Assembly: GCA_963831935.1 (NCBI GenBank)
Contig: CAWHSH010000004.1
Coordinates: 461,571-525,570 of the forward strand
Reading direction: 5' to 3'
DNA from: an uncultured Bacteroidales bacterium
GTDB taxonomy: Bacteria; Bacteroidota; Bacteroidia; Bacteroidales; VadinHA17
DNA length: 64,000 nucleotides
In this document: positions 1 to 64,000 of the stretch, one piece after another
Numbering within the stretch: the stretch's first letter is position 1
Layout: each line of letters starts with the position of its first letter
Made by a program: the position numbers and the translations under genes
The notes under the pieces: generated by a model
What the model saw: the letters and a program-made list of their open reading frames with translations, nothing else
Told to the model about the DNA's origin: nothing
Databases searched by the model: none

Positions 1-19
1 TTTATTTATTTCAGGTTTT

Positions 20-180
20 AACCTCACCCCCTCTTATCCCCCGCTCCCGGGAGAGCGGGGGATGTTTATTTCTGTAGCTGATATTGTATCTGATTTTGTT
101 TAAGTCCCTCCCACTTGGGGGAGGGATTGCCTTCGGCGAGCTCATCCCGCTTAGCGGGACTCGGTTTAGGGAGAGGTCAA
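20..180. repeat. Cluster of short G/C-rich palindromes (family B, CCCC..GGGG hairpin units)
   Basis: Stem-loops cccccgctc/gagcggggg and tccctccc/gggaggga were read directly. Related units recur near 9.34, 11.41, 26.10, 37.92, 41.52 and 50.70 kb. Track ORFs 84..287 and 115..513 run through this region or antisense to hydF and look non-coding. Confidence 0.5.
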
Positions 181-186
181 TTAACT

Positions 187-1482
187 TTAGAGGTAGGCTT
201 CCTGATTTTTTATTTCTTTCACAAAGGGTGCAATTGCCCGGTTGTAAATTCCCTGAACATACGCTATTGCCATCCCATAGTTGGTAACAGGTATGCCGGC
301 CCTGATTGCAGGAAGGAGCCTGTTATGCAGCTGCTTTCTGGTTATCATGCATCCTCCGCACTGGATTACAAGGGAATAACCGGTAACCGGGCGGGGCAGA
401 ATATCCAGACCTGCAACAACATCGTACTCAATTCTTTTGCCGGTGAATTTGGTGATCCATCTCGGGATCTTTGTTCTGCCGATATCGTCACATGCCACAT
501 GATGAGAACATGATTCAAGGAGCAGAACCCTGTCGCCGTCCTGGAGTTCAGATATTTTTGGGGTTCCCTTAAGGTAGCTGTCAAAATCGCCTTTAAAACG
601 GGCGAGCAGAATACTGAAACTCGTGAGGGGAATGTCGGACGGGATGGAAGCATCTGCTTTTACGAATACCTGCGAATCGGTAACTGCCAGAGCAGGTTTG
701 ATCTTTGTCTTTTTAAGGAAAGCATCAACTTCGCGCTCCTTGAGAACAATGGCAACAGCGTCATTATCAAGAATATCCCTTATTGCCTGAACCTGTGGCA
801 GGATTAGCCGGCCTTCGGGTGCTTCGACGTCGATCGGAGTAATAAGAATTACTATATCACCCTGATTTATCAGGTCGCCAAGCAGAGCGGGGGTTTTGTA
901 TGAATATTCCGGAATCGTTTCCTTAATAAGCTTTATCAGTTCCTCGTAATTGCGCCTGTCAACTGCAGAAAACTCAAAAAGGTCATTGCCTGTCAGATTT
1001 TTGACTTTTTCCCTGAAGCCTGTTGTTGGTTCACGAAGGTCTGATTTGTTGTTGATTACAATGAAAGGTACATCACGATCGCGGAACTTTTTAATAATAT
1101 CATCTTCAAAGTCGCCCCAGAAATTTTCTGTTACAACCAGAAGTGCAAGGTCGATTATATCTAGAGTACCTATTGTACGGTCAACTCTTTTTTGTCCGAG
1201 TTCACCGGAATCATCTATTCCGGCAGTGTCGACCAGGATCACCGGACCAAAGCCGGTAATTTCAAATGACTTCTTAACCGGATCGGTTGTTGTACCGGCC
1301 TGCTCCGAAACAATGGCAATATCCTGTCCGGCCAGGCAGTTTATCAGACTGCTCTTGCCGTAATTCCTCCGGCCGTAAATACCAATATGAGGTTTGGATT
1401 CCCTGCCCTTTGACATCATTTCAAAATTTCCCGCAAATTTAGCAAAAAAATTTAGAGGTAGGATTCTCAACACTTCTGCCAT
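187..1482 (-). CDS. hydF: [FeFe]-hydrogenase maturation GTPase HydF
   Basis: GTPase motifs GRRNYGKSS (G1), DTAG (G3) and NKSD (G4), then a C-terminal FeS-ligand region ESCSHH...IQCGGC. The likely true start is MMSKG at 1419, since the first 21 codons of the ORF are AT-rich leader. Confidence 0.85.
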   Translation of the reverse strand: MAEVLRILPLNFFAKFAGNFEMMSKGRESKPHIGIYGRRNYGKSSLINCLAGQDIAIVSEQAGTTTDPVKKSFEITGFGPVILVDTAGIDDSGELGQKRVDRTIGTLDIIDLALLVVTENFWGDFEDDIIKKFRDRDVPFIVINNKSDLREPTTGFREKVKNLTGNDLFEFSAVDRRNYEELIKLIKETIPEYSYKTPALLGDLINQGDIVILITPIDVEAPEGRLILPQVQAIRDILDNDAVAIVLKEREVDAFLKKTKIKPALAVTDSQVFVKADASIPSDIPLTSFSILLARFKGDFDSYLKGTPKISELQDGDRVLLLESCSHHVACDDIGRTKIPRWITKFTGKRIEYDVVAGLDILPRPVTGYSLVIQCGGCMITRKQLHNRLLPAIRAGIPVTNYGMAIAYVQGIYNRAIAPFVKEIKNQEAYL

Positions 1483-1554
1483 GTAACATATGGCGATTTC
1501 CTGCTATTTTTACGGAATTTTACTTCTGACTGACTGATTAATTATGCAGACATA

Positions 1555-1597
1555 TAAAAAATCACCGTATTTTAATACGGCTTTTAATACGGTGATT
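1555..1597 (-). terminator. Intrinsic-terminator-like hairpin in the hydF upstream leader
   Basis: Perfect 11-bp inverted repeat atcaccgtatt/aatacggtgat. On the minus strand it is followed by TTTTTT. The loop carries a second copy of ccgtatt, so alternative pairing is possible. Confidence 0.3.
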
Positions 1598-1898
1598 CCT
1601 CTAATTGACCTGATTCGCTAATTGATTTATAATGAGCATTATGGTTAATTAAAACATATAGGATGCTTTTATTACCAGATCATATAGTGTTCTTTAATCG
1701 GCAGCTAACAGAAACAAGTAACCAGTTTTACCAGCCATACCATCAGGGCAAACCTGCAACCGGCAACTTGAGTTAAATATTAAAATCTCTAAAATTTAGA
1801 CCCAGGGATTTAAAAAAAATTTGCAGGAATGAAAAATGTTTAGGAACTTCGATATCAGACGCTTTTACTTGGGGATCAGGTAATTTGAAGTATCTTTC

Positions 1899-4025
1899 AT
1901 GGCAGAGCCCATTGCGGTCGATCAGGCATTCATCAGGAAGCTGACCGATAAAATCCTGGCTAACCTTGAAAATGAAAATTTCGGGGTGATGGAACTTGCT
2001 CATGAATCAGGTATGAGCATTTACAGCCTGAATCGAAGACTGCATTCAATCAATCAGAAAACAGGTACCCAGTTTATCCGGGAGATCCGTTTGCAGAGGG
2101 CTTTGGAGTTGCTGCAAAGTGGAGAAGTAACAGCCTCCCAGGTAGCATATAAGGTCGGATTCAACAGCCCTGCTTATTTCAGCACCTGTTTTCATGAATA
2201 TTTCGGTTATCCTCCGGGAAAAGTCAAAAAGGAGAGTTTAAACGGTCATAAAGAAAGCTCCCATTCACCTGTTACTTCGGAAAAGTTACCAGAAAGAACA
2301 AAATACAAAACCTTTGTAATTGCGGTGTCAGGTATCCTTCTGCTTGCGGTTTTGGTTTACATGATATATTCTGTTTCGGCAAAGCATAATGCCGGTGAAA
2401 GCATTAATCCGGAAATTTATCCTGAAAAATCGATTGCAGTCCTTCCATTTAAAAACCTCAGTAATAATCAGTCTGATCAATATTTTATCGATGGGGTAAT
2501 GGATGAGATCTTTATCAAACTCAGCAAAATACACGATCTCAGAGTTGTTTCCCGCACGTCAGTTGAACAATACAGAAACACCGACCGGTCAATTCCCGAA
2601 ATCGCAAGGGAACTTAACGTGAATTATATCGTGGAAGGAAGAGGGCAAAAATATGACAACACTTTCCGGCTCAGGGTCCAATTGATAGAAGGTTCTGCCG
2701 ACAGGCAGATCTGGGCCGGATCGTATGAGCGGGAGATATACGAAACGAGGGACATTTTCACAATTCAAAGCCAGGTTGCGCAAACCATAGCTTCGGAATT
2801 AAACGCAACAATAACCAAAGAGGAACAGGAACTTATTGACAGGATACCGACTGCAAATCTTACAGCCTATGATTTGTATACCAAAGCCAGCGGATATCAG
2901 AAAGAATATCAGAAATCCCGCAATCTGAATATCTATGGCAAAGCTGTAACTTTTTACAAGGCCGCACTTGAACTGGATTCATCTTTCGCCAGAGCCTACT
3001 CTGACCTTTCCTCACTATATCTGGCAAGATATTATGGGGAAACCTATTTTAAAGAGGATTTTCTTGATTCCTGTTTAGTTCTGGCCAATATTGCACTTTC
3101 CTTTGATGGACAAATGGATGAGGCTTATTTTATAATAGGCAGGTGCAATTTTGAAAAAGGTAACATCGAGAAAGCGTTGGTTAATTATGACAAGTCCTTG
3201 GAAATAAATCCGGATTATTCTGATGCTCATGCGTATAAGGGCTACCTGTTAACATCACTAGTAAACGATTATGTAGGAGGAATAGACTCTTATCAGAAAG
3301 CGGTGAGTACGGCTCCGCCTGAATACAAACCCGATTTACTGAGGGGATTGGGACAGGCTTATCTGGACGTCGGCTTCATTGACGAAACAAGAAACTGTTA
3401 TAAGGAGGCATTTGATATAGATGGAAACAAAGGATTGTATCTCTTTAATTTATCGAATATTGAGGTCTGTCTCGAAAATTTTGAAGAGGCCATACGGCTT
3501 GCAAATGAAGCCGGCAAAGTTGATTCAGCATATTTTCCTGAGACCTCCTATTTCTACGGATCGGCAGAGCACAATACAGAAGCATATTTGCAGGCAAATA
3601 AGTTACTTAGAAGATTTAGGAGATCAGGTGAACTAAACCTGAACCAGGCGCATCGTGTCGGTTACGCCTTCTGGAAAATGGGCAGATATAATGAGGCAAC
3701 GAACTTTTTTAACCAGCAGATCAGGTATTCACGGGAAAGCATTAAACTGAAAAGGCACATGGCAGAATATAAGGGAGCTCATTATGATCTGGCTGCAATT
3801 TACGCTTTCATGAGTGAGAAGGAAAAGGCATATCAGTATCTTGATGAATTCAATAAGAAAAAATTTTATTCATTGGGGTGGATAAGTCTCGCGAAACATG
3901 ATCCCTTTTTCAAAAGCATAAGAAATGAAGAACGGTTCCAGGCAATCCTTCAGAACATGGAATCAAAATATCAGGCAGAGCATGAGAGGGTCAGGAAATG
4001 GATGGAAGAGCAGAAAAGGGAGTAA
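1899..4025 (+). CDS. AraC-family HTH regulator with transmembrane segment and periplasmic TPR domain
   Basis: N-terminal AraC/XylS HTH (VGFNSPAYFSTCFHEYFGYPP), a hydrophobic helix (FVIAVSGILLLAVLVYMIY), then TPR-like repeats (AYSDLSSLY, ALVNYDKSLEINPDYSDAH). Confidence 0.75.
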   Translation: MAEPIAVDQAFIRKLTDKILANLENENFGVMELAHESGMSIYSLNRRLHSINQKTGTQFIREIRLQRALELLQSGEVTASQVAYKVGFNSPAYFSTCFHEYFGYPPGKVKKESLNGHKESSHSPVTSEKLPERTKYKTFVIAVSGILLLAVLVYMIYSVSAKHNAGESINPEIYPEKSIAVLPFKNLSNNQSDQYFIDGVMDEIFIKLSKIHDLRVVSRTSVEQYRNTDRSIPEIARELNVNYIVEGRGQKYDNTFRLRVQLIEGSADRQIWAGSYEREIYETRDIFTIQSQVAQTIASELNATITKEEQELIDRIPTANLTAYDLYTKASGYQKEYQKSRNLNIYGKAVTFYKAALELDSSFARAYSDLSSLYLARYYGETYFKEDFLDSCLVLANIALSFDGQMDEAYFIIGRCNFEKGNIEKALVNYDKSLEINPDYSDAHAYKGYLLTSLVNDYVGGIDSYQKAVSTAPPEYKPDLLRGLGQAYLDVGFIDETRNCYKEAFDIDGNKGLYLFNLSNIEVCLENFEEAIRLANEAGKVDSAYFPETSYFYGSAEHNTEAYLQANKLLRRFRRSGELNLNQAHRVGYAFWKMGRYNEATNFFNQQIRYSRESIKLKRHMAEYKGAHYDLAAIYAFMSEKEKAYQYLDEFNKKKFYSLGWISLAKHDPFFKSIRNEERFQAILQNMESKYQAEHERVRKWMEEQKRE

Positions 4026-4049
4026 GATTGTTCAGGCAGGAAGTCCCTC

Positions 4050-5492
4050 TCAGGTTTTAAGATCTTCCAGTGAGAATCCTAGTTTTAGCAGATTCCCGGG
4101 CTGAAGGATCTCTTTCAGCCTGTTTTCATCAATTAGTTTAAGGATGTTGTTTGCTTCGAAAATATCATATTTTTTCTCTTTCATCAGCCTGGCCAGCTCA
4201 GATGCTTTATGATAACCTATATGAGGAGTGAGGGCGGTTGTCACCGATGGGCTGTGAATAAGTGAACTATAGCCTGAGCTTTCATTTACACTTATCCCGT
4301 TTATCAGATTTTCTTTTGCCGTTTTACACGAAGAAATCAGCAACTTTATACTTTCCAGAACAGCATACCCGATAACCGGGAGATAAGCATTCAGCTCAAG
4401 AGATCCCTGGCCGCAAAGGGAAGTTATCAGCATGTCGTTGGAATAGACTTTATGTGATGCGGAAATCATGAATTCGGGAATGACAGGATTGATCTTCCCG
4501 GGCATTATGGAACTGCCAACCTGTTTCTCCGGAATGATTATACTTTTATCTTTTGCAACATCCGAAGCAAGAAGACGAAGATCGGAAGCCATCTTTTCAA
4601 GATTTACGGCAAGGGCTTTCAGTGTGGCATTCACCTCCACCCATTTATCGAGATTCGATGTAGTATCGGAAAGGTTATCACTATGAGAGAGGGGAAGTCC
4701 CGTAAGTTCACGCAGCTCAGGAACAACCTGCATTATAAAGAATCTCGGAACAGCCATTCCTGTCCCGGTAGCTCCTCCTCCGAGGTTTACAGGTTTAAGC
4801 CGTTCAAAGCACTTCGAAACTCTCCACCAGTCGCGGGACAATGCTTCATTATAAGTGCTGAAAAGCATCCCGAATGAAGATGGCACAGCCTCCTGCATCT
4901 GCGTAAAACCAGGACGTAATTTTTGAGATGAATTCTTTTCCAGCTTTTCTGTGTCCTGCCTCAGATCATTTATCCCGATTTCGAGAGCCTGGAGCAGGAA
5001 CATTGCTGCAACAGTAAGTGCAGTGGGTATTACGTCATTTGTCGACTGGTAAATGTTTGCATGTTCGGTTGGGTCAATACAGGAGTATTCGCCACATTTA
5101 TTTCCTGTCTTCAGGAGAGCTGCGTTTGCAATTATTTCGTTGATATTCATGTTAATGCTTGTTCCTGCTCCTCCCTGGATAGCTGGTACGATAAAATGCT
5201 CGAAATGTTTCCCTTCTGAAATCTCTATGGCAGATTTGATCATTGCATCCAGTATGTCATCGGCGATAATTTTAACTGCCGGATGCTCGCCATAATTTTT
5301 AACTGCTGCATTACGGAATTTCCGGTAAGTGTTATAGCAGGCGAGTTTTGTTATACCGACCGCCATGTACCACTCAATGGGAAAAGGTGTATTATCGGGG
5401 AAATTTTCTTTTGCCCTTAATGAATTTATCCCGTAAAGAGCATCCGGGGGGATCTCTTTCTGACCAAGGCTATCTTTTTCAGTTCGGGACAT
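4050..5492 (-). CDS. aspA: Aspartate ammonia-lyase family protein (fumarate-lyase superfamily)
   Basis: Superfamily signature GSSIMPGKINPVIPE, where the PVIPE variant favours aspartase over fumarase. Also GGAGTSINMN and STNDV motifs. 480 aa. Confidence 0.7.
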   Translation of the reverse strand: MSRTEKDSLGQKEIPPDALYGINSLRAKENFPDNTPFPIEWYMAVGITKLACYNTYRKFRNAAVKNYGEHPAVKIIADDILDAMIKSAIEISEGKHFEHFIVPAIQGGAGTSINMNINEIIANAALLKTGNKCGEYSCIDPTEHANIYQSTNDVIPTALTVAAMFLLQALEIGINDLRQDTEKLEKNSSQKLRPGFTQMQEAVPSSFGMLFSTYNEALSRDWWRVSKCFERLKPVNLGGGATGTGMAVPRFFIMQVVPELRELTGLPLSHSDNLSDTTSNLDKWVEVNATLKALAVNLEKMASDLRLLASDVAKDKSIIIPEKQVGSSIMPGKINPVIPEFMISASHKVYSNDMLITSLCGQGSLELNAYLPVIGYAVLESIKLLISSCKTAKENLINGISVNESSGYSSLIHSPSVTTALTPHIGYHKASELARLMKEKKYDIFEANNILKLIDENRLKEILQPGNLLKLGFSLEDLKT

Positions 5493-5504
5493 AAAATTAT
5501 GGGT

Positions 5505-5609
5505 TTCTCTGTGGCCCTCTGTGCCTCCTCTGTGGATCTCTGTGTAACTGATAATATTTCAAAAACTTACACAGAGTTACACCGAGTAGTCACAGAGGTA
5601 CACAGAGGT
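5505..5609. repeat. Heptamer-array inverted repeat (family A): 4x CTCTGTG, spacer, 4x CACAGAG
   Basis: Left arm: ctctgtg units start at about 10-11 bp intervals and end in gtaac. An 18-nt AT loop follows. Right arm: cttacacagagttacaccgag..cacagagg..cacagagg. Confidence 0.7.
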
Positions 5610-6785
5610 TTAGACGTTTCCGCCTGAAACTGGTCTTGCATAAGCTACAACATCAGCTCCTGTTATTTCATCCTTGCAGAGAATAATCAGCCTTTCCAGG
5701 ACGTTCCTGAATTCGCGGATATTTCCGGTCCATTCGATTTTCTGAAGCTCGTTGATAGCATCCTTTCTAATTATTTTTTTGCTCATTCCGTATTCATTGC
5801 AAATCAATGAGTTAAAATATTCTGCTAAAAGAGGTATGTCATCCTGGCGTTCATTCAGCGTTGGTACATGAATAAGTATCACACTGAGTCTGTGGTAGAG
5901 ATCTTCCCTGAAGGTATTATTTTCTATCTCCTTTCTGATGTTTTTATTGGTGGCTGCAACTACCCTTACATTGACATGGATATCCTTGTCCGATCCGACG
6001 CGGCTGATCTTGTTTTCCTGAAGGGCTCTCAGCACCTTTGACTGAGCTGACAGACTCATATCCCCGATCTCATCGAGAAACAGCGTGCCGCCGTTTGCCT
6101 GTTCAAACTTGCCAATTCGCTGTTTAATTGCCGAGGTGAAAGAACCCTTTTCGTGACCAAATAGTTCGCTCTCAATCAATTCTGAAGGGATGGCGGCACA
6201 GTTTACCTCGACAAACGGTGCTCTTGCCCTGCTGCTCTTTTCATGTATCTGGTGTGCTACCAACTCTTTCCCGGTCCCGTTGGCTCCGGTGATCAGGACA
6301 CGCGCTTCGGTGGGTGCAACCCTGTCGATCATCTCCTTCACCTTTATAATAGCTTCCGACTCACCCACTATCTCGTACATTTTACTTACTTTATTCTTAA
6401 GTACCTGGGTTTGCGTGATAAGTGTTGATTTGTCGGTCGCATTCCGGATTGTTATAAGTAACCTGTTAAGGTCGAGGGGTTTCTCAAGAAAATCGTATGC
6501 CCCCTTTTTTATGGCTTCAACAGCTGTATCGATATTACCATGGCCGGAGATCATTATTACGGGTATGTCTGAAGAGGTTTCGCAGATTTTCTGAAGCACC
6601 TCAATACCATCCATCTTTGCCATCTTAATATCGCAAAGTACAATATCGTATGAGTTTGAATTAAACATTTCGAGACCTGACGGTCCGTCTTCAGCAAGAT
6701 CGACTTCATGCTTTTCATATTCAAGGACCTCCTTCAGGGTATTCCGGATCGCCCTTTCGTCGTCTATTACCAGTATTTTGGACAT
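5610..6785 (-). CDS. Sigma-54-dependent response regulator (REC + AAA+), no C-terminal HTH
   Basis: REC domain ([21 protein letters not shown]), Walker A GANGTGKE, a GAFTGA-position motif reading GSFTSA, and a Walker B-like LFLDEIG motif. The protein ends about 15 aa after the AAA+ lid (391 aa), leaving no room for a Fis-type HTH. Confidence 0.8.
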
Positions 6786-6872
6786 TTTTTATGACTTTTT
6801 TTTTACCGTCAATTCGAGACCCGACCAACCGCCGGGGCGAAGCAATCTTTCTATTTTTTTCAAATCCTTAAC

Positions 6873-6908
6873 CACGGAGTTCACGGAGTATCACGGAGTT
6901 ACACGGTT
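6873..6908. repeat. Solo heptamer array (family A variant, 4x CACGGAG, 10-bp period)
   Basis: The string accacggagttcacggagtatcacggagttacacgg was read directly between the sigma-54 regulator start and the ABC-2 permease stop. Confidence 0.6.
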
Positions 6909-6942
6909 TTAACCATATCGCCTATAATACATAATACATCGC

Positions 6943-8303
6943 CTATCCGGAATACCTCAGCCATTTCCACATTTCCTTCCAGGATGTCTTCTTTCCGTAC
7001 ATAAGGATACCTGTCCGGTAGATCTTGGCTGCCATCCAGACAAAAGCAATAAATGTTACCACCATCAGGACCATCGACACTGCAATCTGCCAGTACGGGA
7101 CACCAAAAGGAAGACGGGCAACCATAACTACCGGTGAGGTAAGAGGGATCAGCGAACACCAGAACGACAGCGAACTCTCGGGATTCTGCATTGTCCCCAT
7201 TGCGACCATCAGTGCCAGGATTATTGGGATAGTAACCGGGAGCATAAATTGCTGGGTCTCGGTCTCATTATCAACCGCAGATCCGATAGCGGCAAATATT
7301 GAGGCATAGAGAAGATATCCTGTAATGAAATAAAAAATGAAACAAATTATGATCAGACCCCATGGCTGGTTCATTGCATTATTGAATATTTTCGAAAATT
7401 CAGCCATTTGAGGTGTCATCTCGGTGCCCTGTGTTTGCACTGCTGCCTGCTGGTCCCCATTCATAATGCTTTTTGTCACATTCTGGGTGATCTCTGTCAG
7501 ATTCTCTTTCTTCAGTACTGTGGATTTAACGACTCCGGCAATGGCAATTGTCAGGAACACCCAGATAAGAAACTGCGTCAGTCCAACAAGGGCAATCCCG
7601 ATTATTTTACCCATCATAAGCTGTAAAGGTTTTACCGATGAAACAATGACTTCGACCACCCTGCTTGTCTTTTCTTCAATCACACCTCTCATAACCTGCG
7701 CACCAAACATAAACACAAGCATGTACATAAGAAATCCGCTCAGGTAGGCGAGAGCCATGGCAATTCCGGTGCTTGTTTCCTTTACATTTCCCGATTCATC
7801 TATCTTGATGGTCTGAATTGAGACTTTTGTTTCCACGTTTTTCATTATCTCATCGAGATTCTCGATCTTGTATGTCATAAGTTTCTCCTTCTCAATCTCC
7901 TTTTCAAGGTTGAACTTTCAATATGTTGAAGAAGCGCAATCGGAGGTTGCTGCTTGGAGATCAGCTGAACTGCGTTTGGAGTGTTTACCACTTCGGATGA
8001 AATAAACAGAATACCGTAGTACCCTGCCTGCTGGAATGATTTTTTCAGGTCTTCGAGTCTGACATTTTTAAGGTAATCAAACTCAAGGTTCTTGGTATTT
8101 GGAATGACTCCTCCGAACAGTCCGGGATTGTCTTCAATTACTGCTATCTTTTTAAAATCCTGATCCTGGTTCATCATTACCACGGTAGGAACAATAATTA
8201 TTGCAGCCATCAGGACGGGTGCCAGAAGTGTCATTATTATAAATGATTTCTTTCTGACCCTTGTCATGTATTCCCTCTTTATTATAATTGATATCTTATT
8301 CAT
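6943..8303 (-). pseudogene. ABC-2 type transporter permease (NatB-like), one frameshift
   Basis: Fragments 7875..8303 (N-terminal TM plus extracytoplasmic domain) and 6943..7878 (multi-TM C-terminal part) lie in different phases. Read across the junction, the sequence continues as ..IESS/LEKEIEKEKLMTYKIENL. Confidence 0.7.
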
Positions 8304-8339
8304 TTTTAAGATGTTTGGATAGTTTATCAGATATAGGCA

Positions 8340-9248
8340 CTAGTTACGGGATTCTACAACCCTGATGAAAATTTCATTCATTGATGGCAGGGCAGGATTG
8401 AATGAAAGAACTTTTCCTGATTTCAGTGCTGTCCCGAGAATTTCGTTTGTATCAATTTCCCTGATTGTTTTAAGCCTGATCGTGCTTTTGTTTTCCTCTT
8501 TGATTTTGTTGAGGATATTGTACTGCCCGTTACCTTCCAAAGTCACATCTCCTTCGAAAACAAGATCATATTCATTGGCAGCCCATTTCTTGCGTATATC
8601 ATCAACATTTCCCTCAAGGATTGTTTTTGCCTTATTAATAAGCGTGATATTATCACACAGTTCCTCAACCGATTCCATATTGTGCGTGGAAAAGATTATC
8701 GTGGCACCTCTTTCCCTGAGGAACAGGATTTCGTTTTTGATAACATTTGTATTGACGGGATCGAATCCTGTGAATGGTTCGTCAAATATTATGAGCTTTG
8801 GTTCGTGTAGAATGGTAATAACGAACTGGACCTTTTGCTGCATTCCTTTTGATAATTCTTCAACCTTTTTGCCCCACCAGTCAATTATATCCAGTTTTTT
8901 GAACCAGTATTTCAGCCTTTTCATTGCATCGGTTTTTGAAAGGCCCTTGAGCTGAGCAAAATACAAGGCTTGTTCGCCGACCTTCATTTTCTTGTAGAGC
9001 CCTCTTTCTTCAGGAAGATAACCAATGGCCACAACATCTTCTGGCTTAAGTTTTTTCCCGTTAAGAAACAACTCACCTGAATCAGGTCCGGTGATCTGGT
9101 TTATTATTCTGATCAGGGTTGTTTTACCGGCCCCGTTCGGACCGAGGAGCCCGAAAATACATTGTTCCGGAACTGAAATACTGACATTATCAAGCGCTAC
9201 AGTACTTCCAAACTGTTTTGTAATATTATTTGCTTCAAATAGTGCCAT
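8340..9248 (-). CDS. ABC transporter ATP-binding protein (NatA-like partner of the ABC-2 permease)
   Basis: Walker A GPNGAGKTT, signature LSKGMQQK, Walker B LIIFDEP. 302 aa. Confidence 0.85.
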   Translation of the reverse strand: MALFEANNITKQFGSTVALDNVSISVPEQCIFGLLGPNGAGKTTLIRIINQITGPDSGELFLNGKKLKPEDVVAIGYLPEERGLYKKMKVGEQALYFAQLKGLSKTDAMKRLKYWFKKLDIIDWWGKKVEELSKGMQQKVQFVITILHEPKLIIFDEPFTGFDPVNTNVIKNEILFLRERGATIIFSTHNMESVEELCDNITLINKAKTILEGNVDDIRKKWAANEYDLVFEGDVTLEGNGQYNILNKIKEENKSTIRLKTIREIDTNEILGTALKSGKVLSFNPALPSMNEIFIRVVESRN

Positions 9249-9292
9249 GAGATTTAAGGTGTTTATAAAAAAGAAATGTAAATATATAAAAA

Positions 9293-9432
9293 TCTCTGTG
9301 TTTCTCCGTGAAACATCTGTGTTACTCTGTGTAATCCCACTCCTGAATCCCCTGAAGGGGACTTATAACAGCCCCCTTTAGGGGATTGGGGGTGAACTAT
9401 CACAAAGGGAAACACAGAGTTCCACAGAGTAA
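9293..9432. repeat. Composite repeat: CTCTGTG array, G/C mini-palindromes, CACAGAG array
   Basis: Left arm ctctgtg/ctccgtg/atctgtg/ctctgtg. Centre cccctgaagggg and ccccctttagggg. Right arm cacaaag..cacagagttccacagag. Confidence 0.7.
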
Positions 9433-9454
9433 AATCATTATATTAAAACTGTAT

Positions 9455-10612
9455 TTATTGCTGAAAATACCCGCGCATACGTTCGAAGAAGCCCTTGTCG
9501 TCCTTATCGGGCTTTGGGGTGAAGGAATCGCTGTCCCTTAGTTTTTCGATAGTCTTCATCTCTTCTCTCGTTATATTTTTAGGTATCCAGACGTTTACAT
9601 TCACAAGGAGATCTCCTCTTCCATATCCGTTTACTTCGGGCAGACCTTTGCCCCGGAGACGAAGTATTTTACCTGGCTGAGTTCCGGGATCAATCTTTAT
9701 TTTTACATTGTTTTCGACGGTAGGCACTTCTACATGAGTTCCGAGTATTGAATCGGGAATACTGATAAATAAATTATAGATCAGATCGTTACCTTCCCGG
9801 ATCAATTCCGGGTGCTCTTCCTCATCGATAACGACAAGCAGATCCCCGTTAATCCCGCCCCGTCTTGGTGCATTGCCTTTACCTTCAACGGTCATTTGCA
9901 TTCCTTTTCCAACACCTGCAGGAATATTTATCTTGATAATATCTTCTTTCTGCACTATACCTTCGCCATAGCAGACTGTGCATTTTCTTGTTATAGTTTT
10001 TCCCTCGCCATTGCATGTCGGGCATACGGATGTGGTCTGCATCTGGCCCAGCAGTGTATTTGCAACACGGGTCACGTGCCCTGAGCCGCGGCATGTGGTG
10101 CAGGTTGACATGCTGTTATTATCGGCAGCTCCGGTTCCGCCGCAAGTGCTGCACGGGACATATTTATTCACCTTTATTTTTTTCTCGGTTCCAGCCGCTA
10201 TCTCCTGGAGATTAAGCCTGACCTTAACACGCAGGTTGCTTCCTTTATTGACTCTTCTCCCGCTGCTTCTCCTTGAGCCTCCGAATCCGCCAAATGCACC
10301 CCCGAAAGCATCTCCAAAGATATCACCGAATGACGAAAAAATATCCTCCATCGTCATCCCTGCACCGCCAAAGTTGGTACCGGGGCTGCCTACCCCTTCA
10401 TGGCCGAAGCGATCGTACCTCGCACGTTTTTCATCATTGCTTAAAACCTCATAAGCTGAGGCAGCTTCTTTAAATTTCTCTTCAGCCTTCTTGTCGCCCG
10501 GATTTTTATCGGGATGATATTTCAATGCCTGCTTTCTGTAAGCCTTCTTTATCTCTTCCTTTGTAGCCTCCCTCGACACACCAAGCACCTCGTAATAATC
10601 TCTTTTTTCCAT
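9455..10612 (-). CDS. dnaJ: Molecular chaperone DnaJ
   Basis: J-domain ([33 protein letters not shown]), G/F-rich linker, four CxxCxGxG zinc-finger repeats. Confidence 0.95.
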
Positions 10613-10664
10613 CCCTTTGTAAATTACTCCTGTGTACTTTAAAGAATTCCGGATACCATTATTG

Positions 10665-11310
10665 TTATTCTCCTATGGCTACCCTTGCATGCCTTAATAC
10701 CTTATCCTTCAAATAATAACCTTTTGAGAGGACTTCCACTATCTTCCCTTTTTTATCTTCCTCGGTCACCGGAATTTTCGCAACCGCATCATGAAGATCC
10801 ACATTAAAATCCTTATTCAGCGATTCAATCTCCTTTACTCCCTCCTGTTTTAAAAAATCAGATAATTTGCAATAGATAAGATCAATACCCGCTTTAACAG
10901 CATTGCAGTCAGCAGAAACTTCAGCTGACTTAAGGGCTCTTTCGAAATCATCCATAATCGGCAGGAGCTTTTTAAGAAGTTCTTCACCTGCATATCTTGA
11001 CATCTCCATTTTCTCCTTCAGGGTGCGCTTCCTGTAATTATCAAATTCAGCTGAAAGCCGCAAGGTACCTGTCCTGCATTTCTGCCAGTTTTGCTTCAAA
11101 CGACTCCTCCTCAGGTATTACTTTGTCAGATACCTGCTCTGAGGGCGCTTCTGCTCCGGAAGATTCTTTTTCTGGTTCTTCCGAAGGTAAGAGCTCTTCA
11201 GTATTATCCATATCTTCCGTATGTTTATTTACATTATCTTTATTTTCAGTTGTTTCTGTATGTTTTTCTTCCTTGATGTTCTCAGGTTCCGGATTCTTTT
11301 TCTTTACCAT
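10665..11310 (-). pseudogene. grpE: Nucleotide exchange factor GrpE, one frameshift
   Basis: Fragment 11047..11310 ends ..AEMQDRYLAAFS. Fragment 10665..11099 continues ..LRLSAEFDNYRKRT, the canonical GrpE motif. The phase change fits a 1-nt insertion near 11055. Confidence 0.85.
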
Positions 11311-11409
11311 TACTCATTTTATTTCAGTTTGATATTATTATCAGCAAAATTTCTGCCAACAGGAAATAGTTGACAATTTGACAGGGGGTCAATAAGGCAA
11401 CTTAATAAG

Positions 11410-11488
11410 ATCCCCTCCTGGGAGGGGTGGGGTGGGTTTTTGATTTCTTCGAAAACATCCCCCTAACCCCCTTCAAAGGGGGAATTTT
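11410..11488. repeat. G/C mini-palindrome repeat (family B)
   Basis: The strings cccctcctgggagggg and catccccctaacccccttcaaaggggg were read directly. They are close relatives of the 26.12 and 37.92 kb copies. Confidence 0.6.
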
Positions 11489-11494
11489 ACACAT

Positions 11495-12799
11495 TCAAAT
11501 CCTTCGAATATCAGCCCCCAGTGCATTCAGCCGCTTATCGATATTCTGATAGCCCCTGTCGATCTGTTCAATATTATGAATGACGCTTTTTCCGTCAGCT
11601 GACATGGCAGCGATAAGAAGTGCCACACCTGCCCTGATATCGGGCGATGACATAATGGTTCCTCTCAGCCTGATCATTTTATCAAGACCAATTACAGTTG
11701 CCCTGTGAGGATCGCACAGAATGATCTGTGCACCCATATCAATAAGCTTATCGACAAAGAACAAACGGCTTTCGAACATTTTCTGATGAATAAGCACTGC
11801 CCCTTTTGCCTGGGTTGCCGTAACCAGAAGGACGCTTAGCAGGTCAGGTGTAAGACCCGGCCAGATGGCATCAGCAATAGTCATTATCGATCCGTCGATA
11901 AAGGTCTCGATCTCATAATGGTCCTGCTCAGGAATAAAAATGTCATCTGCTTTTCTTTCAAATTTTATTCCCAGCCGGCGGAATGAATCAGGAATTATTC
12001 CGAGGTTCTCGTAAGAAACATCTTTTATTGTCAACTCCGATCCTGTCATCGCAGCAAGACCGATGAACGATCCTATTTCGATCATATCGGGAAGGATCGT
12101 ATGGGTGCAGCCGCCAAGTTCAGTAACACCATCGATGTAAAGAAGGTTGGATCCGATGCCACTTATTTCCGCTCCCATTGAAACAAGCATTTTACAGAGC
12201 TGCTGAATATAAGGTTCACATGCTGCATTATAAATTGTCGTACGGCCGCTGGCCAGAACAGCTGCCATTATGATATTCGCCGTACCTGTAACCGAGGCTT
12301 CGTCGAGATGAATATAACTCCCCGATAATGATGGAGCTTCAACCTTAAAGAAGGGATCCGCAGTATCAAATTCAAATCTGGCACCAAGTTTCTGGAAACC
12401 CGTAAAATGCGTATCGACCCTCCGCCGGCCAATCTTATCGCCGCCTGGTTTTGGGATGAATGCCCTTCCAAACCGTGCAAGCAATGGTCCGACAATCATA
12501 ATGGAACCTCTGAGATTCGCACTTTTTGTCCGGAATTCAGATGTCTGAAGAAAATCGAGGTCGATATTTATGGCCTCAAAGCTTTTTGCACCTTTTGATA
12601 AAGAAGAAATCCTGACTCCCAGGCAACCTAGCAATTCTATCAGCTGGTTAACATCATTGATGTCAGGGATGTTTTTAATAGTAATTTTTTCGGGGGTCAG
12701 AAGGGTTGCGCAAATAACCTGCAGGGCTTCATTCTTTGCTCCCTGGGGTACTATTTCACCTTTTAGCTTTTTGCCTCCCTGAACAATGAAGCTACCCAT
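11495..12799 (-). CDS. murA: UDP-N-acetylglucosamine 1-carboxyvinyltransferase
   Basis: 434 aa. N-terminal FIVQGGKKLKGEIVPQGAKNEALQV and C-terminal IEQIDRGYQNIDKRLNALGADI are typical of MurA. Confidence 0.92.
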   Translation of the reverse strand: MGSFIVQGGKKLKGEIVPQGAKNEALQVICATLLTPEKITIKNIPDINDVNQLIELLGCLGVRISSLSKGAKSFEAINIDLDFLQTSEFRTKSANLRGSIMIVGPLLARFGRAFIPKPGGDKIGRRRVDTHFTGFQKLGARFEFDTADPFFKVEAPSLSGSYIHLDEASVTGTANIIMAAVLASGRTTIYNAACEPYIQQLCKMLVSMGAEISGIGSNLLYIDGVTELGGCTHTILPDMIEIGSFIGLAAMTGSELTIKDVSYENLGIIPDSFRRLGIKFERKADDIFIPEQDHYEIETFIDGSIMTIADAIWPGLTPDLLSVLLVTATQAKGAVLIHQKMFESRLFFVDKLIDMGAQIILCDPHRATVIGLDKMIRLRGTIMSSPDIRAGVALLIAAMSADGKSVIHNIEQIDRGYQNIDKRLNALGADIRRI

Positions 12800-13446
12800 T
12801 AATGACGAATATGTCCTTTATTCTTGTTGTATGGTTTTTTCTGCTGCTTCCCGTGCGATTTGCCCTGCTGGGGCTTTCTTCTGGAAGGAGTCAGAAGTTC
12901 TTTTACTTCGAGGATCTTAACGCCGTCGGTGATCTTTAGCTTCCCGGCCGATAATAACTTCAGATCACCGATGATCACTTCATCACTTACCTGTGCACGG
13001 TTCCAGGTGATGTATGATTTCTTCATCTGGTTCACTATCAGGTTAGTAAGGTACTCTTTTTCTTCACCATCCTCCATCTCTGAAGCAGCATCGATCATTA
13101 ATTCAATGATCCGGCCGTAATGCAGATATCTTATATCGCCCTGCCTGTAAGGTATCAGCCTGGGTTTCTCAACAAACTTTGAAGGTTCAGGCGGAGAGAA
13201 CGGAGAATCAATATCAAGGTCAAAATCAGCAATAAGGGCGAGATGATCCCAAAGCTTATGCTTAAAGTCCCCTACATCACGGATCTGGGGGTTCAGGTTC
13301 CCCATTATCTGGATTATTGTCTTTGCGGCCCGGTTCCTTTCCTCCCTGTCCTCAATGGTTTTAATATGGTCGACCATCTTCTGAACATTCCTTCCGTACT
13401 CAGGCAGCGCCATCCTTTTGCGTTGAGTGTTATAATCGTAATTCAT
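12799..13446 (-). CDS. DUF4290 domain protein (conserved murA-upstream gene of Bacteroidota)
   Basis: N-terminal YNTQRKRMALPEYGRNVQKMVDH. Its stop overlaps the murA start. It has a basic C-terminal tail. Confidence 0.7.
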   Translation of the reverse strand: MNYDYNTQRKRMALPEYGRNVQKMVDHIKTIEDREERNRAAKTIIQIMGNLNPQIRDVGDFKHKLWDHLALIADFDLDIDSPFSPPEPSKFVEKPRLIPYRQGDIRYLHYGRIIELMIDAASEMEDGEEKEYLTNLIVNQMKKSYITWNRAQVSDEVIIGDLKLLSAGKLKITDGVKILEVKELLTPSRRKPQQGKSHGKQQKKPYNKNKGHIRH

Positions 13447-13580
13447 CAGATTTATACTCTTTTCTGCAAAGCTAATAATTAAAAGCTAAATAAACCAAGT
13501 TGCTTTATGCAAGTTGCATGTCGCTTGTTTATATTCCAAAGAAAATCATTTTTAACTTTGAAAGATTTAATCGGAGAGAT

Positions 13581-15175
13581 ATGAAAGTAATCTTTATGCT
13601 TGTTTTGTTTACAATCCCGGGTTTATCAACATTTGCTGATGATGGCTACAAAAGAGAACCACTGATGGATGTCCGGAATTATACCTTTTTGGTCTCAATA
13701 AGCGACACAAGTGATGAAATCCACGGGGAAGCAACAATTTTACTGAATTTCAGGGGTGAAGTGTCCGTAATGGTCTTTGATCTGAAGAATAAGAACATTT
13801 CGGGAAAAGGAATGATGGTTGATTCGGTGCTGTTCAGCAGGGGAGGTACAAAGTGGACCCACCTGGAAAACAAACTGACAATAACTTCTGACAGCATCAT
13901 GAAAGAGGGAACAACGGGAGTTTTAAGAATAGTTTACCACGGCATACCTTCCGACGGGCTTATTATTTCAAACAACAAGTACAAAAACAGAACCTTCTTT
14001 TCAGACAACTGGCCCGACAGGGCAAGCAATTACCTTCCATGTATCGACCATCCGTACGATAAGGCAACAGTCGATTTCATTATCATTTCACCTTCTCATT
14101 ATGAAATAGTAGCAAGTGGCATTCTTGTTGAAGAGAGCCATCTCCCGGGTGACATGAAATTACACCACTGGAAAGAAGTGGTGCCTCTTGCAACCAAGGT
14201 CATGGCCTTCGGAGCGGCCGATTTTGACATTGATCTTGCTGGGATCACCGATAATATTCCGGTATGGACATATGTATTCAGGGAAAACAGGAAAGAAGGA
14301 TTTTATGATTACGAAGCAGGAGTAAAGCCGGTCAAATTTTTCAGCCAGCTGATAGGCCCATATTCATATGAAAAGCTCGCTAATGTTCAGTCAAAGACGA
14401 TATTCGGAGGGCTGGAAAATGCGGGTTGCATATTCTATGCTGAGAATTCAGTAACCGGCAAGGGAAAAGCTGAAGGACTTATGGCACACGAAATCGCTCA
14501 TCAGTGGTTTGGTAATTCGGTAACCGAAAACGACTGGTATCATATATGGCTCAGTGAAGGTTTTGCAACGTACCTGACTTCTGTCTATTTTGAAAAAAAC
14601 TATGGTAAGGAAAGATTTGCTCAGGAAATGAAATCTGACCGTGAACAGGTTATTAAGTATTACCTTAAATCACCCCGTCCGCTGATTGACACAACCATCA
14701 CAAACCTGATGAGGATACTAAACGCCAATTCTTATCAGAAAGGCGCCTGGGTGCTTCATATGCTGAGACATGAACTAGGCGAAGAAACCTTCTGGAAAGG
14801 TATCCGGCTTTATTATGAAAGGTACAGGAACAGCAATGCACTGACCGACGATTTTGTGAAAGTTATGGAAGAGGTAAGCGGAAAAGATCTGGAAGTAGCT
14901 TCTTTCATCAATGGTTATATATTGAAGGCCAGCCTGATTTGAAAATAACCGCGCAGCCTGCCCGTAAGAAAGGGGAAACAGAAATTATTATTGAACAAAA
15001 GCAAAAATATCTTTTCAGATTTCCTCTGGAATTGTTAATTAATTCACAGGAAGGTGAATACAGAAAGAAAATTCAAATTTCTGACAGGATTTCAACATTA
15101 AGGATCAGGGCTGCAAAACTGAATGAAATTATACCTGATCCCGATGTGAATCTGCTTTTCCGGCAGATATATTAG
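13581..15175 (+). pseudogene. M1-family zinc aminopeptidase, one frameshift near the C-terminus
   Basis: HEIAHQWFGN..WLSEGFATY (HExxH-E18 motif). Signal peptide from MKVIFMLVLF at 13581. Fragments 13500..14942 and 14939..15175 lie in different phases. Confidence 0.8.
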
Positions 15176-15211
15176 CCAAAGATTTAAAGGCCGGCAATTT
15201 ATTGATATGTT

Positions 15212-16348
15212 TCAATACAACCAGCTGTTGCCTGAAAAAATGAGTTCGTTTATCCTGATGTTCTGATTATAAAGCAGATTTCTGGAATCTTTGATAAAGG
15301 CCTTCATCTTCTCATAATCTGCAGGTTTTGCGAAGAATTCAGGCACGTTCTCAAACTTCGAACAGGGTAAAACAAAGAATCCTTTCCTGTAATTCACAAT
15401 TGGAGTATATACCCATGTAAGATAGTATCCGGCATCTGATACCGCGAGCGAACTATCTCTCTTTTCCAGTTCGATCCTTACCATTGAGCCGCCATCAGTT
15501 TTTGGTCTCCTCTGATTTGAAACAAAATTTCCCAGGGAATAAACAACAATCCTGTCTCTGAATTGCAGGAGTCGCTTTTTGTCCATACCATTTTCTGAAG
15601 AACGTGTGGATGAGAACCAATTATGAGATCAGCACCCCTGTCGAACAGATACTGCGCCATATCAGTCTGGCTTTTTGAAGGAATTGTATCATATTCTGTT
15701 CCCCAGTGCAGAAATACGATAATGGCGTCTGGATTTTTGCTTTTGGCTTTTTCGAGATCCCTGCGCAATCAGATTTTTGTCGAGCATGTTCACAATTGCA
15801 GGAACAGGAACGGTTATCCCGTTAGTTCCATAAGTATAATTCAGCAAAGCAAGGGAAATTCCGTTTTTTTCGATGATCACAGGATAAAGGCTGTCTCTTT
15901 GCGCAGAGTTCAGAAAAGTTCCGGTGTGAGGTATGCCAAGGCTGTCAAGCTTATTAATAGTGCTTATAATTCCTCTTTTGCCCCGGTCAGCTGCATGGTT
16001 ATTGGCTGTGACCATATAATCAATCCCTGCCTTCTTACATGCAACTGCCAGTTCAGCAGGTGAGCTGAATGCCGGATAGCCGGTGTAGGGCGATCCTGCA
16101 AGGGTTACCTCAAAATTTGCAATGGCAATATCTGCTTCAGATATCTCATCCCTGATATAGCTGAAAACAGTATCATAACTATAGGTATGGCTTTCCCTGT
16201 TTTCTGCCGACCATATCTGTTCATCATGACCCATTATATCACCAATAAAGAGGAGTGAAATTTTTTCATTTGTGGATTCAGACTTTCTGTGCAGAAAGCA
16301 CAAGGAATTGACAAGGATCAGGACTAGAGTGTTTATCTTTCTGAACAT
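15212..16348 (-). pseudogene. CapA/PGA_cap family metallophosphatase-like protein, two frameshifts
   Basis: Fragments 15689..16348, 15478..15768 and 15212..15586. Motifs LLFIGDIMGHD, ANNHAADRG and IVFLHWGTEY. Confidence 0.75.
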
Positions 16349-16441
16349 AAAATATTTGCATTTAAAGAATTCATAAATTTAATAATTATTAAATTTGCCA
16401 GCTTTATTTAAGACCTACCTTATTGGGAATGCAAGCGATCA

Positions 16442-18395
16442 ATGAAGGAAAACAAGACTCATATAGATATTAAGAAGCTTTCTCTGGTCGGAGTGATCGT
16501 TACAATGGGCATTGTCTTCGGTGATCTCGGGACCAGTCCGTTGTACACTATGAGGGCAATACTGATAGGCGGTCGGAGCCAGTTTTAATGAGTTACTGAT
16601 CTATGGCTCTTTATCCTGTATTTTCTGGACACTGACATTATCGACAACAATTAAATATGTTCTTATAGCTCTCAGGGCAGATAATAACGGTGAAGGAGGC
16701 ATTTTTGCCCTTTTTGCCCTTATGAAAAAGAAATCCTCATGGGCAGCTGTGCTTACGATGATTGGTGGCGGGGCTTTACTTGCAGATGGTGTAATAACAC
16801 CTTCAATAACAGTTACATCGGCAATTGAAGGACTAAAACTTGTTAATCCGGGAATACCTGTTGTTCCTATAGTGCTGATCATAGTTGCAGCACTGTTTTT
16901 CATCCAGCAATTTGGTACGAACCTTATCGGAGGTTCATTCGGACCCATAATGGTTATCTGGTTTACTCTGTTTGGGAACACTGGGTATGTCTCAGATTAT
17001 TCTGCACCCTTTTATTCTTCAGGTAGTTAACCCAGCATATGCCTTCAGGTTCCTTACGGAATACCCCGGTGGATTTATTCTTTTAGGTGCTGTATTCCTT
17101 TGTACTACCGGTGCTGAAGCCCTGTATGCTGATCTTGGACATTGTGGCAGGGCAAATATCAGAATTTCATGGATTTATGTAAAATTATGTCTTCTTCTTA
17201 ACTATTTTGGACAGGGAGCATGGCTTATAATGAATTATACTCCCGGAACTGATATAAATCCTTTCTTCCAGATAATGCCAAAATGGATGCTGTCTCCCGG
17301 GTATTTTAATAGCAACCGCTGCTGCAATTATTGCCAGTCAGGCTATCATCAGCGGTTCTTTTACTTTGATCAGTGAGGCTATTTCGTTAAACTTCTGGCC
17401 AAGGATACGGATTTTGCATCCGACTTTTATCAGGGGTCAGGTCTATTTGCCATTTGTTAACTGGGTTCTATGGTTTGCCTGTACAATCGTGGTATTCTCC
17501 TTTAAGGAATCTAATAATATGAATGCGGCATACGGTCTGGCTATAACAATTACTGAAATAATGACCACTTTTCTGTTATCGTATTATTTATATCAGAAAG
17601 GGAGTAAACCACAGGCTGGTTCTTCTGATGCTGATGGTTTATCTTACTATTGAAGGGAGTTTCCTTATTGCAAACCTTTATAAATTTAAAAACGGAGGAT
17701 GGTTCACTCTTTTGCTGGCCTCATCTATTTTTTAATCATGTTTGGCTGGTATTTCGGCAGAAAAATAAAGAACAGATACATAACATTTGCAAATCTGAAT
17801 AAGTACATAGATCTCTTTAAGGATCTTTCAAAAGATGAATCTGTCCCCAAATTTGCCACCAATCTTGTTTATATTATCAGGGCAAACCGGAAAGACCAGG
17901 TTGAATCAAAGGTCATTTATTCAATTTTTCAAAAACAACCCAAAAGGGCCGATACATACTGGCTTTTGCATGTTGACAGGGTAACTGATCCAAACCAGTT
18001 CGATTATCTATGTTACTCAAATCATTCCCGGCATTCTTATAAGGGTAGATTTTCATATCGGTTTCAAGGTAGAGCCAAAGATCAACCTCTATTTCAGGGA
18101 GGTAATGGAGGATCTTATGGAGAGCGGGGAGATCAACCTCGAAAGCGGGTATGACTCACTTAAAAAATATGATGTTCCCGGCGATTTCAAATTTATACTT
18201 ATTGAAAGGATCATGCCACGGGATTTCAAACTCAGTAACTGGGAAAATTTCATACTTGCTCTGAATAGTATTGCCGGTAAACTGAATATTACCGACATAA
18301 GATTTCTTCAGCTTGATCCGACAAATACTTCAATTGAGCAGGTCCCTATCCTGATAGAACAGCCCAGTCACCAGCGGATTAAACGGATGGATTAG
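16442..18395 (+). pseudogene. kup: KUP/HAK potassium uptake protein, copy 1, at least 5 frameshifts
   Basis: N-terminus [22 protein letters not shown]. Fragments 16722..17030, 16972..17376, 17366..17653, 17699..18154 and 18105..18395 together cover the whole Kup length in changing phases. Confidence 0.8.
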
Positions 18396-18410
18396 TTACA
18401 AGAACCGGTT

Positions 18411-20362
18411 AATGAAAGGGAAAGAAAGACATCTTGATATAAGCAAACTCTCGGTAGCCGGATTTGTAATCACGCTTGGAATTGTGTACGGGGACCTCGG
18501 AACCAGTCCGCTTTACACGATGAGAGGCCATAGTTCTTGGCGGTGCAGAAAATTTCAATGATCTTCTTGATTTACGGATCATTGTCATGTATCTTCTGGA
18601 CCTTGACACTTCAAACAACATAAAGTATGTTCTTATAACACTTGAGAGCCGATAACAAAGGAGAGGGAGGGATTTATGCACTTTTTGCGCTAATAAGAAA
18701 AAAATCGTCATGGGCTGCAATCCTTACGATGATAGGAGGTGCTGCATTGCTTGCAGATGGAGTTATTACACCTTCCATCACTGTTACTTCTTCAATTGAA
18801 GGGCCTAAGGCTATTGAATTCTGGAATACCTGTAATTCCCGTTGTGCTGATAATATTCGCTGCACTTTTCTTTATCCAGCAGTTTGGGACAAATATTGTC
18901 GGTAGCTCATTTGGTCCGATCATGGTAGTATGGTTTTTAATGCTGGGAATATTCGGTTTATCGCAGCTAATTTATCATCCGGCATCATCATTGCAATTAA
19001 TCCGATTTATGCTGTAAGAGTTTCTGACAGATTATCCTGGAGGTTTATTCTCTTGGGGCAGTATTTCTGTGTACGACGGGAGCTGAGGCACTTTATTCTG
19101 ATCTGGGTCATTGCGGACGGTCAAATATCAGGGTTTCCTGGATCTTTGTCAAGACCATGCTCTTGTTAAATTATTTTGGACAGGGAGCCTGGCTATTTAT
19201 AATGACAGGCCTTCAGGATATGATCTCAATCCATTCTTTTCAATTATGCCCGGATGGTTCCTGCTCCCCGGAGTTATTGTTTCCACCGCAGCTGCAATTA
19301 TTGCCAGCCAGGCACTTATTACAGGATCATTCACCCTCGTGAGCGAGGCGGTCTCTTTAAATTTCTGGCCCAAAATCAGAATCTTATATCCAACTCAAAT
19401 AAAAGGTCAGGTTTACCTCCCTTTTGTAAACTGGTTCCTCTGGATTACATGCAGTCTTGTGGTAATTTTCTTTAAGGATTCTTCCAATATGGAAGCAGCT
19501 TATGGCCTGGCTATTACCATTACTATGATAATGACTACATTACTTTTGTCATATTATTTGTTACAAAAAGGTACGCGTCGGTATTTCCCGTTCCTTGGTA
19601 CTGATTGTTTTCCTGACTATTGAAGGAGGATTCCTTATTGCAAACCTTCATAAGTTCAGGTACGGAGGCTGGTTCACATTGCTCCTGGCCTCAGTTTACT
19701 TTGTTGTTATGCTCGGATGGTATTTCGGAAGGAAGATAAAGAACCGTCATATTACATTCGTTAATCTTGCCGACTATTTACCTATTATAAGGGATCTCAG
19801 CAAGGACGCGTCTGTTCCAAAAACGGCGACAAATCTTGTATATATTATTAAGGCCAATAATAAAGACCAGGTCGAATCAAAAGTTATCTTTTCCATTTTT
19901 CAGAAGCAGCCCAAGAGGGCAGAAACTTACTGGCTGCTTCATGTCGACCGGGTTGATGATCCCGTACGTTTCGAATATGAGGTTGACCAGGTTATTCCAG
20001 GGATACTGATAAGACTAGATTTTCATATTGGATTTAAGATAGAACCAAAAATAAACCTGTACTTTAAAGAGGCACTTGAAGATCTTGTTCAATCAGGTGA
20101 AATCAGCCTGAAAAGCAGCTTTGAATCACTTAAAAAACACAACTTTCCAGGAGACTTTAAATTTATACTTATTGACAGGATTATGATCCGTGACATTAAG
20201 CTTACCAAATGGGAGAATTTTATTCTGGCTTTGAACAGTATTTCAAGGAGGGTAAGTATCAGCGATATCAGATCTCTCCAGCTGGATTCCACAAATACTA
20301 CTGTCGAACAAGTACCAATCATTATTGATCAGCCGGTTCCACGGCGAATAAATCGAATATGA
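18411..20362 (+). pseudogene. kup: KUP/HAK potassium uptake protein, copy 2 (tandem paralogue), multiple frameshifts
   Basis: N-terminus [22 protein letters not shown]. Fragments 18642..18905, 18739..19017, 19111..19623 and 19595..20362. The last 255 aa are collinear with the C-terminus of copy 1. Confidence 0.8.
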
Positions 20363-20431
20363 TCAGTCAGATTGTCCGGGAAACCGGAAATGATTAAATT
20401 CGGGCACATCTTTCAGGGAGTAAACAGACCT

Positions 20432-22262
20432 ATGAATGCAATGCCAATAGTGATAGCAACTATTGCAATTTTTGCAATTGCCTACCGGTCTGTATTTCAG
20501 CTTTGTGGCTGCAAAAGTAGCCGTCAGGAACGATCTTAACCAGACACCTGCTTACAGATTGTATGACGGACAGAATTATTACCCTATGAACAAGTGGGTA
20601 TTGTTTGGTCATCATTTTGCAGCAATAGCGGGAGCAGGCCCTCTTGTAGGCCCCGTTCTGGCAGCTCAGTTTGGTTTTATGCCGGGATTCCTGTGGATGC
20701 TCATAGGGGCTGTTGTTGCAGGAGCCGTTCATGATTTTGTGATTCTGACTGCATCTGTTCAGCACGACGGCAAATCGCTGGCCGCAATAGCAAAAGCCGA
20801 AATAAACAAAATAAGCGGTGCTACAACAACTTTCGCAATAATCCTGATTATTGTTGTTGCACTAGCCGGATTAGGACTTGTTGTTGTAAACGCCCTTGCC
20901 GAAAGCTCATGGGGTACTTTTACGATTGCTTCCACCATTCCCATTGCTGTTATTATGGGGATATGGATGTTCAAAATAAGGAAAGGCAAAACTCTTGAAG
21001 CAACGATCTTTGGAGTTATTATGCTAATAATTGCTGTCGCGGTTGGCAGGTATATACCAGGCTCCCGGTTTGCCGGCTGGTTTACCTTCAGTCATAAAAC
21101 CCTAACCCTGCTTATTGCTGCATACGGTTTTTTTGCGTCCGTTCTGCCGGTATGGCTCCTGCTTTCACCCCGCGATTATCTGAGCTCAATAATGAAAATA
21201 TCAGTTATAGCCTTGCTTGCAGTCGGTTTAATTATTGTCGCACCTGAAATTAAAATGCCTGCATTTACCGAATTCGGGAAGGGGGGAGGACCGATAATTC
21301 CCGGTAAGCTTTTCCCATATCTTTTTATAACAATTGCCTGTGGAGCAATCTCGGGCTTTCATGCACTTGTAAGTTCCGGAACGACTCCAAAGATGATTAT
21401 GAAAGAGGCTGATATAAAGACTATTGCAGTTGGATCAATGCTTACTGAGGGTGCAATAAGCATTATGGCACTGATTGCTGCAACAAGTCTTTTGCCGCTC
21501 GATTATTTCACGATAAATGTTCCTGTTGACAAGCTTCAGGCAATCCTTCCGAAGCTTCATGAAATGGGCTTTACAGGATCAAATATCGACCAGCTGTCTG
21601 CGAGTGTTGGAGAAAAAATTGCAGGCCGCACCGGCGGGGCTGTATCGCTTGGCGTTGGCATGGCTTACATCTTTTCGTCAATACCCGGAATGACTCATCT
21701 GATGTCGTACTGGTACCATTTTGCGATAATGTTCGAGGCCCTCTTTATCCTTACAACAATTGATGCAGGGACACGTATCGGAAGGTTTCTTTTGCAGGAG
21801 ACACTGGGCAAAGTATATAAGCCGTTTCAAAGAACCAACTGGCTTCCGGGAAATCTTATTACAAGCGGATTGATAGTCTTTGCCTGGGCGTATTTCATTT
21901 ATACAGGGACAGTTGCGACTATCTGGCCTATGTTCGGAACGGCAAACCAGCTCCTTGCAACTATAGCTCTTGCGATCGGGACTTCATTTATTATTAACAG
22001 GGGAAGAGTAAAATATGCCTGGGTTACAATAATTCCGATGACCTTCGTTGGAGTAACTACCCTGACCGCAGCGTTTCTTAATATTAAGAATATTTATATA
22101 CCGCAGGTTCAGGTTCCTGCCACATTGGTTCCGGGTATTATTAACCTTGTTCTGACAGTGTCGATTATAATATGTGTTATAGTAATCCTCGTTAATGCTA
22201 TTCCGCAGTGGATTAAAGCGATCAACTTTAAACTTTTCAGATCTTATTCAATCCCTGAATAA
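20432..22262 (+). pseudogene. cstA: Carbon starvation protein CstA (peptide/pyruvate transporter family), N-terminal frameshift
   Basis: ORF 20463..22262 carries [27 protein letters not shown]. The expected first TM ([19 protein letters not shown]) starts at 20432 in another phase. Confidence 0.8.
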
Positions 22263-23280
22263 TATTTCATGAACTGAACCCTTTCGAATACTGCAGGATT
22301 TTCAAAGTTTGACCTGCTCAACCTGCCCCTGAAGGCATCGATGCTTTCAAATTTATTTGCAGTCATCCATTCTTCGGTTCCTTTAAGTATCTCTGGAATA
22401 ACATCAAATCCTTCCCTGTAGAGGGCAGAGGCAATCTGCACAGTATTCGCCCCCGCCAGCAGCTGTTTGATAAATGCTTTATGATCATGCACTCCTGTTG
22501 TTGCAGACAAATCGCATTTAACCTGCCCTGAAAGAATTGAAATCCAACGCAAAGTATGATTATATTCTTCTGCGGAGCTGAGAACCGGGCCATGACCAAC
22601 CTCAAGCTTTTCAATATCAAAATCGATATTGTAAGGCCTGTTGAAAAGAACGAGTCCGGCTATTCCGCTTTCTGACAATCTGATTACGGATTGGGCAAGG
22701 GATGAAAAATAGTAGCCGATCTTGACAGATATCGGGATGTCAACATAGTTTCTTACTTCCTTGATTATGTCAAAATAGGCTTTTTCATTTTCCTCACCTG
22801 TCCGGTGCCAGTCGGATGGTAAAATGAATATGTTCAACTCAATTGCATCCACTCCGGTAGTTTGAATTTTTTTTGCAAATGAATGCCAGTCATTGTTGGA
22901 TACGCAATTTACGCTTGCGATCACAGGTATTTCAATTGATCTTTTTGCCTCCCTGAGAAAATCAAGATATTTTTCGAGAGTGTTTCTTTTAGCAAAATCA
23001 TAAATATAGGCATAAGCTTCCTCCTGATCATGGATTCTCCTGGAGAATAGCTTATCGGACGATTGGGTAAGGGTCTTGATATTACCATCTTCGGTCCTGA
23101 TAACTCTCTCGGTATCCACATTGATATGTTCTTCAAAAAGAGATTTAATTACCACTGCACCGATCCCCCTTGAATCTAAAGTCTTCAAATGCTGGTATCG
23201 AATTGGTTAGTCCGCAGCTGCCCTGCGATAAGCGGATTCCTTAGCTTTATTCCGAGATAGTTAGTCTGAAGGTTTTTCAT
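22244..23280 (-). pseudogene. Dihydroorotate dehydrogenase-like TIM-barrel protein, N-terminal frameshift
   Basis: ORF 22244..23188 begins mid-domain. The upstream phase encodes MKNLQTNYLGIKLRNPLIAG from 23280. Confidence 0.6.
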
Positions 23281-23422
23281 ATTAATCAGGTATTTACAGT
23301 CACTTCTTTATTAACCGGTAAAAATTAATTCGATAATATAAAACATTTTATGGATATATTGCAGAACAAAATTTTATTTTCTTATATTAAAAAAGATTTC
23401 TGTTTTAAGGAATCCTGAAATT

Positions 23423-25373
23423 ATGCGTAAGAAATTTTAAAATCAGCATTTTAATCTTTGCTAGTCACGTTACTTGACTGTGTCCCGTGTTATGGTCAGC
23501 AGGGAACAGAGATATCAGTTTTTCGGACAAACCAGGCGCAGATGTTCAGCCGACAATGTGGGGTGTTTTCTTTGAGGATATAAATTTTGCGGCTGATGGC
23601 GGCATTTATGCTGAACTCGTGAAGAACAGGTCATTTGAATTTGCTTTGCCTATGACTGGATGGAGGTTGCCATCCGGGCAAAATGGCAACGGACGTATGG
23701 TAGCCAGCTTTTATTCGCCTGCAAGACCATCCAATCCGCACTTCATGAGAGTTTATATCGACCCTGCTGTAGGTACCTTCACCCTCACGAATGAAGGTTT
23801 CCGGGGAATGGGAATAAAAAAGGATGGAAAATATAACTTTTCGGTTTCAGCCAGGCTGACCGGGGACTCCGATATAAAAATAACTGCAGAGCTTTTTTCG
23901 CCACAAGGCGAACCAGCGGGCAAAGCCGAGCTTTCAGGATTCTCAGGAGTATGGAACACTTACCAGGTCTCAATTGTTGCATCACAAACCGAACCGAAAG
24001 CACAGCTGAAGCTGACTCTATACAGGAAAAGGCAGTATCGATCTTGATATGATATCCCTGTTTCCAGATGATACCTGGAAAGGCCGTAAAAATGGCTTAC
24101 GCAAGGATATAGTTGAGATGATTCGCGGATCTTAAGCCTGGTTTTCTGCGTTTCCCGGGCGGTTGCATTGTGGAGGGAAGGGATCTGACAAACCGGTATC
24201 AATGGAAAACCACTGTCGGCCCGGTTGAAGACAGAAAGATGATAATAAACCGATGGAACAATGAAATGCAGAACCGCCAGGCTCCGGATTATTTTCAATC
24301 GTTCGGTCTTGGATTCTTTGAATATTTTCTGCTGGCTGAAGATATTGGGAGCCGAAGCCGCTTCCGATACTTAACTGCGGTATGTCGTGCCAGTTCAATG
24401 CAGCTGAAGTTGTTCCCCTCAATGAACTGGATCCATACGTTCAGGATGCCCTCGACCTGATAGAATTTGCAAACGGAGAAATAACTTCAAAATGGGGCAG
24501 GCTGAGAGCATGAAATGGGACATCCCGGGAGGTTTAATCTTAAATTCATCGGAATAGGTAATGAACAATGGGATGAACAATATATCGAAAGATATAAAGT
24601 ATTTGAAAAAGTTCTTAAATCACAACATCCTGAGATAAAAATAGTTTCGGGATCAGGACCTTCAGCTTCGGGAAGATACTTTGATTACGCATGGAGCGAA
24701 CTTAAAAAGCTGAGCCCCGACCTTATCGATGAACATTATTATATGTCGCCTGAATGGTTCCTGAAGAATGCAACACGATATGACAATTATGACAGGAACG
24801 GCATTAAAGTGTTTGCCGGAGAATATGCTGCTCACTGGAAAGGAAACAACCGAACCGGAATCAAGGAATACATGGATCAGCGCTCTTTGCGAAGCTGCTT
24901 TCATGACTGGCCTTGAACGCAATTGCGATGTCGTTTATATGGCATCGTATGCCCCTCTTCTGGCACATGTCGATGCCTGGCAATGGCGTCCCGACCTGAT
25001 CTGGTTTGATAATCTTTCAACAATCGGGACTCCTAATTATTATGTTCAGAAGCTGTTCTCAAATTACAGGGGAACGAAAGTTGTGCCTGTATTAACTGAA
25101 GGTAAGCCTCTGACCGGTCAGGACAGCCTTTACGCAAGCGGTACTGTCGACCCGAAAGCAGGGAAACTGTATGTAAAAGTTGTCAACTCTTCCGGCAAGA
25201 GGAAACCGGTTATCCTGTCCCTCGGTTTACTTTCATATGGCAGGGAGGCTGTGAAAGAGACCCTTAAATCAGATAATCCGCTTGCTTTCAACACTACTTT
25301 CAAATCCGGAAGTTATCTATCCGGTATCATCTCCTGTCAGAATAACCGGAAGAAAGATAAATACGGAACTTGA
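23423..25373 (+). pseudogene. GH51-type alpha-L-arabinofuranosidase, at least 4 frameshifts
   Basis: Motifs FFEDINFAADGGIYAELVKNRSFEF, FLRFPGGCIVEG and FIGIGNEQW spread over fragments 23487..24047, 24170..24460, 24515..24916 and 24768..25373. Confidence 0.75.
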
Positions 25374-25418
25374 TCCCGCTTCAGTTAATATATTTATAAT
25401 TGATTTTAAATCCAGATA

Positions 25419-26033
25419 ATGGAACTATTTCATACTCTGCTGGATTGGTACATGACCAATCTGAATTATTTCACGGTTGCCCTGCTGATGGCAATTGAAA
25501 GTACTTTTTTGCCATTACCTTCAGAAGTAGTAATCCCATTTGCTGCTTACAAAGCAGCCCAGGGTGACCTGAACATTTTCTTAATTATTCTTTTCGGAAC
25601 ATTGGGAGCTCTTTCCGGATCATTGATTAATTATACCCTTGCCTATTACCTCGGGCGCCCAATTGTTTACAAATTTGCTGAATCCAGGATTGGAAGGGTT
25701 TTTCTTCTTTCGAGAGAAAAAGTTGAACATGCCGAAAATTATTTCATCAGGAACGGCAAAGCATCGACATTCATCGGACGCCTTGTACCCGGAATAAGAC
25801 ATCTTATATCAATACCCGCCGGACTGGCAAAAATGCGTCTCCGCGATTTCATTCTTTATACATTTGCCGGAGCAGGAATCTGGAATGTCATCCTGGCAGT
25901 GATAGGTTTTTACCTGTATGAAATCAGAGACAGGATCTTTCCCTACATGGATGATGTATTATATGTGCTTGGTGCAGGATTTATAATTTATCTTATCGTT
26001 AAAGGGATAATAAGAAAAAAAAGGAAAAAATAA
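25419..26033 (+). CDS. DedA family membrane protein
   Basis: 204 aa. SNARE-associated/DedA motifs (ESTFLPLPSEVVIPFAAY, GRLVPGIRHLISIPAG). Confidence 0.85.
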   Translation: MELFHTLLDWYMTNLNYFTVALLMAIESTFLPLPSEVVIPFAAYKAAQGDLNIFLIILFGTLGALSGSLINYTLAYYLGRPIVYKFAESRIGRVFLLSREKVEHAENYFIRNGKASTFIGRLVPGIRHLISIPAGLAKMRLRDFILYTFAGAGIWNVILAVIGFYLYEIRDRIFPYMDDVLYVLGAGFIIYLIVKGIIRKKRKK

Positions 26034-26044
26034 TAAAACAAAAG

Positions 26045-26160
26045 AACTTACACTGAGTTCCACAGAGAAGGCACAGAGGGACACAGAGGAAATTCAATTT
26101 AGGAGGGGCTGGGAGGGGGTTAGAAACATCCGCCTCTCCCCCTTTAAAGGGGGAAATTTG
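26045..26160. repeat. Composite repeat: 4x CACAGAG array followed by a family B G/C palindrome
   Basis: The strings cttacactgagttccacagag..cacagagg..cacagagg, then ggaggggctgggaggggg..catccgcctctccccctttaaaggggg. Confidence 0.7.
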
Positions 26161-26232
26161 ATATCGGCACGGATTACAGAATCCACGTCACCGATAGTAT
26201 TGAATCTGCTTAATTTGTGGGAGACTCTTAAA

Positions 26233-28066
26233 TTACTTCAGCCATTTATCCAGAATAGCAGTCTGTTCCGGAGTTGGATCCGGAAGCGGCTTAATTTCAA
26301 AGCTTCTGGTTGTTTTTTTACCAAGAGTGACTTCAACCCTGTTTATGATATCCCGGTGGGTAACAGTAACTGTGATACGATCGCCGGTATTTTAAGGTAT
26401 TCAGCGTGCTGTTCAGCAGATCGTTCGAGGCTTTTTCACCATTAATTTCCCTGATCACATCCTGTGGGCTTAAACCGGCATTATAGGCAGGTGAGTTCCA
26501 CTCAACCCTGGTTATTAACAGATTGCCGGCGTCTTCCCGGGTGGTTGCACCAAGCCAGGCACCAGGAACGTCTTTCGGAACTGTGTCGATACTTAAACCT
26601 GCGTACCGGAGATATTTCGGATAATCGATATTCCGGACCGTAGGTATGTAGAGCTTCAAATATTTCATCAAGGGATGATCCAGCCGCTTTTTCACATACG
26701 TCCCTGAATTCCTTATCAGTGAACCCTCTTTTTTTCTCCTTATAGTAAACCTTGTAAAGGGTTTGCATCACATCATCGAGAGATTTTTTATTACCCGATT
26801 CATACCGGATCCTGAGATCAAGGAGCATTCCGAGTGCACATCCTTTGTCGTAATAGGAGATTGTCGTATTTGACGCATTTTCTGACCTGTTGAAAAAAAG
26901 CATCCAGGAATCAAAGCTCGACGATGCTGCCGACTGAAAAAGATGTCCGGGAATATTCTCGTAATTGGAAATGGTTGTTTTCATTTCTCTGAAAACATCA
27001 TCCCTGCTGAAAAATCCGGCGCGGTTGAGTATAAGGTTTTCATAGTAGGAAGTCACTCCCTCGGAGAACCAGAGCATATCGGTATAATTTTCCTTGTCGT
27101 AGTCAAACGGACCCAAAGCAACGGGTCTGATTGTCTTTACATTATAAAGATGAAAGAATTCATGAGCAATAAAACTCAACCAACCGTCAGATACTTCGGA
27201 TGATTCGAAATCGAGACGATTTGAAAAGACTGCCATTGAATTTGTATGTTCCAGCCCGCCCATGCCCCTGTTCATCTGGAGGAAAGTATAATGCCTGTAA
27301 GGGATGTCGCCGATGAGAGAAGTGGCAGACCTCGACAATTTTCCTGTAATATTCAATCAGTTTTGATCTGTCAATTTTCCCAAGGTTTTCAGCAGCAATG
27401 GTATAGGGGATGCCGCCTGTTTCGAATTTCAGTATTTCCTGATTACCTGCAAGGATCGGGCAGTCATATAGAACATCGAAATCGGAAGCATAAAAGGTAT
27501 TCTTTTTCCCTGGCACAGGTTCCAGGCCGGTCGATACCTCGGAAAATTTCTCATAAGGTATAATCGTTACAACTACCGGATGATCTTTATGGCCTGCCGG
27601 GTACATAAAAATACCTGTTGGTGAAATAAATCCCCTGCCGTCATCCAGAAAGGAATCCGCGACAGATGTCCTGAAAGCAAAAACTTCATAACTTACCCTT
27701 ATAACCTCCTTGCCATCCGTATTAATCTTCCATTTGTTTTTTTCTGTTTTTTCCCAGACGAGATTGTTCCCTGATCCATCAACAGCCTTGAATTCAATTA
27801 AATACTTAGGGTAGTCCATTATCATATAATATCCCGGGAGTCCAGACCGGCATCTTCAGCTCTAGCGATTTTTCCTTCAGGCCGGAATAGGTCATCGAAA
27901 CGTGGAAATAATGGTTATTGGGATTTTCCATTGAAACGAGGTATTCTATATTGCTGGCAAAAGCTTTAGTATAGCTACCTGTATTGCAAAAGAGGATCAG
28001 AGTTAAGGCAAGTGATGAAAAAGCAAATCGGCAGTTAAAAAGTCGGAAAGTTGGTCTCCTTTTCAT
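26233..28066 (-). pseudogene. M61-family glycyl aminopeptidase with C-terminal PDZ domain, about 4 frameshifts
   Basis: HEFFHLYNVK zinc motif. Fragments 27806..28066 (signal peptide), 27187..27825, 26502..27356 and 26333..26695, plus a tail to 26233. Confidence 0.75.
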
Positions 28067-28333
28067 ATGCTGAAATTTAAAAGCATTATTAAAATACCTG
28101 ATTCAAGACATGTAAAAAAATCTGGTTCAAAAAAACTTCAGGGTTAAGAATTGAAAACCTGAATAAGTAAAAATAAGATAAAATACTTTTCAATTAAGAA
28201 TCGGTTTTCATAAATTTCCGATCTATTTTTGAATAAAGTTTGATATTAAGTAGTTTGCAGTGACACTTATTCAGGGACAGGTATCTTTATAAGTCTAGTT
28301 CACTTGATAACATTTATTTAATAAATCCTGCTA

Positions 28334-30804
28334 ATGTCAAAAGTTAAGTTTATTAATTTACTGGTATTGCTCATCTTAGTAGTTGGATGCAGCAAAAAAC
28401 CTGATGACCGGGAATGGAATATTAACGATCAGGAATATCTGGAAACTCGAGGGTTTCAACGTTCTGGTTTTTCACGATTATTACCCTGAAGGGGATCAGG
28501 GAGGAATCGAGTTCATTCATCACGGTGAACGAACCGCTGCCAATGGTTTTATAAATGTCGATTTACCGGGGGGAGGCTTCCCAAGACCTGTAACGGCAAC
28601 ACGTACTGTTGATAAAGGAAAAAAAGAAATCCGTGCCACGATAAACACTCCTGTATATAATTTCAATTATTCAATCAGGATATGGCCTGAAAAGAGTTCT
28701 GTTCACCTTGCAGTAGATCTCGAAAAGCCTATTCCTCCTGAATGGAAAAATAAGGTAACCTTCGACTTACAATTATTTCCGGTAACCTACCAGGGTAAAT
28801 CATACTACCTGGGTGATCGGTACGGATTAATCCCTGTAGAAGGTCTTGATCCGATGATTTCCGATTCACGGGGATCATTTAAACCGGAGCCATTAGCCCG
28901 GGGATCAAAACTGCTGATGGCTCCTGAAGATCCTTTATGTAAAATTCAGATTGAACAGGTAAATGGAAACATGTCCCTGATCGATGACCGGAATAATTCC
29001 CTGGGAGGCTGGTTAATCATCAGATCGGAAATTCCTGAGGCAACGACCCATGGAGCTCTGGAATGGGTGATCACACCCAATTTGCTTTCCGGATGGATTC
29101 GGAAGCCGGTTATCAGTCTGTCGCAGGTTGGATATCATCCTGACCAGGTAAAACAAGCTATTATTGAACTGGATGAACATTCCGATAATCCTGATAAAGC
29201 TATCCTGCATATATTGGAAAACGATGGAAACACCCGCGAAATAAAATCAGGTGTGCCCGGAAAATGGGGAAAATTTTTGAGGTACAAATATGCCATATTC
29301 GACTTTTCGGAGGTTAAAGAACCTGGTTTATATACACTTAGCTACGGCGACGTTGTGAGCCAACCATTCAGGATAGCTGGCGACGTTTACAAGAATGGCG
29401 TTTGGCAGCCCACGCTGGAAATTTATTTCCCTGTGCAGATGTGTCATATGCGGATCCGTGACCAGGTCACGAGTCTGGCACGGAGCATGCCACCTTGACG
29501 ATGCATTACAGGCTCCTGTTGCAACCCAGCATGTCGATGGATACCGGACTTATGCGGACTACCGAGACCGGGTTCAGGCCTTTTACACCAGTTCCCGGGC
29601 TTAACCGTGGTGGCTGGCATGATGCAGGTGACAATGATCTGGCGGCCGGTTCACAGGCACAAACCACTCTTTTCCTGGCACTGGCAGGAGAGGAATTTGG
29701 AATTAATGTCGATCAGACCACGGTAAGGCAGGATGCATTACTTCGTTGAACTCCGTAAACCTGATGGATTTCCCGATTTGTTACAGCAGATCGAACATGG
29801 AGTAATCAATTTGCTTTCAGGATATCGTGCCTCGGGCCATTCATTTGTAGGGATAATAGAAACGAAAGAAGGCCGCAAGTTTTTTGGGGGATGTAGCCTC
29901 TGTTACTGACCAACTATTTTACGATGCTTCCCTGAAGCCGGACGAGATCAAAGGTAATCGGTCAGGGAAAGCTGACGACAGATGGGTAGTTACGAATAAG
30001 GATACTTCTCTTGAATACGAAGTAATCACTGCATTGGTTGCTGCAAGCCGTCTGCTTCGGGGATATAATGAAGAATTGGCAGAAGAATGCCTTGCTACTG
30101 CTATAAAGGCATGGGAATATGAACAGAGTCACGATCCGGTTATTCAGCAGAATGCTTATGTACCAGGTCATCATGAATGGCAGGAAGTGCTTGCAACGAG
30201 TGAATTATTGATAACCACCCATGAGGGTCGATTTAAGGAGCGGCTCATTGAATTGTTACCGGTTATCAAAGAAGCTCCAAACGAAGTTGGCTGGTCAGTA
30301 GCACGTGCATTGAACTTAATTGACGATGAAGGATTCAAGAATCAGGTAAAGCAAGCTTTAGTGGCTTTCAGTTCTGACCTGGATAAAAGCCTCGCCGGGA
30401 ATCCATTTGGAGTTCCATGGAAACCCCGTATTTGGGGTATTGGATGGGATATCCAGGAATATGCAGTAGGGCAATATTACCTGAATCGTGCATTCCCGGA
30501 AATGTTCGGAAAGGAGAACATTTACCGGGTGGTAAATTATGTACTTGGATGTCACCCGGGTTCGAGCACATCACTTGTATCTGCTGTAGGTGCACATTCT
30601 CTGATACCCGCCTATGGATTTAACATGCATTGGTGGTCCTATATTCCCGGAGGTATGGCCTCGGGTACAGCTCTCATCAGACCTGATTTGCCGGAATTGA
30701 AGGAACCATATCCTTACATATGGCAGCAGACGGAATATGTTATGCCAGGTGCGGCTTCATATATTTTCTGTGTCCTTGCCGCAAACCAATTGCTTAACGG
30801 ATAG
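28334..30804 (+). pseudogene. GH9-family glycoside hydrolase (endoglucanase-like) lipoprotein, about 3 frameshifts
   Basis: Lipoprotein signal LLILVVGCS from 28334. GGWHDAGDNDL motif in fragment 29495..29749. Other fragments: 28383..29498 and 29884..30804. Confidence 0.7.
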
Positions 30805-30875
30805 TTTTTAACAATCCATTTTAGAAAACATATGGAAATGGATTGTCTGAAATTGGAAAAAATAACTGATAGCAG

Positions 30876-31710
30876 CTAATTCTCCAGATGTCCGAATTTA
30901 CCGCTATTATAGTCGTCAAGGGCTTGTTTGATTTCATCCCGGGTATTCATCAAAAAAGGCCCGGAGGATGCAATCGGTTCATTTATAGGCTCTCCGCTAA
31001 GGACCAGTACAACGCTGTCGACAGCAGCTTCAACCTTAAAATTCTCTCCGTCATGCCTGAAAAGCACAAAATGATCGGCAGGAGCTTTCCCTGATTCATT
31101 TATATCTACTTCACCTTCAATAACCAGCAATCCGGTATTGTAAATTTTGCTGAAATTGAATTCAGCGGCTGCACCCTTTTTCAGTCGCACATTGAACAAA
31201 TTCATGGGAGTAAAAGTTGAGGCTGGTCCTTTTAGTCCCTTTGTATTCTCCGGCAATCAATTCGACGTAGCTCATTCCCGTCGTTCGAGAAAAACCCTTG
31301 TCATCTCCTTGTTTTCGATAGCCTGATATTTCGGGAGAAGTCATTTTGAATTTTCCGGGAAGATTAACCCAGATTTGAACTACCTGAAAGACACCGCCTT
31401 TTTTGCTGAATTCCATTTCATGATATTCCTTGTGAAGAATGCCGGATCCGGCAGTCATCCACTGAACATCACCCTCACCGATAACTCCGTTGTTCCCTGC
31501 GCTGTCGTGATGTGCGACCTTCCCATGATAGGCGATTGTTACTGTTTCAAAACCACGGTGAGGATGAGGGGCTACACCTTTTGGTTTTTCCGACGGGGGG
31601 ATTATCCATTTCGAATTATAGTCCATCAGGAAAAACGGGCTCATACCCTTTTCACCAATAATATTGTACGAAGGAAAGAAATTATGGACCTTAAAACCAT
31701 CCCCAACCAT
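30876..31710 (-). pseudogene. Pirin family protein, one frameshift
   Basis: Cupin motif HPHRGFETVTIAYHG. Fragments 31162..31710 and 30876..31256 lie in different phases. Confidence 0.8.
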
Positions 31711-31857
31711 GTGGGTCTCGGGAGGTGCCAGAACTGCTTCCAGCCGATTTTATATTGTTACCCATTTAAGTTTTTATTAGTATCAGAAAATAACAACGGG
31801 ACTGATAAAGTGTTTAACGATGCAAACTTTTGCATTTCCGGAATTTTCATCCTTGTT

Positions 31858-34800
31858 TCATTTTACGGAAAGACTTACGATCCTGACGGGACCGAGGAGT
31901 CCGGACACCAATAGTGGTGAATCAGCCCTGTAGAAAGCCTGTGTAGTATAAGTGTATTTTTTTGTGATCCCTGGTTGCTGATCACCGATCAGCCGGTTGA
32001 CCCAAAGATTTGTAACTTTTATTTCCAGCTTGTTTGCACCTGGTTTCAGAACTTCGGAAGTATTCACCCTGAATGGTTTTTTCCATACAATACCAAGCGA
32101 CTTGCCATTTACAAGTACTTCAGCAAGATTCTTAACTTCACCAAGGTCAAGCCAAAGTTCATTACCGGAGTTAAACCAGTTGTCAGGTGCTTCAATGTTC
32201 AGGGTATAGGTTCCGGTACCGGAAAAATATTTAACTCCCGGGATCAGGATTATTACTCCACGAATCAAGAGTATCGATTGTGATCATGGCAGGAGCTCCC
32301 CGGCCGGGCTGGAATGATAAATCCCATGGGCCGCTGATCGCTGAGACAAGCTTTTCAACAGGCCTTGGTACAACTCTTGAAGAAGTTCCGGCCTTTTTAC
32401 GGAATACTACAAATACTGCATCGTTTGGAACCAGATTCAGTTGGACCTTTGTTCGCCCATCCGAGATTTCGTATGAAGCCAGTTCGGTTTTTCCGGTCTC
32501 AGGATGCCAGATTTCCGCTTCTTTTCCTTCAATCCGGAATGAAGCTTCAACTTCCTCATTTCTGTCATTCCTGTTGTTCACCCAATATATATCGGCATCG
32601 GGCAACTGACGGTGCACATATAAAAGACTGGTTTTTTCGTCGGGTTTGGGATATTCAAAATCTGGGACAATCTTATTTTCATCAAGGACCTCTTCAACTG
32701 TTTTCCCTGAATAGATCTTTCCTTTACCGACAATGTTTACTTCGCTGCTTCCGGGCCAGAGTAAATCAGTGACTGAACTGAACTGAGACTGATCGTCACT
32801 CAGGCTTGGTGATTCAAAAGGCTTCGGTCCAAGGATCAAAGCACCTTGCTCTGCCAGACCACGGATCTTCAGCAATACCGGAAGGGGCATGTGCATGGCT
32901 GTTGGGATCAAGGACCAGCAGCCTGTACTTCATTCCGGAAGGTGTTACCAGCAATCCCTTATCGACTGAAAGGAGATTCAGGAGAGCATCGGAATTAACG
33001 AAATCATAATTATATCCTTCGGGTATATCGGGTAATTTGTCTCCGAATAAAGCAGTTATATTATTGTCCTCACCGTAATAGTATATGACGTCAGCAACAA
33101 ATTTTCCCTGCTGGAGCATAAATGAGCTTCTTGAAAGGTATGTTGTCCACGGCTTTGCAAACTCAGCCCAGGTCTCATGTCGTGTAAACCATTGTCCGAA
33201 CGGTCCAAGCCCAAGGCCAGGTATTTTGTCAGATACTGGCTGGTGCACGGAAGTATGAATCACAAAACGGTTCAGCCCGCTTGCCAGTTCCATATCGGCA
33301 GTTGGCTTAAGTCTTTCCGGAGCAAATGCCCAGGTATTTCCAATTGCAGTCATTGACTCTGCAGCCACAAGATTTTGACCGTAAAGATGAGCAACTGATG
33401 CTGATTCACGGACATCAGCCTTAAACCGTGTTGCCACTCCTGCTTTTTCATCACCTGCAAAACCTCCCGGAACCCATGTTGCGCTCATTGGAATATCAGC
33501 TTTTCTTTTCACTTCCATTCCGTCGCCGATAAATGCGCGGCCGCTTTCGTGCGATTCAGTATACCGTCCCATCTGCCGTTCATGGAGGATTGCCGTAAGC
33601 TGATCGTAATGATTCTCTGTGGTCAGATCAGATATGGTCTTCCTTAAATCCCACAGGAAACGGTCGCTTGCTTCGGAGCTTTCCACAATATGACCCGTAA
33701 TGACCGGAAGCCATTGATGCAGATCATAACCGCGACGTTTTGCAAATTCAGTCATCATGCTGTCGGTCCAGTTCTGAACTCCGGCCTCCCAGCTGTCGGT
33801 AATTACATACTGGAGTCCCCGTTTCCCCATAAGACCGCCGGTTGCAGATTTATATTGATCGAGATAATTATCAAAATATGCCTTTACATGATCTGCGTTA
33901 AGCTTATCTACCTCAAGCCCTGTGGCTTCAGGTGAGGCAGGCGAATTCTGGTGACCTGTGAGTGAATAACCAAACCGCTGTATAACCCAACGGCCGGCAG
34001 GTGGAGTCCATTCCAGTTTTCCGTCAGCGTTCATTTTTGAAGTCAGATCGATTACATCATTTTTAACGATTGCATCACCTGCCGGAACAGGAGATGTAGC
34101 CATATTGTACAATCCTTCAGCGGCAGTATATCCTGCTTTGTCCTCAAACCGGTTCACTCGTGCAACAGTATGAAGGACAAGTTCGGCAATATTGATCCCC
34201 GGCTTCGGAAGAGGCTGCCTTGGATCTGTTTATACCAAACATGGATGCAATTGCAGGATCCATATCCGGGGCAGGTGGCATTAAAAATGTAATTCTGAAA
34301 TATTTAGCTGTGACCGGGAGGAAGGTATATGTATTCTGTAAATTTCCCCCTGCCGGGATTTCGCATGCCGACCTGAAATCTTTCCCGTTGTCTGATACCT
34401 CAAGCGATCTGCTGACCCCTGGACCACTGAATCCGGGGATTCTCATGCCGCTTTCCCTTTTAACTATTGTAAGCGAATGAACGGTAACAGGTTCTTTGAA
34501 CTCAAACTGGATCCACGCCTTCTCATTTCTTTTTGCTGCAGGTAAAAAAGTGGAATTTGTGAGATCCCCGTCAACAAGAGAGGAAAGCTCGAATTTTCCG
34601 GAACTTGAAGAGATCCTGGGGTTCAAATCCAGGATCGAAATATCTTTATCGGGAAGCCGGAAAGCAACCACGGCTGCATCGGAATAAAATTCCGGGACCG
34701 GGCGTTGAGCAGATCCTCCTCCTGAGAAACCTTCTGACCTGGCTATATTCTGGAAAGCGCCGGTGGCTATGGGAGGCTTAGGTAATATGCCACTGAAGGT

Positions 34801-35289
34801 TTTCCCCCCTTCGATTCTTATCTCGCTCCAGACAAGTTTCTTCATTGCCTGCGCAGGTGTTACCCATGGCCCCCCGCTTTCGCTCCAGCCCGGAGAACCT
34901 GCTATTGCCATTTCGAGTCCCAATGAATCAGCCAGCTTTGTCGTAAACAGAAAAGCATCTTTCCATTCGGGAGTCATAAAAACCAACCGTTTTTCAACGA
35001 TCTGTGGTGAAGCCAGGCCGGCATCAAAATTCTGAAAGCCACCGATGCCCGTCCGGTTCATCCACTCAAGGTCAGCCCTGATTCCCTCTTTTGAGATATT
35101 CCCGTTCATCCAGTGCCACCAAACACGGGGCTTGGCACTTTCAGGGGGATTCTGAAATCCCTCTTCAAGATTTTTGGTCTCAATAGTGCCGGGGCCTGAA
35201 CAACTTAAAAGAAACATACTGAATACAGCAAATGCCAGGTAGGTTGCTTTTGAAAAGCAGCTCCTACATAATCCGGTTAATTTGGTCAT
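31858..35289 (-). pseudogene. Large secreted glycoside hydrolase (GH106-like / rhamnosidase-type; family tentative), 3 frameshifts
   Basis: Lipoprotein signal FLLSCSG. N-terminal PRVWWHWMNGNISKEGIRADLEWMNRTGIGGFQNFD. Fragments 34144..35289, 32814..34157, 32231..32911 and 31858..32268. Confidence 0.55.
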
Positions 35290-35479
35290 AATAAATTAGT
35301 TAAATAGAGTCAATAAAAAATAAATTGAAGTTGCTGGTTATATGGTTGTGAAGATTTAAGAACAAGTAACAATGATTTTTGACTTAAGATATGATCATTA
35401 AGGATCAATTTGCTGTTGACTTTCATGATTTTTAAGTTCATAACTTCATAAATCCCGCACCGTTAACCATCAACCGTTA

Positions 35480-36343
35480 TTAAGTAATAAGTTCATTTAT
35501 TTTAGAATTTGTAGCAGCTGATATAAATCCGGGCAACTTGTAAACGGTCTCTTTTATATATTGTGCCCATTCCTGAGGAGATTTCTCACCCGACAGGGAA
35601 GTGTATGGAATCACCTTGCCAAACGTCAGGGTTACAGTGGAATTCCTTTGTTTCATCATTTCCCGCGGAAGAAGTGCTGACTCAACAAATATCTTTATTC
35701 CGAGGAATTCCCTCAGGTTAGCTATAAAATAAAACAGGTTCGAATTTCTCCCGCTAATATGTACAGGAATAATGTCCCTCTTATACTGGACAGCTTTTGA
35801 AACGAAAGTTTTATGCCACACGGGGTCGGAAATAATTCCCTTTTTTCTCCTTGATACCTCTCCGGACGGAAAAATCATTACCTGATTATCGGATTCAAAA
35901 AGTTCATTCAGCTTTTCCGCAGTTTCCCTGCTATTTTTCCCGAAAACATTTATGCCAAGCAAAACAGGCTGCAGATTTTGAATTAAGCTTAACATTTCAT
36001 TGGAAGGAGAGACAACACCCGGAAAAAATCGGTGAATCGCTACTAGAAATGACAGAGCGTCAATAGCTCCCAAAGGGTGATTTGAAACAAATATATGTCT
36101 TCCGCATGCAGGAATATTCCAGGTTCCTCTTATTTCAGTCTTTACGTTCCATCCTTCAAGGACATCACTTATAAATGGTATGCCTGATTTGTCATGGTGC
36201 CGGTAAATAGTAGCATTCATTTCATCCTGACAGATGAGCTTTTCAATTGCAGTGATTATAAAACCGGGGAGGGATTTAAAGAATCCGGAACTGCTGTTCC
36301 TGATTATATTCCGGATATCAATTACTTTTGGGACCTCTTCCAT
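35480..36343 (-). CDS. Lysophospholipid (PlsC/GlsA-like) acyltransferase family protein
   Basis: HX4D motif NHPLGAID and FPSGEVSRRK. 287 aa. Confidence 0.7.
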   Translation of the reverse strand: MEEVPKVIDIRNIIRNSSSGFFKSLPGFIITAIEKLICQDEMNATIYRHHDKSGIPFISDVLEGWNVKTEIRGTWNIPACGRHIFVSNHPLGAIDALSFLVAIHRFFPGVVSPSNEMLSLIQNLQPVLLGINVFGKNSRETAEKLNELFESDNQVMIFPSGEVSRRKKGIISDPVWHKTFVSKAVQYKRDIIPVHISGRNSNLFYFIANLREFLGIKIFVESALLPREMMKQRNSTVTLTFGKVIPYTSLSGEKSPQEWAQYIKETVYKLPGFISAATNSKINELIT

Positions 36344-36490
36344 AATTATACCTCTGCAAATGTAACTATTAAGTTATACAATATTTCTGTGGCAGTTGAC
36401 CACATATTTTTATAATTAGCATCTTCATAAACCGGATTGTCTTTTAGTCTGGAAGGAAAATATAATTGTCAGTTTAAGTACCTGAACCAT

Positions 36491-36907
36491 CTACAGATAT
36501 ACAGGAATAAGGAACAAAAGCAATACCACCGCCACTGATGCAATCACGGTACCCGCCCTGATCTTATAGTTTTCGACTTTCACAATGTTTGTCATTGGCA
36601 CAGATAAAATACCGTCTTTAATTTTGACCGAGGAAAGAGGTTCTGCATATATATGAACCTGCCGGTGTTTTTTGATCACTTCGGGCTTAAAGACAAGGGC
36701 TGAAAACATGTTTCCTGCTGCCGGGACCGGTTTAACGATCCATATACTGTCTTCAGAATGAAAATAGTAAAGGTTTTTCCAGCTCGGAATACTATATATC
36801 TGACCCGGAGGCAGTTCTTTCACGGTAGAACAACCCCGGATGAAATATCCTGTAAAAAACAGCAGAAATAAATAGAAATAAAGTCGTTTTGGACTTTTGT
36901 TCATCAA
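36491..36907 (-). CDS. Hypothetical lipoprotein with C-terminal TM helix
   Basis: Signal/lipobox FFTGYFIRGCS and a C-terminal hydrophobic helix VIASVAVVLLLFLIPVYL. No recognisable family. Confidence 0.45.
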   Translation of the reverse strand: MMNKSPKRLYFYLFLLFFTGYFIRGCSTVKELPPGQIYSIPSWKNLYYFHSEDSIWIVKPVPAAGNMFSALVFKPEVIKKHRQVHIYAEPLSSVKIKDGILSVPMTNIVKVENYKIRAGTVIASVAVVLLLFLIPVYL

Positions 36908-37002
36908 TAACTATTTTAATTTACTTTCTGCGAAAATCAGCGCAATCAGCGGGAAATAAAAAGAATGGATCTTACCCATTCCACAGATTATTGCAGATTA
37001 AA

Positions 37003-37356
37003 TCATTCCACGATCTCAGCATCATCATATTTCTGGCTCCGGATCTTAACTCTCCTCTGCACCCTGTGAACACCCCTGCTGCCAAAGAATCCCCACCCTC
37101 CGCTTCCGAGAAGGAATCCGAGGGCATAAAGGCCGCCGTTATTGTTCTGCGCATACATGGTGATCTCATTGTTGAAGAGCATCCCGATAAAATCAAAGGG
37201 GGCAATAAAACCATGCCATAATCCCCCGAAAAAGCCATACTTGTGTCCCGTCAGGCATTGATCAACTATCTCATTATTGGCGCACCCTGAGGTTATCACA
37301 ATGATTAACACTGATAACAGGACAAGGAAATTCAGTTTTGTCAGCATTGATTTCAT
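37003..37356 (-). CDS. Hypothetical small lipoprotein / membrane protein (Gly-rich)
   Basis: Lipobox IVITSGCA and Gly/aromatic-rich hydrophobic segments. 117 aa. Confidence 0.4.
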   Translation of the reverse strand: MKSMLTKLNFLVLLSVLIIVITSGCANNEIVDQCLTGHKYGFFGGLWHGFIAPFDFIGMLFNNEITMYAQNNNGGLYALGFLLGSGGWGFFGSRGVHRVQRRVKIRSQKYDDAEIVE

Positions 37357-37385
37357 AATAAGGTATTAATAAATGGCTATATTGA

Positions 37386-37961
37386 TCAGAAAAGCGTTCC
37401 GTTAACAGGCTGACCCGAGCATCTTTTTTCGTGATCTATCAGCCATTTTTTTCTTTCAAGTCCGCCGCCATACCCAATAAGACTTCCGTCAGATCCAATT
37501 ACCCTGTGGCAGGGAATAACTACAGCGATCCTGTTGGCCCCGTTTGCAGCTGCAACTGCCCTTACAGCCCTGGGATTTTCAAGTTGTTCTGCCTGTTCGA
37601 GATATGAACTTGTCGAACCGTAAGGAATTTTCTGAAGCTGCTTCCAGACTGCTACCTGGAAGTCAGTCCCGGGGGTGATCAGAGAAAGAGAAAATTCCTT
37701 CCTCCTTCCCCTGAAATATTCTTTAAGCTGCTTTCTTAAGGCCCGCAGATGCCTGTTTATGCCCCGCTTAACAGTAGTATGAAAAATGTATGAAAGATCT
37801 TTAAACTCATCATCCAGAGTCTTCCTGTCAGTGAATGCAAGAAGGCATATACCTTCCTTTGTTGCGGCAGCGGTCATTTCACCGAGTGGTGTTTCTATTA
37901 ATGTGGTTTTGATCATTTTACATCCCCCTGACCCCCTGCCTACCGGCAGGCAGGCCTTCAA
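37386..37961 (-). CDS. ogt: Methylated-DNA--protein-cysteine methyltransferase
   Basis: Active site IPCHRVIGSDGSLIGYGGG. The likely true start is MIKTTL at 37916, because the first 15 codons of the ORF run through a family B repeat. Confidence 0.88.
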   Translation of the reverse strand: MKACLPVGRGSGGCKMIKTTLIETPLGEMTAAATKEGICLLAFTDRKTLDDEFKDLSYIFHTTVKRGINRHLRALRKQLKEYFRGRRKEFSLSLITPGTDFQVAVWKQLQKIPYGSTSSYLEQAEQLENPRAVRAVAAANGANRIAVVIPCHRVIGSDGSLIGYGGGLERKKWLIDHEKRCSGQPVNGTLF

Positions 37962-37975
37962 AGGCGGAATTATTT
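37921..37975. repeat. G/C mini-palindrome repeat (family B)
   Basis: The string catccccctgaccccctgcctaccggcaggcagg. Its first 16 nt are the reverse complement of ggggtcagggggatg inside pnuT (41.56 kb). Confidence 0.6.
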
Positions 37976-38030
37976 AGATTCTACCGCCATTGCGATCCCC
38001 GCCAGCCGGCGTGGAGAATCAATCTCAACC

Positions 38031-38100
38031 TTATTTCTGCTTATTTCTATTTATTTCTATCTATTTCTATTTATTTCCGCTTTTCTCTACATCCTTCTAC
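38031..38100. repeat. Degenerate 10-bp tandem repeat (about 7 units, consensus TTATTTCTAY)
   Basis: Units ttatttctgc/ttatttctat/ttatttctat/ctatttctat/ttatttccgc/ttttctctac/atccttctac fall exactly on 10-nt blocks. Confidence 0.75.
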
Positions 38101-38546
38101 TTCTTCCCAAACCTTTCAGATGTTGATTTAATATACTTCTTATTTCTGAACCTCATTGCCGACCAGTCATCATCAATCGATACCAGACGGATCCCGTAGA
38201 AATCAAGGTCGTTTAGAATTTTCCACCCGTGATCCCTGTCGATTTCCGTGGAGTAGTTTTTCGATGTCTTCTTCGGATAGCAGAACCATAATATGCCATC
38301 TGCTGTAAGGTTATGTAGAGCAAGGGGTGCAAACTTTTCAACATCAGGGACTTGTTTGACAAAAAGTATCATGAAATCATATGGATACCTCTGATCAATC
38401 TCGTTGTCGACCTGGATATCCCTTATCTCCTCAATCGGCGCCAACTTAAAATTATTTTCAGCATTGATTACGGCAATTCTTTTCTGCCCTTTGTAATTAA
38501 GCTTTTCAAGAAGAGTTTTCATAAATTCCCCCGATTTGATTGCCAA
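38097..38546 (-). CDS. Hypothetical cytoplasmic protein
   Basis: 149-aa ORF with a probable start at MKTLLEKL (38522). No diagnostic motif recognised. Confidence 0.4.
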   Translation of the reverse strand: MAIKSGEFMKTLLEKLNYKGQKRIAVINAENNFKLAPIEEIRDIQVDNEIDQRYPYDFMILFVKQVPDVEKFAPLALHNLTADGILWFCYPKKTSKNYSTEIDRDHGWKILNDLDFYGIRLVSIDDDWSAMRFRNKKYIKSTSERFGKK

Positions 38547-38612
38547 TTTAACAAAAAAAATACCAATTCATTAAAAAAGTCAGGGAGTTATAAATAATCC
38601 GGTAAAAGTTGG

Positions 38613-38620
38613 TAAATTTG
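38613..38620 (+). promoter_or_regulatory. Candidate Bacteroidota -7 promoter element (TAAATTTG) for the TPP-riboswitch operon
   Basis: Matches TAnnTTTG and sits about 10 nt upstream of the first riboswitch helix. Confidence 0.35.
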
Positions 38621-38629
38621 CACTATCAA

Positions 38630-38705
38630 TAATGGGGTGCCTTAATATTACGGGCTGAGATCATACCCTTACACCTGATCCGGGTAATGCCGGCGGAGGG
38701 AAAAG
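38630..38705 (+). promoter_or_regulatory. TPP (THI-box) riboswitch
   Basis: The string ggggtgc..gggCTGAGAtcatACCCttacACCTGATCcgGGTAATGCCggCGgAGGGAaa matches the conserved THI-element core (CUGAGA, ACCUGAUCUGGAUAAUGCCAGCG, AGGGA). Confidence 0.85.
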
Positions 38706-38774
38706 AGAGTATCAAATAATCCGGCACGAAATCCACCTCACTGGTAAAAAAGAATTATTGGAGAGTCAGAATCA

Positions 38775-41209
38775 ATGAAAACAAGACTGTTTTTGTCTAT
38801 ATCGATCCTTCTGATGATTTGTCTTCAGCTTTCTGGTATTCAGGACAAGACATATATGATCAGGGGCAAGGTAACCGATGAGAACGGACTTCCTCTGGCC
38901 GGTGCAGGAATTACGGCAGTCAATACTCCAACCGGAACGTATTCTGGTGCAGATGGTTCATACATGCTTAAAATCATGAAAGAAGGGATCTTAAAACTCA
39001 GATTTTCATTTACAGGGTATGAACCTGTTACCAGAGAAATAAGTGTACCTGAAACACTTATCCTTGATGTATCTCTTGCCCCGCAGGTTACAGTAACAGA
39101 CGAAGTCATAGTCAGTGCAACACGTGCAGGATCGAGGACTCCGGTGGCTTACACAAACGTGACCAATGATGAAATAAGCAAAAGCAATACCGGACAGGAC
39201 CTCCCTTTTCTGATCGGGCTCACTCCCTCGCTTGTTGAAACATCCGAAGCAGGTACCGGAATTGGCTATACGAGTCTGAGGATCAGGGGAACTGATGGCA
39301 GCCGGATCAATGTCACACTTGACGGGATACCATTAAACGATGCCGAATCGCAGCAGGTGTTCTGGGTTGATCTTCCGGATCTTGCATCCTCTGTCGATAA
39401 TATCCAGGTGCAAAGGGGAGTCGGTACATCTTCAAATGGAGCCGGAGCATTCGGAGCGTCGGTAAATATTCTTACAAAAAATCCGGGAAATGATCCTTTT
39501 GCTGAGATCAGCACAACAGCAGGCTCATTTAATACTTTTAGGAATATGATCATGGCCGGAACTGGACTTCTTTCAAAGAAATTTGCCTTTGGAGATGAGA
39601 TACTCAGTCCTTCACAGCGACGGATATATTAAAAGAACCGGATCGGATAACAGATCAGCTTCGGTTTCAGGAGTTTACAAGACAAACAGGTCGTTCCTTA
39701 AAGCCAATATCATCCTTGGTGAGGAACACACCGGGATCAGCTGGTGGGGAGTACCCTACGAAATGCTCGGAATTGACAGAAGATATAATCCGGCCGGCGA
39801 ATACACCGATGAATCGGGGAACAGGAAATATTATCCGAATGAAACTGACAATTACTGGCAGAATCATTATCAACTGATTTTCGGCACCAGCTCTTAATCA
39901 GTATCTCACCCTTCATGCGGCTTTACACTATACTCATGGGAGAGGCTATTATGAAGAATATCGTGAAGACCAGGTATTTTCCGATTATGGAATACCTTCA
40001 GTAATTATTGATTCTTCAGAAATAGCTGTGTCGGACCTGATAAGGAGAAAATGGATTTCCAACGATTTTATAGGTGCGGTTTATTCTCTTAGCTTTAAAA
40101 AAGGAAAGACAGATCTCGTTCTTGGAGGAGGTACAAATATTTATGACGGGGATCATTTCGGCAGGATCATCTGGATGCAGTATGCAGGAAATACTGAAAA
40201 AGATTTTCAATGGTATCTGAACAACGGGAAAAAAGCTGAGGCCAGTATTTACGGAAAGATCAATTACAGACTAAGCGAACGGCTGACAGGTTTTGGTGAC
40301 CTGCAATACAGGTACATTTCTTATAAGATGACTGGTCCGGATGATGATCTTAAGGATATAACTCAATCACATTATTTTAACTTTCTGAATCCAAAAGCGG
40401 GGTTATTCTGGACGGTCACGCCACGGCAGGATCTTTACCTGTCGTTTTCTGTTGCCCACAAGGAGCCGACACGTGCCGATTTCAAGGAAGCATCGGGCGA
40501 CAGGAAAGCAACCCCAGGGGCCGAAACATTGTTCGATACAGAAGCAGGTTACAGTCTTAAAACCGGTCGGGCCGATCTTGGCATCAATTTTTACGGGATG
40601 ATCTACAAGGATCAGCTGGTGCCCACCGGAGAACTGAGTAATGTCGGTTACCCGATAATGACAAACGTGAAAAACAGCTACAGGACCGGAGTTGAAATTT
40701 CAGCCTCCTTAAGGGCGCCAAAAATACTGATCTGGAATCTGAATGCCACCTTTAGCCAAAATAAAATACTTGACTTTACAGAGTATTACACAGATTACAA
40801 TACCACCGACTGGAGCTCCCAATACAGAAGCAGGTCTCTTGGTAAAGTGGATATTGCCTATTCCCCTTCAATAACAGGATCGAGCGATATGATTTTCAGT
40901 TATTCAGACAGGCTGAAGTTCCATTTTATCAGCAAATATGTAGGGAAACAATATTTTGACAATACAATGAGCAGTGCCAGAATGCTGGATCCTTATTTCG
41001 TCAATAACGTCAGGATTGATTTTGAACCGGCGGTCAAAAAAATAAAAGGTATTGAATTACAGCTTCTTCTGAATAACATCTTTAATGCACAATATGAAAG
41101 CAATGCTTATGGTGGCAACTGGTCAGAAAACGGAATTGAAAAGACCTGGGCATATTATTTCCCGCAGGCAGGAATAAATTTCATGGTAAAGCTCGGGCTG
41201 AAGTTCTGA
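38775..41209 (+). pseudogene. TonB-dependent receptor (thiamine-regulon outer-membrane transporter), at least 2 frameshifts
   Basis: Signal peptide, CarboxypepD_reg-like domain (IRGKVTDENGLPLAGAGI), plug domain, and C-terminal barrel ending ..GINFMVKLGLKF. Fragments 38775..39632, 39583..39897 and 40028..41209. Confidence 0.8.
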
Positions 41210-41224
41210 CGTAATAATTATAGT

Positions 41225-41896
41225 ATGGCACTATCTGACTGGCTGGGAAAAAACTGGATTGAAATATTTGGTGCCGTTGCAGGCATAATCTACGTATTTC
41301 TCGAAATAAAGCAAAACCTCTGGTTATGGCCGGTCGGGATAGTCACATCTGCGGTCTACATCCTGGTTTTTTTCACAAGTAAGTTTTATGCAGATATGAG
41401 TCTGCAGGCCTATTACCTGGTTATCAGCTGCCTGGGCTGGTACTGGTGGGTCAAAGGCACAGGGCACAGGGCGCAGGGCTCAGGCAGGAGGAGGAATAGG
41501 AGAAAGGGAGAAGGGGAGATCAGGCATCCGCTCCCGGGAGGGGCCTGGGAAGGGGGTCAGGGGGATGTTAAATTGAAAGTAACCAGATTAAAGCTTCGTA
41601 CCGGGATAATCCTCACGGCTGCTTTTGCCTTAATATATGCGGGCATCTGGCTTATTCTTTCAAGGCTGACTGATTCACCGGTACCGGAATGGGATGCATT
41701 TATTACTTCATTGTCGGTAATTGCAACGTGGATGCTGGCCCGCAAGATCTATGAGCACTGGTATTTGTGGATAGTTGTCAATTCGGTATCATCCGGACTT
41801 TTCCTGTTCAAAGGACTTTATCCAACAGTAGGATTATACCTTATTTACCTGGTGATGTCATTTGCCGGACTGAAGGAATGGAAGCGTTCATTGTGA
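41225..41896 (+). CDS. pnuT: PnuC-family transporter (PnuT-type thiamine transporter) carrying an in-frame repeat insertion
   Basis: PnuC motifs (IFGAVAGIIYVFLEIKQNLWLWPVG, GWYWW). It is the second gene downstream of the TPP riboswitch. The central loop holds about 37 extra G/R-rich residues encoded by repeat DNA. Confidence 0.8.
   Translation: MALSDWLGKNWIEIFGAVAGIIYVFLEIKQNLWLWPVGIVTSAVYILVFFTSKFYADMSLQAYYLVISCLGWYWWVKGTGHRAQGSGRRRNRRKGEGEIRHPLPGGAWEGGQGDVKLKVTRLKLRTGIILTAAFALIYAGIWLILSRLTDSPVPEWDAFITSLSVIATWMLARKIYEHWYLWIVVNSVSSGLFLFKGLYPTVGLYLIYLVMSFAGLKEWKRSL
41455..41572. repeat. Composite family A/B repeat embedded in frame in pnuT
   Basis: The string cacagggcacagggcgcagggc, a purine-rich stretch, then catccgctcccgggagggg..gggggtcagggggatg. 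Same part order as the intergenic composite at 26.05-26.16 kb. Confidence 0.6.
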
Positions 41897-42842
41897 CCGA
41901 TCGCATGTGCATTCATTCGCAGGGAGAATTTCCTGAAGCAGGTTCATCATCACTAACCGATTGTACCGATCATCGATACATTTTCCGCAGGCGGAAAAGC
42001 GGCTCAAATCCCACACGTCTGCAAATACACGTCCCGCATTCAGTTTAAGACCGTATTCCAGAACAGTTTCGAGCGACCGGATAGAGGGTGGTGTAAAGAG
42101 TCCCTTGTTCATCAGGATTTCCATCGCTCCATTCCCTGGCCTTACCGGTATAATAGTGCAGCATTCAACACCCACACTGAAAGCAAAATCGAGCGACCGT
42201 TCTGCCCAGTAAATTCCTTCTGATTCTGTCAGAAATGGGTGGTCTCAGCAGGATGAATGCCCTTGACCGTATTTTATTTTTTAAAAGGAAGCTGACCGAC
42301 TTCGTGAAATCATCAAGAGTCATCTGTTTGTTGAGCTTCGCAAGTATTTCAGGATTGGCAATTTCGAGTCCAAGGGCTATTTGAAGGTCAGGTTTCAGCA
42401 TATCTCTGAAGATCAGGCATTTTTCATTTATCAGCCCTGGATGGCTTTCAACAATAATTGTATCTAATCCGTTGACCAGCGATGCGATTTTTTTATAATC
42501 TTCTTCGGGAATGGCTCCTGTATCAAAGAAGCTTCCGCTGTTATAGAGCTTCAGATGTTTTACAGCAGGAAGGCTTTTCAATGCCCATTCAATCTGGTTT
42601 GGAACGGCACCGGCGGGGACTGTCCTGTCGGTAGTATTTTTCCACAGGTCGCACATCAGGCACCGGAAAGTACATTCACGGTTGGTCAGAAAGATGATTG
42701 CCACATCTTCAATTTTCCCGGAATGGGTTCTTTCCTTTTCGACCAGCCATGCGTAAGGCTTCTGCGGATCGACAGGATTTTTCTTCCCGCGGCTCTCTTT
42801 TATCCAGCTGTTGTTTATTTTCAGATCAGGGATATCATTCAT
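41888..42842 (-). pseudogene. Radical SAM protein, RaSEA/TIGR01210-like, one frameshift
   Basis: CTFRCLMCDLW (Cx3Cx2C). The C-terminal part in a second phase reads ..CCTIIPVRPGNGAMEILMNKGLFTPPSIRSLETVL. Fragments 42165..42923 and 41888..42175. The probable start MNDIPD at 42842 overlaps the upstream stop by 8 nt. Confidence 0.65.
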
Positions 42843-44163
42843 AGTTGGAAAGGAATTCTTTCCTGTAGGTTGTTTCCCGTCCAGGAAAATGCTTTTTGAA
42901 AGCATCCTCCGACGCGGCACCATGCTGAAAGCGTCTTTTTGGGAATACAGGCATAGTTATACCTGTAACTGCTTTTATTCCGTCAGAAACTAGCTGTCCC
43001 TTAAGATCATACAACTTTTTATGATCCCATCCAGTGATATCAATGTAGGGAATACCTTCTGAAATCTCGATAACATTTGGCAGGGTATACGGGCTGAATA
43101 CTTCGAAACCAAGGCTGTCTCCGGTGGCAAATGTTCGCATGTAACCCCTGCTTAATCCACCTGAATAGGTTAATGAGTGTTTAATCGAATCCACTCCCCA
43201 CCCTTCATGGTAAAGCATCAGGTTATTAAGAACACTTCGTATTGTCAGTTCCGGATTCTCCTCGATGGGATAGTCCTTCAGGTTTTCGTCACCGCCTTCT
43301 CCTTCAATAATATACTTCCAGTCGGGATAACGTGACCTTATTCCCTGCATAAGCGATAAATTCATGGTAGCCGATTGTATATCCAGGGGTTTATAGTCTT
43401 CTACAACTTTAATTGCTTTTTTCCAGTCGAGAGTCGAATAATCTGCCTCAACCGGTTCCAGAAAAAGCTCAAGACCAAGGGTTTCAAGAAATTTCCTTGC
43501 CTGTATAAGATCGTCTCCGGCTCCATCGATGCTAAGTGTAAATGCTTTAAGTCTTGAAGGGCTTTCCCCAAGCTCTTTAAGAGCATGATAGGTAAGCAGG
43601 AAGACGCTCCCGCTGTCAATTCCCGCAGAGAAGGCCACTCCTATGGGTCCTGTTTTTGCACGGAACTGCAGCCATTTCCTTATCTCTTTGTATAGGGTCC
43701 TGATGTACAACTCCCCTATTTTTGCGGAATTCTCTGATGAAAAACTATTCCGCTCGGGGCTGAAAAACCGCTCATACACAGGATTGGGGTCAGGACAGCC
43801 AAGCAGTTCAATTTTCGTAATGTAGTGAGCCGGGACCATCCTCGTGTAGGAAGGGTGGAACTGGTCAGCCAGACCTTCCCTTGTGAGATATTCAAAAATT
43901 ACGTCAATACGTTCAGCAACAATCAGATTGGGTCCGTCGGGCCGTTTGGCTATAAAATAACGGATCGGGCGACCGATTGACCGGGCCATCCTTATGGTCC
44001 TGCCATCAACCGAAATAAGTGAAAACTGTCCGTCAATCCTGCGTACCGCTTCACCGTCTCCCGATCTGACAATGTCCACTGCCTGCTCATGCGTCATGTT
44101 ATAGATAACATTCTTTTCCGGATTTGTCAGATCCACCACTTTACTTATGTACTTGTTATTCAT
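42835..44163 (-). CDS. Asparagine synthetase B-like ATP-dependent amidoligase lacking the N-terminal Cys nucleophile
   Basis: PP-loop GVAFSAGIDSGS. AsnB-like N-domain remnant (IDGQFSLISVDGRTIRMARSIGRPIRYF). The N-terminus is MNNKY, not MCG. Confidence 0.7.
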   Translation of the reverse strand: MNNKYISKVVDLTNPEKNVIYNMTHEQAVDIVRSGDGEAVRRIDGQFSLISVDGRTIRMARSIGRPIRYFIAKRPDGPNLIVAERIDVIFEYLTREGLADQFHPSYTRMVPAHYITKIELLGCPDPNPVYERFFSPERNSFSSENSAKIGELYIRTLYKEIRKWLQFRAKTGPIGVAFSAGIDSGSVFLLTYHALKELGESPSRLKAFTLSIDGAGDDLIQARKFLETLGLELFLEPVEADYSTLDWKKAIKVVEDYKPLDIQSATMNLSLMQGIRSRYPDWKYIIEGEGGDENLKDYPIEENPELTIRSVLNNLMLYHEGWGVDSIKHSLTYSGGLSRGYMRTFATGDSLGFEVFSPYTLPNVIEISEGIPYIDITGWDHKKLYDLKGQLVSDGIKAVTGITMPVFPKRRFQHGAASEDAFKKHFPGRETTYRKEFLSNYE

Positions 44164-44176
44164 ATCTGTTCTATGT

Positions 44177-45988
44177 TTAAATTATACCTTTTCCCTGCAA
44201 AATTGTTATATACCTGTCACTCGGGATGTCATTATAAACCTCTACCAGGTCATCTGACCAGAAGATCTCAAGCCTATCGATCATTTGTTCCTTACCGAGT
44301 CCGATATGAAGCCTTGGATCGTTGTTCGAGAGATATGATGTTGCCCATTGATTTACCAGGACCTGTTTCCTGCCTCCTGCAGTAACGGTCACTTTTGCAC
44401 TTATTGCAGAAGCAGGTCCGGATTTGCCTTTAAGTGTCAGGCCAAGCCAGTGATTGCTGTTGCCTCCTTCATTTCTGAGCAGGGAGGCAGTGGCTATAAG
44501 GTCGACATGTGATACTATTATATCCAGGTCCCCGTCATTATCATAATCCCAGACAGCAGCGCCTCTTCCGCTTCGTTTGGTTGAAAAATAAGCACCATGT
44601 TCCCGTCCTGTATTTTTAAAATGTCCGGTACCGTCATTTTCCAGCAGCAGGGGATATTGCAGGATAAGTTCTTCTGCAGTTCCGTTTGCCGCGAAGATAT
44701 CCAGATCACCATCGTTATCATAGTCAAAAAGTGCAGTTGCCCAGGTTCCTTTTCCTGCAAATGCTCCGGCTACACCGCTTGCTTCGGTAATATCGCTGAA
44801 TAGACCGTTCCCCAGGTTTTTGTAGAGTGCACCATATGAGAGATCCGAAACCAGCATATCAATCAGGCCATCCCCGTCAACATCACCGATAGTGCCATGC
44901 ATCGAGCCTGTACCTATTCCCTGGCTGTTTGCAGCCACACCGCTGGCAATTGCTACCTCCTGATATTTTCCATCGTCACACCTGAATAAAAAATTAAGCT
45001 GATGATCATTTGCCTGAAAAATATCAAGATCACCGTCATCATCGTAGTCGAATACTGTAAGGCCCATGCATTTTGAATCGGGATAGTAAAGATTTGCTTT
45101 TTTTGTCACGTCAATAAATTTCCCGTCAGGCTGTTGTTCATAAAGCATGGACGCCTGCCCCTTGTATTCTGATGGATGAGGCATTTTACCCGGTGTTACA
45201 GGCGAATCATAAGCAGGATCAAAGGCCAGGAAATTACCAACCATGGCATCAAGCCTGCCATCAAGGTTATAATCCCAGAAGGAAACGCCGATGCTCCATT
45301 TTGTAAAACCGTTCAGCTTTTCGGGTCCTGTTAACCCAACAGAATTCGTAATATCGGAGAATGTCCCGTTGCCGTTGTTAAGGAAAAATACATTGGGCCC
45401 GTAATTCAGCAAATAGAGGTCCTCATCGCCGTCATTGTCATAATCGATTGCTCCTGCGGCCATACTCCAGTGTGTATCGGCAAGACCTGCCTGTCCGGCT
45501 GTTTCGGTAAATGTTCCGTTCCCGTTATTCCTGTAGAGTCTGTCAGGTGTATCTTTGTAGATAACTCCTTCCGGATCGGAAATGCCTTCAAGATATGTTC
45601 CGTTCATAAGGTACACATCCATTAATCCGTCGTTGTTATAATCAAAAACCGTAACGCCTGAGCCGCTGCTCTCCAGGATATTCACATAACTTTTATCCCC
45701 GAAATTGTATTTGAAATCAATACCGGCGGGAGTTGTGACATCCTTGAAAGCAACACCGGATCTCTCATCAGCCGGGTGAAATGAAATCAATAAAACTGAG
45801 AGGATGAAAATATTTAAGAACTTACTCAGAGAGCGCTTAGAAGCCAAAGAAATCCACTGAGTTAAATAAGAGTCCCTCTGTGTGACTCTGCGCTTCTCCG
45901 TGAATCTCTGTGTAACTAAAAAGCGCTCCTTTTCTTTAATAACCATTGGCTGATTATTCACCTGATTAAAAAATTTTTTACCAGTCAC
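44177..45988 (-). CDS. CRTAC1-family protein (FG-GAP/VCBS repeats + ASPIC/UnbV domain), copy C
   Basis: Repeated DYNNDGxxDxY calcium-type FG-GAP units. C-terminal NHWLGLTLKG..YLSNNDPRLHIGLG..IFWSD. The start is uncertain: either GTG at 45988 (GTGA overlap), or TTG at about 45847 just before the signal-anchor helix. Confidence 0.8.
   Translation of the reverse strand: MTGKKFFNQVNNQPMVIKEKERFLVTQRFTEKRRVTQRDSYLTQWISLASKRSLSKFLNIFILSVLLISFHPADERSGVAFKDVTTPAGIDFKYNFGDKSYVNILESSGSGVTVFDYNNDGLMDVYLMNGTYLEGISDPEGVIYKDTPDRLYRNNGNGTFTETAGQAGLADTHWSMAAGAIDYDNDGDEDLYLLNYGPNVFFLNNGNGTFSDITNSVGLTGPEKLNGFTKWSIGVSFWDYNLDGRLDAMVGNFLAFDPAYDSPVTPGKMPHPSEYKGQASMLYEQQPDGKFIDVTKKANLYYPDSKCMGLTVFDYDDDGDLDIFQANDHQLNFLFRCDDGKYQEVAIASGVAANSQGIGTGSMHGTIGDVDGDGLIDMLVSDLSYGALYKNLGNGLFSDITEASGVAGAFAGKGTWATALFDYDNDGDLDIFAANGTAEELILQYPLLLENDGTGHFKNTGREHGAYFSTKRSGRGAAVWDYDNDGDLDIIVSHVDLIATASLLRNEGGNSNHWLGLTLKGKSGPASAISAKVTVTAGGRKQVLVNQWATSYLSNNDPRLHIGLGKEQMIDRLEIFWSDDLVEVYNDIPSDRYITILQGKGII
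45872..45916. repeat. Solo heptamer array (family A, 4x CTCTGTG-type) inside the cluster
   Basis: The string ccctctgtgtgactctgcgcttctccgtgaatctctgtgtaac. It is translated as VTQRFTEKRRVTQRD within the long version of ORF 44177..45988. Confidence 0.65.
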
Positions 45989-48900
45989 TTTTTCCTGATT
46001 GCATTCAAATACCCATCCGTCGTAACCACCCTTGTATTATACTCCCTGATGAACTTTTGAAGCTCAGGATCATCGGGATACTGATCGCTTTTTGAAGGAG
46101 GATAGCTTTTCATTCCGTGAAACGGAAGAGGCAAAACCGTTTTGCCAGACGCGGTATTAAGATCACCGTCTTTCACCCAACCCACACTGCGGATAAGGAA
46201 ATCCCTTTTCCATCCCTGTTGCAGCGGTGGCAATCCACTGTCAGAAAAAGAAACAGTGGTTTCATCTCCTGCGTTAGTTATAATGTACTTATTGTCAGAC
46301 TCTTTAAGGAGAGTCAGCACATCTCCGTACCTTGTATAATCGCCGGTCAGATCCCGCCATCGGGGTTCACTGCTTACTTCTGAATAATCAAACCAGTGAG
46401 GGCCATATCTTCCTCCCTTCCTGTAACTCCTTGAAAATCCCCTGTAATGCAGATCAGCAGCGACGGGGTCCAGAACATTAGATACAACTGGCTCTGTTGT
46501 CAGGCAATCTGAAAAGAAAATCTGATCCCAGTATATTTCCATATTGGTCCTGATCCGGATCCGGTGATCGGGTGTGGTTATTTTACCCGAGAGGTCCACA
46601 ATAACTGTTTTATCCTTACCCATTGGAAAACCTGGATGATCATTCACCGTTTCCCATTCGCCTTTCTTGTTAATTACCTGGATTACAGGAGGTATAACTT
46701 TAATATCAGATGATTGTGAAACAGCAACATTTATGCTGGCATCGGTAGGGAAAATCCATCCGTTCATAAAGAGAAATACATTTCCTGTGATATCCATGCT
46801 CCCGGGATCAAGAATCAGATCATGCAATTCAGTGATTCCCTGGTATCTTGCTGGCTTTAATCCGGCAATGTAGCTGTCATCCTTTTCAATTATAAACGAC
46901 CGGAGGTCTGTTCCGTTTTCATCTGTTACCGATGCCGGAAAATATTTACCTGCAACACTGTAAATCCTTAATTCCGGAAAAGGGGGAGGAGTAAACTGCT
47001 CTGCAACATAAATTTCCGTTGAAGCTGGATGATCAACTGTAACCAGCTGTAATTTATCGAGATATATTGTCTCCCATAATTCTGATGTTACCTGAATTGA
47101 ATAGATTCCGTTATTCGGTTTCAGTAGTTCCCCGGGTATTTTTAAATAATCATCCGAAGCATCGGGAAATGCATAAACCGTTGTGCCTCCCATAATACCT
47201 GAAGGCATGCCCAGCGCGCTTCTCCACAAAATATCTTTTGCAAAAATATATTCACTGCCATCCCAGGTGTAAAGGAACGGGCATGATCCTTTAAGCATCT
47301 GGGCTTCAATGAGCGACTGGTCGGTTTCGGGAAAGAAGATATTCTGCGGAACGCCGTTGGTCCAGGTAATGCGTATTACATCAGCCTTTGAGCGGCTTCC
47401 AATACCAAAATGAATATTGGGATCAGTGACCACCTTTGTCTGGTACAGATCGCCTGACCGTAATTCTACCTTTGCTCCTATACCGAAGTAGTTATTTTTT
47501 GCACTGCCCGCTCTCAGGCCCACGAGTTTCATGTTTATGAAATGGCCTGCATTACCTCCATCGTTTCTCAAAAGGAATACACCTCCGTTAAGTCCTGCAA
47601 CCACTAAATCGAGATCGCCATCATCATTGTAATCCATAATGGCAATCTGCTTTCCTGATTTGATTTCCTGCGGCAACAGCTGAGACATATCGGTGAAACT
47701 GCCCTTACCGTCATTATGATACAGTAACAATCCCCGTCCGCTCTTTTCTGCTGATTCCCCTGCAAAACAAATATCAAGGAATCCATCGTTGTCAAAGTCT
47801 ATAAATGCGGCATCATAGGCATTTACATTCTGAAGAGCCCTGAATACCTCCTTTGTTTTGCTGTTCTTTTCAAAGGTACCATTTCGCATATTATGGTACA
47901 GTTCATGATTGCCACCATTAATTGAAGTGACAAAAAGATCGAGATATCCGTCATTATCATAATCTCCGGCAGTAACAGCTCCGGAGTTCCCATCACTCTT
48001 CAATCCGCTGCCTGGAGTAATATCCTTATATAATCCCTGACGCTGGTTGGAATAAAGAACATTCCCTGTATTTTTATTTACTACAAAAAGGTCAAGATCA
48101 CCATCTTCATCAAAATCGCCAAAAGCTGCGTCAGTGGTAATAAATTTATCCCCTGCCAAACCCATTTTTGCTGCCTGTTCCTGAAAAGTGCCATCAGAAT
48201 TATTACGGAAAAGCAGGTTTGAATTTGACTCCATTTCAAACAGATCAAGGTCGCCGTCATGATCGGCATCGAAGAACAATGCATTATTGCCTCCGGTTTT
48301 GCTGCCGATTTTTGCACTGTTTGTCACATTCTCAAAAGTTCCTTTTCCTGTGTTGCGATATAATAAATCACCTTCATCCCTCACAATGTACAGGTCGAGG
48401 AATCCGTCATTATCGAAATCAGCAAATGAAGCTGAAGTCTCTTTCCCGGAATGTCTGATACCAGCTTCCGCAGAGACATCATTAAAACTACCCATTTCGT
48501 TTTTTAGAAGATAATGTTTATAAGATGAGGACCCGGGATCATAGCTGCCGGCATAAATGTCGATGTCACCATCCCCGTCGTAGTCGCTCAGGGCAACATG
48601 AGTAGAGTACTTAAAGCCCGGATTTTCACCCTCCCTGAACTCTTTTATAATATCCAGTCCTGCAGAGGCAGATACATAACTGAATTTAATTGCACCTGCT
48701 ACTGATTCAGTTGAAACCGGCTTAAATAAAGACTGCTGGTCGAATGTTATCAGCGGAAAACCGATAAGGGAGCCTCCGGGACCTTTTAAATCCATCATAC
48801 CTGACTGGTAAGGAGATGTGACCTTCAGATAATTGTGAAAAATCGTAAAGTTGGTGATCAGGTTTTCCTTATCCCCGCTCCGCAGGGCGGTCATGGTTTT

Positions 48901-49545
48901 ATCGAAATATTCCGCGGCTTCCTTTGGAAATTCAGGAAACTGTTTCCTGATAGTTTCAAGTTGTTCTATTGCCTTGTCGGAATTTCCCCGCCTGATGTAT
49001 ATTTCAGTCAGATTAAGCTGCGGAACTATATTCCCCGGAGCTTTCTCCACAAGCTTTTGCAGGTACTGTTCACGTTCATTTTGAGATTCTTCATCCGGCC
49101 TGTCAGCGTATATTTCGGTAAGATCGTACAGTGTTTTTATATGATCAGGAGAAGAAACCAGTGCCTCCTTTAATTGTGCTATTGCGTCTTCCGGATCATC
49201 CTTCATCTGGTAGACTGTTGCCAGAATCAACCTGATATCAGGGTCTTTGGGGTCAATCTTTATTGCTTTGAAAAGCGTTTTTTCGGCATCCTGGTATTTG
49301 CCCATCCTTAAATAGGTGAGCCCAAGGTTTGCATATCCCATTTTATCTTTTGGGGAGAGGTCGATGAACTTCAGGAATTCCTTTTCGGCTTCGTCAAGCT
49401 TGAACTCTTCCAGGTATGCCAGACCAAGGGTCCGGACTGTTATCAGATCAGTCGATTTCTGACTGTTTTTTTCCGTCTGGTTCCTGCAACTGATAAGTAT
49501 TGAAATGCAGAAACCTGTCAGTAACAAGAGGCTTAATTTTTTCAT
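45985..49545 (-). CDS. TPR + FG-GAP/VCBS + ASPIC/UnbV lipoprotein with about 450-aa uncharacterised C-terminal domain (CRTAC1-type, copy B)
   Basis: Lipobox ILISCRN. TPR repeats (aa about 40-230). At least 8 FG-GAP units (DFDNDGFLDLY etc.). ASPIC/UnbV region (HFINMKLVGL..IGAKVEL..IRITWTNG). The tail starts at GSCPFLYTWDG. Confidence 0.8.
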   Translation of the reverse strand: MKKLSLLLLTGFCISILISCRNQTEKNSQKSTDLITVRTLGLAYLEEFKLDEAEKEFLKFIDLSPKDKMGYANLGLTYLRMGKYQDAEKTLFKAIKIDPKDPDIRLILATVYQMKDDPEDAIAQLKEALVSSPDHIKTLYDLTEIYADRPDEESQNEREQYLQKLVEKAPGNIVPQLNLTEIYIRRGNSDKAIEQLETIRKQFPEFPKEAAEYFDKTMTALRSGDKENLITNFTIFHNYLKVTSPYQSGMMDLKGPGGSLIGFPLITFDQQSLFKPVSTESVAGAIKFSYVSASAGLDIIKEFREGENPGFKYSTHVALSDYDGDGDIDIYAGSYDPGSSSYKHYLLKNEMGSFNDVSAEAGIRHSGKETSASFADFDNDGFLDLYIVRDEGDLLYRNTGKGTFENVTNSAKIGSKTGGNNALFFDADHDGDLDLFEMESNSNLLFRNNSDGTFQEQAAKMGLAGDKFITTDAAFGDFDEDGDLDLFVVNKNTGNVLYSNQRQGLYKDITPGSGLKSDGNSGAVTAGDYDNDGYLDLFVTSINGGNHELYHNMRNGTFEKNSKTKEVFRALQNVNAYDAAFIDFDNDGFLDICFAGESAEKSGRGLLLYHNDGKGSFTDMSQLLPQEIKSGKQIAIMDYNDDGDLDLVVAGLNGGVFLLRNDGGNAGHFINMKLVGLRAGSAKNNYFGIGAKVELRSGDLYQTKVVTDPNIHFGIGSRSKADVIRITWTNGVPQNIFFPETDQSLIEAQMLKGSCPFLYTWDGSEYIFAKDILWRSALGMPSGIMGGTTVYAFPDASDDYLKIPGELLKPNNGIYSIQVTSELWETIYLDKLQLVTVDHPASTEIYVAEQFTPPPFPELRIYSVAGKYFPASVTDENGTDLRSFIIEKDDSYIAGLKPARYQGITELHDLILDPGSMDITGNVFLFMNGWIFPTDASINVAVSQSSDIKVIPPVIQVINKKGEWETVNDHPGFPMGKDKTVIVDLSGKITTPDHRIRIRTNMEIYWDQIFFSDCLTTEPVVSNVLDPVAADLHYRGFSRSYRKGGRYGPHWFDYSEVSSEPRWRDLTGDYTRYGDVLTLLKESDNKYIITNAGDETTVSFSDSGLPPLQQGWKRDFLIRSVGWVKDGDLNTASGKTVLPLPFHGMKSYPPSKSDQYPDDPELQKFIREYNTRVVTTDGYLNAIRKK

Positions 49546-49574
49546 ATCGTCAAAATTAGCAAATTAGGGGGATT

Positions 49575-50687
49575 TCACCTGATGATCACTGGTAGTCCAT
49601 CCTTTACCAGCCTTGTTTCAAAATCTCCTGAACGGTTTCCCTTATCGTCAAACTGAACAGTTCCGGTGACGCCAATGAAATTCATACTTGCCAGCGATCT
49701 CTGAATTTTCTCACGATCGGGCTTCCCGGCAATTATAATTGCCCTGATCAGAACATTCATACCATCAAATGAATAGGAAGCGACTATGCCCGGCAATTTC
49801 CCAAAAGCTCTCTGATATTCCTTCCTGAAGGTCAGATTTTCTGATTCCGGCCAATTTCCGGAAGGGACCAAAAGGATGTCGTCATAAACCTGTAATCTCT
49901 GACTTGATAATTCATTTTCATTCAGAAGCATAACTGGTCCGAACAGGAGCTTATCAATTTTTTTCTTCCGGATCTTACCTATTATTTCAACCGAAGCTGA
50001 AGGATTGCAGAATAATATAATACACCTGACCTCTGGTTTACCTATTTCTTCAATTAAAGCATCGGATTTAGTTTCAAAATCATTATAACAATATTGAACC
50101 GGATCGGGTTTCCCTGACATTTTTCCAAGTTTCAGGAAATTGTCTTTCGCCATTTTTGAATCGTAATCATTGCTGTAAATAATGGCTGCCTGTTTGATTT
50201 TTCTTTTATTATATATTTCTTCTATTAGTGATGCAGCCTGTTGGCGGTCGTTTGGAACGCAATTGAAAAACCATGGAACAAATGCCTGTGACAGAGTTGG
50301 ATCAGTTGCCCATGCCGATAAGAATACCACCTGGGATTTTGTTGCGGCCTGTTCCACGAGGTGAGCATTCCTTCCGTCGTGTGATCCGAAAAGTGCCCAG
50401 ACCTTCTCCTCAAAGATAAGGTCTACAGCCTGTTTGGAACCTGTACCCCACGGACCTTCCATTGACCTGGTCACAAGCTGAAAAGGATGTCCATTTAATC
50501 CCCCTGATTCATTAGCCTTTCTGACAGCCATCTCAGCACCCTGTACTGCTGAGGTATATCTGTTGTCCTGAATTAGCAACCCGATTTTTATTGTGCGGTC
50601 TGAATTTCCCGGATCCTGGGAAAAGGTTTTAATGGAGGTTAAAGATATCAGGAGAAAAAGGATCAGGCAGATCTGAAATATTTTCAC
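49575..50687 (-). CDS. LivK-type (Peripla_BP_6) periplasmic substrate-binding protein, orphan
   Basis: Signal peptide. IKIGLLIQ...GGLNGHPFQLV...VWALFGSHDG pattern typical of the branched-chain/aromatic-acid SBP family. No permease or ATPase nearby. Confidence 0.7.
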   Translation of the reverse strand: MKIFQICLILFLLISLTSIKTFSQDPGNSDRTIKIGLLIQDNRYTSAVQGAEMAVRKANESGGLNGHPFQLVTRSMEGPWGTGSKQAVDLIFEEKVWALFGSHDGRNAHLVEQAATKSQVVFLSAWATDPTLSQAFVPWFFNCVPNDRQQAASLIEEIYNKRKIKQAAIIYSNDYDSKMAKDNFLKLGKMSGKPDPVQYCYNDFETKSDALIEEIGKPEVRCIILFCNPSASVEIIGKIRKKKIDKLLFGPVMLLNENELSSQRLQVYDDILLVPSGNWPESENLTFRKEYQRAFGKLPGIVASYSFDGMNVLIRAIIIAGKPDREKIQRSLASMNFIGVTGTVQFDDKGNRSGDFETRLVKDGLPVIIR

Positions 50688-50699
50688 CTTCTCAAATAA

Positions 50700-50772
50700 T
50701 CACTCCCCTGAGGGGACTTATTGAAAAATGACTAATAAAAGATCCACCGCCAATGGAGTGGATAGGGGGTAA
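50700..50772. repeat. G/C mini-palindrome repeat (family B) inside the cluster
   Basis: The string ctcccctgaggggactta matches tcccctgaaggggactta at 9.35 kb. It is followed by ccaccgccaatggagtgg. Confidence 0.55.
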
Positions 50773-50774
50773 CT

Positions 50775-51662
50775 TCAGGTATTTTGATCATACTCGTTCT
50801 GATAGATCTCCCTCCCCACTGCCTGTGCTACTTTTCTGAGATCGGCCATCAACTTTGAGAATTCATCCGGACTAAGCGACTGCTGGCCATCGCATAAGGC
50901 TTCTTCAGGTTTATAATGCACCTCCATGATGAGGCCGTCGGCTCCTGCTGCAATTGCAGCTTTTGCCATGGCAGGAACCATCCATCTGTGGCCGGTCCCA
51001 TGACTTGGATCCACAATTACTGGGAGATGACACAGGTGTTTAAGCATCGGGACAGCGCTCAGATCAAGAGTGTTACGGGTAGAAGTCTCAAAAGTCCGTA
51101 TACCTCTCTCGCACAGGATTACCTGGTCATTACCCTGGTTAAGGATATATTCTGCAGCAAGGAGAAACTCTTCAATGCTGGCCATCATGCCACGTTTAAG
51201 CAATACCGGTTTTCGGAGCAGTCCCACTTCCTTTAAAAGCGGATAGTTTTGCATATTCCGCGAGCCGACCTGTAGAATATCAGCATATTCGGCAACCATT
51301 TCAACCAGCCGGGTATCCATTACTTCGGTGACAATAGGCAATCCTGTTTCCTTTCTGGCTTCCCTGAGCAACTTTAATCCTTCCTCTCCAAGCCCCTGGA
51401 AGTTATATGGAGATGAACGTGGTTTGAAAGCACCTCCTCTCAAAATCACTCCCCCCGAAGCCTTTACTGTTTTTGCTGTCTCTATCAGCTGTTCCTGGTT
51501 TTCGACTGAACAAGGTCCGGCAATTATAACAATTTCTGAAGAGCCAATCCGGATTTTACTTATTTTTACTACTGTCGGATCCGGTTTCGACTTGCGGTTT
51601 ACCCTTACCGGAACAGAACATCCTCCAATCATTGCCGGATCATTGTAATGATTTGATTCCAT
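50775..51662 (-). CDS. 3-deoxy-7-phosphoheptulonate (DAHP) synthase, type I-beta, stand-alone
   Basis: [48 protein letters not shown]. No fused chorismate mutase domain. Confidence 0.85.
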
Positions 51663-51682
51663 TGTATATTCTCCTTTAAATA

Positions 51683-52994
51683 TTAATATCCTGTTCTGGC
51701 TTTTTTATAAATTTTATCACTTTTCTCCAAGGGAGGAGCGGGTGAAAATATAAATTTACCGTTATTGATCTCTGCCATGAATATTGGTCTTATATTGTTC
51801 CAGGTTGCATCAAAGATCACTTTACCCGTAACACCCTGATATCCCTGGAAAGTTTTCATATCTGTAAGAATATCACGGATCAATACCCGGTTTAAGCCCA
51901 CTTTCCGAATGGCTTCAATTATCATGTTCATTCCGTCATAGGCATGTGCGGCAAACACATCCGGCTCCTGGCCAAATCTTTTTAAATAGTTGGCTTTAAA
52001 TGCTTTCAGTTTTGGATCGTTCGCATCGGGATTATACTGGCATGTGGTTACAATGCCTTCGGCCGATTTACCTGCAATACTTAGAAATTCTGCAGATAAC
52101 CATCCTGTCAGAACCATATACCGGTTGGTTCATTCCCAGTTCCCGGATCTGCTTCAGAATCAGAGCCGATTCTTTGGCATTTCCCCAGATCTGAATCGCA
52201 TCCGGTGAGGTTTTCTTTATTCGTTCCAGCTGTTCTTTGAAATCAGTCTCTCCATCGTTGAAACGTTCTTCTATTACCAGGGGAAAGCCTATACGTGTAG
52301 CTGAACGGGTAAAATGCAGGATTCCCACTCTCCCATAACGGTTGTTGGACCTTATTACTGCAACCCTCGAGTGTCCGTCTATTTTAAAAATACGGTTAAC
52401 AAGAGCATAACTGCTTTGCCGGTCATCAGGTATGTTACGAACGACCCATGGTATTGCTGTTTCTGTAAAAGTAGGATCGGGATCACCGGTGTTGACGTTT
52501 GGGATCTCAAGTTTTAAAGTTGCTCTTATTGCAACATGTGACACTATATCATCAATTGATCCCAGCCATGCCCATACTTTTTCATCGTCCATTTTCACTA
52601 CCTCATTTGCAGCAGCACCCCATAGTCCTACATCGTTGTGTATCATCAATTTAAAAGGCAGTCCTTTATAACCTCCCCTCTTATTTGCTTCTTCAATGGC
52701 AAGCATTGATCCCTGAAGCATCTGCTTTCCCAGTGATACTAGGACTGAACCCTCCAGTGGTCCGAGAAAACCTATCCTTACTTCTTTAATGTCAGTCGGA
52801 GGGAGCTTTTCACGACCGGCACCGTAAAACTGTACAGGTTCGAGAAAATGATATTTATAGGCCTTCTGATATTTGTCAAAAGCTACCAGCTCATCCGGTA
52901 TATTGCCATAGTTAACTTTTTTCTCCTGTCCATTGGCAGATGAAAAGGCAGCTAAAAAAATAGAACTTATTAAGATCTTAAATATTGGTTTCAT
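51683..52994 (-). pseudogene. LivK-type periplasmic substrate-binding protein, second orphan copy, one frameshift
   Basis: Fragments 52068..52994 (signal peptide, VRIGFLGPLEG..GGYKGLPFKL) and 51683..52117 lie in different phases. Confidence 0.7.
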
Positions 52995-53003
52995 ATTTAA
53001 AGG

Positions 53004-53600
53004 TTAACTTATTTTACAAATTGCATAAGCTTCAATCTCTACAAGGAGGGTTTCCCAGCATAGCCTTGCCTGTATTCCGGTACTGGCAGGCAAAGGATCC
53101 AGATTCATCCACCTGAAGAAAGAAGTTCTTATTTTGTTGAATTCTTCATAGTCTCTTTCAATATCCCTCAGATAATTAGTGGTCCTGACCACATCATGCC
53201 ATGTCATTCCTTCAGACTGGAGGAGATTTGTTATATTCCTGTAAGTTCTCCAGGTCTGAGCTTTAAAATCACCAATATGTTCTGGTTTGCCATCTTCATT
53301 CACACTGGCTGTTCCGGAAATCAGCAAGGTCTTATAACCACCAAATTCAAGCCGTAACGCCCTGGTAAAGGAGGATGGTTTTTTATAATCATATGCTTCA
53401 TTAATAACCTGCGGAGCATGAACGGAGGCTTTCTCAATGGGAGGCCGTTCCTTATGAACAGCAGGATAGTTGTAGCTGTGAATGAAGGTATCATCTGACA
53501 ACATTCCAAGTTTTGTCATCTCATCACGCTCCCCTTTCGTAAGCTTTGTCAGATCTATTAATAATTGTGTATTCTCTGTTTTATAACCTGGGATTATCAT
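53004..53600 (-). CDS. YjgF/RidA-fold protein with N-terminal extension (chorismatase FkbO/Hyg5-like SGTAS motif)
   Basis: LLISGTASVNEDGKPEHIGDFKAQTWRTYRNITNLL...VEIEAYA. The RidA-type core is preceded by about 70 extra residues. No signal peptide. Confidence 0.55.
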   Translation of the reverse strand: MIIPGYKTENTQLLIDLTKLTKGERDEMTKLGMLSDDTFIHSYNYPAVHKERPPIEKASVHAPQVINEAYDYKKPSSFTRALRLEFGGYKTLLISGTASVNEDGKPEHIGDFKAQTWRTYRNITNLLQSEGMTWHDVVRTTNYLRDIERDYEEFNKIRTSFFRWMNLDPLPASTGIQARLCWETLLVEIEAYAICKIS

Positions 53601-53626
53601 ATTCTTATATTTACGATTTCAATAAA

Positions 53627-54817
53627 TTATCTGAGCAACTCACCCCTGCTGACTCCACTTGAAGTAGCAACCCACAAAACATCATCTTTCGCATCAACAC
53701 CTATAATAAAATTATGTGAAATTGATGGGGAAAGCTGTATTTCTTTCTTTTCAGACCCTGTTGTAATAATTGCTTTACCATTCCGGCTGTTGTCATCTTT
53801 CTTATATGTGACCCATGTTGTGCCGTCAGTACTGCTTAATCCGTTGTCGCTGCATACAAAAACTACCCTGCCTTCAGCTCTCAGGAAATTGATAAAATTG
53901 CTGGCAAGGCCACTGTCTTCTTTAAAATAGCCTTTCCAGTTTTTCCCGTCGTAGCGGCTCATACCGAAGTAGGTCGAGACCCATAATATACTGTCGGCAT
54001 AAGAAGTGGCGGTTGTTATATCATGGACTATGCCATCATCGGGCTGAAGGTCAATTTCCATAAAGCCGTCGGGATCAGTGTAATCCCTGAAATGTCTGGT
54101 TTGTGTATTGTATTCTATCACGCCGCCTCCCCATGCGGCAATCCAGACTTTTCCATCCCCGGCTGACAGGGCATAGGTCCATGGTTCATGCATCGGGGCA
54201 TTCATTTCAGTGAATATTTCCCATTGCCTTGTTTCAGTATCATAATGTCCGGCACCGCCACCAGTGGCAACCCAGATATCTTTTCCGTAGCAAAAAACGT
54301 TGTAAACCAAATCATTTGGCAATCCGCTGTTGAACTGGTTAAAGGTCTCAAATTTACCGCCGGACCAGCGGTTGAGACCTCCCAGTGTTCCGATCCAGAC
54401 ATCACCGGTGAGCTGGCTCACATCTATGGATACAACACCATTATGAGCCAGTCCATCTTTCGTGGTGTATGTATGCCATTTATCATTTTCATAAACTGCG
54501 AGACCATCATGTGTTCCGACAAGTACACGGTTTCCATCAATCCTTACCGTATAGGCTTTGTCTGATGGCAGTCCGTCCTTTGATGTAAAGTTACGCCAGT
54601 GTCCATAAACAGGCATGGCTCTCGCTTCCTTTATTACACCGGAACTATTACCGGGACTGGTATCACTGGTATTTGGCGGGATGCCGGCTATGGATTGATT
54701 ATCCTTCTTTTCAGGCCTTTCATCTCTCACCGGTTTTTTTATTATTATCAAACCTGCCACCACAACAACTATCAGGATTATTGCAGTGATAAAATATTTA
54801 AATGACTTTTTTTTCAT
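53627..54817 (-). CDS. Membrane-anchored two-component-regulator-propeller (Reg_prop) repeat protein without output domain
   Basis: N-terminal TM (ITAIILIVVVVAGLIII). Repeated units VWIGTLGGLNRW / IWVATGGGAGHYD / VWIAAWGGGVIEY / LWVATSSGVSRG. Confidence 0.7.
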   Translation of the reverse strand: MKKKSFKYFITAIILIVVVVAGLIIIKKPVRDERPEKKDNQSIAGIPPNTSDTSPGNSSGVIKEARAMPVYGHWRNFTSKDGLPSDKAYTVRIDGNRVLVGTHDGLAVYENDKWHTYTTKDGLAHNGVVSIDVSQLTGDVWIGTLGGLNRWSGGKFETFNQFNSGLPNDLVYNVFCYGKDIWVATGGGAGHYDTETRQWEIFTEMNAPMHEPWTYALSAGDGKVWIAAWGGGVIEYNTQTRHFRDYTDPDGFMEIDLQPDDGIVHDITTATSYADSILWVSTYFGMSRYDGKNWKGYFKEDSGLASNFINFLRAEGRVVFVCSDNGLSSTDGTTWVTYKKDDNSRNGKAIITTGSEKKEIQLSPSISHNFIIGVDAKDDVLWVATSSGVSRGELLR

Positions 54818-54849
54818 CTGTTCATAATTTTGTTTTTTAATGGTCAGAT

Positions 54850-54907
54850 GGAATATCCATGAATGATCATTTCGGTTTGTGATTTTACTTTTTAATCATG
54901 GATATTT
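54850..54907. repeat. Inverted repeat (about 11-bp stem aatatccatga/tcatggatatt) in the largest internal gap of the cluster
   Basis: Read directly in the 123-nt spacer between 54941..56977 and 53627..54817. Confidence 0.4.
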
Positions 54908-54940
54908 CATAGATTTCAGTCTAGGTATCCAAGTTTAAGT

Positions 54941-56977
54941 TTAATTATGTCTCAGCGATGCATGGAGTATTTTGGTTTTGTTTTGTTCGTATTCAGGGTC
55001 TCTGAGAGATTTAAGGTATTCTATCAGTTCGTTAAGCTCTATTTTGGTAAGATCATTGACCGATCCATGTTGTTCAGTTTTGCCGTATAATGTCCATATT
55101 TCTTCAAGTGTCCTGGCACGTCCGTCATGCAGGTACGGAGGTGAAGCGAAAATGTTGTTCAGATGAGGAGTGTCGAAAAGTATTGAATCATCTGAAAAAG
55201 CAAGTGTACCGACATCCGCTTTTTTCTTATTTGTAAAATATGGGGCAGGATGACAGGTTACACAACGGTTCACAACCGGGATCTCATAGCCGCGTTTATC
55301 GTGTGTCCGTTCAAAAATCTCCTTTCCACGAATCTGTGCTTCCGTGAGCTCACCATCCGGATTATACAAAAGGTCAGGAGGATTGTCTATTCCGGTCATA
55401 ATATATGCGGTTATGGCATCAAGCTCTTTGTAGTTGAAGGCTTCGGTTCTGGTCAGGACGGTGGAAAACCTCATGCCATCCTGTTTGTAGACTGACTGGT
55501 TCATCCCGTTCCATTTATATGGAGGTGTTTCGCCAATATGCCTTAGCGATTGAGTGTTTGTCATATTCCGACCCATATCTTTTGATGCCATATTGTAGAC
55601 GAGCCCGTCTTCGTGGGCATCAGGATGACAGGTATAACATGAGTACTGGTTCTGAAAAGTATGTCCGGCATTATTGAGCAGCCTGCGTCCAAGGCGGTGG
55701 ACAGTAATCCGTCTTGGTCCGCCCAGATCAATTGTTCCGATTGTTCCAAGACTGTCGGTGCTGATAACAGCTATTCTGTCCTGTAGATGTTCAGCAACAT
55801 AAAGTCTTTTACCGTCAGGAGAAAGCGCTAGACCCTTTGGATTGGCTCCGGTGGGAATCCGTTTAATAACAAACCGACTGCTTATACCGAGGTGATTGGA
55901 ATATAAATTAAGCATTTCATCAGTTGATTCCGCAAGGATATCCCTTACAGCACCTATATCTATTACAGAAATGCAATCCACGCCCGAATGGGAAACAAAT
56001 GCCCTTTTGCCATCGGGAGTAATAGCTATTCCAAAAGGATCAGCATAATATGCGTTTGGTTCATCAAGAAGCAGTTGAATTATCCTTCCCGGTGATCCTT
56101 GTTCAACGATTCCTATCCCGTCTGTCATCATCCAGCCTCTTTCAACCTGTAAAGTGGGGACATTGTTTTTTGGTCTTATAAGAGGCATAAATGCCAGGTC
56201 ACCGGAGGGAGTAAAAGCTATATTTTCCATCAGGTAGGCCGATTTGATATCCTTTCGATCAACGACCCTTTGGTTTTTGTTATTTACAACCGTCAACTCA
56301 CATCTTATGGTATCTCCAAATGGGGCAGATAAGGTCCGGCGGCTTGTTACATACAACAGTTTGCCATCGGGGGAAATTTTTACACCCGTTGGATTGTTGC
56401 CGGCAGAAAGCCTTTTTTGTTCAGTTCCTGTAGAAAGGTCGATCACTGATATGTCGGATGAGAAAGAGTTTACAACATAAAGATATTGTCCGTCAGCACT
56501 TAATGCCAACCCTGCCGGACCATTCCCGGTTTTGAGGGTGTCGGTTACGATGAACTTTTCAAGGTCGATTACCGATACATTATCTGACCATTGATTGCTG
56601 ACAAAAGCCGTTTTCCCGTCCTTGCTCAGTACAACACTATGCGGACGAATTCCGACCCTGATCTTATGTTTTACCTTGCCTTTTTCAGTATCGACCACAA
56701 GCAATGCATTACCTTCTTCTGCAACTGCATAAAGATCTCTCCCGTTTTCGGAAACAGTCAGATTAAATGGGGAATAATATTGGGCATCAATGAATTTTGA
56801 AATAATCTTCGACTTTTTTAAATAAAGGTGGCACGACAAACACTCCAGCGGATGATCAGTAGCGGCAGTCATATAGTTAACATGCTCCCGTGCCCAGCGG
56901 TGAAAAGGAAAAGATAAAACAGCACCAACGGTAAATAGAGCTCCAAGAGGTATTATAATCTTTAAATACTTTCTCAT
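54941..56977 (-). CDS. Tri-haem protein: N-terminal anchor + CXXCH, YVTN-type beta-propeller, di-haem cytochrome c peroxidase/MauG-fold domain
   Basis: CLSCH near the N-terminus. At least 6 blades (PHSVVLSKDGKTAFVSN, PAGLALSADGQYLYVVN, PTGVKISPDGKLLYVTS, PKGLALSPDGKRLYVAE). CYTCHPDAHEDG, CVTCHP, PPYLHDGRARTLEEI. Confidence 0.8.
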   Translation of the reverse strand: MRKYLKIIIPLGALFTVGAVLSFPFHRWAREHVNYMTAATDHPLECLSCHLYLKKSKIISKFIDAQYYSPFNLTVSENGRDLYAVAEEGNALLVVDTEKGKVKHKIRVGIRPHSVVLSKDGKTAFVSNQWSDNVSVIDLEKFIVTDTLKTGNGPAGLALSADGQYLYVVNSFSSDISVIDLSTGTEQKRLSAGNNPTGVKISPDGKLLYVTSRRTLSAPFGDTIRCELTVVNNKNQRVVDRKDIKSAYLMENIAFTPSGDLAFMPLIRPKNNVPTLQVERGWMMTDGIGIVEQGSPGRIIQLLLDEPNAYYADPFGIAITPDGKRAFVSHSGVDCISVIDIGAVRDILAESTDEMLNLYSNHLGISSRFVIKRIPTGANPKGLALSPDGKRLYVAEHLQDRIAVISTDSLGTIGTIDLGGPRRITVHRLGRRLLNNAGHTFQNQYSCYTCHPDAHEDGLVYNMASKDMGRNMTNTQSLRHIGETPPYKWNGMNQSVYKQDGMRFSTVLTRTEAFNYKELDAITAYIMTGIDNPPDLLYNPDGELTEAQIRGKEIFERTHDKRGYEIPVVNRCVTCHPAPYFTNKKKADVGTLAFSDDSILFDTPHLNNIFASPPYLHDGRARTLEEIWTLYGKTEQHGSVNDLTKIELNELIEYLKSLRDPEYEQNKTKILHASLRHN

Positions 56978-56979
56978 AT

Positions 56980-58413
56980 CTATTCCAGTTCTACGATTTT
57001 TTCTTTGATCGCGGTAATATGAACAGGGATGATCACCGGAGCTTTTGTTACAGCAAGGGATACCCTGTTTTCCGGTACCAGTTCAGGATCTTCATGACAA
57101 CCGATACACCCGCGGCGTTCATTTGGGCGTAACCATAACCATGAGCACGGGCCATTTATGACATTTCCTTTTTCATCAAGGGTTCTGATCCGGAATGGAG
57201 TGTCGGCCAAAACTTTTAAATTAAATGAGCCGTCCTTTTCCACCTGAACAATCCCGTAAGTAGTATCGACACCCAGAACTTCAATCTTCCCTGCCTTTGG
57301 CAGATTGCCAGGACCAACCGGCAATAACGGATTAATAAAGTTAATATTCTGGCAAAGCAGTAATCCGGTCTTTACCTGCATATCCACTTCGCTTGGCAGC
57401 TTCTTAGGCATTTCATGCTCCCTCACCTCAGCAACATCCAGAACATTATATTGAGAATCAGAAAAAATTGTTTGCCCGAGTGACTTTTTGACCGGATCAA
57501 AAACAAAAAGAGCAAAATTTTCTAAATCCGATCTTCGGAAAGAAACCAGATATTTGTCCGTATTAAGAGGCATTACATAAAAAAACTCTCCATCGATCCC
57601 GGATGAAATATTTTTGCGTGTATGTAAAGGTCTGTTGTAACTGATCGAGATCACATCTTTTCCTTCTTTATTCCCTTCATCAGTTTCGATAAAAACAATC
57701 CTGCCATCGGTTGTTTCGTTTGCTTTGCTTAACAAAATGCTGCCTTTTTCCGCCTCATAAAACAGGTCGGCTTTGGTTCCGTCGGGGCGCATGACTTTTA
57801 ACATTGGAGTGCCCGTTTCCGGCATCACTGGCATGCTTAATGTCAGCAGCCTGCCATCCTTTAGAACAGAAGTAACAATGTTGGTCTGAGGACTGAATGT
57901 TATCTGTTTCAGGCCGGAGCCATCGGGATTACATGTAAAAAGGCAATGTGCTTTCTTCACAGTGTCATTGACAGTCAGTTTACTGAATACCAGTCGTCCG
58001 CCCGGCAGATAGGCCGGATCAGTGCAGTCTTCTCTGAATGACCTGATTTTTCTGGATTTAAGATTAACAAGCTCCATCTCCCAGATCTGCCAGGGATCGT
58101 TTGCATTCTGCTGTGCCGCAAAAAGCATGAATCGGCCGTTAAATGAAATTTCAGGAAAGGAGGCAGAATAAAAATCTTTCGTAAGGACCTTAAATGATGC
58201 AGGTTTATCGGGATTGAATGCGACTATCCGTGCCCCGGGCAAATATCGCCGGGATTCACCGGAGATATAATCATGATCCTGAATTTTACCCGGATACTCA
58301 GTTGCCACCAGCATCCCGCTTCTAACTGATTTTCCCCTGCATGAAAGTAAAATCACAGAGGAGATACTTATGCAAGCTGCGCTGAGTATGATAGTTGTGC
58401 GATTAATTTTCAT
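56980..58413 (-). CDS. HzsA-like lipoprotein: TolB/PD40-type propeller + C-terminal mono-haem (CIGCH) domain
   Basis: Lipobox ILLSCRG. PD40-like blades. C-terminal GPCSWLWLRPNERRGCIGCHEDPELVPEN resembles, from memory, the hydrazine-synthase alpha middle-domain family. Confidence 0.6.
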   Translation of the reverse strand: MKINRTTIILSAACISISSVILLSCRGKSVRSGMLVATEYPGKIQDHDYISGESRRYLPGARIVAFNPDKPASFKVLTKDFYSASFPEISFNGRFMLFAAQQNANDPWQIWEMELVNLKSRKIRSFREDCTDPAYLPGGRLVFSKLTVNDTVKKAHCLFTCNPDGSGLKQITFSPQTNIVTSVLKDGRLLTLSMPVMPETGTPMLKVMRPDGTKADLFYEAEKGSILLSKANETTDGRIVFIETDEGNKEGKDVISISYNRPLHTRKNISSGIDGEFFYVMPLNTDKYLVSFRRSDLENFALFVFDPVKKSLGQTIFSDSQYNVLDVAEVREHEMPKKLPSEVDMQVKTGLLLCQNINFINPLLPVGPGNLPKAGKIEVLGVDTTYGIVQVEKDGSFNLKVLADTPFRIRTLDEKGNVINGPCSWLWLRPNERRGCIGCHEDPELVPENRVSLAVTKAPVIIPVHITAIKEKIVELE

Positions 58414-58422
58414 GAACCAGTG

Positions 58423-60123
58423 TCATTTAGGCTCTTTAACTTCCAGGATCTGATTTGCTTTGATATTTTCGAGTGTCTGTACTTTACCGGATGGCCAGGT
58501 TATTTCTATCATGTCGGCAGTTTCATTTTTAGCGAGGCCGAAATGCATCCTCGGGTCATTTTGTGAAAGGTAACCGGTTGTACTTTTTTTCTGTGCCGTC
58601 TGGACTTTGCCTCCGGATGTTAATTTCACCCTTGCTCCGACTCCGTCGCGGTTGCTGGTTGTACCTATAATATTAATTATCAGCCAGTTGTTCTGGTTGC
58701 CTTTATTATTGCGCAGGAATACTGACTGGCTGTTAAGGTTAACGATAAATATATCCATATCGCCGTCATTGTCATAGTCACCGAGGCATGCTCCGCGTCC
58801 GACAAGCTCCCTTTGAAAGTATTTGCCCAGTTCCAGGGATACATCCCTGAATTTGCCGGTGCCGTCGTTATTAAACATCTGGTCTTCCTGCCCATACAGG
58901 TGTTTAAGAGCACCGTTGGTTTTAAAGATGTCGACATCGCCGTCATTATCGTAATCGACAAATGATGAAGACCATCCTACAAACTGTGCTGCAGCCATCG
59001 ATATATTTGAAGAAACACCTTTATCCGAGAAAATACCGTTACCCATATTCTCATACAGTGAGCAGTAGGAATCATCAGACACAAACAGATCGAGTAGTCC
59101 ATCACCATTAAAATCAGAAAAATCGACCGACATGCTTACGGTTGCTTCACCTGCCTGACTGAATGCTGTACCTGACATTGTTCCGTTATTGACAAATTTC
59201 TTTCCCCCTTCGTTATGCCAGAGATAATTCAATGTATGATCGTTGGCTACATAAATATCAACATAACCGTCCTGATCATAATCCGCTGCACCCACACCCA
59301 TAGCTCTGCCATCAACATCTGTTATACCCATGCTTTCTGTTACATCGCTGAAAGTTCCGTCACCGTTGTTATGATATAAAACATCCTTCTGGCTGTCGTA
59401 GGCCATAGGACCCGGGAAACCGTCGGGAGCGTAATAGTATTTATACTCCGGATCGAACTCAAGATAATTGCCAACATAAATATCCAGGTAACTGTCATTG
59501 TCATAATCAAGCCATACTGCTCCTACACTGCACTCCTTTCCTCCGCCGGTATTTGACCGTCGTGTAACATCCGAAAATGTGCCGTTCCCGTTATTCTTAA
59601 GCAGCACATTCGGGCCATAATTACTAATGTATATATCAGGATAACCATCGTTATTGTAATCACCGACTGTGACACCCATGCTATACCAGGGCCCGCCCAC
59701 TCCGGCTCTTTTTGTAACGTCTTCATAAGTTCCGTCGCCCCTGTTGCGGAAAAGGTGGTTCCCGGGCAATTCAGCCGGTTTTTCACTCTTGCTGAAACCT
59801 TCAATCCATGTGCCGCTGCAGGCATATATATCAATGAAACCATCCTGGTCATAGTCGAGAAAAGCGGCGCCGCCTCCGTCTGATTCAATAATATTGGTCA
59901 GATCGCTGGCACCTAAGGAGTGAATAAAATTCAGTCCGATCTGCTGTCCTATTTCCTGAAAATAATCTTCAGAGGCAGCAGGAATATTTGCTGAAGTTTT
60001 CTTTCCTGCCCGGGGAGAGGGATTATTTGACTGGCAACCCTGAAAGGCCAGAAAAAGGATAATAAAAAAGAGATAATACCTATTTATATTTATATTTCTC
60101 CGAAAATTCTTTTTTCTAATCAT
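58423..60123 (-). CDS. CRTAC1-family lipoprotein (FG-GAP/VCBS + ASPIC/UnbV), copy A
   Basis: Lipobox LAFQGCQ. FG-GAP units (DYDQDGFIDIY, DYNNDGYPDIY, DYDNDGDVDIF). C-terminal NNWLIINIIG..YLSQNDPRMHFGLA..ITWPSG. Confidence 0.85.
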   Translation of the reverse strand: MIRKKNFRRNININRYYLFFIILFLAFQGCQSNNPSPRAGKKTSANIPAASEDYFQEIGQQIGLNFIHSLGASDLTNIIESDGGGAAFLDYDQDGFIDIYACSGTWIEGFSKSEKPAELPGNHLFRNRGDGTYEDVTKRAGVGGPWYSMGVTVGDYNNDGYPDIYISNYGPNVLLKNNGNGTFSDVTRRSNTGGGKECSVGAVWLDYDNDSYLDIYVGNYLEFDPEYKYYYAPDGFPGPMAYDSQKDVLYHNNGDGTFSDVTESMGITDVDGRAMGVGAADYDQDGYVDIYVANDHTLNYLWHNEGGKKFVNNGTMSGTAFSQAGEATVSMSVDFSDFNGDGLLDLFVSDDSYCSLYENMGNGIFSDKGVSSNISMAAAQFVGWSSSFVDYDNDGDVDIFKTNGALKHLYGQEDQMFNNDGTGKFRDVSLELGKYFQRELVGRGACLGDYDNDGDMDIFIVNLNSQSVFLRNNKGNQNNWLIINIIGTTSNRDGVGARVKLTSGGKVQTAQKKSTTGYLSQNDPRMHFGLAKNETADMIEITWPSGKVQTLENIKANQILEVKEPK

Positions 60124-60443
60124 TCTGTCAGGTATCAGAGGGTTTACAAACTTTCCAAAAAAATCAGGGCGTAAATATATTAATTTTCGTCATTCCGGTA
60201 ATAATTGAAAAAATGTCCGATTTTCGGGCGCCTCTGAGAAACAATCAACTTACACCCTGTGTGATTTTTTTTATAACCCTGACAGGCAATTTTCAGGAGC
60301 CGGTATCTAACCCTGATACGGCTCCTTAAATTCCCTGAACGATATAAAAAAAATTGACTATGCAAACTAACCTGCACAATTGTAAAACATAACTATTAAA
60401 CGGGAATTAAAATGAGATTAAAAAAGGATTAAAATCAAAAGAA

Positions 60444-60500
60444 CTTACACGGAGTTCCACAGAAAAGAACCTATGTCAACCTCTGTGACCCTCTGTGTTA
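60444..60500. repeat. Heptamer-array repeat (family A), everted arrangement CACGGAG/CACAGAA ... CTCTGTG x2
   Basis: The string cttacacggagttccacagaaaag..cctctgtgaccctctgtgtta lies just downstream of the histidine kinase stop. Confidence 0.65.
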
Positions 60501-60530
60501 GTTTTTAAAAGGAAACGAGAATAAGAAATC

Positions 60531-61907
60531 TTATGAAAAGGAAGGAAGCTTAATTATAACAGTCGTTCCTTTTCCAACAATTGATGACAGACTGATTAAA
60601 CCATTATGGTTTTTAATTATCCTTTTCACGAGAGAAAGTCCTATCCCGCTTCCAGGAACAGAAGCCGAATTGGCTCCCCGATAGAAAGGTTCAAAGATTT
60701 TCCCGAGATCTTCTTCTGATATACCAACACCTTTATCTTCAAAAATAACTTCTATCCATTTTTCCGAGTGTGCGAACTTTATATCCACCGCGTGGCCGGG
60801 CGAGTATTTGCATGCGTTTTCTATAATATTTGAGACTGCAACCTTAAGTAAATACTCATCTCCGGCCACAGTCATCTGATCTGAATCGGTCAATGAGCTG
60901 TCAATTGAAATATTAATGCGGAATCCGTCATTAAACTTCCTTATCTCATCCTGAGCCTGCCAGAGGATGTCATCTATCCTGACTTTTTTATTAAAATTCC
61001 CGGGACTTTCAGAACTGGTTCGCGCTATAAGCAACAACCTGTTTAACAGGTCGATCAACGATCTGATATCTTCAAGCACTGACCCAACGGCAGCCTTATA
61101 CTCTTCTGTTGACCGGTCTTTCAGCATCAGGATCTCCAGCTGGCCGTTTATAGAGGTAAGCGGTGTCCTCATCTCATGCGAAGCGTTGGCAATAAAGTCC
61201 TTCTGCGTGGCAAAGGATGTTTCAAGCCGTTCAAGCATCTTATTGAATGTTTTTGCGAGTCTGCCGATCTCGTCAGTTCCATTGCCTTCATTTACTCTAA
61301 GATTAAGGCTGGTAACAGAAATATCTTCCACTTTTTTCACTACGTCCGAGATCGGCTTTAGTGCTCTGTGTGAATAAAACCACCCGGCAACAAAAAATAA
61401 TAAAAAACTGACCAGGCAAACAACCAATAATATTGTTTTTAATTTTTTCAGGTGTGAAAACCCTTCGCTATCGGTAGCAGCAGCAATCACCACAAATTGA
61501 GCCTGAGTCCGGTTCACCCTATATAATGCCCCCAGGACTTCAAATGAACCCTGTCTATAAGTAATCCTACCGGTTGATTTTATTTGTTGAAGAATCTCAT
61601 TTGTTACTTTTATTTCCCCGGTTTCATCCGAACTATATAATGTATCATTCAGATTGTTGAGAATGATTATTCTTTTGTTTTGCAGGTTTGCAGGATTATC
61701 ATTTTCGATAATCCTTGCAAGGTCCGGGGCTGGTGCATATGGATCCAGAATAAATCTGGCTGTGCTCCTTGACTGATTCCTTAAACGGGCGTAAAAATCC
61801 TCTTTCCGGAAATTGGCCGAAGAATAATATATTGCAATTGATGCAATTATCATAATTAATCCTCCCAGCAGGAGAAACTGTAAGGTTAATCTGGTCCTTA
61901 TCTTCAT
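60531..61907 (-). CDS. Sensor histidine kinase (2 TM, HAMP, HisKA, HATPase_c)
   Basis: H-box ASHEMRTPLTSI, N-box and G-boxes (GVGISEED, GSGIGLSLV), two hydrophobic helices flanking a periplasmic segment of about 130 aa. Confidence 0.9.
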   Translation of the reverse strand: MKIRTRLTLQFLLLGGLIMIIASIAIYYSSANFRKEDFYARLRNQSRSTARFILDPYAPAPDLARIIENDNPANLQNKRIIILNNLNDTLYSSDETGEIKVTNEILQQIKSTGRITYRQGSFEVLGALYRVNRTQAQFVVIAAATDSEGFSHLKKLKTILLVVCLVSFLLFFVAGWFYSHRALKPISDVVKKVEDISVTSLNLRVNEGNGTDEIGRLAKTFNKMLERLETSFATQKDFIANASHEMRTPLTSINGQLEILMLKDRSTEEYKAAVGSVLEDIRSLIDLLNRLLLIARTSSESPGNFNKKVRIDDILWQAQDEIRKFNDGFRINISIDSSLTDSDQMTVAGDEYLLKVAVSNIIENACKYSPGHAVDIKFAHSEKWIEVIFEDKGVGISEEDLGKIFEPFYRGANSASVPGSGIGLSLVKRIIKNHNGLISLSSIVGKGTTVIIKLPSFS

Positions 61908-61998
61908 AGTTGTTTCACCGTAAATATCTTAATCCCGGATTTCGGATTTGGAAATCAGGGAATAAATCCGAAATCTGCAATCCGGAACTAGTTTATCC

Positions 61999-62677
61999 TT
62001 AGTAATCTCCAAAGATATAGCCAAAGCCGACTTTTGTATGAATGAGCTTTTTATTAAAGTCTTTATCGATCTTTTTCCGCAGGAAATTTACATAAACGTC
62101 GACAACATTTGTTCCGAAATCAAAACTGACGTCCCAGACTTTTTCAGCAATATCATTTCGTGAAAGTACGCGTCCGGCGTTTCTCATAAAATACTCCAGC
62201 AAAGAAAACTCTTTGGCTGTCAGTTCAATATGGGAATTACCACGGGAGGCCACTTTCCTGTCAAGATCAAGTTCAAGATCCGCGACTATCAGCTTGTTTA
62301 CAGTATCGTGCAATTGTTCTGCTGTTTTAAGCATGACTTTGACTCTGGCAAGCAGTTCCCTGAATTCAAAAGGCTTTACAAGATAGTCGTTGGCACCAGC
62401 ATCAAACCCTGTTAATTTATCTTCAGTTGTTCCGAGCGCGGTGAGCATAAGTACAGGTATCCCGGGATAGAGCTTTTTGAACTTTTTGCATAGTTCGATA
62501 CCATTGATCCCCGGAATTATTATATCGAGTATAAAGAGGTTGTATTTATACTGGCGGGCAAGTTTTTCGGCTGTCATCCCGTCGTAAGCTATTTCAGCTT
62601 CATACAGGCTCTCTTCCAAGACCTTTTTTTATAAACGAGGCAACCTTTGGTTCATCCTCGACAATCAATATCTTCAT
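61999..62677 (-). pseudogene. OmpR/PhoB-type response regulator, N-terminal frameshift
   Basis: ORF 61999..62619 lacks the first REC strand. MKILIVEDEPKVASFIKKGL is encoded from 62677 in another phase. The winged-helix output is present (LTAKEFSLLEYFM..VVDVYVNFLRKKID). Confidence 0.85.
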
Positions 62678-63043
62678 AAATTTCTGTTTATTTACAGAAT
62701 TCGTTAGAGTATCTTTATCTTTAGCAATATAATAACATTTTCCATTTAACCTGTCCATGGGCATTTAAAAATAAATGTTTAACCCCGGTAACCATTATTT
62801 TAAAGGTATTGGTTTCTATATGCGGTTTTGCGCACGGGAGGTTTATTGAGGTTGTTTTAAATGATTTTTTATATAATGAACCACTTATACTCATTTTTTG
62901 CATACCGGTTTCGCCAGGCTTCTCATCTGTTTTTAAATAGTTGAAAATACTTATAATCAATGGTTTGATTAATGACTGACTTCATAATCAGATTAAGCAG
63001 TGCAAAAAATGATGAATTTTATTTGCAGATACTGATATTTTAA

Positions 63044-63051
63044 TAACTTTG
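63044..63051 (+). promoter_or_regulatory. Candidate Bacteroidota promoter -7 element (TAACTTTG) with TTTG 18 nt upstream
   Basis: TAnnTTTG match about 80 nt upstream of the SusC start. TTTG at 63022..63025 is at about -33 spacing. Confidence 0.3.
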
Positions 63052-63130
63052 ATAGTTTAATTACGCAGGTGCAAACCTGATGTTATAGAGAACCAGTTTT
63101 AACTAACCTGTTTAACCAAAACAATTGACT

Positions 63131-64000
63131 ATGCAAATGTTCACAAAACTACGGCGTATTACGCTGTTTTTGTTCAGCATGGTACTTTCCTCAGGCTTTC
63201 TGCTTGCACAGGAAAGGACCGTTACCGGGAAGGTCACCGCTGAGGGCGAAGGACCTGTTCCGGGAGTTAACGTTACTGTTCAGGGCACAGTAATAGGTGC
63301 TATGACCAGCGTGGATGGAAGCTACTCACTTAAAGTACCGGGACCAACTGCTGTGCTGGTATTTTCTTCAGTAGGTTATGTAACACAAGCTGTTACTGTC
63401 GGATCACAGACTACGATAAACGTCGTCCTGGTATCTGACGTAAAAGCTCTTTCTGAAGTAGTTGTTACCGGCTACACACAGCAGAGAAGAAGGGACCTGA
63501 CAGGTGCTATTGCAACTGTTGAACCGGCCAAACTCACCGCTGTACCTACAGGAAACGTAAGTAACTCCCTTCAGGGACGTACCGCAGGTGTTACTGTTGT
63601 TGGAGACGGCCGTCCGGGTGAAACCTCAAAAGTAAGAATCAGGGGATTCAGCTCATTTGAGAACAACGATCCTCTGTATATCGTAGATGGTGTTCCGACT
63701 CAGGACATTTCTTCACTGAACCCAAATGACGTTGCATCAATTTCTGTCCTGAAAGATGCTGGTGCAGCCTCCATTTACGGGTCCAGGGCATCTAACGGCG
63801 TTATTATCGTTTCCACCAAAAAAGGAAGTGCCGGTACAAAAGTATCATACAGCATGTACTATGGAAGTCAGGATCCGGGCAATGGCCCAGACAACCTGTT
63901 GGATGCACAGGAGTACGCTAACCTTCAGTGGCTTGTTTACAGAAATGACGGAACGACTGAGGTTCATCCCTTCTATGGTCCTTCTACAAACGCAACTCCC
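63131..64000 (+). CDS. SusC/RagA-family TonB-linked outer membrane protein (5' part, runs off the window)
   Basis: Open frame of 290 codons from the ATG at 63131 to the window end; it is absent from the track because it has no stop. Signal peptide, CarboxypepD_reg (RTVTGKVTAEGEGPVPGVNVTV), and plug motifs (SEVVVTGYTQQRRRDLTGA, LQGRTAGV, IRIRG, PLYIVDGVP). Confidence 0.85.
   Translation, partial: MQMFTKLRRITLFLFSMVLSSGFLLAQERTVTGKVTAEGEGPVPGVNVTVQGTVIGAMTSVDGSYSLKVPGPTAVLVFSSVGYVTQAVTVGSQTTINVVLVSDVKALSEVVVTGYTQQRRRDLTGAIATVEPAKLTAVPTGNVSNSLQGRTAGVTVVGDGRPGETSKVRIRGFSSFENNDPLYIVDGVPTQDISSLNPNDVASISVLKDAGAASIYGSRASNGVIIVSTKKGSAGTKVSYSMYYGSQDPGNGPDNLLDAQEYANLQWLVYRNDGTTEVHPFYGPSTNATP

Follow-up and report, generated by a model that had tools for sequence, protein, structure and literature searches.

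A conserved twelve-gene cluster around distant homologues of hydrazine synthase in Bacteroidota and Verrucomicrobiota

The closest described system is clade III of Hagglund et al. 2025 (PMC12758564), in which a CRTAC1 protein accompanies a homologue of hydrazine synthase (HZS) α, a fused β-γ homologue with one extra haem and two substrate-binding proteins; like the proteins described below, those of clade III lack HZS-specific sites. Clade I of the same study comprises many-haem relatives. For HZS itself, the established mechanism begins with the reduction of NO at γI.

Here we describe a cluster of twelve genes, all on the minus strand, at positions 41888–60123 of the window, that is, the whole 64-kb stretch of DNA analysed. 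The initial annotation of this DNA knew of no described system with such a composition. This was true only in part. The haem proteins match clade III, so the core of the cluster had already been described (PMC12758564). However, a sensor-like propeller, a TPR-CRTAC1 protein with an unmatched 440-aa domain, a β-lactam-synthetase-like AsnB homologue, a RaSEA-like radical SAM enzyme and a CusRS/HprRS-like two-component system all go beyond the main text of that paper.

Haem proteins and hydrazine synthase

The HzsA-like gene (56980–58413) encodes a lipoprotein in which a TolB-type propeller is joined to a 'middle domain' bearing one haem. The HzsBC-like gene (54941–56977) encodes an N-terminal anchor, a CXXCH motif, a seven-bladed YVTN propeller and a di-haem CCP/MauG-like domain, with three CXXCH motifs altogether. 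Both sequence and structure show the two products to be homologues of HZS α and β-γ. HzsA-like matches HZS_alpha (PF18582) at 1.9e-18 and PDB chain 5C2V_A at 8.4e-18, its CIGCH aligning with the haem αI motif; its AF2 model (pLDDT 86.7) best matches chains D/A of 5C2V (E 1e-24, TMq 0.77), followed by TolB at a TMq of 0.47. HzsBC-like matches 5C2V_B (1.4e-49) and 5C2V_C (1.3e-18), these three chains being the best solved relatives in the PDB sequence search. Its YVTN propeller corresponds to HZS β and its di-haem domain to HZS γ. The haem-c sites matching αI, γI and γII are retained in the cluster proteins. Residues C436, C439 and H440 of HzsA-like are kept in at least 97% of 152 sequences, and C447/C450/H451, W489, C572/C575/H576, H617 and H637 of HzsBC-like in at least 97% of 118.

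The differences from HZS are just as consistent with clade III. HzsBC-like has one extra haem beside the β-γ membrane anchor, whereas HzsA-like lacks the haem αII domain, and its residue four positions after the αI His is variable rather than Tyr, leaving no equivalent of Tyr591. In the PDB alignment, HzsBC-like is missing the nine-residue loop that bears γCys165, and γHis144 is replaced by Trp. The match of HzsBC-like to the NCBIfam model hydrazine_BC (NF052342) reaches 243 bits against a cut-off of 1250, and there are weak matches to MbnH-family and MauG models. The two proteins are distant HZS relatives without the residues defining hydrazine synthesis, and they are predicted not to make hydrazine. 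No further gene with a haem-c motif is present within the 64-kb window. Differently arranged relatives, seen in five other loci, have 6–10 haem motifs.

Partner proteins and the upstream region

Counts below refer to low-GC loci, which are the Bacteroidota loci fetched, and to high-GC loci of a second lineage, which include metagenome contigs that we assigned to Opitutaceae (Verrucomicrobiota). Three cluster proteins combine FG-GAP_3 and UnbV_ASPIC domains in Pfam. CRTAC1-A (58423–60123), a lipoprotein with an FG-GAP/VCBS propeller (FG-GAP_3 3.6e-54, UnbV_ASPIC 2.8e-24), belongs to a gene family that adjoins HzsA-like in 85/86 low-GC and 26/28 high-GC loci. The paralogous CRTAC1-C (44177–45988; 8.4e-43 and 3.1e-16, respectively) precedes the AsnB-like gene in L002, L004–L007, L068 and L085 as well. 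TPR-CRTAC1-B (45985–49545) is a lipoprotein in which TPR, an FG-GAP propeller and UnbV_ASPIC are followed by a C-terminal domain of about 440 aa, whose family profile matched nothing in the PDB at E < 0.05. The high-GC-clade counterpart from L098 shares 33% identity with it. The TPR-CRTAC1 gene is placed downstream in low-GC loci (58/58) and, in the high-GC clade, on the upstream side of the cluster.

Prop (53627–54817; 81/81 low-GC and 21/22 high-GC loci) is a membrane-anchored single β-propeller of the 'two-component regulator propeller' type, without a kinase domain. Reg_prop is weak in Pfam, while the family profile matches 4A2L (2.5e-40) and 3V9F (3.9e-30), which are periplasmic sensor propellers from hybrid two-component systems in Bacteroides. 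SBP-1 (49575–50687; 59/59 and 14/15) and SBP-2 (51683–52994, in two ORF pieces; 70/70 and 17/19) are secreted LivJ-type (Peripla_BP_6; 9.8e-28 for SBP-1) binding proteins. Both are distant relatives of LivJ/HAAT, and SBP-1 is distantly related to branched-chain/aromatic amino-acid binding proteins in the PDB. They had been called orphans, and indeed no ABC permease or ATPase occurs among the gene-called clusters.

Read by eye, the translations of the twelve genes bear out the earlier count of eight exported products and four without any lipoprotein, signal or anchor N-terminus: CRTAC1-A, HzsA-like and TPR-CRTAC1-B have a lipobox Cys, and HzsBC-like, Prop, SBP-1, SBP-2 and CRTAC1-C a hydrophobic anchor or signal. 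The proposed surface location fared worse, for in each of the three lipoproteins the four residues that follow the lipid-modified Cys are all non-acidic. Given the export signal of Bacteroidota lipoproteins, absence of acidic residues after this Cys makes a periplasm-facing position more likely, and cytochrome c maturation is also periplasmic. All three lipoproteins are therefore more likely to face the periplasm than the cell surface.

Of the four cytoplasmic enzymes, two form a pair. The AsnB-like PP-loop enzyme (42835–44163; Asn_synthase 2.9e-11 at residues 172–304) has a β-lactam-synthetase-like two-domain fold without the N-terminal Cys nucleophile. Its AF2 model matches human ASNS, β-lactam synthetase, carbapenam synthetase and TsnB9 over both domains (TMq 0.50–0.63), and it is 54–61% identical to homologues of the Opitutaceae clade, with long invariant blocks. 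The radical SAM gene (41888–42842, in two ORF pieces) always directly follows the AsnB-like gene in the loci compared. Its product has a CX3CX2C motif and, as a reconstructed 317-aa protein, a Radical_SAM domain and a match to TIGR01210 (4.3e-30; 105 bits against a cut-off of 212) that makes it a distant relative of RaSEA. ArcS/RaSEA (PMC11298593) trims a lysine adduct to an amidine.

The other two are optional. DAHP synthase (50775–51662; DAHP_synth_1 1.6e-84; NF006421 458 bits, above the cut-off of 335) is of type I-β without a regulatory domain, and its gene is present in 50/59 low-GC but 2/14 high-GC loci. The YjgF-like protein of the YjgF/RidA family (53004–53600; 53/59 and 5/14) has an N-terminal extension of about 70 aa, a Ribonuc_L-PSP domain (1.6e-16) and a weak match to FkbO/Hyg5 chorismatase. 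In the PDB alignment it has 'PAS' in place of 'PAR', the motif that we take to bear the catalytic Arg of RidA. With both genes dispensable, an aromatic-metabolite pathway cannot form the obligatory core.

Upstream, on the same strand, lie genes for an OmpR-type response regulator (61999–62619; Response_reg and Trans_reg_C in Pfam) and a CusS/CopS/HprS-type sensor histidine kinase (60531–61907; HAMP and HisKA in Pfam), probably as a separate transcription unit. The best NCBIfam models are those of heavy-metal response regulators (TIGR01387; 210 bits, below the cut-off of 279) and heavy-metal sensor kinases (TIGR01386; full-length match, 215 bits against 292), so that the pair appears closest to the Cu/Ag and HprRS family, albeit under the family cut-offs. 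It is found upstream in 39/65 low-GC loci, and is absent from the other 26/65 and from 11/11 high-GC loci. The intervening 406 nt (60124–60530), where no gene is called at the corresponding position of homologous loci, are a candidate promoter region and likely hold the predicted promoter of the cluster.

One inherited unit

The ORF listing reproduced the coordinates of the twelve genes, and Pfam and NCBIfam all of their domain assignments. Gaps in transcription order were recomputed to the same values: 9, 2, 123, 26, 9, 20, 87, 29, −4, 13 and −8 nt, the last depending on ATG at 42842 as the radical SAM start. The cluster is a real unit, its gene content conserved in Bacteroidota and Verrucomicrobiota. 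CRTAC1, HzsA-like, HzsBC-like, Prop, the two LivJ-type binding proteins and TPR-CRTAC1 occur in the same order in nearly all Bacteroidota loci fetched, with per-gene presence from 58/58 to 90/91 in low-GC and from 14/15 to 26/28 in high-GC loci. Both lineages have the same gene set in spite of 25–60% protein identity, 43% versus 62–74% G+C and three arrangements. The AsnB-like/radical-SAM pair is downstream in the window, L002 and L004–L008, upstream in L022, L062, L063, L068, L070, L079, L081 and L085, and divergent in Opitutaceae L169/L171 as well as in L090 and L094–L098; translocated or inverted, it still adjoins the cluster. Flanks vary among genomes, including the genes beyond the radical SAM gene, while the set stays intact. 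Rather than occurring only independently in related genomes, the sub-blocks are found together, both in 80 species-level genomes and on metagenome contigs from the high-GC lineage. Among the carriers is a cultured flavobacterium, Maribacter polysiphoniae DSM 23514.

It is this synteny, not the statistics of the window, that takes the cluster beyond chance. Both frame disruptions noted inside it are real in this assembly. SBP-2 has a frameshift near 52,090, read at the junction; its pieces cover positions 1–223 and 231–342 of the PF13458 profile, and its homologues are unbroken (429–446 aa). The radical SAM gene is interrupted at 42,237, where it differs by a 1-nt indel from its unbroken, 317-aa counterpart on a 94%-identical contig. 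Split genes were also confirmed outside the cluster (arabinofuranosidase, M61 peptidase in three pieces, pirin and GH106/GH2), and taking the earlier total of 35 disruptions as given, the binomial P for at most two in 28.5% of the window is 0.0009. Hairpin repeats had been suggested for both longer gaps. The 123-nt gap does hold a perfect 11-bp inverted repeat with a 33-nt spacer (54852–54906; fold z = −3.0), which occurs nowhere else in the window (0 expected), but the 87-nt gap is unremarkable (z = −0.42 against shuffles). The repeat does not belong to the conserved features of the system, for the matching gap measures only 23–28 nt in L001 and L002.

Possible function and competing explanations

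As a best guess, the cluster would encode a two-site c-haem redox enzyme that is tethered to the membrane in the periplasm and has partners of its own, some binding ligands and others handling small molecules in the cytoplasm. We tentatively assign a probability of about 0.45 to one conserved envelope system around a non-hydrazine-forming 'clade III' HZS homologue that works as follows. The exported proteins would form a tethered complex on the periplasmic face of membranes. Two haems, one anchor-proximal and one of the bis-His type (γII-like), would carry electrons in or out, linking up with the CCP/MauG-type catalytic haem (γI-like, with the conserved Trp); a small intermediate or oxidising equivalent might then pass to the second haem in the α-like subunit, as in HZS. 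The second substrate may be an amino-acid- or amide-like ligand caught by the two binding proteins, although these could be sensors instead of substrate carriers. A scaffolding or ligand-presenting role would fall to the propeller and to the CRTAC1 and TPR proteins. The AsnB homologue, which has no glutaminase, would adenylate a carboxylate in the cytoplasm to give an amide or lactam, which the RaSEA-like enzyme might next remodel, by analogy with ArcS/RaSEA. The resulting small molecule could be used by the periplasmic enzyme or derive from its product; no small-molecule exporter or importer is encoded in the cluster, so this connection is one of gene linkage. The extra DAHP synthase, like the RidA-like protein, may, where present, feed the cytoplasmic route by way of the shikimate pathway. 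The upstream CusRS/HprRS-like system of many Bacteroidales would turn the cluster on, the signal probably being an envelope metal or oxidant.

An unlikely alternative is a nitrogen-oxide reductase embodying the ancestral half of HZS chemistry, in which NO or nitrite would be reduced to hydroxylamine at the γI-like haem and then to ammonium at the α-like haem, for periplasmic NO/NH2OH detoxification or ammonification, with the binding and CRTAC1 proteins as accessories. The full α/β/γ architecture with two candidate catalytic haems is kept, the many-haem relatives are typical of many-electron enzymes acting on small inorganic substrates, and NO reduction at γI is the established first step of HZS. 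On the other hand, the γCys165 cross-link and γHis144 are absent, the γI-like site with its conserved Trp resembles an ordinary CCP/MauG haem, no other gene in the window has a haem-c motif, and neither the AsnB-like/radical-SAM pair nor the two binding proteins of amino-acid type are accounted for. In Opitutaceae EW11 the radical SAM gene is followed, 1.4 kb further on, by genes whose Pfam domains are of the NrfA and NrfH types; such a neighbourhood favours this alternative, but in one genome only.

Rather improbable is protein maturation of the MauG/MbnH type, in which the di-haem domain would use H2O2 or O2 to oxidise Trp or Tyr of a partner encoded alongside (CRTAC1, Prop, a binding protein or HzsA-like) so that a cofactor or metal site is formed. 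That same partner would be modified ahead of its export by the AsnB-like and radical SAM enzymes, in the way that QhpD acts on quinohaemoprotein amine dehydrogenase. W489, the CCP/MauG Trp, stands in place of γHis144 in at least 97% of sequences, which together with the weak MbnH-family and MauG matches and the likeness of the two-component system to copper/peroxide-sensing families would suit such a role. The unusual conservation of the AsnB-like protein between lineages would also fit a macromolecular substrate, and AsnB-like enzymes without glutaminase function include peptide cyclases. However, a pure maturation enzyme needs neither a partner with its own conserved haem at the αI position nor relatives with eight extra haems. 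Moreover, no cofactor-bearing residue was identified, nor a small precursor gene, the gaps being at most 123 nt here and 23–28 nt in L001 and L002.

That two or three unrelated operons merely lie side by side on one strand is very improbable. The 123- and 87-nt gaps may contain internal promoters or terminators, and the AsnB-like/radical-SAM pair, being divergently transcribed in Opitutaceae, is a separate transcription unit there; yet chance adjacency is contradicted by a set that stays together in two such distant lineages while arrangement and flanks change. Finally, a genuine hydrazine synthase, implying cryptic anammox capacity in Bacteroidales, was rejected: HZS_alpha in Pfam and hydrazine_alpha and hydrazine_BC in NCBIfam are the top matches, and JGI labels one relative 'Hydrazine synthase alpha subunit middle domain', but the scores fall far below the equivalog cut-offs (86 versus 800 and 243 versus 1250), the αII domain, Tyr591 equivalent, γCys165 loop and γHis144 are all missing, the window, holding no other haem-c-motif gene, has no multihaem hydrazine dehydrogenase or HAO-type gene, and the carriers include M. 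polysiphoniae, which we take to be aerobic.

A gene set conserved around two relatives of hydrazine synthase

The initial annotation had read the 12 consecutive minus-strand genes of the region 41888-60123 as a possible operon-like unit, for which it knew no described counterpart. A six-frame ORF list returned the same 12 genes and the same intergenic distances (9, 2, 123, 26, 9, 20, 87, 29, -4, 13 and -8 nt in transcription order), the last of them with the ATG at 42842 taken as the start of the radical SAM gene. Every domain call was likewise reproduced with Pfam and NCBIfam: three FG-GAP_3 + UnbV_ASPIC proteins (CRTAC1-A, CRTAC1-C and TPR-CRTAC1-B, the last with N-terminal TPRs), HZS_alpha in HzsA-like, a YVTN propeller with CCP_MauG in HzsBC-like, a weak Reg_prop match in the anchored propeller Prop, Ribonuc_L-PSP in the YjgF-like protein, Peripla_BP_6 in both binding proteins (SBP-1 and SBP-2), DAHP synthase, Asn_synthase in the AsnB-like protein, and radical SAM. 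As judged from their N-termini, eight products carry a lipobox, signal peptide or anchor and four carry none, in agreement with the earlier count.

The reading of these genes as a unit is supported in part: the gene set is conserved, but its core had already been noted as a functionally unknown family of hydrazine synthase (HZS) homologues. In a search for HZS homologues, Hagglund et al. (Genome Biol Evol, Dec 2025; PMC12758564) distinguished four clades among the alpha/beta-gamma pairs whose genes lie together. In clade III, a CRTAC1/FG-GAP gene is followed by alpha and a fused beta-gamma, with two ABC substrate-binding protein genes downstream; the alpha protein is without the alphaII haem and about the last 100 residues, and the beta-gamma protein has exactly one extra haem motif and Trp in place of gammaHis144. 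The window has the same gene order, the same haem motif counts (1 + 3), the same Trp and no gammaCys165, and its cluster would appear to belong to clade III, a placement made by matching the description and not by a tree. The supplement of that paper lists, among its entries, matches from Bacteroidales, Flavobacteriaceae and Maribacter. Its authors conclude that the homologues are unable to make hydrazine, and propose no function. An earlier paper, on hzs-like genes of Phycisphaerae/KSB1 (PMC10732223), proposed a wider family of HZS-like enzymes that act on other substrates. These two were the only reports found in a literature search for a described Bacteroidota system of this kind; the hydrazine-forming KinJ family, presented by its authors as a new family of haem enzymes that has ferredoxin as its partner, was set aside. 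Prop, TPR-CRTAC1-B, CRTAC1-C, the YjgF-like protein, DAHP synthase, the AsnB-like protein, the radical SAM protein and the two-component system are absent from the main text of PMC12758564. Neither the complete set of conserved genes nor its occurrence in a second lineage is covered by that main text.

The family is large. Relatives of the beta-gamma-like protein number in the thousands, the best 120 all being at least 71% identical, and two contigs encoding such relatives have the same neighbours in the same order. The HzsA-like protein is matched by 1201 clusters at 50% identity with E 1e-10 or better. One genome per GTDB species was scanned with a profile built from 31 diverse HzsA-like proteins, and 583 of the 600 pattern matches examined among these species-representative genomes encode an HzsA-like relative, which sets the number at no fewer than 583. 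The best 80 loci of these at least 583 were retained for gene mapping; they include Bacteroidales, Rikenellaceae, Prolixibacteraceae, Flavobacteriaceae, Cytophagales and Rhodothermales. A further 80 metagenome loci were fetched by distant HzsA-like alignment, and the window's proteins were mapped onto both sets. The carriers seen are mostly Bacteroidales of soil, fen, sediment and anaerobic reactors, along with marine Flavobacteriaceae and, as a second lineage, Opitutaceae; cultured ones include Maribacter polysiphoniae DSM 23514 (Flavobacteriaceae) and Opitutaceae bacterium EW11.

The order CRTAC1, alpha, fused beta-gamma and two downstream binding-protein genes is found in the window and in 80 genomes. 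The loci compared are either of low G+C and Bacteroidota type, or of high G+C (62-74%); the main high-GC clade was assigned to Opitutaceae (Verrucomicrobiota) because of the names on close homologues (75-93% identical) of the AsnB-like protein of one of its loci, L094. Counted only in loci long enough to show the gene in question, a CRTAC1 gene adjoins HzsA-like in 85 of 86 low-GC and 26 of 28 high-GC loci, and HzsBC-like is present in 90 of 91 and 26 of 27, Prop in 81 of 81 and 21 of 22, SBP-2 in 70 of 70 and 17 of 19, and SBP-1 in 59 of 59 and 14 of 15, respectively. TPR-CRTAC1-B lies downstream in all 58 low-GC loci and in none of 14 high-GC loci, where it sits upstream instead. The YjgF-like gene (53/59 low-GC, 5/14 high-GC) and the DAHP synthase gene (50/59 and 2/14) are frequent accessories outside the core. 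A response regulator-histidine kinase pair precedes CRTAC1-A in 39 of 65 low-GC loci and in 0 of 11 high-GC loci.

The gene pair encoding the AsnB-like and radical SAM proteins changes position and stays with the cluster. It follows CRTAC1-C in the window and in L002 and L004-L007, precedes CRTAC1-A in L022, L062, L063, L068, L070, L079, L081 and L085, and is divergent, beside TPR-CRTAC1, in Opitutaceae, where two gene-called loci have the same neighbours. A linkage that outlasts rearrangement in two lineages whose proteins share 25-60% identity and whose G+C differs widely argues strongly for one functional module, and on synteny a chance adjacency of the cluster genes is rejected. The edges are less constant. 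Genes 3' of the radical SAM gene vary by genome, and in Maribacter the cluster is preceded by an unrelated MacAB-TolC-type efflux system and a LytTR two-component system, so that there is no conserved gene beyond CRTAC1-A there. In a third arrangement (L129, L157, L158, L160, L163, L166 and L167), HzsA-like is followed by CRTAC1, HzsBC-like, and then Prop and two binding proteins; the beta-gamma proteins of these loci have 2, 9 or 10 haem motifs. These loci look like clades I/II of Hagglund et al., and Prop and the binding proteins therefore accompany those beta-gamma forms too.

Two individual loci deserve mention. L075 (JBLNAO010000045.1), from a MAG labelled Chloroflexota, has a complete cluster; compared with the Bacteroidales proteins of the window, its regulator is 76% and its CRTAC1-A 70% identical. 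Mis-binning of a Bacteroidota contig is more probable here than a Chloroflexota carrier. In Opitutaceae EW11 (GCA_003054665.1; L169, 13726-15757), genes of NrfA type (Cytochrom_C552) and NrfH type (Cytochrom_NNT) lie 1.4 kb past the radical SAM gene. These surroundings, seen in one genome only, are a possible nitrogen-cycle neighbourhood.

Haem sites kept and lost relative to hydrazine synthase

In a PDB sequence search, the closest solved structures of both haem proteins were the three chains of Kuenenia HZS. HzsBC-like aligns over residues 67-407 with the seven-bladed propeller of the beta chain (5C2V_B, E 1.4e-49) and, with both of its gamma-type CXXCH motifs (CYTCH, CVTCH), with the gamma chain (5C2V_C, E 1.3e-18), while the CIGCH of HzsA-like lies over the haem alphaI motif CSGCH of the alpha chain (5C2V_A, E 8.4e-18). 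The AlphaFold2 model of HzsA-like (pLDDT 86.7) has chains D/A of 5C2V as its best PDB match (E 1e-24, TMq 0.77), the runner-up being TolB (TMq 0.47). Model and alignment together give HzsA-like the fold of HZS alpha, an N-terminal propeller and a middle domain with the haem alphaI motif. The two gamma haem-c motifs of HzsBC-like are conserved in at least 97% of 118 sequences. The cluster pair thus resembles the Kuenenia stuttgartiensis enzyme in its alpha propeller and haem domain, its seven-bladed beta propeller, its di-haem CCP-like gamma domain, its haem-c motifs at alphaI, gammaI and gammaII, its four haems in total and its export to an extracytoplasmic compartment.

The two also differ. 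HzsA-like has 477 residues and one CXXCH, compared with 782 residues in chain 5C2V_A, and it ends 37 residues past that motif, so it is without the C-terminal bis-His haem alphaII domain. HzsBC-like has a third CXXCH directly after its N-terminal membrane anchor; therefore, the two proteins carry four haems like HZS, distributed differently. Among beta-gamma homologues, three CXXCH motifs are found in 88 of 91 from low-GC and 19 of 26 from high-GC loci. In addition, HZS residues, numbered after Hagglund et al. (PMC12758564) and checked against the 5C2V_C alignment, are missing. The equivalent of Tyr591, which in HZS ligates haem alphaI while His587 is diverted to a Zn site, is absent: the residue at +4 from the His is Glu in the window and E, N, A or S across 31 family members, and for clades I-III the same authors describe a gap of two residues at Ser590/Tyr591. 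GammaCys165, the third covalent haem link of HZS, which they found to be kept in clade I only, is also absent together with its cross-link loop, a nine-residue stretch of 5C2V_C (…tssldrvCg…) standing opposite a gap in the HzsBC-like alignment. GammaHis144, which lies between the haems, is replaced by Trp489, conserved in at least 97% of 118 homologues; Trp is the residue of peroxidases and MauG at this position (PMC12758564). The Glu of the beta tunnel loop is not conserved in HZS homologues (PMC12758564). Unlike in HZS, a single fused gene for beta and gamma follows that for alpha, the partner genes are others, and the hosts are Bacteroidota and, by the assignment made here, Verrucomicrobiota, not Brocadiia.

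None of the NCBIfam equivalog cut-offs for HZS (NF052339/40/41/42) was reached: hydrazine_alpha scored 86 vs 800 bits, hydrazine_BC 243 vs 1250, and the single subunits beta and gamma 211 vs 560 and 80 vs 625. On these sub-cut-off scores, the missing residues and the missing domain, a genuine hydrazine synthase is rejected. Besides the two HZS homologues, the 64-kb window has no other CXXCH-bearing gene, hydrazine dehydrogenase/HAO type included; the one further CXXCH match is in a 112-aa antisense ORF inside the DAHP synthase gene. One representative of the HzsA-like family, P0314, has lost the haem motif, with RGFTGWDKNQW in place of RRGCxGCHE, and haem-less alpha-like variants therefore exist.

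The relationship has a practical side. JGI labels a non-anammox relative, P0361, as ‘Hydrazine synthase alpha subunit middle domain’. Given such domain-based ‘hydrazine synthase alpha’ labels, hzs-like surveys with loose thresholds can miscall anammox potential in Bacteroidota-rich samples, and domain-based naming of this large family could inflate anammox gene counts in metagenome surveys.

Partner proteins and possible chemistry

Among the exported partners, Prop yields a family profile that matches sensor propellers from the periplasmic part of Bacteroides hybrid two-component systems (4A2L, 2.5e-40; 3V9F, 3.9e-30; 3OTT, 1.6e-16). Unlike those sensors, Prop is one propeller with a single N-terminal anchor, lacking Y_Y_Y, kinase, receiver and DNA-binding domains. 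SBP-1 and SBP-2 are distant LivJ/HAAT relatives whose PDB matches are too distant to name a ligand, and no ABC permease or ATPase was seen in the gene-called clusters. The C-terminal ~440 residues of TPR-CRTAC1-B (45988-47328) form a conserved domain, sharing 33% identity with the equivalent region from the high-GC locus L098, with invariant motifs that include GSCP.L..W.G, DHP, H.RGFS, GDE, RDF…VGW.KD.D and YNTR. No relatives of this domain were found in Pfam or among PDB sequences, making it a candidate new domain family.

The kinase and regulator encoded upstream find their closest match in the Cu/Ag (CusRS) and HprRS group, at scores below the family cut-offs. Within the cluster, neither a sigma-70 promoter scan, with a model that does not cover Bacteroidota promoters (50 hits vs 41 +/- 6 in shuffles), nor a terminator scan (27 vs 18 +/- 4.5) rose clearly above background. 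Between HzsBC-like and Prop lies an inverted repeat (54852-54906), unique in the window, whose 11-bp arms match perfectly across a spacer of 33 nt; it cannot exist in L001 and L002, because the gap there is only 23-28 nt. With in-cluster gaps of at most 123 nt in the window, and 23-28 nt in these two loci, a RiPP precursor peptide was set aside.

Of the cytoplasmic proteins, the AsnB-like one is the most conserved of the whole set (54-61% identity between the two lineages). It has the PP-loop motif, begins MNNKY… and thus has no Cys nucleophile after the initiator Met, a feature shared with beta-lactam and carbapenam synthetases. By sequence it can be aligned to AsnB in the PP-loop region only, and it falls short of a full-length match to asparagine synthetase B (TIGR01536, 36 bits vs a cut-off of 267); it shares 11-17% identity with any solved AsnB-type enzyme. 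The two-domain fold is nevertheless AsnB-like, its model superposing with both domains on asparagine synthetase, beta-lactam synthetase, carbapenam synthetase and TsnB9 (TMq 0.50-0.63), and the modelled fold suggests a glutaminase-less, amide-forming adenylating enzyme. The best family of the radical SAM protein is archaeal RaSEA (TIGR01210, 4.3e-30), at half the equivalog cut-off (105 vs 212 bits). In archaeosine synthesis (PMC11298593), RaSEA acts after ArcS forms a lysine adduct of preQ0; here, in contrast, the partner is an AsnB homologue, ArcS is absent, the hosts are bacterial and no tRNA-related genes lie nearby. PDB sequence searches with the radical SAM protein, with the AsnB-like protein as a single sequence and with the C-terminal domain of TPR-CRTAC1-B yielded nothing useful. 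DAHP synthase is of type I-beta and scores above cut-offs (NF006421, 458 vs 335 bits; TIGR01361, 403 vs 268). The YjgF-like protein falls below the RidA cut-off (TIGR00004, 43 vs 106 bits). Its ‘PAS’ aligns with ‘PAR’ of PH0854, a motif which we take to hold the catalytic Arg of RidA, and the protein thus appears to be without this presumed residue.

Firm ground for any functional model is that the two haem proteins are homologous to HZS, keep three homologous haem sites, add a fourth and have lost the hydrazine-specific residues, that eight products carry export signals and that the gene set is co-inherited. The best explanation we can offer, to which we give a probability of about 45%, is an exported complex of the two haem proteins that works with binding proteins and with cytoplasmic small-molecule partners. 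The periplasmic complex would be tethered through anchors and lipid tails, with the CRTAC1, TPR and Prop proteins as its scaffold. A catalytic haem of CCP/MauG type would be fed via the bis-His-type haem and the anchor-proximal haem, and a small intermediate or oxidising equivalent would pass to the alpha-like haem, there to react with an amino-acid- or amide-like ligand delivered by SBP-1/SBP-2. The matching small molecule would be made or processed in the cytoplasm by the AsnB-like and radical SAM proteins, a route into which DAHP synthase and the YjgF-like protein would feed as optional additions.

That the haem pair acts as an NO/hydroxylamine reductase seems to us unlikely, and so does a MauG/MbnH-like maturation system. 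The C-terminal ~250 residues of HzsBC-like score 33.6 bits against a cut-off of 25.6 for PF03150 (CCP_MauG) and share two CXXCH motifs and the inter-haem Trp with CCP, MauG and MbnH. What sets this domain apart from them is that it is joined to a propeller and to one more haem, and that it always occurs with a haem-bearing HZS-alpha-like partner. In the sequence alignment, the residue at the place of the presumed distal ligand of haem gammaII is His637 (‘HG’), as in HZS gamma, whereas the second haem has Met in CCP and Tyr in MauG. Both the retained second haem and the relatives with up to ten haem motifs point to small-molecule redox chemistry more than to protein maturation, which we rate a little below the reductase.

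The exported two-haem-protein complex could also be given a more specific and doubtful form: a widespread, unrecognised periplasmic system, kin of the HZS ancestor, that would join or transform nitrogen species and depend on a metabolite pathway of its own in the cytoplasm, run by the AsnB-like/RaSEA-like pair. For example, an N-oxide or an intermediate at the hydroxylamine level, bound to haem, would be condensed with an amino-acid-type amine from the binding proteins, or the amine would be oxidised, and the glutaminase-less AsnB homologue and the RaSEA-like radical SAM protein would make a new amide or amidine metabolite. Were this true, Bacteroidota and Verrucomicrobiota of sediment, peat and sea water would perform a nitrogen/redox transformation absent from current cycle models. 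As the haem genes of the cluster are the nearest relatives of the hydrazine-making enzyme of anammox, their role would reveal the chemistry from which HZS evolved. The linkage to the AsnB-like/RaSEA-like pair, the sensor-type propeller and the CRTAC1 protein with an unmatched 440-aa domain offer testable handles, and cultured carriers exist.

Frame disruptions in the window

Two genes of the cluster are frame-disrupted, that of SBP-2 near 52,090 and that of the radical SAM protein at 42,237. In the latter, a one-base repair gives 317 aa, the called length of the gene in the 94%-identical contig L173. The split genes noted earlier outside the cluster are real in the window sequence: an arabinofuranosidase, an M61 peptidase (three ORFs), a pirin and GH106/GH2 genes are broken, with disrupted genes at 24515-25373, 26333-27825, 30876-31710, 31858-32911 and 40028-41209. 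A TonB-dependent receptor, represented by a 393-aa ORF in the window, is intact at 810 aa in that same contig, which is a short-read one and 94.3% identical, and against which the window shows isolated 1-nt indels at 42237, 39892, 39586, 38552, 36450, 34221 and 32895. The window's relatives come from long-contig ‘MFD’ assemblies, and consensus errors are therefore the simplest reading of its indels; the disruptions look like assembly consensus error rather than gene decay. Their scarcity inside the cluster has P = 0.0009 if the initial annotation's count of 35 is right, and should not be taken as selection without the reads.

The NMN-transporter gene (41225-41896), just beyond the cluster, contains at 41450-41630 a GC-rich stretch of repeat-like character, translated GHRAQGSGRRRNRRKGEGE…. 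This is the most indel-rich section of the alignment to the close relative L173, where units like CCTGTCGCCTGCCGCC occur repeatedly, and the stretch may represent a tandem insertion that varies.

What the first reader, a model, noticed from the sequence alone, without database searches (positions are those of the whole stretch)
41888..44163. Translationally coupled AsnB-like amidoligase (no glutaminase Cys) + RaSEA/TIGR01210-like radical SAM enzyme
Seen in sequence: the 442-aa AsnB homologue keeps the PP-loop (SAGIDSGS) and a remnant N-domain but starts MNNKY rather than MCG. It therefore cannot hydrolyse glutamine. Its stop overlaps by 8 nt (ATGAATGA) the start of a radical SAM gene. That gene has CTFRCLMC and a C-terminal GLFTPPSIRSLETVL segment.

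Established knowledge: Cys-less AsnB homologues, such as beta-lactam synthetase, carbapenam synthetase and lasso cyclases, adenylate a carboxylate and form amide or lactam bonds. Archaeal RaSEA (TIGR01210 family) cleaves a lysine adduct to leave an amidine in archaeosine synthesis.

Inference: this looks like a ligate-then-radical-cleave or rearrange pair that installs an amide or amidine on an unknown substrate. I know of no characterised bacterial pair of this kind.
Basis: partly seen in the sequence, partly recalled or inferred. Interest (0 to 1): 0.65.

Follow-up and report, generated by a model that had tools for sequence, protein, structure and literature searches.

The report
Conserved amide-ligase plus radical-SAM enzyme pair
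Two overlapping genes, an ATP-using asparagine-synthetase-like ligase without its glutamine-splitting part and a radical SAM enzyme distantly related to the archaeal archaeosine enzyme RaSEA, form a widespread, uncharacterised enzyme pair that sits at the end of a conserved 12-gene cluster encoding hydrazine-synthase-like haem proteins in Bacteroidota.

Summary
A 442-aa Asn_synthase-family protein (42835-44163, minus strand) has no N-terminal Cys. Its stop overlaps by 8 nt (ATGAATGA) the start of a radical SAM gene (41888-42842), which a 1-nt frameshift breaks.

The rSAM's best curated match is TIGR01210/RaSEA, but at 105 bits against a cut-off of 212. It is a sister family, not RaSEA.

The pair is not chance. 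The rSAM lies directly downstream in 77 of 80 genome loci across Bacteroidota, Chlorobiota and Planctomycetota, and 59 of 76 keep the exact 8-nt overlap. Members with only 35-45% rSAM identity still keep the AsnB-like partner.

The frameshift is one extra base in a C run. It is absent from a 94%-identical contig and from contigs of two independent runs, so it is probably an assembly error.

The pair ends a conserved 12-gene cluster of FG-GAP/UnbV lipoproteins, hydrazine-synthase alpha- and beta-gamma-like haem proteins, binding proteins, a DAHP synthase and a RidA-like protein. In Planctomycete-type loci a flavoprotein is coupled downstream instead.

No curated family, solved structure or paper describes the pair. 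"Ligate, then radical N-C cleavage" is the best analogy (ArcS-RaSEA, MnmL/YhcC) but is untested, and the substrate is unknown.

The parts
42835..44163 (-). AsnB-like ATP-dependent amidoligase, 442 aa. Cytoplasmic, with no N-terminal Cys. PP-loop SAGIDSGS at 179-186, GEGGDE at 287-293, KRRFQHG at 409-415. Conserved family-specific N-domain with invariant Cys123 in a GCPDP motif.
   Evidence: PF00733 at 44.1 bits. hhalign to E. coli AsnB 211-401. 117 invariant residues over 11 diverse members. More than 8000 homologous 90%-identity clusters.
41888..42842 (-). RaSEA-like (TIGR01210-related, below threshold) radical SAM enzyme, 317 aa when read through. CxxxCxxC at C57/C61/C64. C-terminal CxxC...CxC motif.
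   Evidence: TIGR01210 at 105 bits against a cut-off of 212. Intact homologues at 84% identity. 413 representative clusters at E<=1e-30. Family invariants.
42835..42842 (-). 8-nt stop/start overlap ATGAATGA, indicating translational coupling.
   Evidence: The same 8-nt overlap (ATGARTRR) is present in 59 of 76 related loci.
42236..42238 (.). GGG run carrying the 1-nt insertion that breaks the rSAM frame. Probably an assembly error.
   Evidence: L091 has one base fewer. Contigs of runs X1 and X3 show 'left out 1' at 42236.
44177..45988 (-). FG-GAP/UnbV_ASPIC (CRTAC1-like) exported protein, 603 aa. Lies 13 nt upstream of the ligase.
   Evidence: Pfam. Adjacent in 73 of 80 genome loci.
45985..49545 (-). 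TPR + FG-GAP + UnbV lipoprotein, 1186 aa.
   Evidence: Pfam. Conserved position.
49575..50687 (-). Periplasmic binding protein (Peripla_BP_6), 370 aa.
50775..51662 (-). Type I-beta DAHP synthase paralogue, 295 aa.
   Evidence: PRK08673 at 458 bits. Conserved in the cluster.
51683..52994 (-). Second periplasmic binding protein. Split into two ORFs in the window, but a single 436-440 aa gene in relatives.
53004..53600 (-). RidA/YjgF-family protein with an N-terminal extension, 198 aa.
53627..54817 (-). Exported beta-propeller protein (weak Reg_prop match), 396 aa.
54941..56977 (-). Hydrazine-synthase beta-gamma-like protein: beta-propeller plus CCP/MauG-like haem c domain. Three CxxCH motifs.
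   Evidence: hydrazine_BC at 243 bits against a cut-off of 1250. Pfam.
56980..58413 (-). Hydrazine-synthase alpha-like lipoprotein with one CxxCH motif.
   Evidence: PF18582 HZS_alpha at 67 bits. hydrazine_alpha at 86 bits against a cut-off of 800.
58423..60123 (-). First FG-GAP/UnbV protein of the cluster, 566 aa.

Best explanation
**Shown**
These are two cytoplasmic, translationally coupled enzymes that form one deeply conserved functional module. The first keeps the AsnB synthetase core: a PP-loop, a GEGGDE motif and a KxxFxxG motif. It has no glutaminase nucleophile or detectable glutaminase domain. It should therefore adenylate a carboxylate and pass the acyl group to an amine that does not come from glutamine hydrolysis. 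The second is a [4Fe-4S]/SAM enzyme of a large bacterial sister family of archaeal RaSEA.

**Inferred**
By analogy with ArcS-RaSEA and with MnmL/YhcC, the two act as a complex. The ligase attaches an amine donor, such as an amino acid, to the activated carboxylate. The radical SAM enzyme abstracts an H atom next to that nitrogen. The N-C bond is then cleaved, leaving a primary amide or amidine. This would be an O2-independent and glutamine-independent way to install nitrogen.

**Inferred from context**
The product or substrate serves the conserved periplasmic machinery encoded with the pair: FG-GAP/UnbV lipoproteins, hydrazine-synthase-like haem proteins and binding proteins. A small molecule is somewhat favoured over a protein, possibly a shikimate-derived acid supplied through the cluster's DAHP synthase and RidA-like genes. 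The reason is that both enzymes are conserved at 53-62% identity between phyla.

In this window the rSAM frameshift is most likely a sequencing artefact, so the pair is probably intact in the organism.
For: **Family assignment.** PF00733 at 44 bits. hhalign to AsnB 211-401, including SxGxDS and GEGGDE. The best structural matches are ASNS, carbapenam synthetase and AsnB. The rSAM scores 105 bits to TIGR01210, and ten diverse family members all have TIGR01210 as best hit, with TIGR01212 (MnmL) a weak further hit in two of them (P0280, P0373) and in the window protein at 12.8 bits.

**Conserved pairing.** 77 of 80 genome loci. The 8-nt overlap is present in 59 of 76. Divergent representatives (L088/89, L090, L172, L173, L174) still have the ligase upstream.

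**Catalytic residues invariant.**

**Precedents.** ArcS is active only in complex with RaSEA, transfers lysine, and RaSEA then yields the amidine (PMC11298593). MnmL/YhcC removes the carboxymethyl group from cmnm5s2U anaerobically (bioRxiv 10.64898/2026.05.18.725915).

**Cluster linkage.** The same 12-gene order appears in L133, L150 and L155. A permuted order, with the pair directly upstream of FG-GAP-HZS-alpha-HZS-beta-gamma, appears in 10 genome loci. An rSAM-FG-GAP/UnbV fusion protein, P0344, is seen in two runs.

**Frameshift is an artefact.**
Against: - No substrate, product or activity is known. The ligate-then-cleave order is pure analogy.
- The rSAM is well below the RaSEA and MnmL cut-offs, so its chemistry may differ.
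- The partner is not ArcS-like.
- Some rSAM family members lack an adjacent ligase (L085, L086/87). One ligase lacks an adjacent rSAM (L074).
- Three cluster contigs lack the pair (L153, L159, L160).
- The ligase could simply use free ammonia, which would leave the rSAM another role.
- The AlphaFold model of the ligase is poor (pLDDT 54). The active site could therefore not be inspected.
Confidence: 0.35

Rival explanations
1. **Protein or peptide maturase.** The pair post-translationally modifies one of the exported cluster proteins (FG-GAP/UnbV, HZS-like or a binding protein) in the cytoplasm before export. In Planctomycete-type loci the downstream flavoprotein would take part too. The ligase would make an isopeptide or lactam bond or a side-chain amide, and the rSAM a cross-link. 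This would resemble QhpD/QhpG in quinohaemoprotein amine dehydrogenase, or anSME for sulfatases.
For: - The pair is tightly linked in an operon to exported proteins.
- An rSAM-TM/lipobox-FG-GAP fusion exists.
- The flavoprotein coupled downstream in L076, L079, L088, L090 and L173 weakly matches the CTQ maturases QhpG, LodB and GoxB.
- The HZS-beta-gamma-like protein has MauG/CCP-like features (PMC12758564).
- Cys-less AsnB homologues include lasso cyclases (established knowledge).
Against: - Identity between phyla of 53-62% is unusually high for maturases of lineage-specific proteins.
- No precursor peptide ORF or RRE/PqqD domain is nearby.
- Planctomycete-type loci have no FG-GAP or HZS gene adjacent.
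- The flavoprotein matches are far below cut-offs (69 bits against 240).
Confidence: 0.25
2. **RNA (tRNA/rRNA) modification module.** Like ArcS-RaSEA, MnmL and Elp3, the pair would modify a nucleoside. The PP-loop enzyme would adenylate a base or side-chain carboxylate.
For: - The nearest characterised rSAM relatives (RaSEA, MnmL, Elp3) all act on tRNA.
- PP-loop ATPases are common in tRNA modification (established knowledge).
- High sequence conservation fits a universal macromolecular substrate.
Against: - The genomic context is consistently periplasmic-protein clusters, not translation genes.
- Distribution is patchy and the pair is absent from most model bacteria.
- No RNA-binding domain (PUA, THUMP, TRAM) was detected.
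- No 7-deazaguanine genes are nearby.
Confidence: 0.1
3. **Lactam-forming synthetase plus tailoring rSAM.** This would be logic of the beta-lactam synthetase or carbapenam synthetase type, for a secondary metabolite.
For: - Carbapenam synthetase is among the top structural matches.
- Cys-less AsnB homologues BLS and CarA make lactams (established knowledge).
- A DAHP synthase paralogue in the cluster resembles precursor-supply genes of natural-product clusters (BagF/FevY at 344 bits, below the cut-off).
Against: - No crotonase, 2OG oxygenase, NRPS/PKS, exporter or resistance gene is in the cluster.
- The rSAM is not a B12-type enzyme.
- Conservation and breadth (thousands of clusters across phyla) are atypical for an antibiotic cluster.
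Confidence: 0.05
4. **Dead in this strain.** The frameshift is real and the rSAM is a recent pseudogene.
For: The window sequence as given has the extra base.
Against: - Contigs that are 95-99% or more alike, from two independent runs, lack the extra base, as does a 94%-identical contig.
- Several other genes in the window carry uncompensated single-base insertions.
- Both halves of the gene keep full-length conservation.
Confidence: 0.08

Closest known systems
ArcS-RaSEA (archaeosine synthase complex, Euryarchaeota; TIGR01210)
   Same: A group-transfer or ligase enzyme is paired with a TIGR01210-type radical SAM enzyme. The rSAM shares the fold and 105 bits of HMM similarity. The gene coupling suggests a complex. 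The likely logic is to attach an amine donor and then cleave it radically.
   Different: The rSAM scores less than half the equivalog cut-off. The partner is an AsnB-type PP-loop adenylating enzyme, not a TGT/PUA-type ArcS. The organisms are bacterial. There are no preQ0/ArcTGT genes. The genomic context is periplasmic haem and FG-GAP proteins.
MnmL/YhcC (TIGR01212) tRNA cmnm5s2U demodification rSAM
   Same: It is a related Elp3-like rSAM subfamily and appears as a weak secondary HMM hit. It catalyses O2-independent N-dealkylation.
   Different: Scores are only 13-26 bits against a cut-off of 180. MnmL has no ligase partner and no cluster context of this kind.
Asparagine synthetase B and its Cys-less relatives (beta-lactam synthetase, carbapenam synthetase, lasso cyclases)
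   Same: PP-loop, GEGGDE motif and Pfam PF00733 membership. The best structural matches are ASNS, CarA and AsnB. The glutaminase Cys is absent, as in BLS, CarA and McjC.
   Different: No detectable glutaminase-like N-domain. There is instead a ~150-aa family-specific N-domain with an invariant Cys. TIGR01536 scores 36 bits against 267. There are no PDB hits by sequence or by profile. The obligate partner is an rSAM. None of the companions typical of lasso or beta-lactam clusters are present.
Hydrazine-synthase-homologue clusters in non-anammox bacteria (clade III of PMC12758564)
   Same: The window cluster has FG-GAP (CRTAC1-like), then alpha-like, then beta-gamma-like with one extra haem motif, followed by two substrate-binding proteins. 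This matches what that paper describes.
   Different: The main text of that paper has no occurrence of 'asparagine', and 'radical' appears only in its reference list. The function of these clusters is unknown.

Membership tests
Asn_synthase superfamily (PF00733, AsnB C-terminal synthetase domain) | Pfam gathering score reached | tested here: met
   44.1 bits against a cut-off of 21, residues 172-304.
Asn_synthase superfamily (PF00733, AsnB C-terminal synthetase domain) | PP-loop SxGxDS and the GEGxDE motif aligned to AsnB | tested here: met
   hhalign places SAGIDS against SGGLDS and GEGGDE against GEGSDE. The motifs are invariant in 11 diverse members.
Glutamine-hydrolysing asparagine synthase (TIGR01536 asn_synth_AEB) | N-terminal Cys nucleophile directly after Met1 | tested here: not met
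   The protein starts MNNKY. The ORF cannot extend upstream. No homologue starts MC.
Glutamine-hydrolysing asparagine synthase (TIGR01536 asn_synth_AEB) | Detectable class-II glutaminase domain and equivalog score | tested here: not met
   36.4 bits against a cut-off of 267. No GATase Pfam hit at E<=10. The N-terminal 150 aa score no better than shuffles against AsnB.
RaSEA (TIGR01210 equivalog) | Radical SAM CxxxCxxC cluster motif | tested here: met
   C57, C61 and C64 are conserved in 97-99% of 78 family members.
RaSEA (TIGR01210 equivalog) | Equivalog HMM cut-off | tested here: not met
   105 bits for the window protein and 42-113 bits for 10 diverse members, against a cut-off of 212.
RaSEA (TIGR01210 equivalog) | ArcS partner and preQ0-tRNA pathway genes | tested here: not met
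   The partner is AsnB-like in 77 of 80 loci. No ArcS/TGT-like gene is in the window cluster.
RaSEA (TIGR01210 equivalog) | Physical complex with the partner enzyme | not testable with these tools
   Only indirect evidence is available: the conserved 8-nt overlap.
MnmL/YhcC (TIGR01212) | Equivalog HMM cut-off | tested here: not met
   12.8-26 bits against a cut-off of 180.
Lasso peptide cyclase system | Adjacent precursor peptide, leader peptidase (B) and RRE | tested here: not met
   No such ORFs or domains are in the window cluster or in related loci.
Carbapenam / beta-lactam synthetase clusters | Companion enzymes such as CarB crotonase or CarC / 2OG oxygenase | tested here: not met
   None in the cluster. 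The only link is a low-TM structural resemblance to CarA.
Hydrazine synthase (context genes) | [quoted passage not shown] | tested here: not met
   Alpha scores 86 bits against 800. Beta-gamma scores 243 bits against 1250. These are homologues only.

The most novel reading that the evidence does not exclude
The pair is a previously unrecognised bacterial counterpart of ArcS-RaSEA. It would be an oxygen-independent and glutamine-independent nitrogen-installing machine: adenylate a carboxylate, attach an amino-acid amine, then cut the N-C bond by radical chemistry. Its product would be the dedicated cofactor, substrate or protein modification of the hydrazine-synthase-like haem complex of non-anammox bacteria. 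That would tie an unknown branch of periplasmic nitrogen or redox chemistry to a new radical SAM reaction.
Probability: 0.15. Interest if true: 0.85.

Novelty: new variant of a known kind. Interest (0 to 1): 0.6.

Why it matters
Both proteins belong to large families. Each has more than 8000 clusters at 90% identity, and the rSAM family has 413 representative clusters at E<=1e-30. Neither has a curated model, a solved structure or a paper.

The pair is one of the most constant parts of a gene cluster that was noted only in 2025 as the nearest non-anammox relative of hydrazine synthase, and whose function is unknown. Working out the pair's chemistry would do three things:
- add a new reaction type to the RaSEA/MnmL branch of radical SAM enzymes;
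- show how a Cys-less AsnB homologue obtains its nitrogen;
- give the first biochemical handle on the hydrazine-synthase-like cluster.

Cultured carriers exist (Maribacter, Lutibacter, Lutimonas), so the question can be tested directly.

Tried and rejected
- **PDB by sequence.** phmmer and profile searches found no relatives of either protein.
- **rSAM structure search.** The model (pLDDT 79.5) returned only generic rSAM folds: MgmA, Elp3, PflA, LipA. This does not discriminate between functions.
- **Ligase structure.** The model was poor (pLDDT 54), so the N-domain fold and active site could not be read.
- **N-domain as a glutaminase remnant.** Tests were negative or inconclusive.
- **KRRFQHG against AsnB RQK449EQFSDG.** The match is seen only by eye. 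Local alignment of the C-terminal regions did not recover it.
- **Literature.** Searches for TIGR01210, COG1244, RaSEA with asparagine synthetase, UnbV/CRTAC1 with radical SAM, and related terms found no description of the pair.
- **Expression.** No metatranscriptome run holds the locus.
- **Rejected readings.** QueE- or PflA-type assignment (no such HMM hits). Lasso or beta-lactam cluster (no companion genes). Phage or mobile element (no such genes around the pair).
- **RaSEA sequences.** None were obtained. They fall outside the top 150 representative hits, so no residue-level comparison with true RaSEA was made.
Full report
**1. What is in the sequence**

On the minus strand, ORF 42835..44163 encodes a 442-aa protein starting MNNKY. 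This is the first start codon after an in-frame stop, so there is no hidden upstream Cys.

The protein matches Pfam Asn_synthase (PF00733) at 44.1 bits against a cut-off of 21, over residues 172-304. It matches the asparagine synthase equivalog TIGR01536 at only 36 bits against 267.

Its stop codon overlaps the ATG of the next gene as ATGAATGA, at 42835-42842. That gene carries the radical SAM motif CTFRCLMC and matches PF04055 weakly.

The rSAM reading frame breaks near 42236. The C-terminal 95 residues, including GLFTPPSIRSLETVL, continue in ORF 41888..42175. Read through, the 317-aa protein scores 105 bits (E 4e-30) against TIGR01210/RaSEA, whose cut-off is 212. The next hits (PhpK, HpnJ, MnmL, ArsL) are below 17 bits.

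**2. The frameshift**

The window reads CCACCCATTT on the gene strand. A 94%-identical short-read contig, L091, reads CCACCTTTT and encodes an intact 317-aa protein.

Logan contigs from two independent public runs, X1 and X3, are 95-99% or more alike and lack one base at 42236.

Against L091 the window also carries further uncompensated single-base insertions:
- two lie in a TonB-dependent receptor gene, at 39586 and 39892; that gene is intact (810 aa) in L091;
- a periplasmic binding-protein gene is split in two.

All 77 related genome loci with an rSAM match gave it as a single tblastn alignment; two of these are cut short by the contig end (L051, L078). The break is therefore most probably an assembly or homopolymer error. 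A strain-private pseudogene is not excluded.

**3. Is the pairing more than chance?**

Each protein has at least 8000 homologous clusters at 90% identity. The ligase is unusually conserved: the best 120 hits are 80-100% identical.

In 80 genome loci found with the ligase, the rSAM lies directly downstream in 77. The loci come from Bacteroidales, Flavobacteriaceae (including cultured Maribacter, Lutibacter and Lutimonas), Cytophagales, Chlorobiota, Marinimicrobia and Gemmataceae.

The three exceptions are:
- a contig end (L060);
- a truncated ligase (L053);
- one Marinimicrobia locus, where an FG-GAP gene follows the ligase (L074).

In 59 of 76 loci the exact 8-nt overlap ATGARTRR is kept.

An exhaustive HMM search of 1.84 billion representatives found 2222 rSAM relatives at E<=1e-3 and 413 at E<=1e-30. 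Ten diverse members all have TIGR01210 as best curated hit, at 42-113 bits.

For representatives only 35-45% identical to the window rSAM, the ligase is still the upstream neighbour wherever there is enough sequence to tell: L088/89, L090, L172, L173 and L174.

**4. Anatomy of the two proteins**

*Ligase.* Across 11 diverse members, 117 of 442 positions are invariant. These include:
- the PP-loop (S179, G181, D183, S184);
- G288-x-G290-G291-D292-E293, which hhalign places on AsnB GEGSDE;
- K409-R-R-F-Q-x-G415, which by eye resembles AsnB RQK449EQFSDG, although local alignment did not confirm this.

The N-terminal ~150 residues are just as conserved, and contain an invariant Cys123 in a GCPDP motif. 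They show no detectable similarity to the AsnB glutaminase domain. The 'remnant N-domain' is therefore unverified.

The AlphaFold model was poor (pLDDT 54). Its confident core nevertheless found ASNS, carbapenam synthetase and AsnB first.

*rSAM.* Over 78 sequences, the following are conserved at 96% or more:
- C57, C61 and C64;
- Q83, K98, Y100 and N101;
- E132 and H134;
- G158 and E160;
- K172, R194 and R234;
- D275 and W277.

A C-terminal CxxC...CxC motif is present in about 80% of members, which suggests a Zn or auxiliary Fe-S site. The model (pLDDT 79.5) matched only generic rSAM folds.

Neither protein has an N-terminal hydrophobic signal, read directly from the sequence. Both are therefore cytoplasmic.

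**5.

The pair is the 3' end of a co-directional 12-gene cluster running from 60123 to 41888. In order, the genes are:

1. FG-GAP/UnbV
2. hydrazine-synthase alpha-like (PF18582)
3. hydrazine-synthase beta-gamma-like (beta-propeller plus CCP/MauG-like di-haem domain)
4. an exported beta-propeller
5. a RidA-like protein
6. a binding protein
7. DAHP synthase
8. a second binding protein
9. TPR/FG-GAP/UnbV
10. FG-GAP/UnbV
11. the ligase
12. the rSAM

The same order recurs in metagenome contigs. It is complete in L133, L150 and L155. The 3' half recurs in L081 and L082.

In 10 genome loci the order is permuted, so that the pair lies directly upstream of FG-GAP-HZS-alpha-HZS-beta-gamma. Two different arrangements that keep the same genes together argue for a functional link.

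An 896-aa protein, P0344, fuses the rSAM domain through a lipobox/TM-like segment to an FG-GAP/UnbV domain. It is found in two independent runs.

The pair is not obligatory for the cluster. L153, L159 and L160 lack it.

A 2025 paper describes exactly this kind of cluster as clade III: FG-GAP/CRTAC1, alpha, beta-gamma with one extra haem motif, then two substrate-binding proteins. It presents them as hydrazine-synthase homologues of unknown function in non-anammox bacteria. Its main text has no occurrence of 'asparagine', and 'radical' appears only in the reference list (PMC12758564).

In Planctomycete-type loci (L076, L079, L088/89, L090, L173) the FG-GAP/HZS genes are absent. Instead a ~500-aa flavoprotein is translationally coupled downstream of the rSAM. 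It weakly matches halogenases, QhpG, LodB/GoxB and aromatic hydroxylases.

**6. How it most likely works**

*Shown.* This is an adenylating AsnB-type core without a glutaminase, obligatorily coupled to an rSAM whose nearest characterised relatives are RaSEA and, more distantly, MnmL/YhcC.

*From the literature.*
- ArcS is active only in complex with RaSEA. It transfers lysine to preQ0, and RaSEA then converts the adduct to the amidine (PMC11298593).
- MnmL/YhcC removes a carboxymethyl group from a secondary amine under anaerobic conditions. The FAD- and O2-dependent enzyme MnmC does the same aerobically.

*Inferred.* The ligase activates a carboxylate and attaches an amine donor. The rSAM abstracts an H atom alpha to that nitrogen, and the N-C bond is lost. 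A primary amide or amidine remains.

The downstream flavoprotein in Planctomycete-type loci could be an aerobic counterpart of this step or an added hydroxylase. This is speculative.

*The substrate is unknown.* Two observations favour a small, possibly shikimate-derived metabolite: the high conservation between phyla, and the co-clustered DAHP synthase and RidA-like genes. Three observations keep a protein-maturation role alive: the operon link to exported proteins, the fusion protein and the QhpG-like flavoprotein. An RNA target is possible by family precedent but has no support from context.

**7. Comparison and novelty**

The pair works most like ArcS-RaSEA but is not a member of that family. 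The HMM cut-off and the partner type both fail.

The ligase belongs to the Asn_synthase superfamily. It is not a glutamine-hydrolysing asparagine synthase, a lasso cyclase system or a beta-lactam synthetase system.

No curated family, structure or paper describes the pair. I rate it a new variant of a known kind: a ligase plus a RaSEA-like radical SAM enzyme. Interest is raised by its breadth, its conservation and its link to the hydrazine-synthase-like cluster.

**Verdict.** Interest 0.6.

Noticed in passing
window 54941-60123 (- strand): FG-GAP/UnbV, a hydrazine-synthase alpha-like protein (PF18582) and a beta-gamma-like protein (three CxxCH motifs, CCP/MauG-like) lie together. They match the 'clade III' HZS-homologue clusters of PMC12758564. 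All scores are far below the hydrazine synthase cut-offs.
   Followed up: partly
window 39586, 39892, 51683-52994, 42236-42238: Several genes are broken by uncompensated single-base insertions relative to a 94%-identical contig (L091): the TonB-dependent receptor at 38775-41209, one binding protein and the rSAM. This points to an error-prone, probably long-read, assembly.
   Followed up: partly
L086 8142-10832 and L087 8136-10826 (protein P0344): An 896-aa protein fuses an rSAM domain of this family, through a lipobox/TM-like segment (KRKPLNLLARLLVIALFGC), to an FG-GAP/UnbV domain. An identical protein is found in two runs. No AsnB-like gene is nearby.
   Followed up: partly
L088 8609-12500; L079 5989-9639; L076; L090; L173: In Planctomycete-type loci the pair is followed by an overlapping gene for a ~500-aa FAD-dependent protein. 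It weakly resembles halogenases (CmlS), QhpG, LodB/GoxB and aromatic hydroxylases. No homologue is present in the window.
   Followed up: partly
L054 8286-11994; L057; L061: In three Bacteroidales loci the pair is followed by a Peptidase_S58 (DmpA-like), a URO-D family protein and a creatininase-family amidohydrolase. SusC/SusD and FG-GAP genes lie upstream on the other strand.
   Followed up: no
window 43795-43809 (residues 122-126 of the ligase): An invariant Cys sits in a GCPDP motif inside the family-specific N-domain of the ligase. It is conserved from Bacteroidota to Planctomycetota, and its role is unknown.
   Followed up: no
window 41888-41990 (rSAM C-terminus): A C-terminal CxxC...CxC motif (C285, C288, C311, C313) is conserved in about 80% of the rSAM family. 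It is absent from one Gemmataceae homologue (L079). It may be a Zn or auxiliary Fe-S site.
   Followed up: partly
window 41225-41896 (+ strand): A pnuC (nicotinamide riboside transporter) gene converges on the rSAM gene and overlaps its 3' end by 9 nt. The same arrangement is in L091. The PnuC protein has a basic, Gly-rich insertion of about 50 aa that splits the HMM match in two.
   Followed up: no
window 60531-62619 (- strand): A histidine kinase and response regulator pair lies directly upstream of the 12-gene cluster on the same strand. It may regulate the cluster. Its conservation was not checked.
   Followed up: no

Follow-up and report, generated by a model that had tools for sequence, protein, structure and literature searches.

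A conserved Bacteroidota operon encoding hydrazine-synthase-like haem proteins

Background

The closest described systems to the locus analysed here are the anammox hydrazine synthase (HZS), of which the Kuenenia subunits HzsA, HzsB and HzsC have been solved, and a family of related proteins from outside the anammox bacteria. In HZS the bis-His haem gammaII, at about -330 mV, passes electrons to gammaI at about 0 mV. The beta-gamma fusion of Scalindua, mentioned in an earlier note on this DNA, is real and is represented in NCBIfam (NF052342) as well as in papers. Hagglund et al. (2025) describe the wider family as HZS-like, not hydrazine synthase, and assign no substrate to it; hzs-like pairs also appear in Dalcin Martins et al. 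(2023). Clades I-III carry Trp at the position of HZS gammaHis144, as in CCP/MauG, and clade III has one extra haem motif (Hagglund et al. 2025). FG-GAP proteins are partners in clades I and II also, with the gene located between the alpha and betagamma genes (Hagglund et al. 2025). No experimental work on non-anammox homologs was found in the literature, and the database names of these proteins are "hypothetical", "YVTN family beta-propeller" or "PD40 domain-containing".

We analysed one such gene pair in a 64-kb stretch of DNA (64,000 nucleotides, the window) from an uncultured Bacteroidales bacterium. The architecture of the pair matches clade III of Hagglund et al. (2025) on every listed feature. 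The family is widespread and consists of periplasmic haem proteins; both it and the exact gene order are already published, so the novelty of the locus is lower than had been thought.

An HzsA homolog reduced to a propeller and one haem domain

The two ORFs have the lengths (477 and 678 aa) and the 2-nt separation claimed in the earlier note, and all of the motifs named there (ILLSC, CIGCH, CLSCH, CYTCH, CVTCH and YLHDG) were found, as were the Pfam matches that it forecast. The first ORF, 56980..58413 (-), encodes a 477-aa lipoprotein with a lipobox (ILLSC, aa 21-25), an N-terminal propeller of TolB/PD40 type and an HZS_alpha middle domain. The latter (PF18582; 57091..57258 (-), aa 386-441) was detected in a Pfam search with an E-value of 1.9e-18 and 67.2 bits (gathering score 26.6), and aligns with residues 501-562 of 5c2v_A. 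It includes the only CXXCH of the protein, CIGCH (57094..57108 (-), aa 436-440), which aligns with Kuenenia CSGCH and so corresponds to the motif of haem alphaI. The haem alphaII domain is absent. The 477-aa lipoprotein is thus an HzsA homolog reduced to the propeller and the haem-alphaI middle domain.

Among 166 diverse alpha-like homologs, C436, C439 and H440 are 98% conserved and are the only possible haem ligands conserved above 90%; no conserved His, Met, Tyr or Lys was found elsewhere in these proteins. The 477-aa protein has no Tyr after the CXXCH, and His440 is expected to act as an ordinary proximal haem ligand. In the AF2 model (m53970cc55989) the pLDDT is about 90 over aa 60-330, and the haem pocket is modelled with low confidence (pLDDT <50).

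The propeller bears detectable TolB, PD40 and Tricorn_N-type repeats. Together with the generic database names, these might suggest that the pair are unrelated neighbours, a TolB-like protein beside a YVTN propeller/CCP fusion, whose resemblance to HZS is a coincidence of domains. This reading is refuted by the alpha-like family profile, which matches 5C2V chain A at 4.8e-50 and TolB at 1e-13, a difference of 37 orders of magnitude. Foldseek likewise places HzsA 10 orders of magnitude ahead of TolB, with 5c2v_A as the best match of the model (E 6e-21, TM 0.65-0.67), and with the NCBIfam TolB equivalog model the protein reaches 16.7 bits where 343 are required. The second protein matches HzsB from end to end, a loop insertion included, and the two genes are adjacent at every informative locus with gaps of the coupling type (see below). 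We therefore assign this reading a negligible probability. HzsA, not TolB, is the nearest relative of the lipoprotein, and the homology and family assignment of the pair are hardly in doubt.

An HzsBC-like fusion with an extra haem

The second ORF, 54941..56977 (-), is 100% identical in product to a database sequence (P0121). Its 678-aa product joins homologs of HzsB and HzsC in one chain and carries an additional haem at the N-terminus; it comprises an N-terminal membrane anchor or signal, the additional haem motif CLSCH (56828..56842 (-), aa 46-50), a YVTN propeller and a di-haem domain with motifs starting at aa 447 (CYTCH), 572 (CVTCH) and 615 (YLHDG). The top NCBIfam models are hydrazine_BC, hydrazine_beta and hydrazine_gamma, and phmmer against PDB sequences identified HzsB (5c2v_B, 1.4e-49) and HzsC (5c2v_C, 1.3e-18). 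C46, C49 and H50 of the extra motif are 100% conserved; candidates for the sixth ligand of this haem are H32 (100% conserved) and H42 (94%).

The propeller (55718..56785 (-), aa ~65-420), which matches the YVTN/lactonase families in Pfam, has seven blades; the earlier note had recognised it and counted at least six. It is modelled with a pLDDT of about 90, and its best Foldseek match is 5c2v_B (E 7e-32, TM 0.89, rmsd 2.8 A). The loop inserted in blade 6, RPKNNVPTLQVERGWMMTDG (56117..56176 (-), aa 268-287), is modelled with low pLDDT in the monomer and aligns with Kuenenia TPKNWLPVCEAENGQVFTNN; conservation is 95% or more at its residues K270, N271, P274, Q277, G281, M283 and M284. The loop is equivalent to the one that the beta subunit of HZS places in the tunnel joining the two active sites. 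Its presence and conservation suggest that the two-site architecture has been retained; the tunnel itself and the subunit interface are assumed by analogy with HZS.

The profile of the di-haem domain has 5c2v_C as its best solved relative, at 3.3e-31 over both haem halves, and the domain is modelled with low confidence (pLDDT <50). CYTCH (55625..55639 (-), aa 447-451), the gammaI-type motif, aligns with Kuenenia CASCH (gammaC102/C105/H106), and CVTCH (55250..55264 (-), aa 572-576), the gammaII-type motif, with CLECH; both are 100% conserved. H576, H617 and H637 are likewise 100% conserved and aligned to Kuenenia His residues. His637 (55067..55069 (-)), opposite the His of Kuenenia "DMHG", is the predicted distal ligand of a bis-His gammaII-type haem. 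Trp489 (55511..55513 (-), PPYKWNG aligned to PPFRHEG) occurs in 72/72 homologs.

The same domain scores above the Pfam gathering score for CCP_MauG (33.6 vs 25.6 bits), which raises the alternative that it reduces H2O2 as in the bacterial cytochrome c peroxidases (bCCPs), with the alpha-like haem and the propellers as accessories. Its C-terminal half aligns with the bCCPs 1iqc, 3o5c and 6qkn, and the invariant Trp489 stands where CCP/MauG have the inter-haem Trp and HZS has His. However, for the N-terminal half, which holds the peroxidatic haem, the only significant alignment is with HzsC and none is with a CCP, and the electron-transfer haem has the invariant His637 instead of the bCCP Met, with the Met of "ETMG" in 1iqc falling on a non-conserved Tyr. 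This haem is accordingly predicted to be bis-His and of low potential, whereas that of CCPs has His/Met ligation and a high potential. The peroxidase interpretation also leaves the obligatory alpha-like haem protein and the conserved tunnel loop unexplained.

Differences from hydrazine synthase

The pair contains the same three building blocks as HZS, has a Scalindua-like beta-gamma fusion and has HZS as its closest characterised relative, all of which could be taken to indicate a true hydrazine synthase and hence a cryptic anammox capacity in Bacteroidales. At the level of sequence this is ruled out. NCBIfam scores of both proteins fall 5-10 fold under the equivalog cut-offs, with 86 vs 800 bits for hydrazine_alpha, the top match of the lipoprotein, and 243 vs 1250 bits for hydrazine_BC (NF052342). 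In the alpha-like protein, which has also lost the haem alphaII domain, HZS alphaTyr591 has no equivalent and alphaCys303 aligns to Glu. In the fusion protein the Cys165-Gly-Arg-Asp168 loop is deleted, and gammaCys165 and gammaAsp168 with it; gammaGlu122 aligns to Lys466 and gammaHis144 is replaced by Trp489. The distal pocket of haem gammaI, the site of NO reduction in HZS, is not conserved, so that the NO-to-NH2OH chemistry is not transferable by homology. No HDH/HAO-type multihaem gene is present within the 64-kb window, nor do other real genes in it carry c-type haem motifs, and the family occurs in aerobic Flavobacteriaceae. The same conclusion has been published for the family (Hagglund et al. 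2025), and we consider a true hydrazine synthase virtually impossible here. The pair are real, if distant, homologs of the three anammox HZS subunits, and "HZS-like" is a valid term for architecture and descent, not for chemistry.

A conserved operon

Gene order was compared across 80 species-level loci, with counts given over informative cases. The betagamma-like gene lies directly downstream of the alpha-like gene at 75/75 loci, mostly with gaps of -4 to +15 nt; the co-occurrence anticipated by the earlier note thus holds throughout, and the two genes are almost certainly co-translated. Four metagenome contigs have the same gene order. Carriers include strict anaerobes as well as aerobic marine Flavobacteriaceae, a range that points to no single substrate.

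The first gene of the operon, 58423..60123 (-), encodes a 566-aa CRTAC1-like lipoprotein with seven FG-GAP repeats and a UnbV_ASPIC domain (FG-GAP_3 3.6e-54; UnbV_ASPIC 2.8e-24), whose sole PDB relative is human CRTAC1 (9etn, 1.5e-23); such a gene is found directly upstream of the alpha-like gene at 67/67 loci. Following the betagamma-like gene at 63 of 64 loci is the fourth core partner, here a 396-aa membrane-anchored single beta-propeller of the Reg_prop-like type (53627..54817 (-); PDB matches 4a2l, 1.7e-21, and 3v9f, 4.6e-14), related to the propellers that serve as periplasmic sensors in the hybrid two-component systems of Bacteroides. The Peripla_BP_6 substrate-binding protein SBP1 (51683..52994 (-); 53/54 loci) has 440 aa in relatives and is split here by a frameshift near 52098, tblastn with the intact homolog of another locus (L001) showing frame changes at 52098/52099. 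A second Peripla_BP_6 protein (49575..50687 (-), 370 aa) has branched-chain amino-acid binding proteins as nearest PDB relatives (1e-9), with no ABC permease or ATPase gene near it. Besides the haem protein pair, the conserved operon thus encodes the CRTAC1-like lipoprotein with its FG-GAP repeats, the anchored propeller of Reg_prop-like type and both substrate-binding proteins, which are orphans.

Two accessory genes encode a 198-aa RidA/YjgF-fold protein (53004..53600 (-); Ribonuc_L-PSP 1.6e-16; 46/57 loci), extended at the N-terminus by about 90 aa, with no signal peptide and with a Ser aligned to the catalytic Arg of RidA proteins, and a type I-beta DAHP (3-deoxy-7-phosphoheptulonate) synthase (50775..51662 (-); NF006421, 458 bits vs cut-off 335; 43/52 loci). 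Downstream are a 1186-aa TPR + FG-GAP + UnbV_ASPIC protein (45985..49545 (-); 45/50 loci) and a third FG-GAP + UnbV_ASPIC protein (44177..45988 (-), 603 aa), the start of whose gene overlaps the preceding stop by 4 nt. The substrate-binding proteins, DAHP synthase, RidA-fold protein and three CRTAC1-like proteins are unexplained by a simple small-oxide reductase.

Upstream, and 407 nt from the operon, is a gene for a HAMP/HisKA sensor histidine kinase of the CusS/CopS-like subfamily (60531..61907 (-); Pfam HAMP, HisKA and HATPase_c), with a full-length TIGR01386 match of 215 bits vs a cut-off of 292.5. It is accompanied by an OmpR-family response regulator (61999..62619 (-)), whose top NCBIfam match is the heavy-metal response regulator TIGR01387 (210 bits vs 279) and whose ORF is probably 5'-truncated by a TTG start call; this regulator lies upstream of the operon in the Bacteroidales subset of loci. 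Under the peroxidase interpretation these sensors would respond to oxidative or metal stress. The CusRS-like subfamily, the H2O2-responsive HprR among the regulator's matches and the distribution of the family over both aerobes and anaerobes would fit this. However, the periplasmic domain of the kinase has almost no His, Met or Cys, and the kinase and regulator genes are present at just 25 of 56 loci. With the evidence from the di-haem domain, we consider a peroxidase unlikely.

The obligatory partners bear on a further alternative, a MauG/MbnH-like maturation enzyme, in which the di-haem domain would make a high-valent oxidant and with it modify a partner protein at one of its residues or cofactors. 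Possible partners are the alpha-like protein, the anchored propeller and the CRTAC1-like protein with FG-GAP repeats; another target could be a shikimate-derived metabolite brought by the substrate-binding proteins. Second among the PDB matches of the gamma-domain profile is 6e1c, a di-haem enzyme of MbnH type (8.7e-9), there are weak NCBIfam matches to MbnH and MauG, and Trp is invariant at the position of the MauG Trp. The enzyme is never found by itself, its FG-GAP, alpha-like and Reg_prop-like partners being essentially obligatory and the FG-GAP association extending to clades I and II. DAHP synthase and the RidA/chorismatase-fold protein lacking the RidA catalytic Arg are frequent members of the operon, but both are missing in whole sublineages (e.g. 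Flavobacteriaceae and L075-L084) and so are not core. Furthermore, with His637 invariant, the His/Tyr ligation that defines MauG is not indicated, similarity to MbnH/MauG is confined to the C-terminal half, no gene stands out as a candidate for a small precursor or a target, and the alpha-like haem would have no role. Such an enzyme is distinctly improbable.

A possible two-site mechanism

We favour, with about even confidence, the reading that the two genes encode the core of a periplasmic, membrane-tethered, hydrazine-synthase-like haem complex of the Bacteroidota type (clade III). That the 477-aa and 678-aa proteins form one complex is quite likely; two-site reductive small-molecule chemistry is plausible at a little below an even chance. 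Neither the family searches nor the gene-order comparison refuted the idea of the earlier note. Its cautious wording, an HZS-like periplasmic haem complex, agrees with this evidence and with Hagglund et al. (2025): the likeness stands for architecture and descent and fails for chemistry, the HZS-specific catalytic residues being absent.

Our best guess, made with low confidence, is that the complex reduces a small N- or O-oxide at two haem sites. Electrons would enter at the extra N-terminal haem (CLSCH with the invariant His32, predicted bis-His), next reach the haem of gammaII type (bis-His through His576/His637 and presumably of low potential as in HZS) and continue via the invariant Trp489 to that of gammaI type. 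The latter, ligated by His451, has no conserved protein distal ligand, and a small diffusible oxidant would be reduced there. By analogy with HZS, the product may then pass the conserved blade-6 propeller loop to the alpha-type haem, ligated by His440 in an invariant R-P-N-E-R-R-G-C-x-G-C-H-E-D pocket without a conserved distal ligand, for a second conversion. No electron route to the alpha-type haem is evident, which counts against this mechanism, as does the loss of the gammaI distal pocket that serves NO reduction in HZS. As substrate we would tentatively prefer NO or NH2OH, reduced toward ammonium without N-N bond formation, although this specific assignment is doubtful. If true, NO/NH2OH reduction would offer the simplest starting chemistry for the evolution of HZS.

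Homology of the gene pair to hydrazine synthase

The two adjacent genes for which the earlier note had proposed an architecture like that of anammox hydrazine synthase (HZS) lie exactly where it placed them, at 56980..58413(-) and 54941..56977(-), and encode proteins of 477 and 678 aa separated by a gap of 2 nt. We term these the alpha-like and betagamma-like proteins, after HzsA, HzsB and HzsC (chains A, B and C of the Kuenenia structure 5C2V). The lipoprotein signal read in the 477-aa protein is a lipobox, ILLSC, at aa 21-25, and its quoted haem motif, CIGCH, is at aa 436-440. The motifs quoted for the 678-aa protein are likewise present: CLSCH at 46-50, CYTCH at 447-451, CVTCH at 572-576 and YLHDG at 615. 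Besides this pair, no other real gene within the 64-kb window carries a c-type haem motif, nor was an HDH/HAO-type octahaem partner gene found there. A database record (P0121) is 100% identical to the betagamma-like protein; exact look-up returned no record identical to the alpha-like protein.

The Pfam families forecast for both proteins were recovered. In the 477-aa protein, HZS_alpha (PF18582) covers aa 386-441 (67 bits vs a gathering threshold of 26.6; E 1.9e-18), and CCP_MauG (PF03150) matches the 678-aa protein (33.6 vs 25.6 bits), together with YVTN, lactonase and cytochrome-D1 propeller families. The top NCBIfam models for both proteins are hydrazine synthase models, with every score below the respective cut-off: 86 bits for the alpha-like protein against NF052339 (HzsA; equivalog cut-off 800), and 243, 211 and 80 bits for the betagamma-like protein against NF052342 (HzsBC; cut-off 1250), NF052340 (HzsB; 560) and NF052341 (HzsC; 625). 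The sole significant PDB sequence relative of the alpha-like protein is 5C2V chain A (8.4e-18, in three collinear stretches), and its CIGCH pairs with the Kuenenia CSGCH in the alignment. A family profile built from 41 diverse members matches 5c2v_A at 4.8e-50 and TolB at about 1e-13. A TolB identity for the protein was considered and rejected (TIGR02800, 16.7 vs 343 bits; phmmer against TolB, E 0.38). The betagamma-like protein aligns end to end with HzsB (5c2v_B; 1.4e-49, query 67-407 against chain 12-349) and in two stretches with HzsC (1.3e-18).

Predicted folds led to the same relatives. The AF2 model of the alpha-like protein has a mean pLDDT of 76, about 90 in the propeller and weak past aa 430; with it, Foldseek ranks 5c2v_A first (6e-21, TM 0.65-0.67), ten orders of magnitude before TolB. 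The model of the betagamma-like protein is reliable for the propeller only (di-haem domain pLDDT 22-58) and its best Foldseek match is 5c2v_B (rmsd 2.8 A across 344 columns, TMt 0.89, 7e-32). In either monomer model the pLDDT of the haem-binding regions is <50, and haem pockets are read here from sequence alignments. Recognizable building blocks of HZS include the alpha propeller with the CXXCH middle domain of haem alphaI (PF18582) in the alpha-like protein, and the cofactor-less 7-bladed beta propeller with its blade-6 loop insertion in the betagamma-like protein. Judged from these sequence and fold matches, the homology of both proteins to HZS is firm. The HZS-like interpretation is thereby supported, by a significant HZS_alpha match and by HzsA as nearest relative, ahead of TolB.

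Residues that define hydrazine synthase

Defining residues of HZS were taken from Hagglund et al. 2025 and Versantvoort et al. 2025 and mapped through PDB alignments, with numbering offsets taken from the aligned CXXCH motifs (alpha chain index = paper number - 27; gamma chain index = paper number - 39, derived from C102/C105/H106). Conservation was read from alignments of 166 diverse alpha-like and 72 betagamma-like sequences. In HZS, haem alphaI has Tyr591 as ligand, and the His587 of its CXXCH binds Zn with Cys303 (Hagglund et al. 2025, PMC12758564; Versantvoort et al. 2025). In the alpha-like protein alphaCys303 (chain index 276, 'GNCDGE') pairs with a Glu in 'FYEAEKG', and there is no Tyr anywhere C-terminal of CIGCH. 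Only 2 of 87 alpha-like family members have a Tyr within 8 residues of the CXXCH His. From the missing Tyr and this rarity it follows that the Tyr591/His587-Zn arrangement is absent. Since the Tyr591/Zn/Cys303 arrangement of HZS is lacking, we expect ordinary His ligation of the alpha haem, with His440 as its proximal ligand.

The alpha-like chain stops 37 aa past its single CXXCH, so the domain of the bis-His haem alphaII is missing; two insertions of ~55-60 aa found in HzsA are also absent. Among the 150 best family representatives, 129 have a single CXXCH, at a median of 40 aa from the C-terminus. Around the motif runs an invariant block, W425..R429-P-N-E-R-R-G-C-x-G-C-H-E-D..P447-x-N449, and outside CXXCH no His, Met, Tyr or Lys reaches 90% in the 166 sequences. 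This argues for an open, substrate-accessible alpha-type haem rather than a six-coordinate electron carrier. Two cysteines outside the haem motif, C130 and C354, are conserved in 86% and 81% of the 166 homologs, and C130 pairs with a Cys of Kuenenia HzsA ('LKGTCRSP'). They could form a disulfide between propeller and middle domain, or bind a metal.

At haem gammaI of HZS, Cys165 provides a third covalent haem link and Asp168 serves as proton donor, with Glu122. The betagamma-like protein keeps the gammaI CXXCH itself and lacks all three residues: the HzsC loop 'SSLDRVCGRD' (Cys165 and Asp168) is spanned by an alignment gap, the stretch from aa 452 to 571 is free of Cys, and gammaGlu122 pairs with Lys466. 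The gammaHis144 position is occupied by Trp489, and a Trp stands there in 72/72 betagamma-like homologs. Both His positions of the gammaII-type haem are kept; CVTCH and His617/His637 are 100% conserved, and His576, His617 and His637, invariant in the family, all pair with Kuenenia His residues. We predict bis-His ligation of this haem, like that in HZS. Relative to HZS the protein has an additional N-terminal haem (C46, C49, H50), predicted to be bis-His because of an invariant His32 and a His42 conserved at 94% beside it. The loop inserted in blade 6 (aa 268-287) aligns with the HZS loop; its key residues are >=95% conserved, and the monomer model leaves it disordered. On this alignment it corresponds to the loop that in HZS, an (alpha-beta-gamma)2 complex, lies in the tunnel joining the active sites at haems gammaI and alphaI. 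The candidates in that loop for the published Mg-binding Glu, which is one or the other of Kuenenia chain residues E219 and E221, face Q277 and E279, respectively; this Glu was reported as not conserved in homologs (Hagglund et al. 2025, PMC12758564). By its residues, the locus is not a hydrazine synthase.

Relation to di-haem peroxidases

The C-terminal domain of the betagamma-like protein belongs to the fold superfamily of the di-haem CCP/MauG/MbnH proteins (PF03150). It shares with them two CXXCH motifs (here CYTCH and CVTCH), a 'P-Y-x-H-D-G' motif and a Trp between the haems. A profile of this gamma domain matches HzsC at 3.3e-31, spanning both haem halves, vs 8.7e-9 for the MbnH-type protein 6e1c. 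The latter aligns, as do bCCPs, over the C-terminal half only, from profile position ~162 onward. Over the N-terminal haem half, the peroxidatic half of CCPs, only HzsC aligns. We considered whether Q499, ten residues past the Trp, might be a distal Gln as in CCP/MauG, and discarded the idea since HMMER aligns no CCP in that half. For the electron-transfer haem, His is the predicted distal ligand, in place of the Met of CCP or the Tyr of MauG. Alignment to 1iqc sets the Met of 'ETMG', which we take to be the ligand Met of that structure, opposite the non-invariant Y631; His637 is invariant. Unlike in CCP, MauG and MbnH, the di-haem domain forms one chain with a propeller and has a second haem protein as its partner.

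Two rival readings follow this kinship. In one, the betagamma-like protein reduces peroxide, which we consider unlikely; in the other it oxidizes a partner or a metabolite in the manner of MauG or MbnH, which seems less likely again. Both remain serious rivals because the gammaI pocket has been remodelled, and both leave the FG-GAP, Reg_prop-like and substrate-binding partners described below without explanation.

Gene order and distribution

With one genome scanned per GTDB species, alpha-like relatives turned up in at least 582 genomes, and an exhaustive protein search gave 2658 clusters at 50% identity (E<=1e-3), 364 of them with E<=1e-30. The best 80 of the at least 582 relatives belong to Bacteroidales, Rikenellaceae, Prolixibacteraceae, Flavobacteriaceae, Cytophagales, Rhodothermales and Gemmatimonadota. 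Cultured Flavobacteriaceae carriers include Maribacter polysiphoniae DSM 23514 and Lutimonas saemankumensis. Four metagenome contigs with close homologs share one gene order: response regulator (RR), sensor kinase (HK), FG-GAP/UnbV_ASPIC, alpha-like, betagamma-like, Reg_prop-like propeller, RidA-fold, substrate-binding protein (SBP), DAHP synthase, SBP and TPR/FG-GAP/ASPIC.

Partners were counted by tblastn of the window proteins against the best 80 loci, the denominators being informative loci. The betagamma-like gene lies directly downstream of the alpha-like gene in 75 of 76 loci, mostly with -4 to +15 nt between alpha stop and betagamma start. The apparent exception, the species-level locus L077, was dismissed on account of a 100-N contig joint immediately after its alpha-like gene; without it the pair is adjacent in 75/75 informative loci, and the co-occurrence expected by the earlier note holds throughout. 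The record concerned (CP070731.1, 'Flavobacteriaceae bacterium bin416 chromosome') has 100-N runs about every 3.5 kb, so the 'chromosome' is a concatenation of short contigs and adjacency across its spacers is meaningless.

An FG-GAP gene stands directly upstream of the alpha-like gene at 67/67 loci. Nearly as constant are the Reg_prop-like propeller (63/64) and the first substrate-binding protein, SBP1 (53/54), followed by TPR/FG-GAP (45/50), SBP2 (42/50), DAHP synthase (43/52) and the RidA-fold protein (46/57); the HK was found at 25/56. One locus labelled as a Chloroflexota MAG (L063; JBLNAO010000045.1) has all genes in the Bacteroidales-type order, RR/HK among them, with proteins 45-82% identical to those of the window. 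This suggests that a Bacteroidota contig was mis-binned or that the operon was recently transferred as a whole. A scan for sigma-70 promoters and terminators, with a sigma-70 model ill-suited to Bacteroidota, gave counts near the shuffled expectation.

Accessory genes

The FG-GAP/CRTAC1 gene (58423..60123) ends 9 nt upstream of the alpha-like gene, and the sole PDB relative of its product is human CRTAC1. The operon contains three paralogous FG-GAP plus UnbV_ASPIC proteins (44177..49545 and 58423..60123, minus strand) of 566, 1186 (with N-terminal TPRs) and 603 aa. At two related loci (L002 and L003) a fourth, of ~1100 aa, lies upstream beside a SusC/SusD pair. We found no functional data in the literature for bacterial CRTAC1/UnbV proteins or for PF18582 outside anammox. 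The anchored propeller (396 aa) is similar to the sensor propellers found on the periplasmic side of Bacteroides hybrid two-component systems (4a2l, 1.7e-21).

SBP1 (51683..52994, frameshifted) and SBP2 (49575..50687) are both Peripla_BP_6 proteins, distantly related to branched-chain amino-acid binders, and no transporter genes are nearby. The SBP1 gene, on the minus strand, is split near 52098 into overlapping ORFs of 308 and 144 aa; an intact 440-aa homolog from the related locus L001 matches one frame to residue 301 and another from there on. The split is either a real frameshift (a pseudogene) or a single-base assembly error.

The RidA-fold protein (53004..53600, minus strand) has a Ser where RidA carries its catalytic Arg; with this replacement, and its absence from 11/57 loci, we set aside a link to imine or ammonia chemistry through this neighbor. 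It has an N-terminal extension of ~90 aa and weak similarity to FkbO/Hyg5 chorismatases (Pfam 1.1e-4; TIGR04444 7e-6), and in most lineages its gene shares the operon with a bona fide DAHP synthase, which exceeds its NCBIfam cut-off. Together these two proteins may hint at a shikimate-derived metabolite.

The HK/RR genes (60531..62619, minus strand) best match the heavy-metal CusRS/CopRS/HprRS-like subfamily, full length and below cut-off. The predicted periplasmic segment of the HK has almost no His, Met or Cys, so its signal is probably not a metal bound in the manner of CusS. As a clue to copper or peroxide the HK/RR was rejected on this near absence and on its presence at 25/56 loci only; at most it is weak context for either. 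Immediately after the third FG-GAP/ASPIC gene, at 42165..44163 (minus strand), are genes for an Asn_synthase-like PP-loop protein (442 aa) and a radical SAM protein whose best NCBIfam match is the archaeosine enzyme RaSEA (2.1e-20, below cut-off). This pair accompanies an FG-GAP/ASPIC gene on the upstream side of the HZS-like operon in three relatives (L015, L057 and L070). None of these accessory genes fixes a substrate.

Comparison with described homologs

Like HZS (Kuenenia 5C2V/5C2W), the pair has an alpha propeller with the haem-alphaI middle domain, a 7-bladed beta propeller with the blade-6 loop insertion, a di-haem gamma domain of CCP/MauG fold and a periplasmic or extracytoplasmic location; the beta-gamma fusion is shared with Scalindua HzsBC. 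Identity to HZS is ~20-29%. Alpha comes first in the window, whereas beta/gamma come first in anammox bacteria, and both proteins have anchors that are additional to HZS, a lipid anchor in the alpha-like and a membrane anchor in the betagamma-like protein.

Co-localised alpha and betagamma homologs have been sorted into clades I-IV by Hagglund et al. 2025 (Genome Biol Evol, PMC12758564), who concluded that the homologs cannot make hydrazine and gave no function. Clade III has an alpha-homolog directly upstream of a fused betagamma-homolog, FG-GAP/CRTAC1 upstream of alpha and not between the two, two SBP genes downstream of the pair, no haem alphaII or C-terminus on alpha, a single additional haem motif on betagamma, a Trp in the gammaHis144 position and no Tyr591 (PMC12758564). 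The window shows the same in each respect. The locus thus matches clade III by every listed feature, with nothing against membership, the assignment being made from described features. The supplement of that study lists Maribacter betagamma matches of 675-678 aa and a Flavobacteriaceae alpha match of 446 aa (PMC12758564).

In MAGs of Phycisphaerae UBA1845 and KSB1, outside Brocadiales, Dalcin Martins et al. 2023 (PMC10732223) described pairs in which an hzsA-like gene immediately precedes a fused hzsBC-like gene, and they proposed a broad HZS-like family with alternative substrates. The arrangement is the same in the window, and the bit scores against Kuenenia are comparable (89-163 for their pairs, 67-172 for the window proteins). 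Their pairs belong to another phylum and were considered, along with hao, nxr and ETM genes, as possible candidates for novel anammox, whereas the window locus has no hao, nxr or ETM genes nearby and its catalytic residues argue against anammox. The literature yielded no experimental data on any non-anammox homolog.

A possible mechanism

The retention of two open-site haems on different subunits, of the conserved tunnel loop and of a low-potential bis-His entry haem suggests that the HZS ground plan survives in the pair. Electrons would enter at the N-terminal haem, move to the gammaII-type haem and reach the gammaI-type haem by way of Trp489. A small oxidant would be reduced at the gammaI-type haem, and the product would then be handed to the alpha-type haem. 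The N- and C-termini of the propeller are expected to be adjacent, which would bring the extra haem peptide (aa 30-65) near the propeller-gamma junction, a position that would fit a role in electron entry. On evolutionary parsimony our preferred substrate, with low confidence, is NO or NH2OH, a proposal that shares with the peroxide and MauG/MbnH readings the failure to explain the FG-GAP, Reg_prop-like and SBP partners.

A more speculative reading, which we regard as a long shot, takes in those partners. The pair, the CRTAC1-like FG-GAP lipoprotein, the Reg_prop-type propeller and the two transporter-less SBPs would make up a multi-propeller periplasmic haem machine for channelled nitrogen-oxide chemistry outside anammox. 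As one possibility within it, NO would be converted to NH2OH at the gammaI-type haem, and at the alpha-type haem there would follow either reduction or transfer of an N-O intermediate to an amine or amino acid delivered by the SBPs. If such a machine exists, it would represent a living ancestral state of hydrazine synthase and a new, very widespread branch of the nitrogen cycle, present in at least 582 species including culturable Flavobacteriaceae.

Implications

To our knowledge, hydrazine synthase was for a long time believed to have no relatives. The family to which the locus belongs is already known, from bioinformatic descriptions only, and the locus adds no new kind of system. Five points are new relative to Hagglund et al. 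2025. The alpha-like family is far larger than 'few homologs' (2658 clusters, at least 582 species genomes) and includes cultured aerobes. The Reg_prop-like anchored propeller is a fourth near-obligatory partner (63/64). The gammaCys165-Asp168 loop is deleted in clade III, His32 is invariant beside the extra haem, and no distal ligand of the alpha haem is conserved.

Annotations of 'HZS_alpha', or low-scoring hzs matches, in Bacteroidota MAGs should not be taken for anammox potential. The non-anammox homologs are the only available route to the evolution of N-N bond formation, and their Bacteroidota branch is very large and almost invariant in synteny. With carriers among cultured, aerobic and potentially genetically tractable Flavobacteriaceae (M. 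polysiphoniae DSM 23514, L. saemankumensis), the function of an HZS-like complex can be tested at the bench without anammox enrichment cultures. Family size, tight synteny and culturable carriers together make the question of function experimentally approachable.
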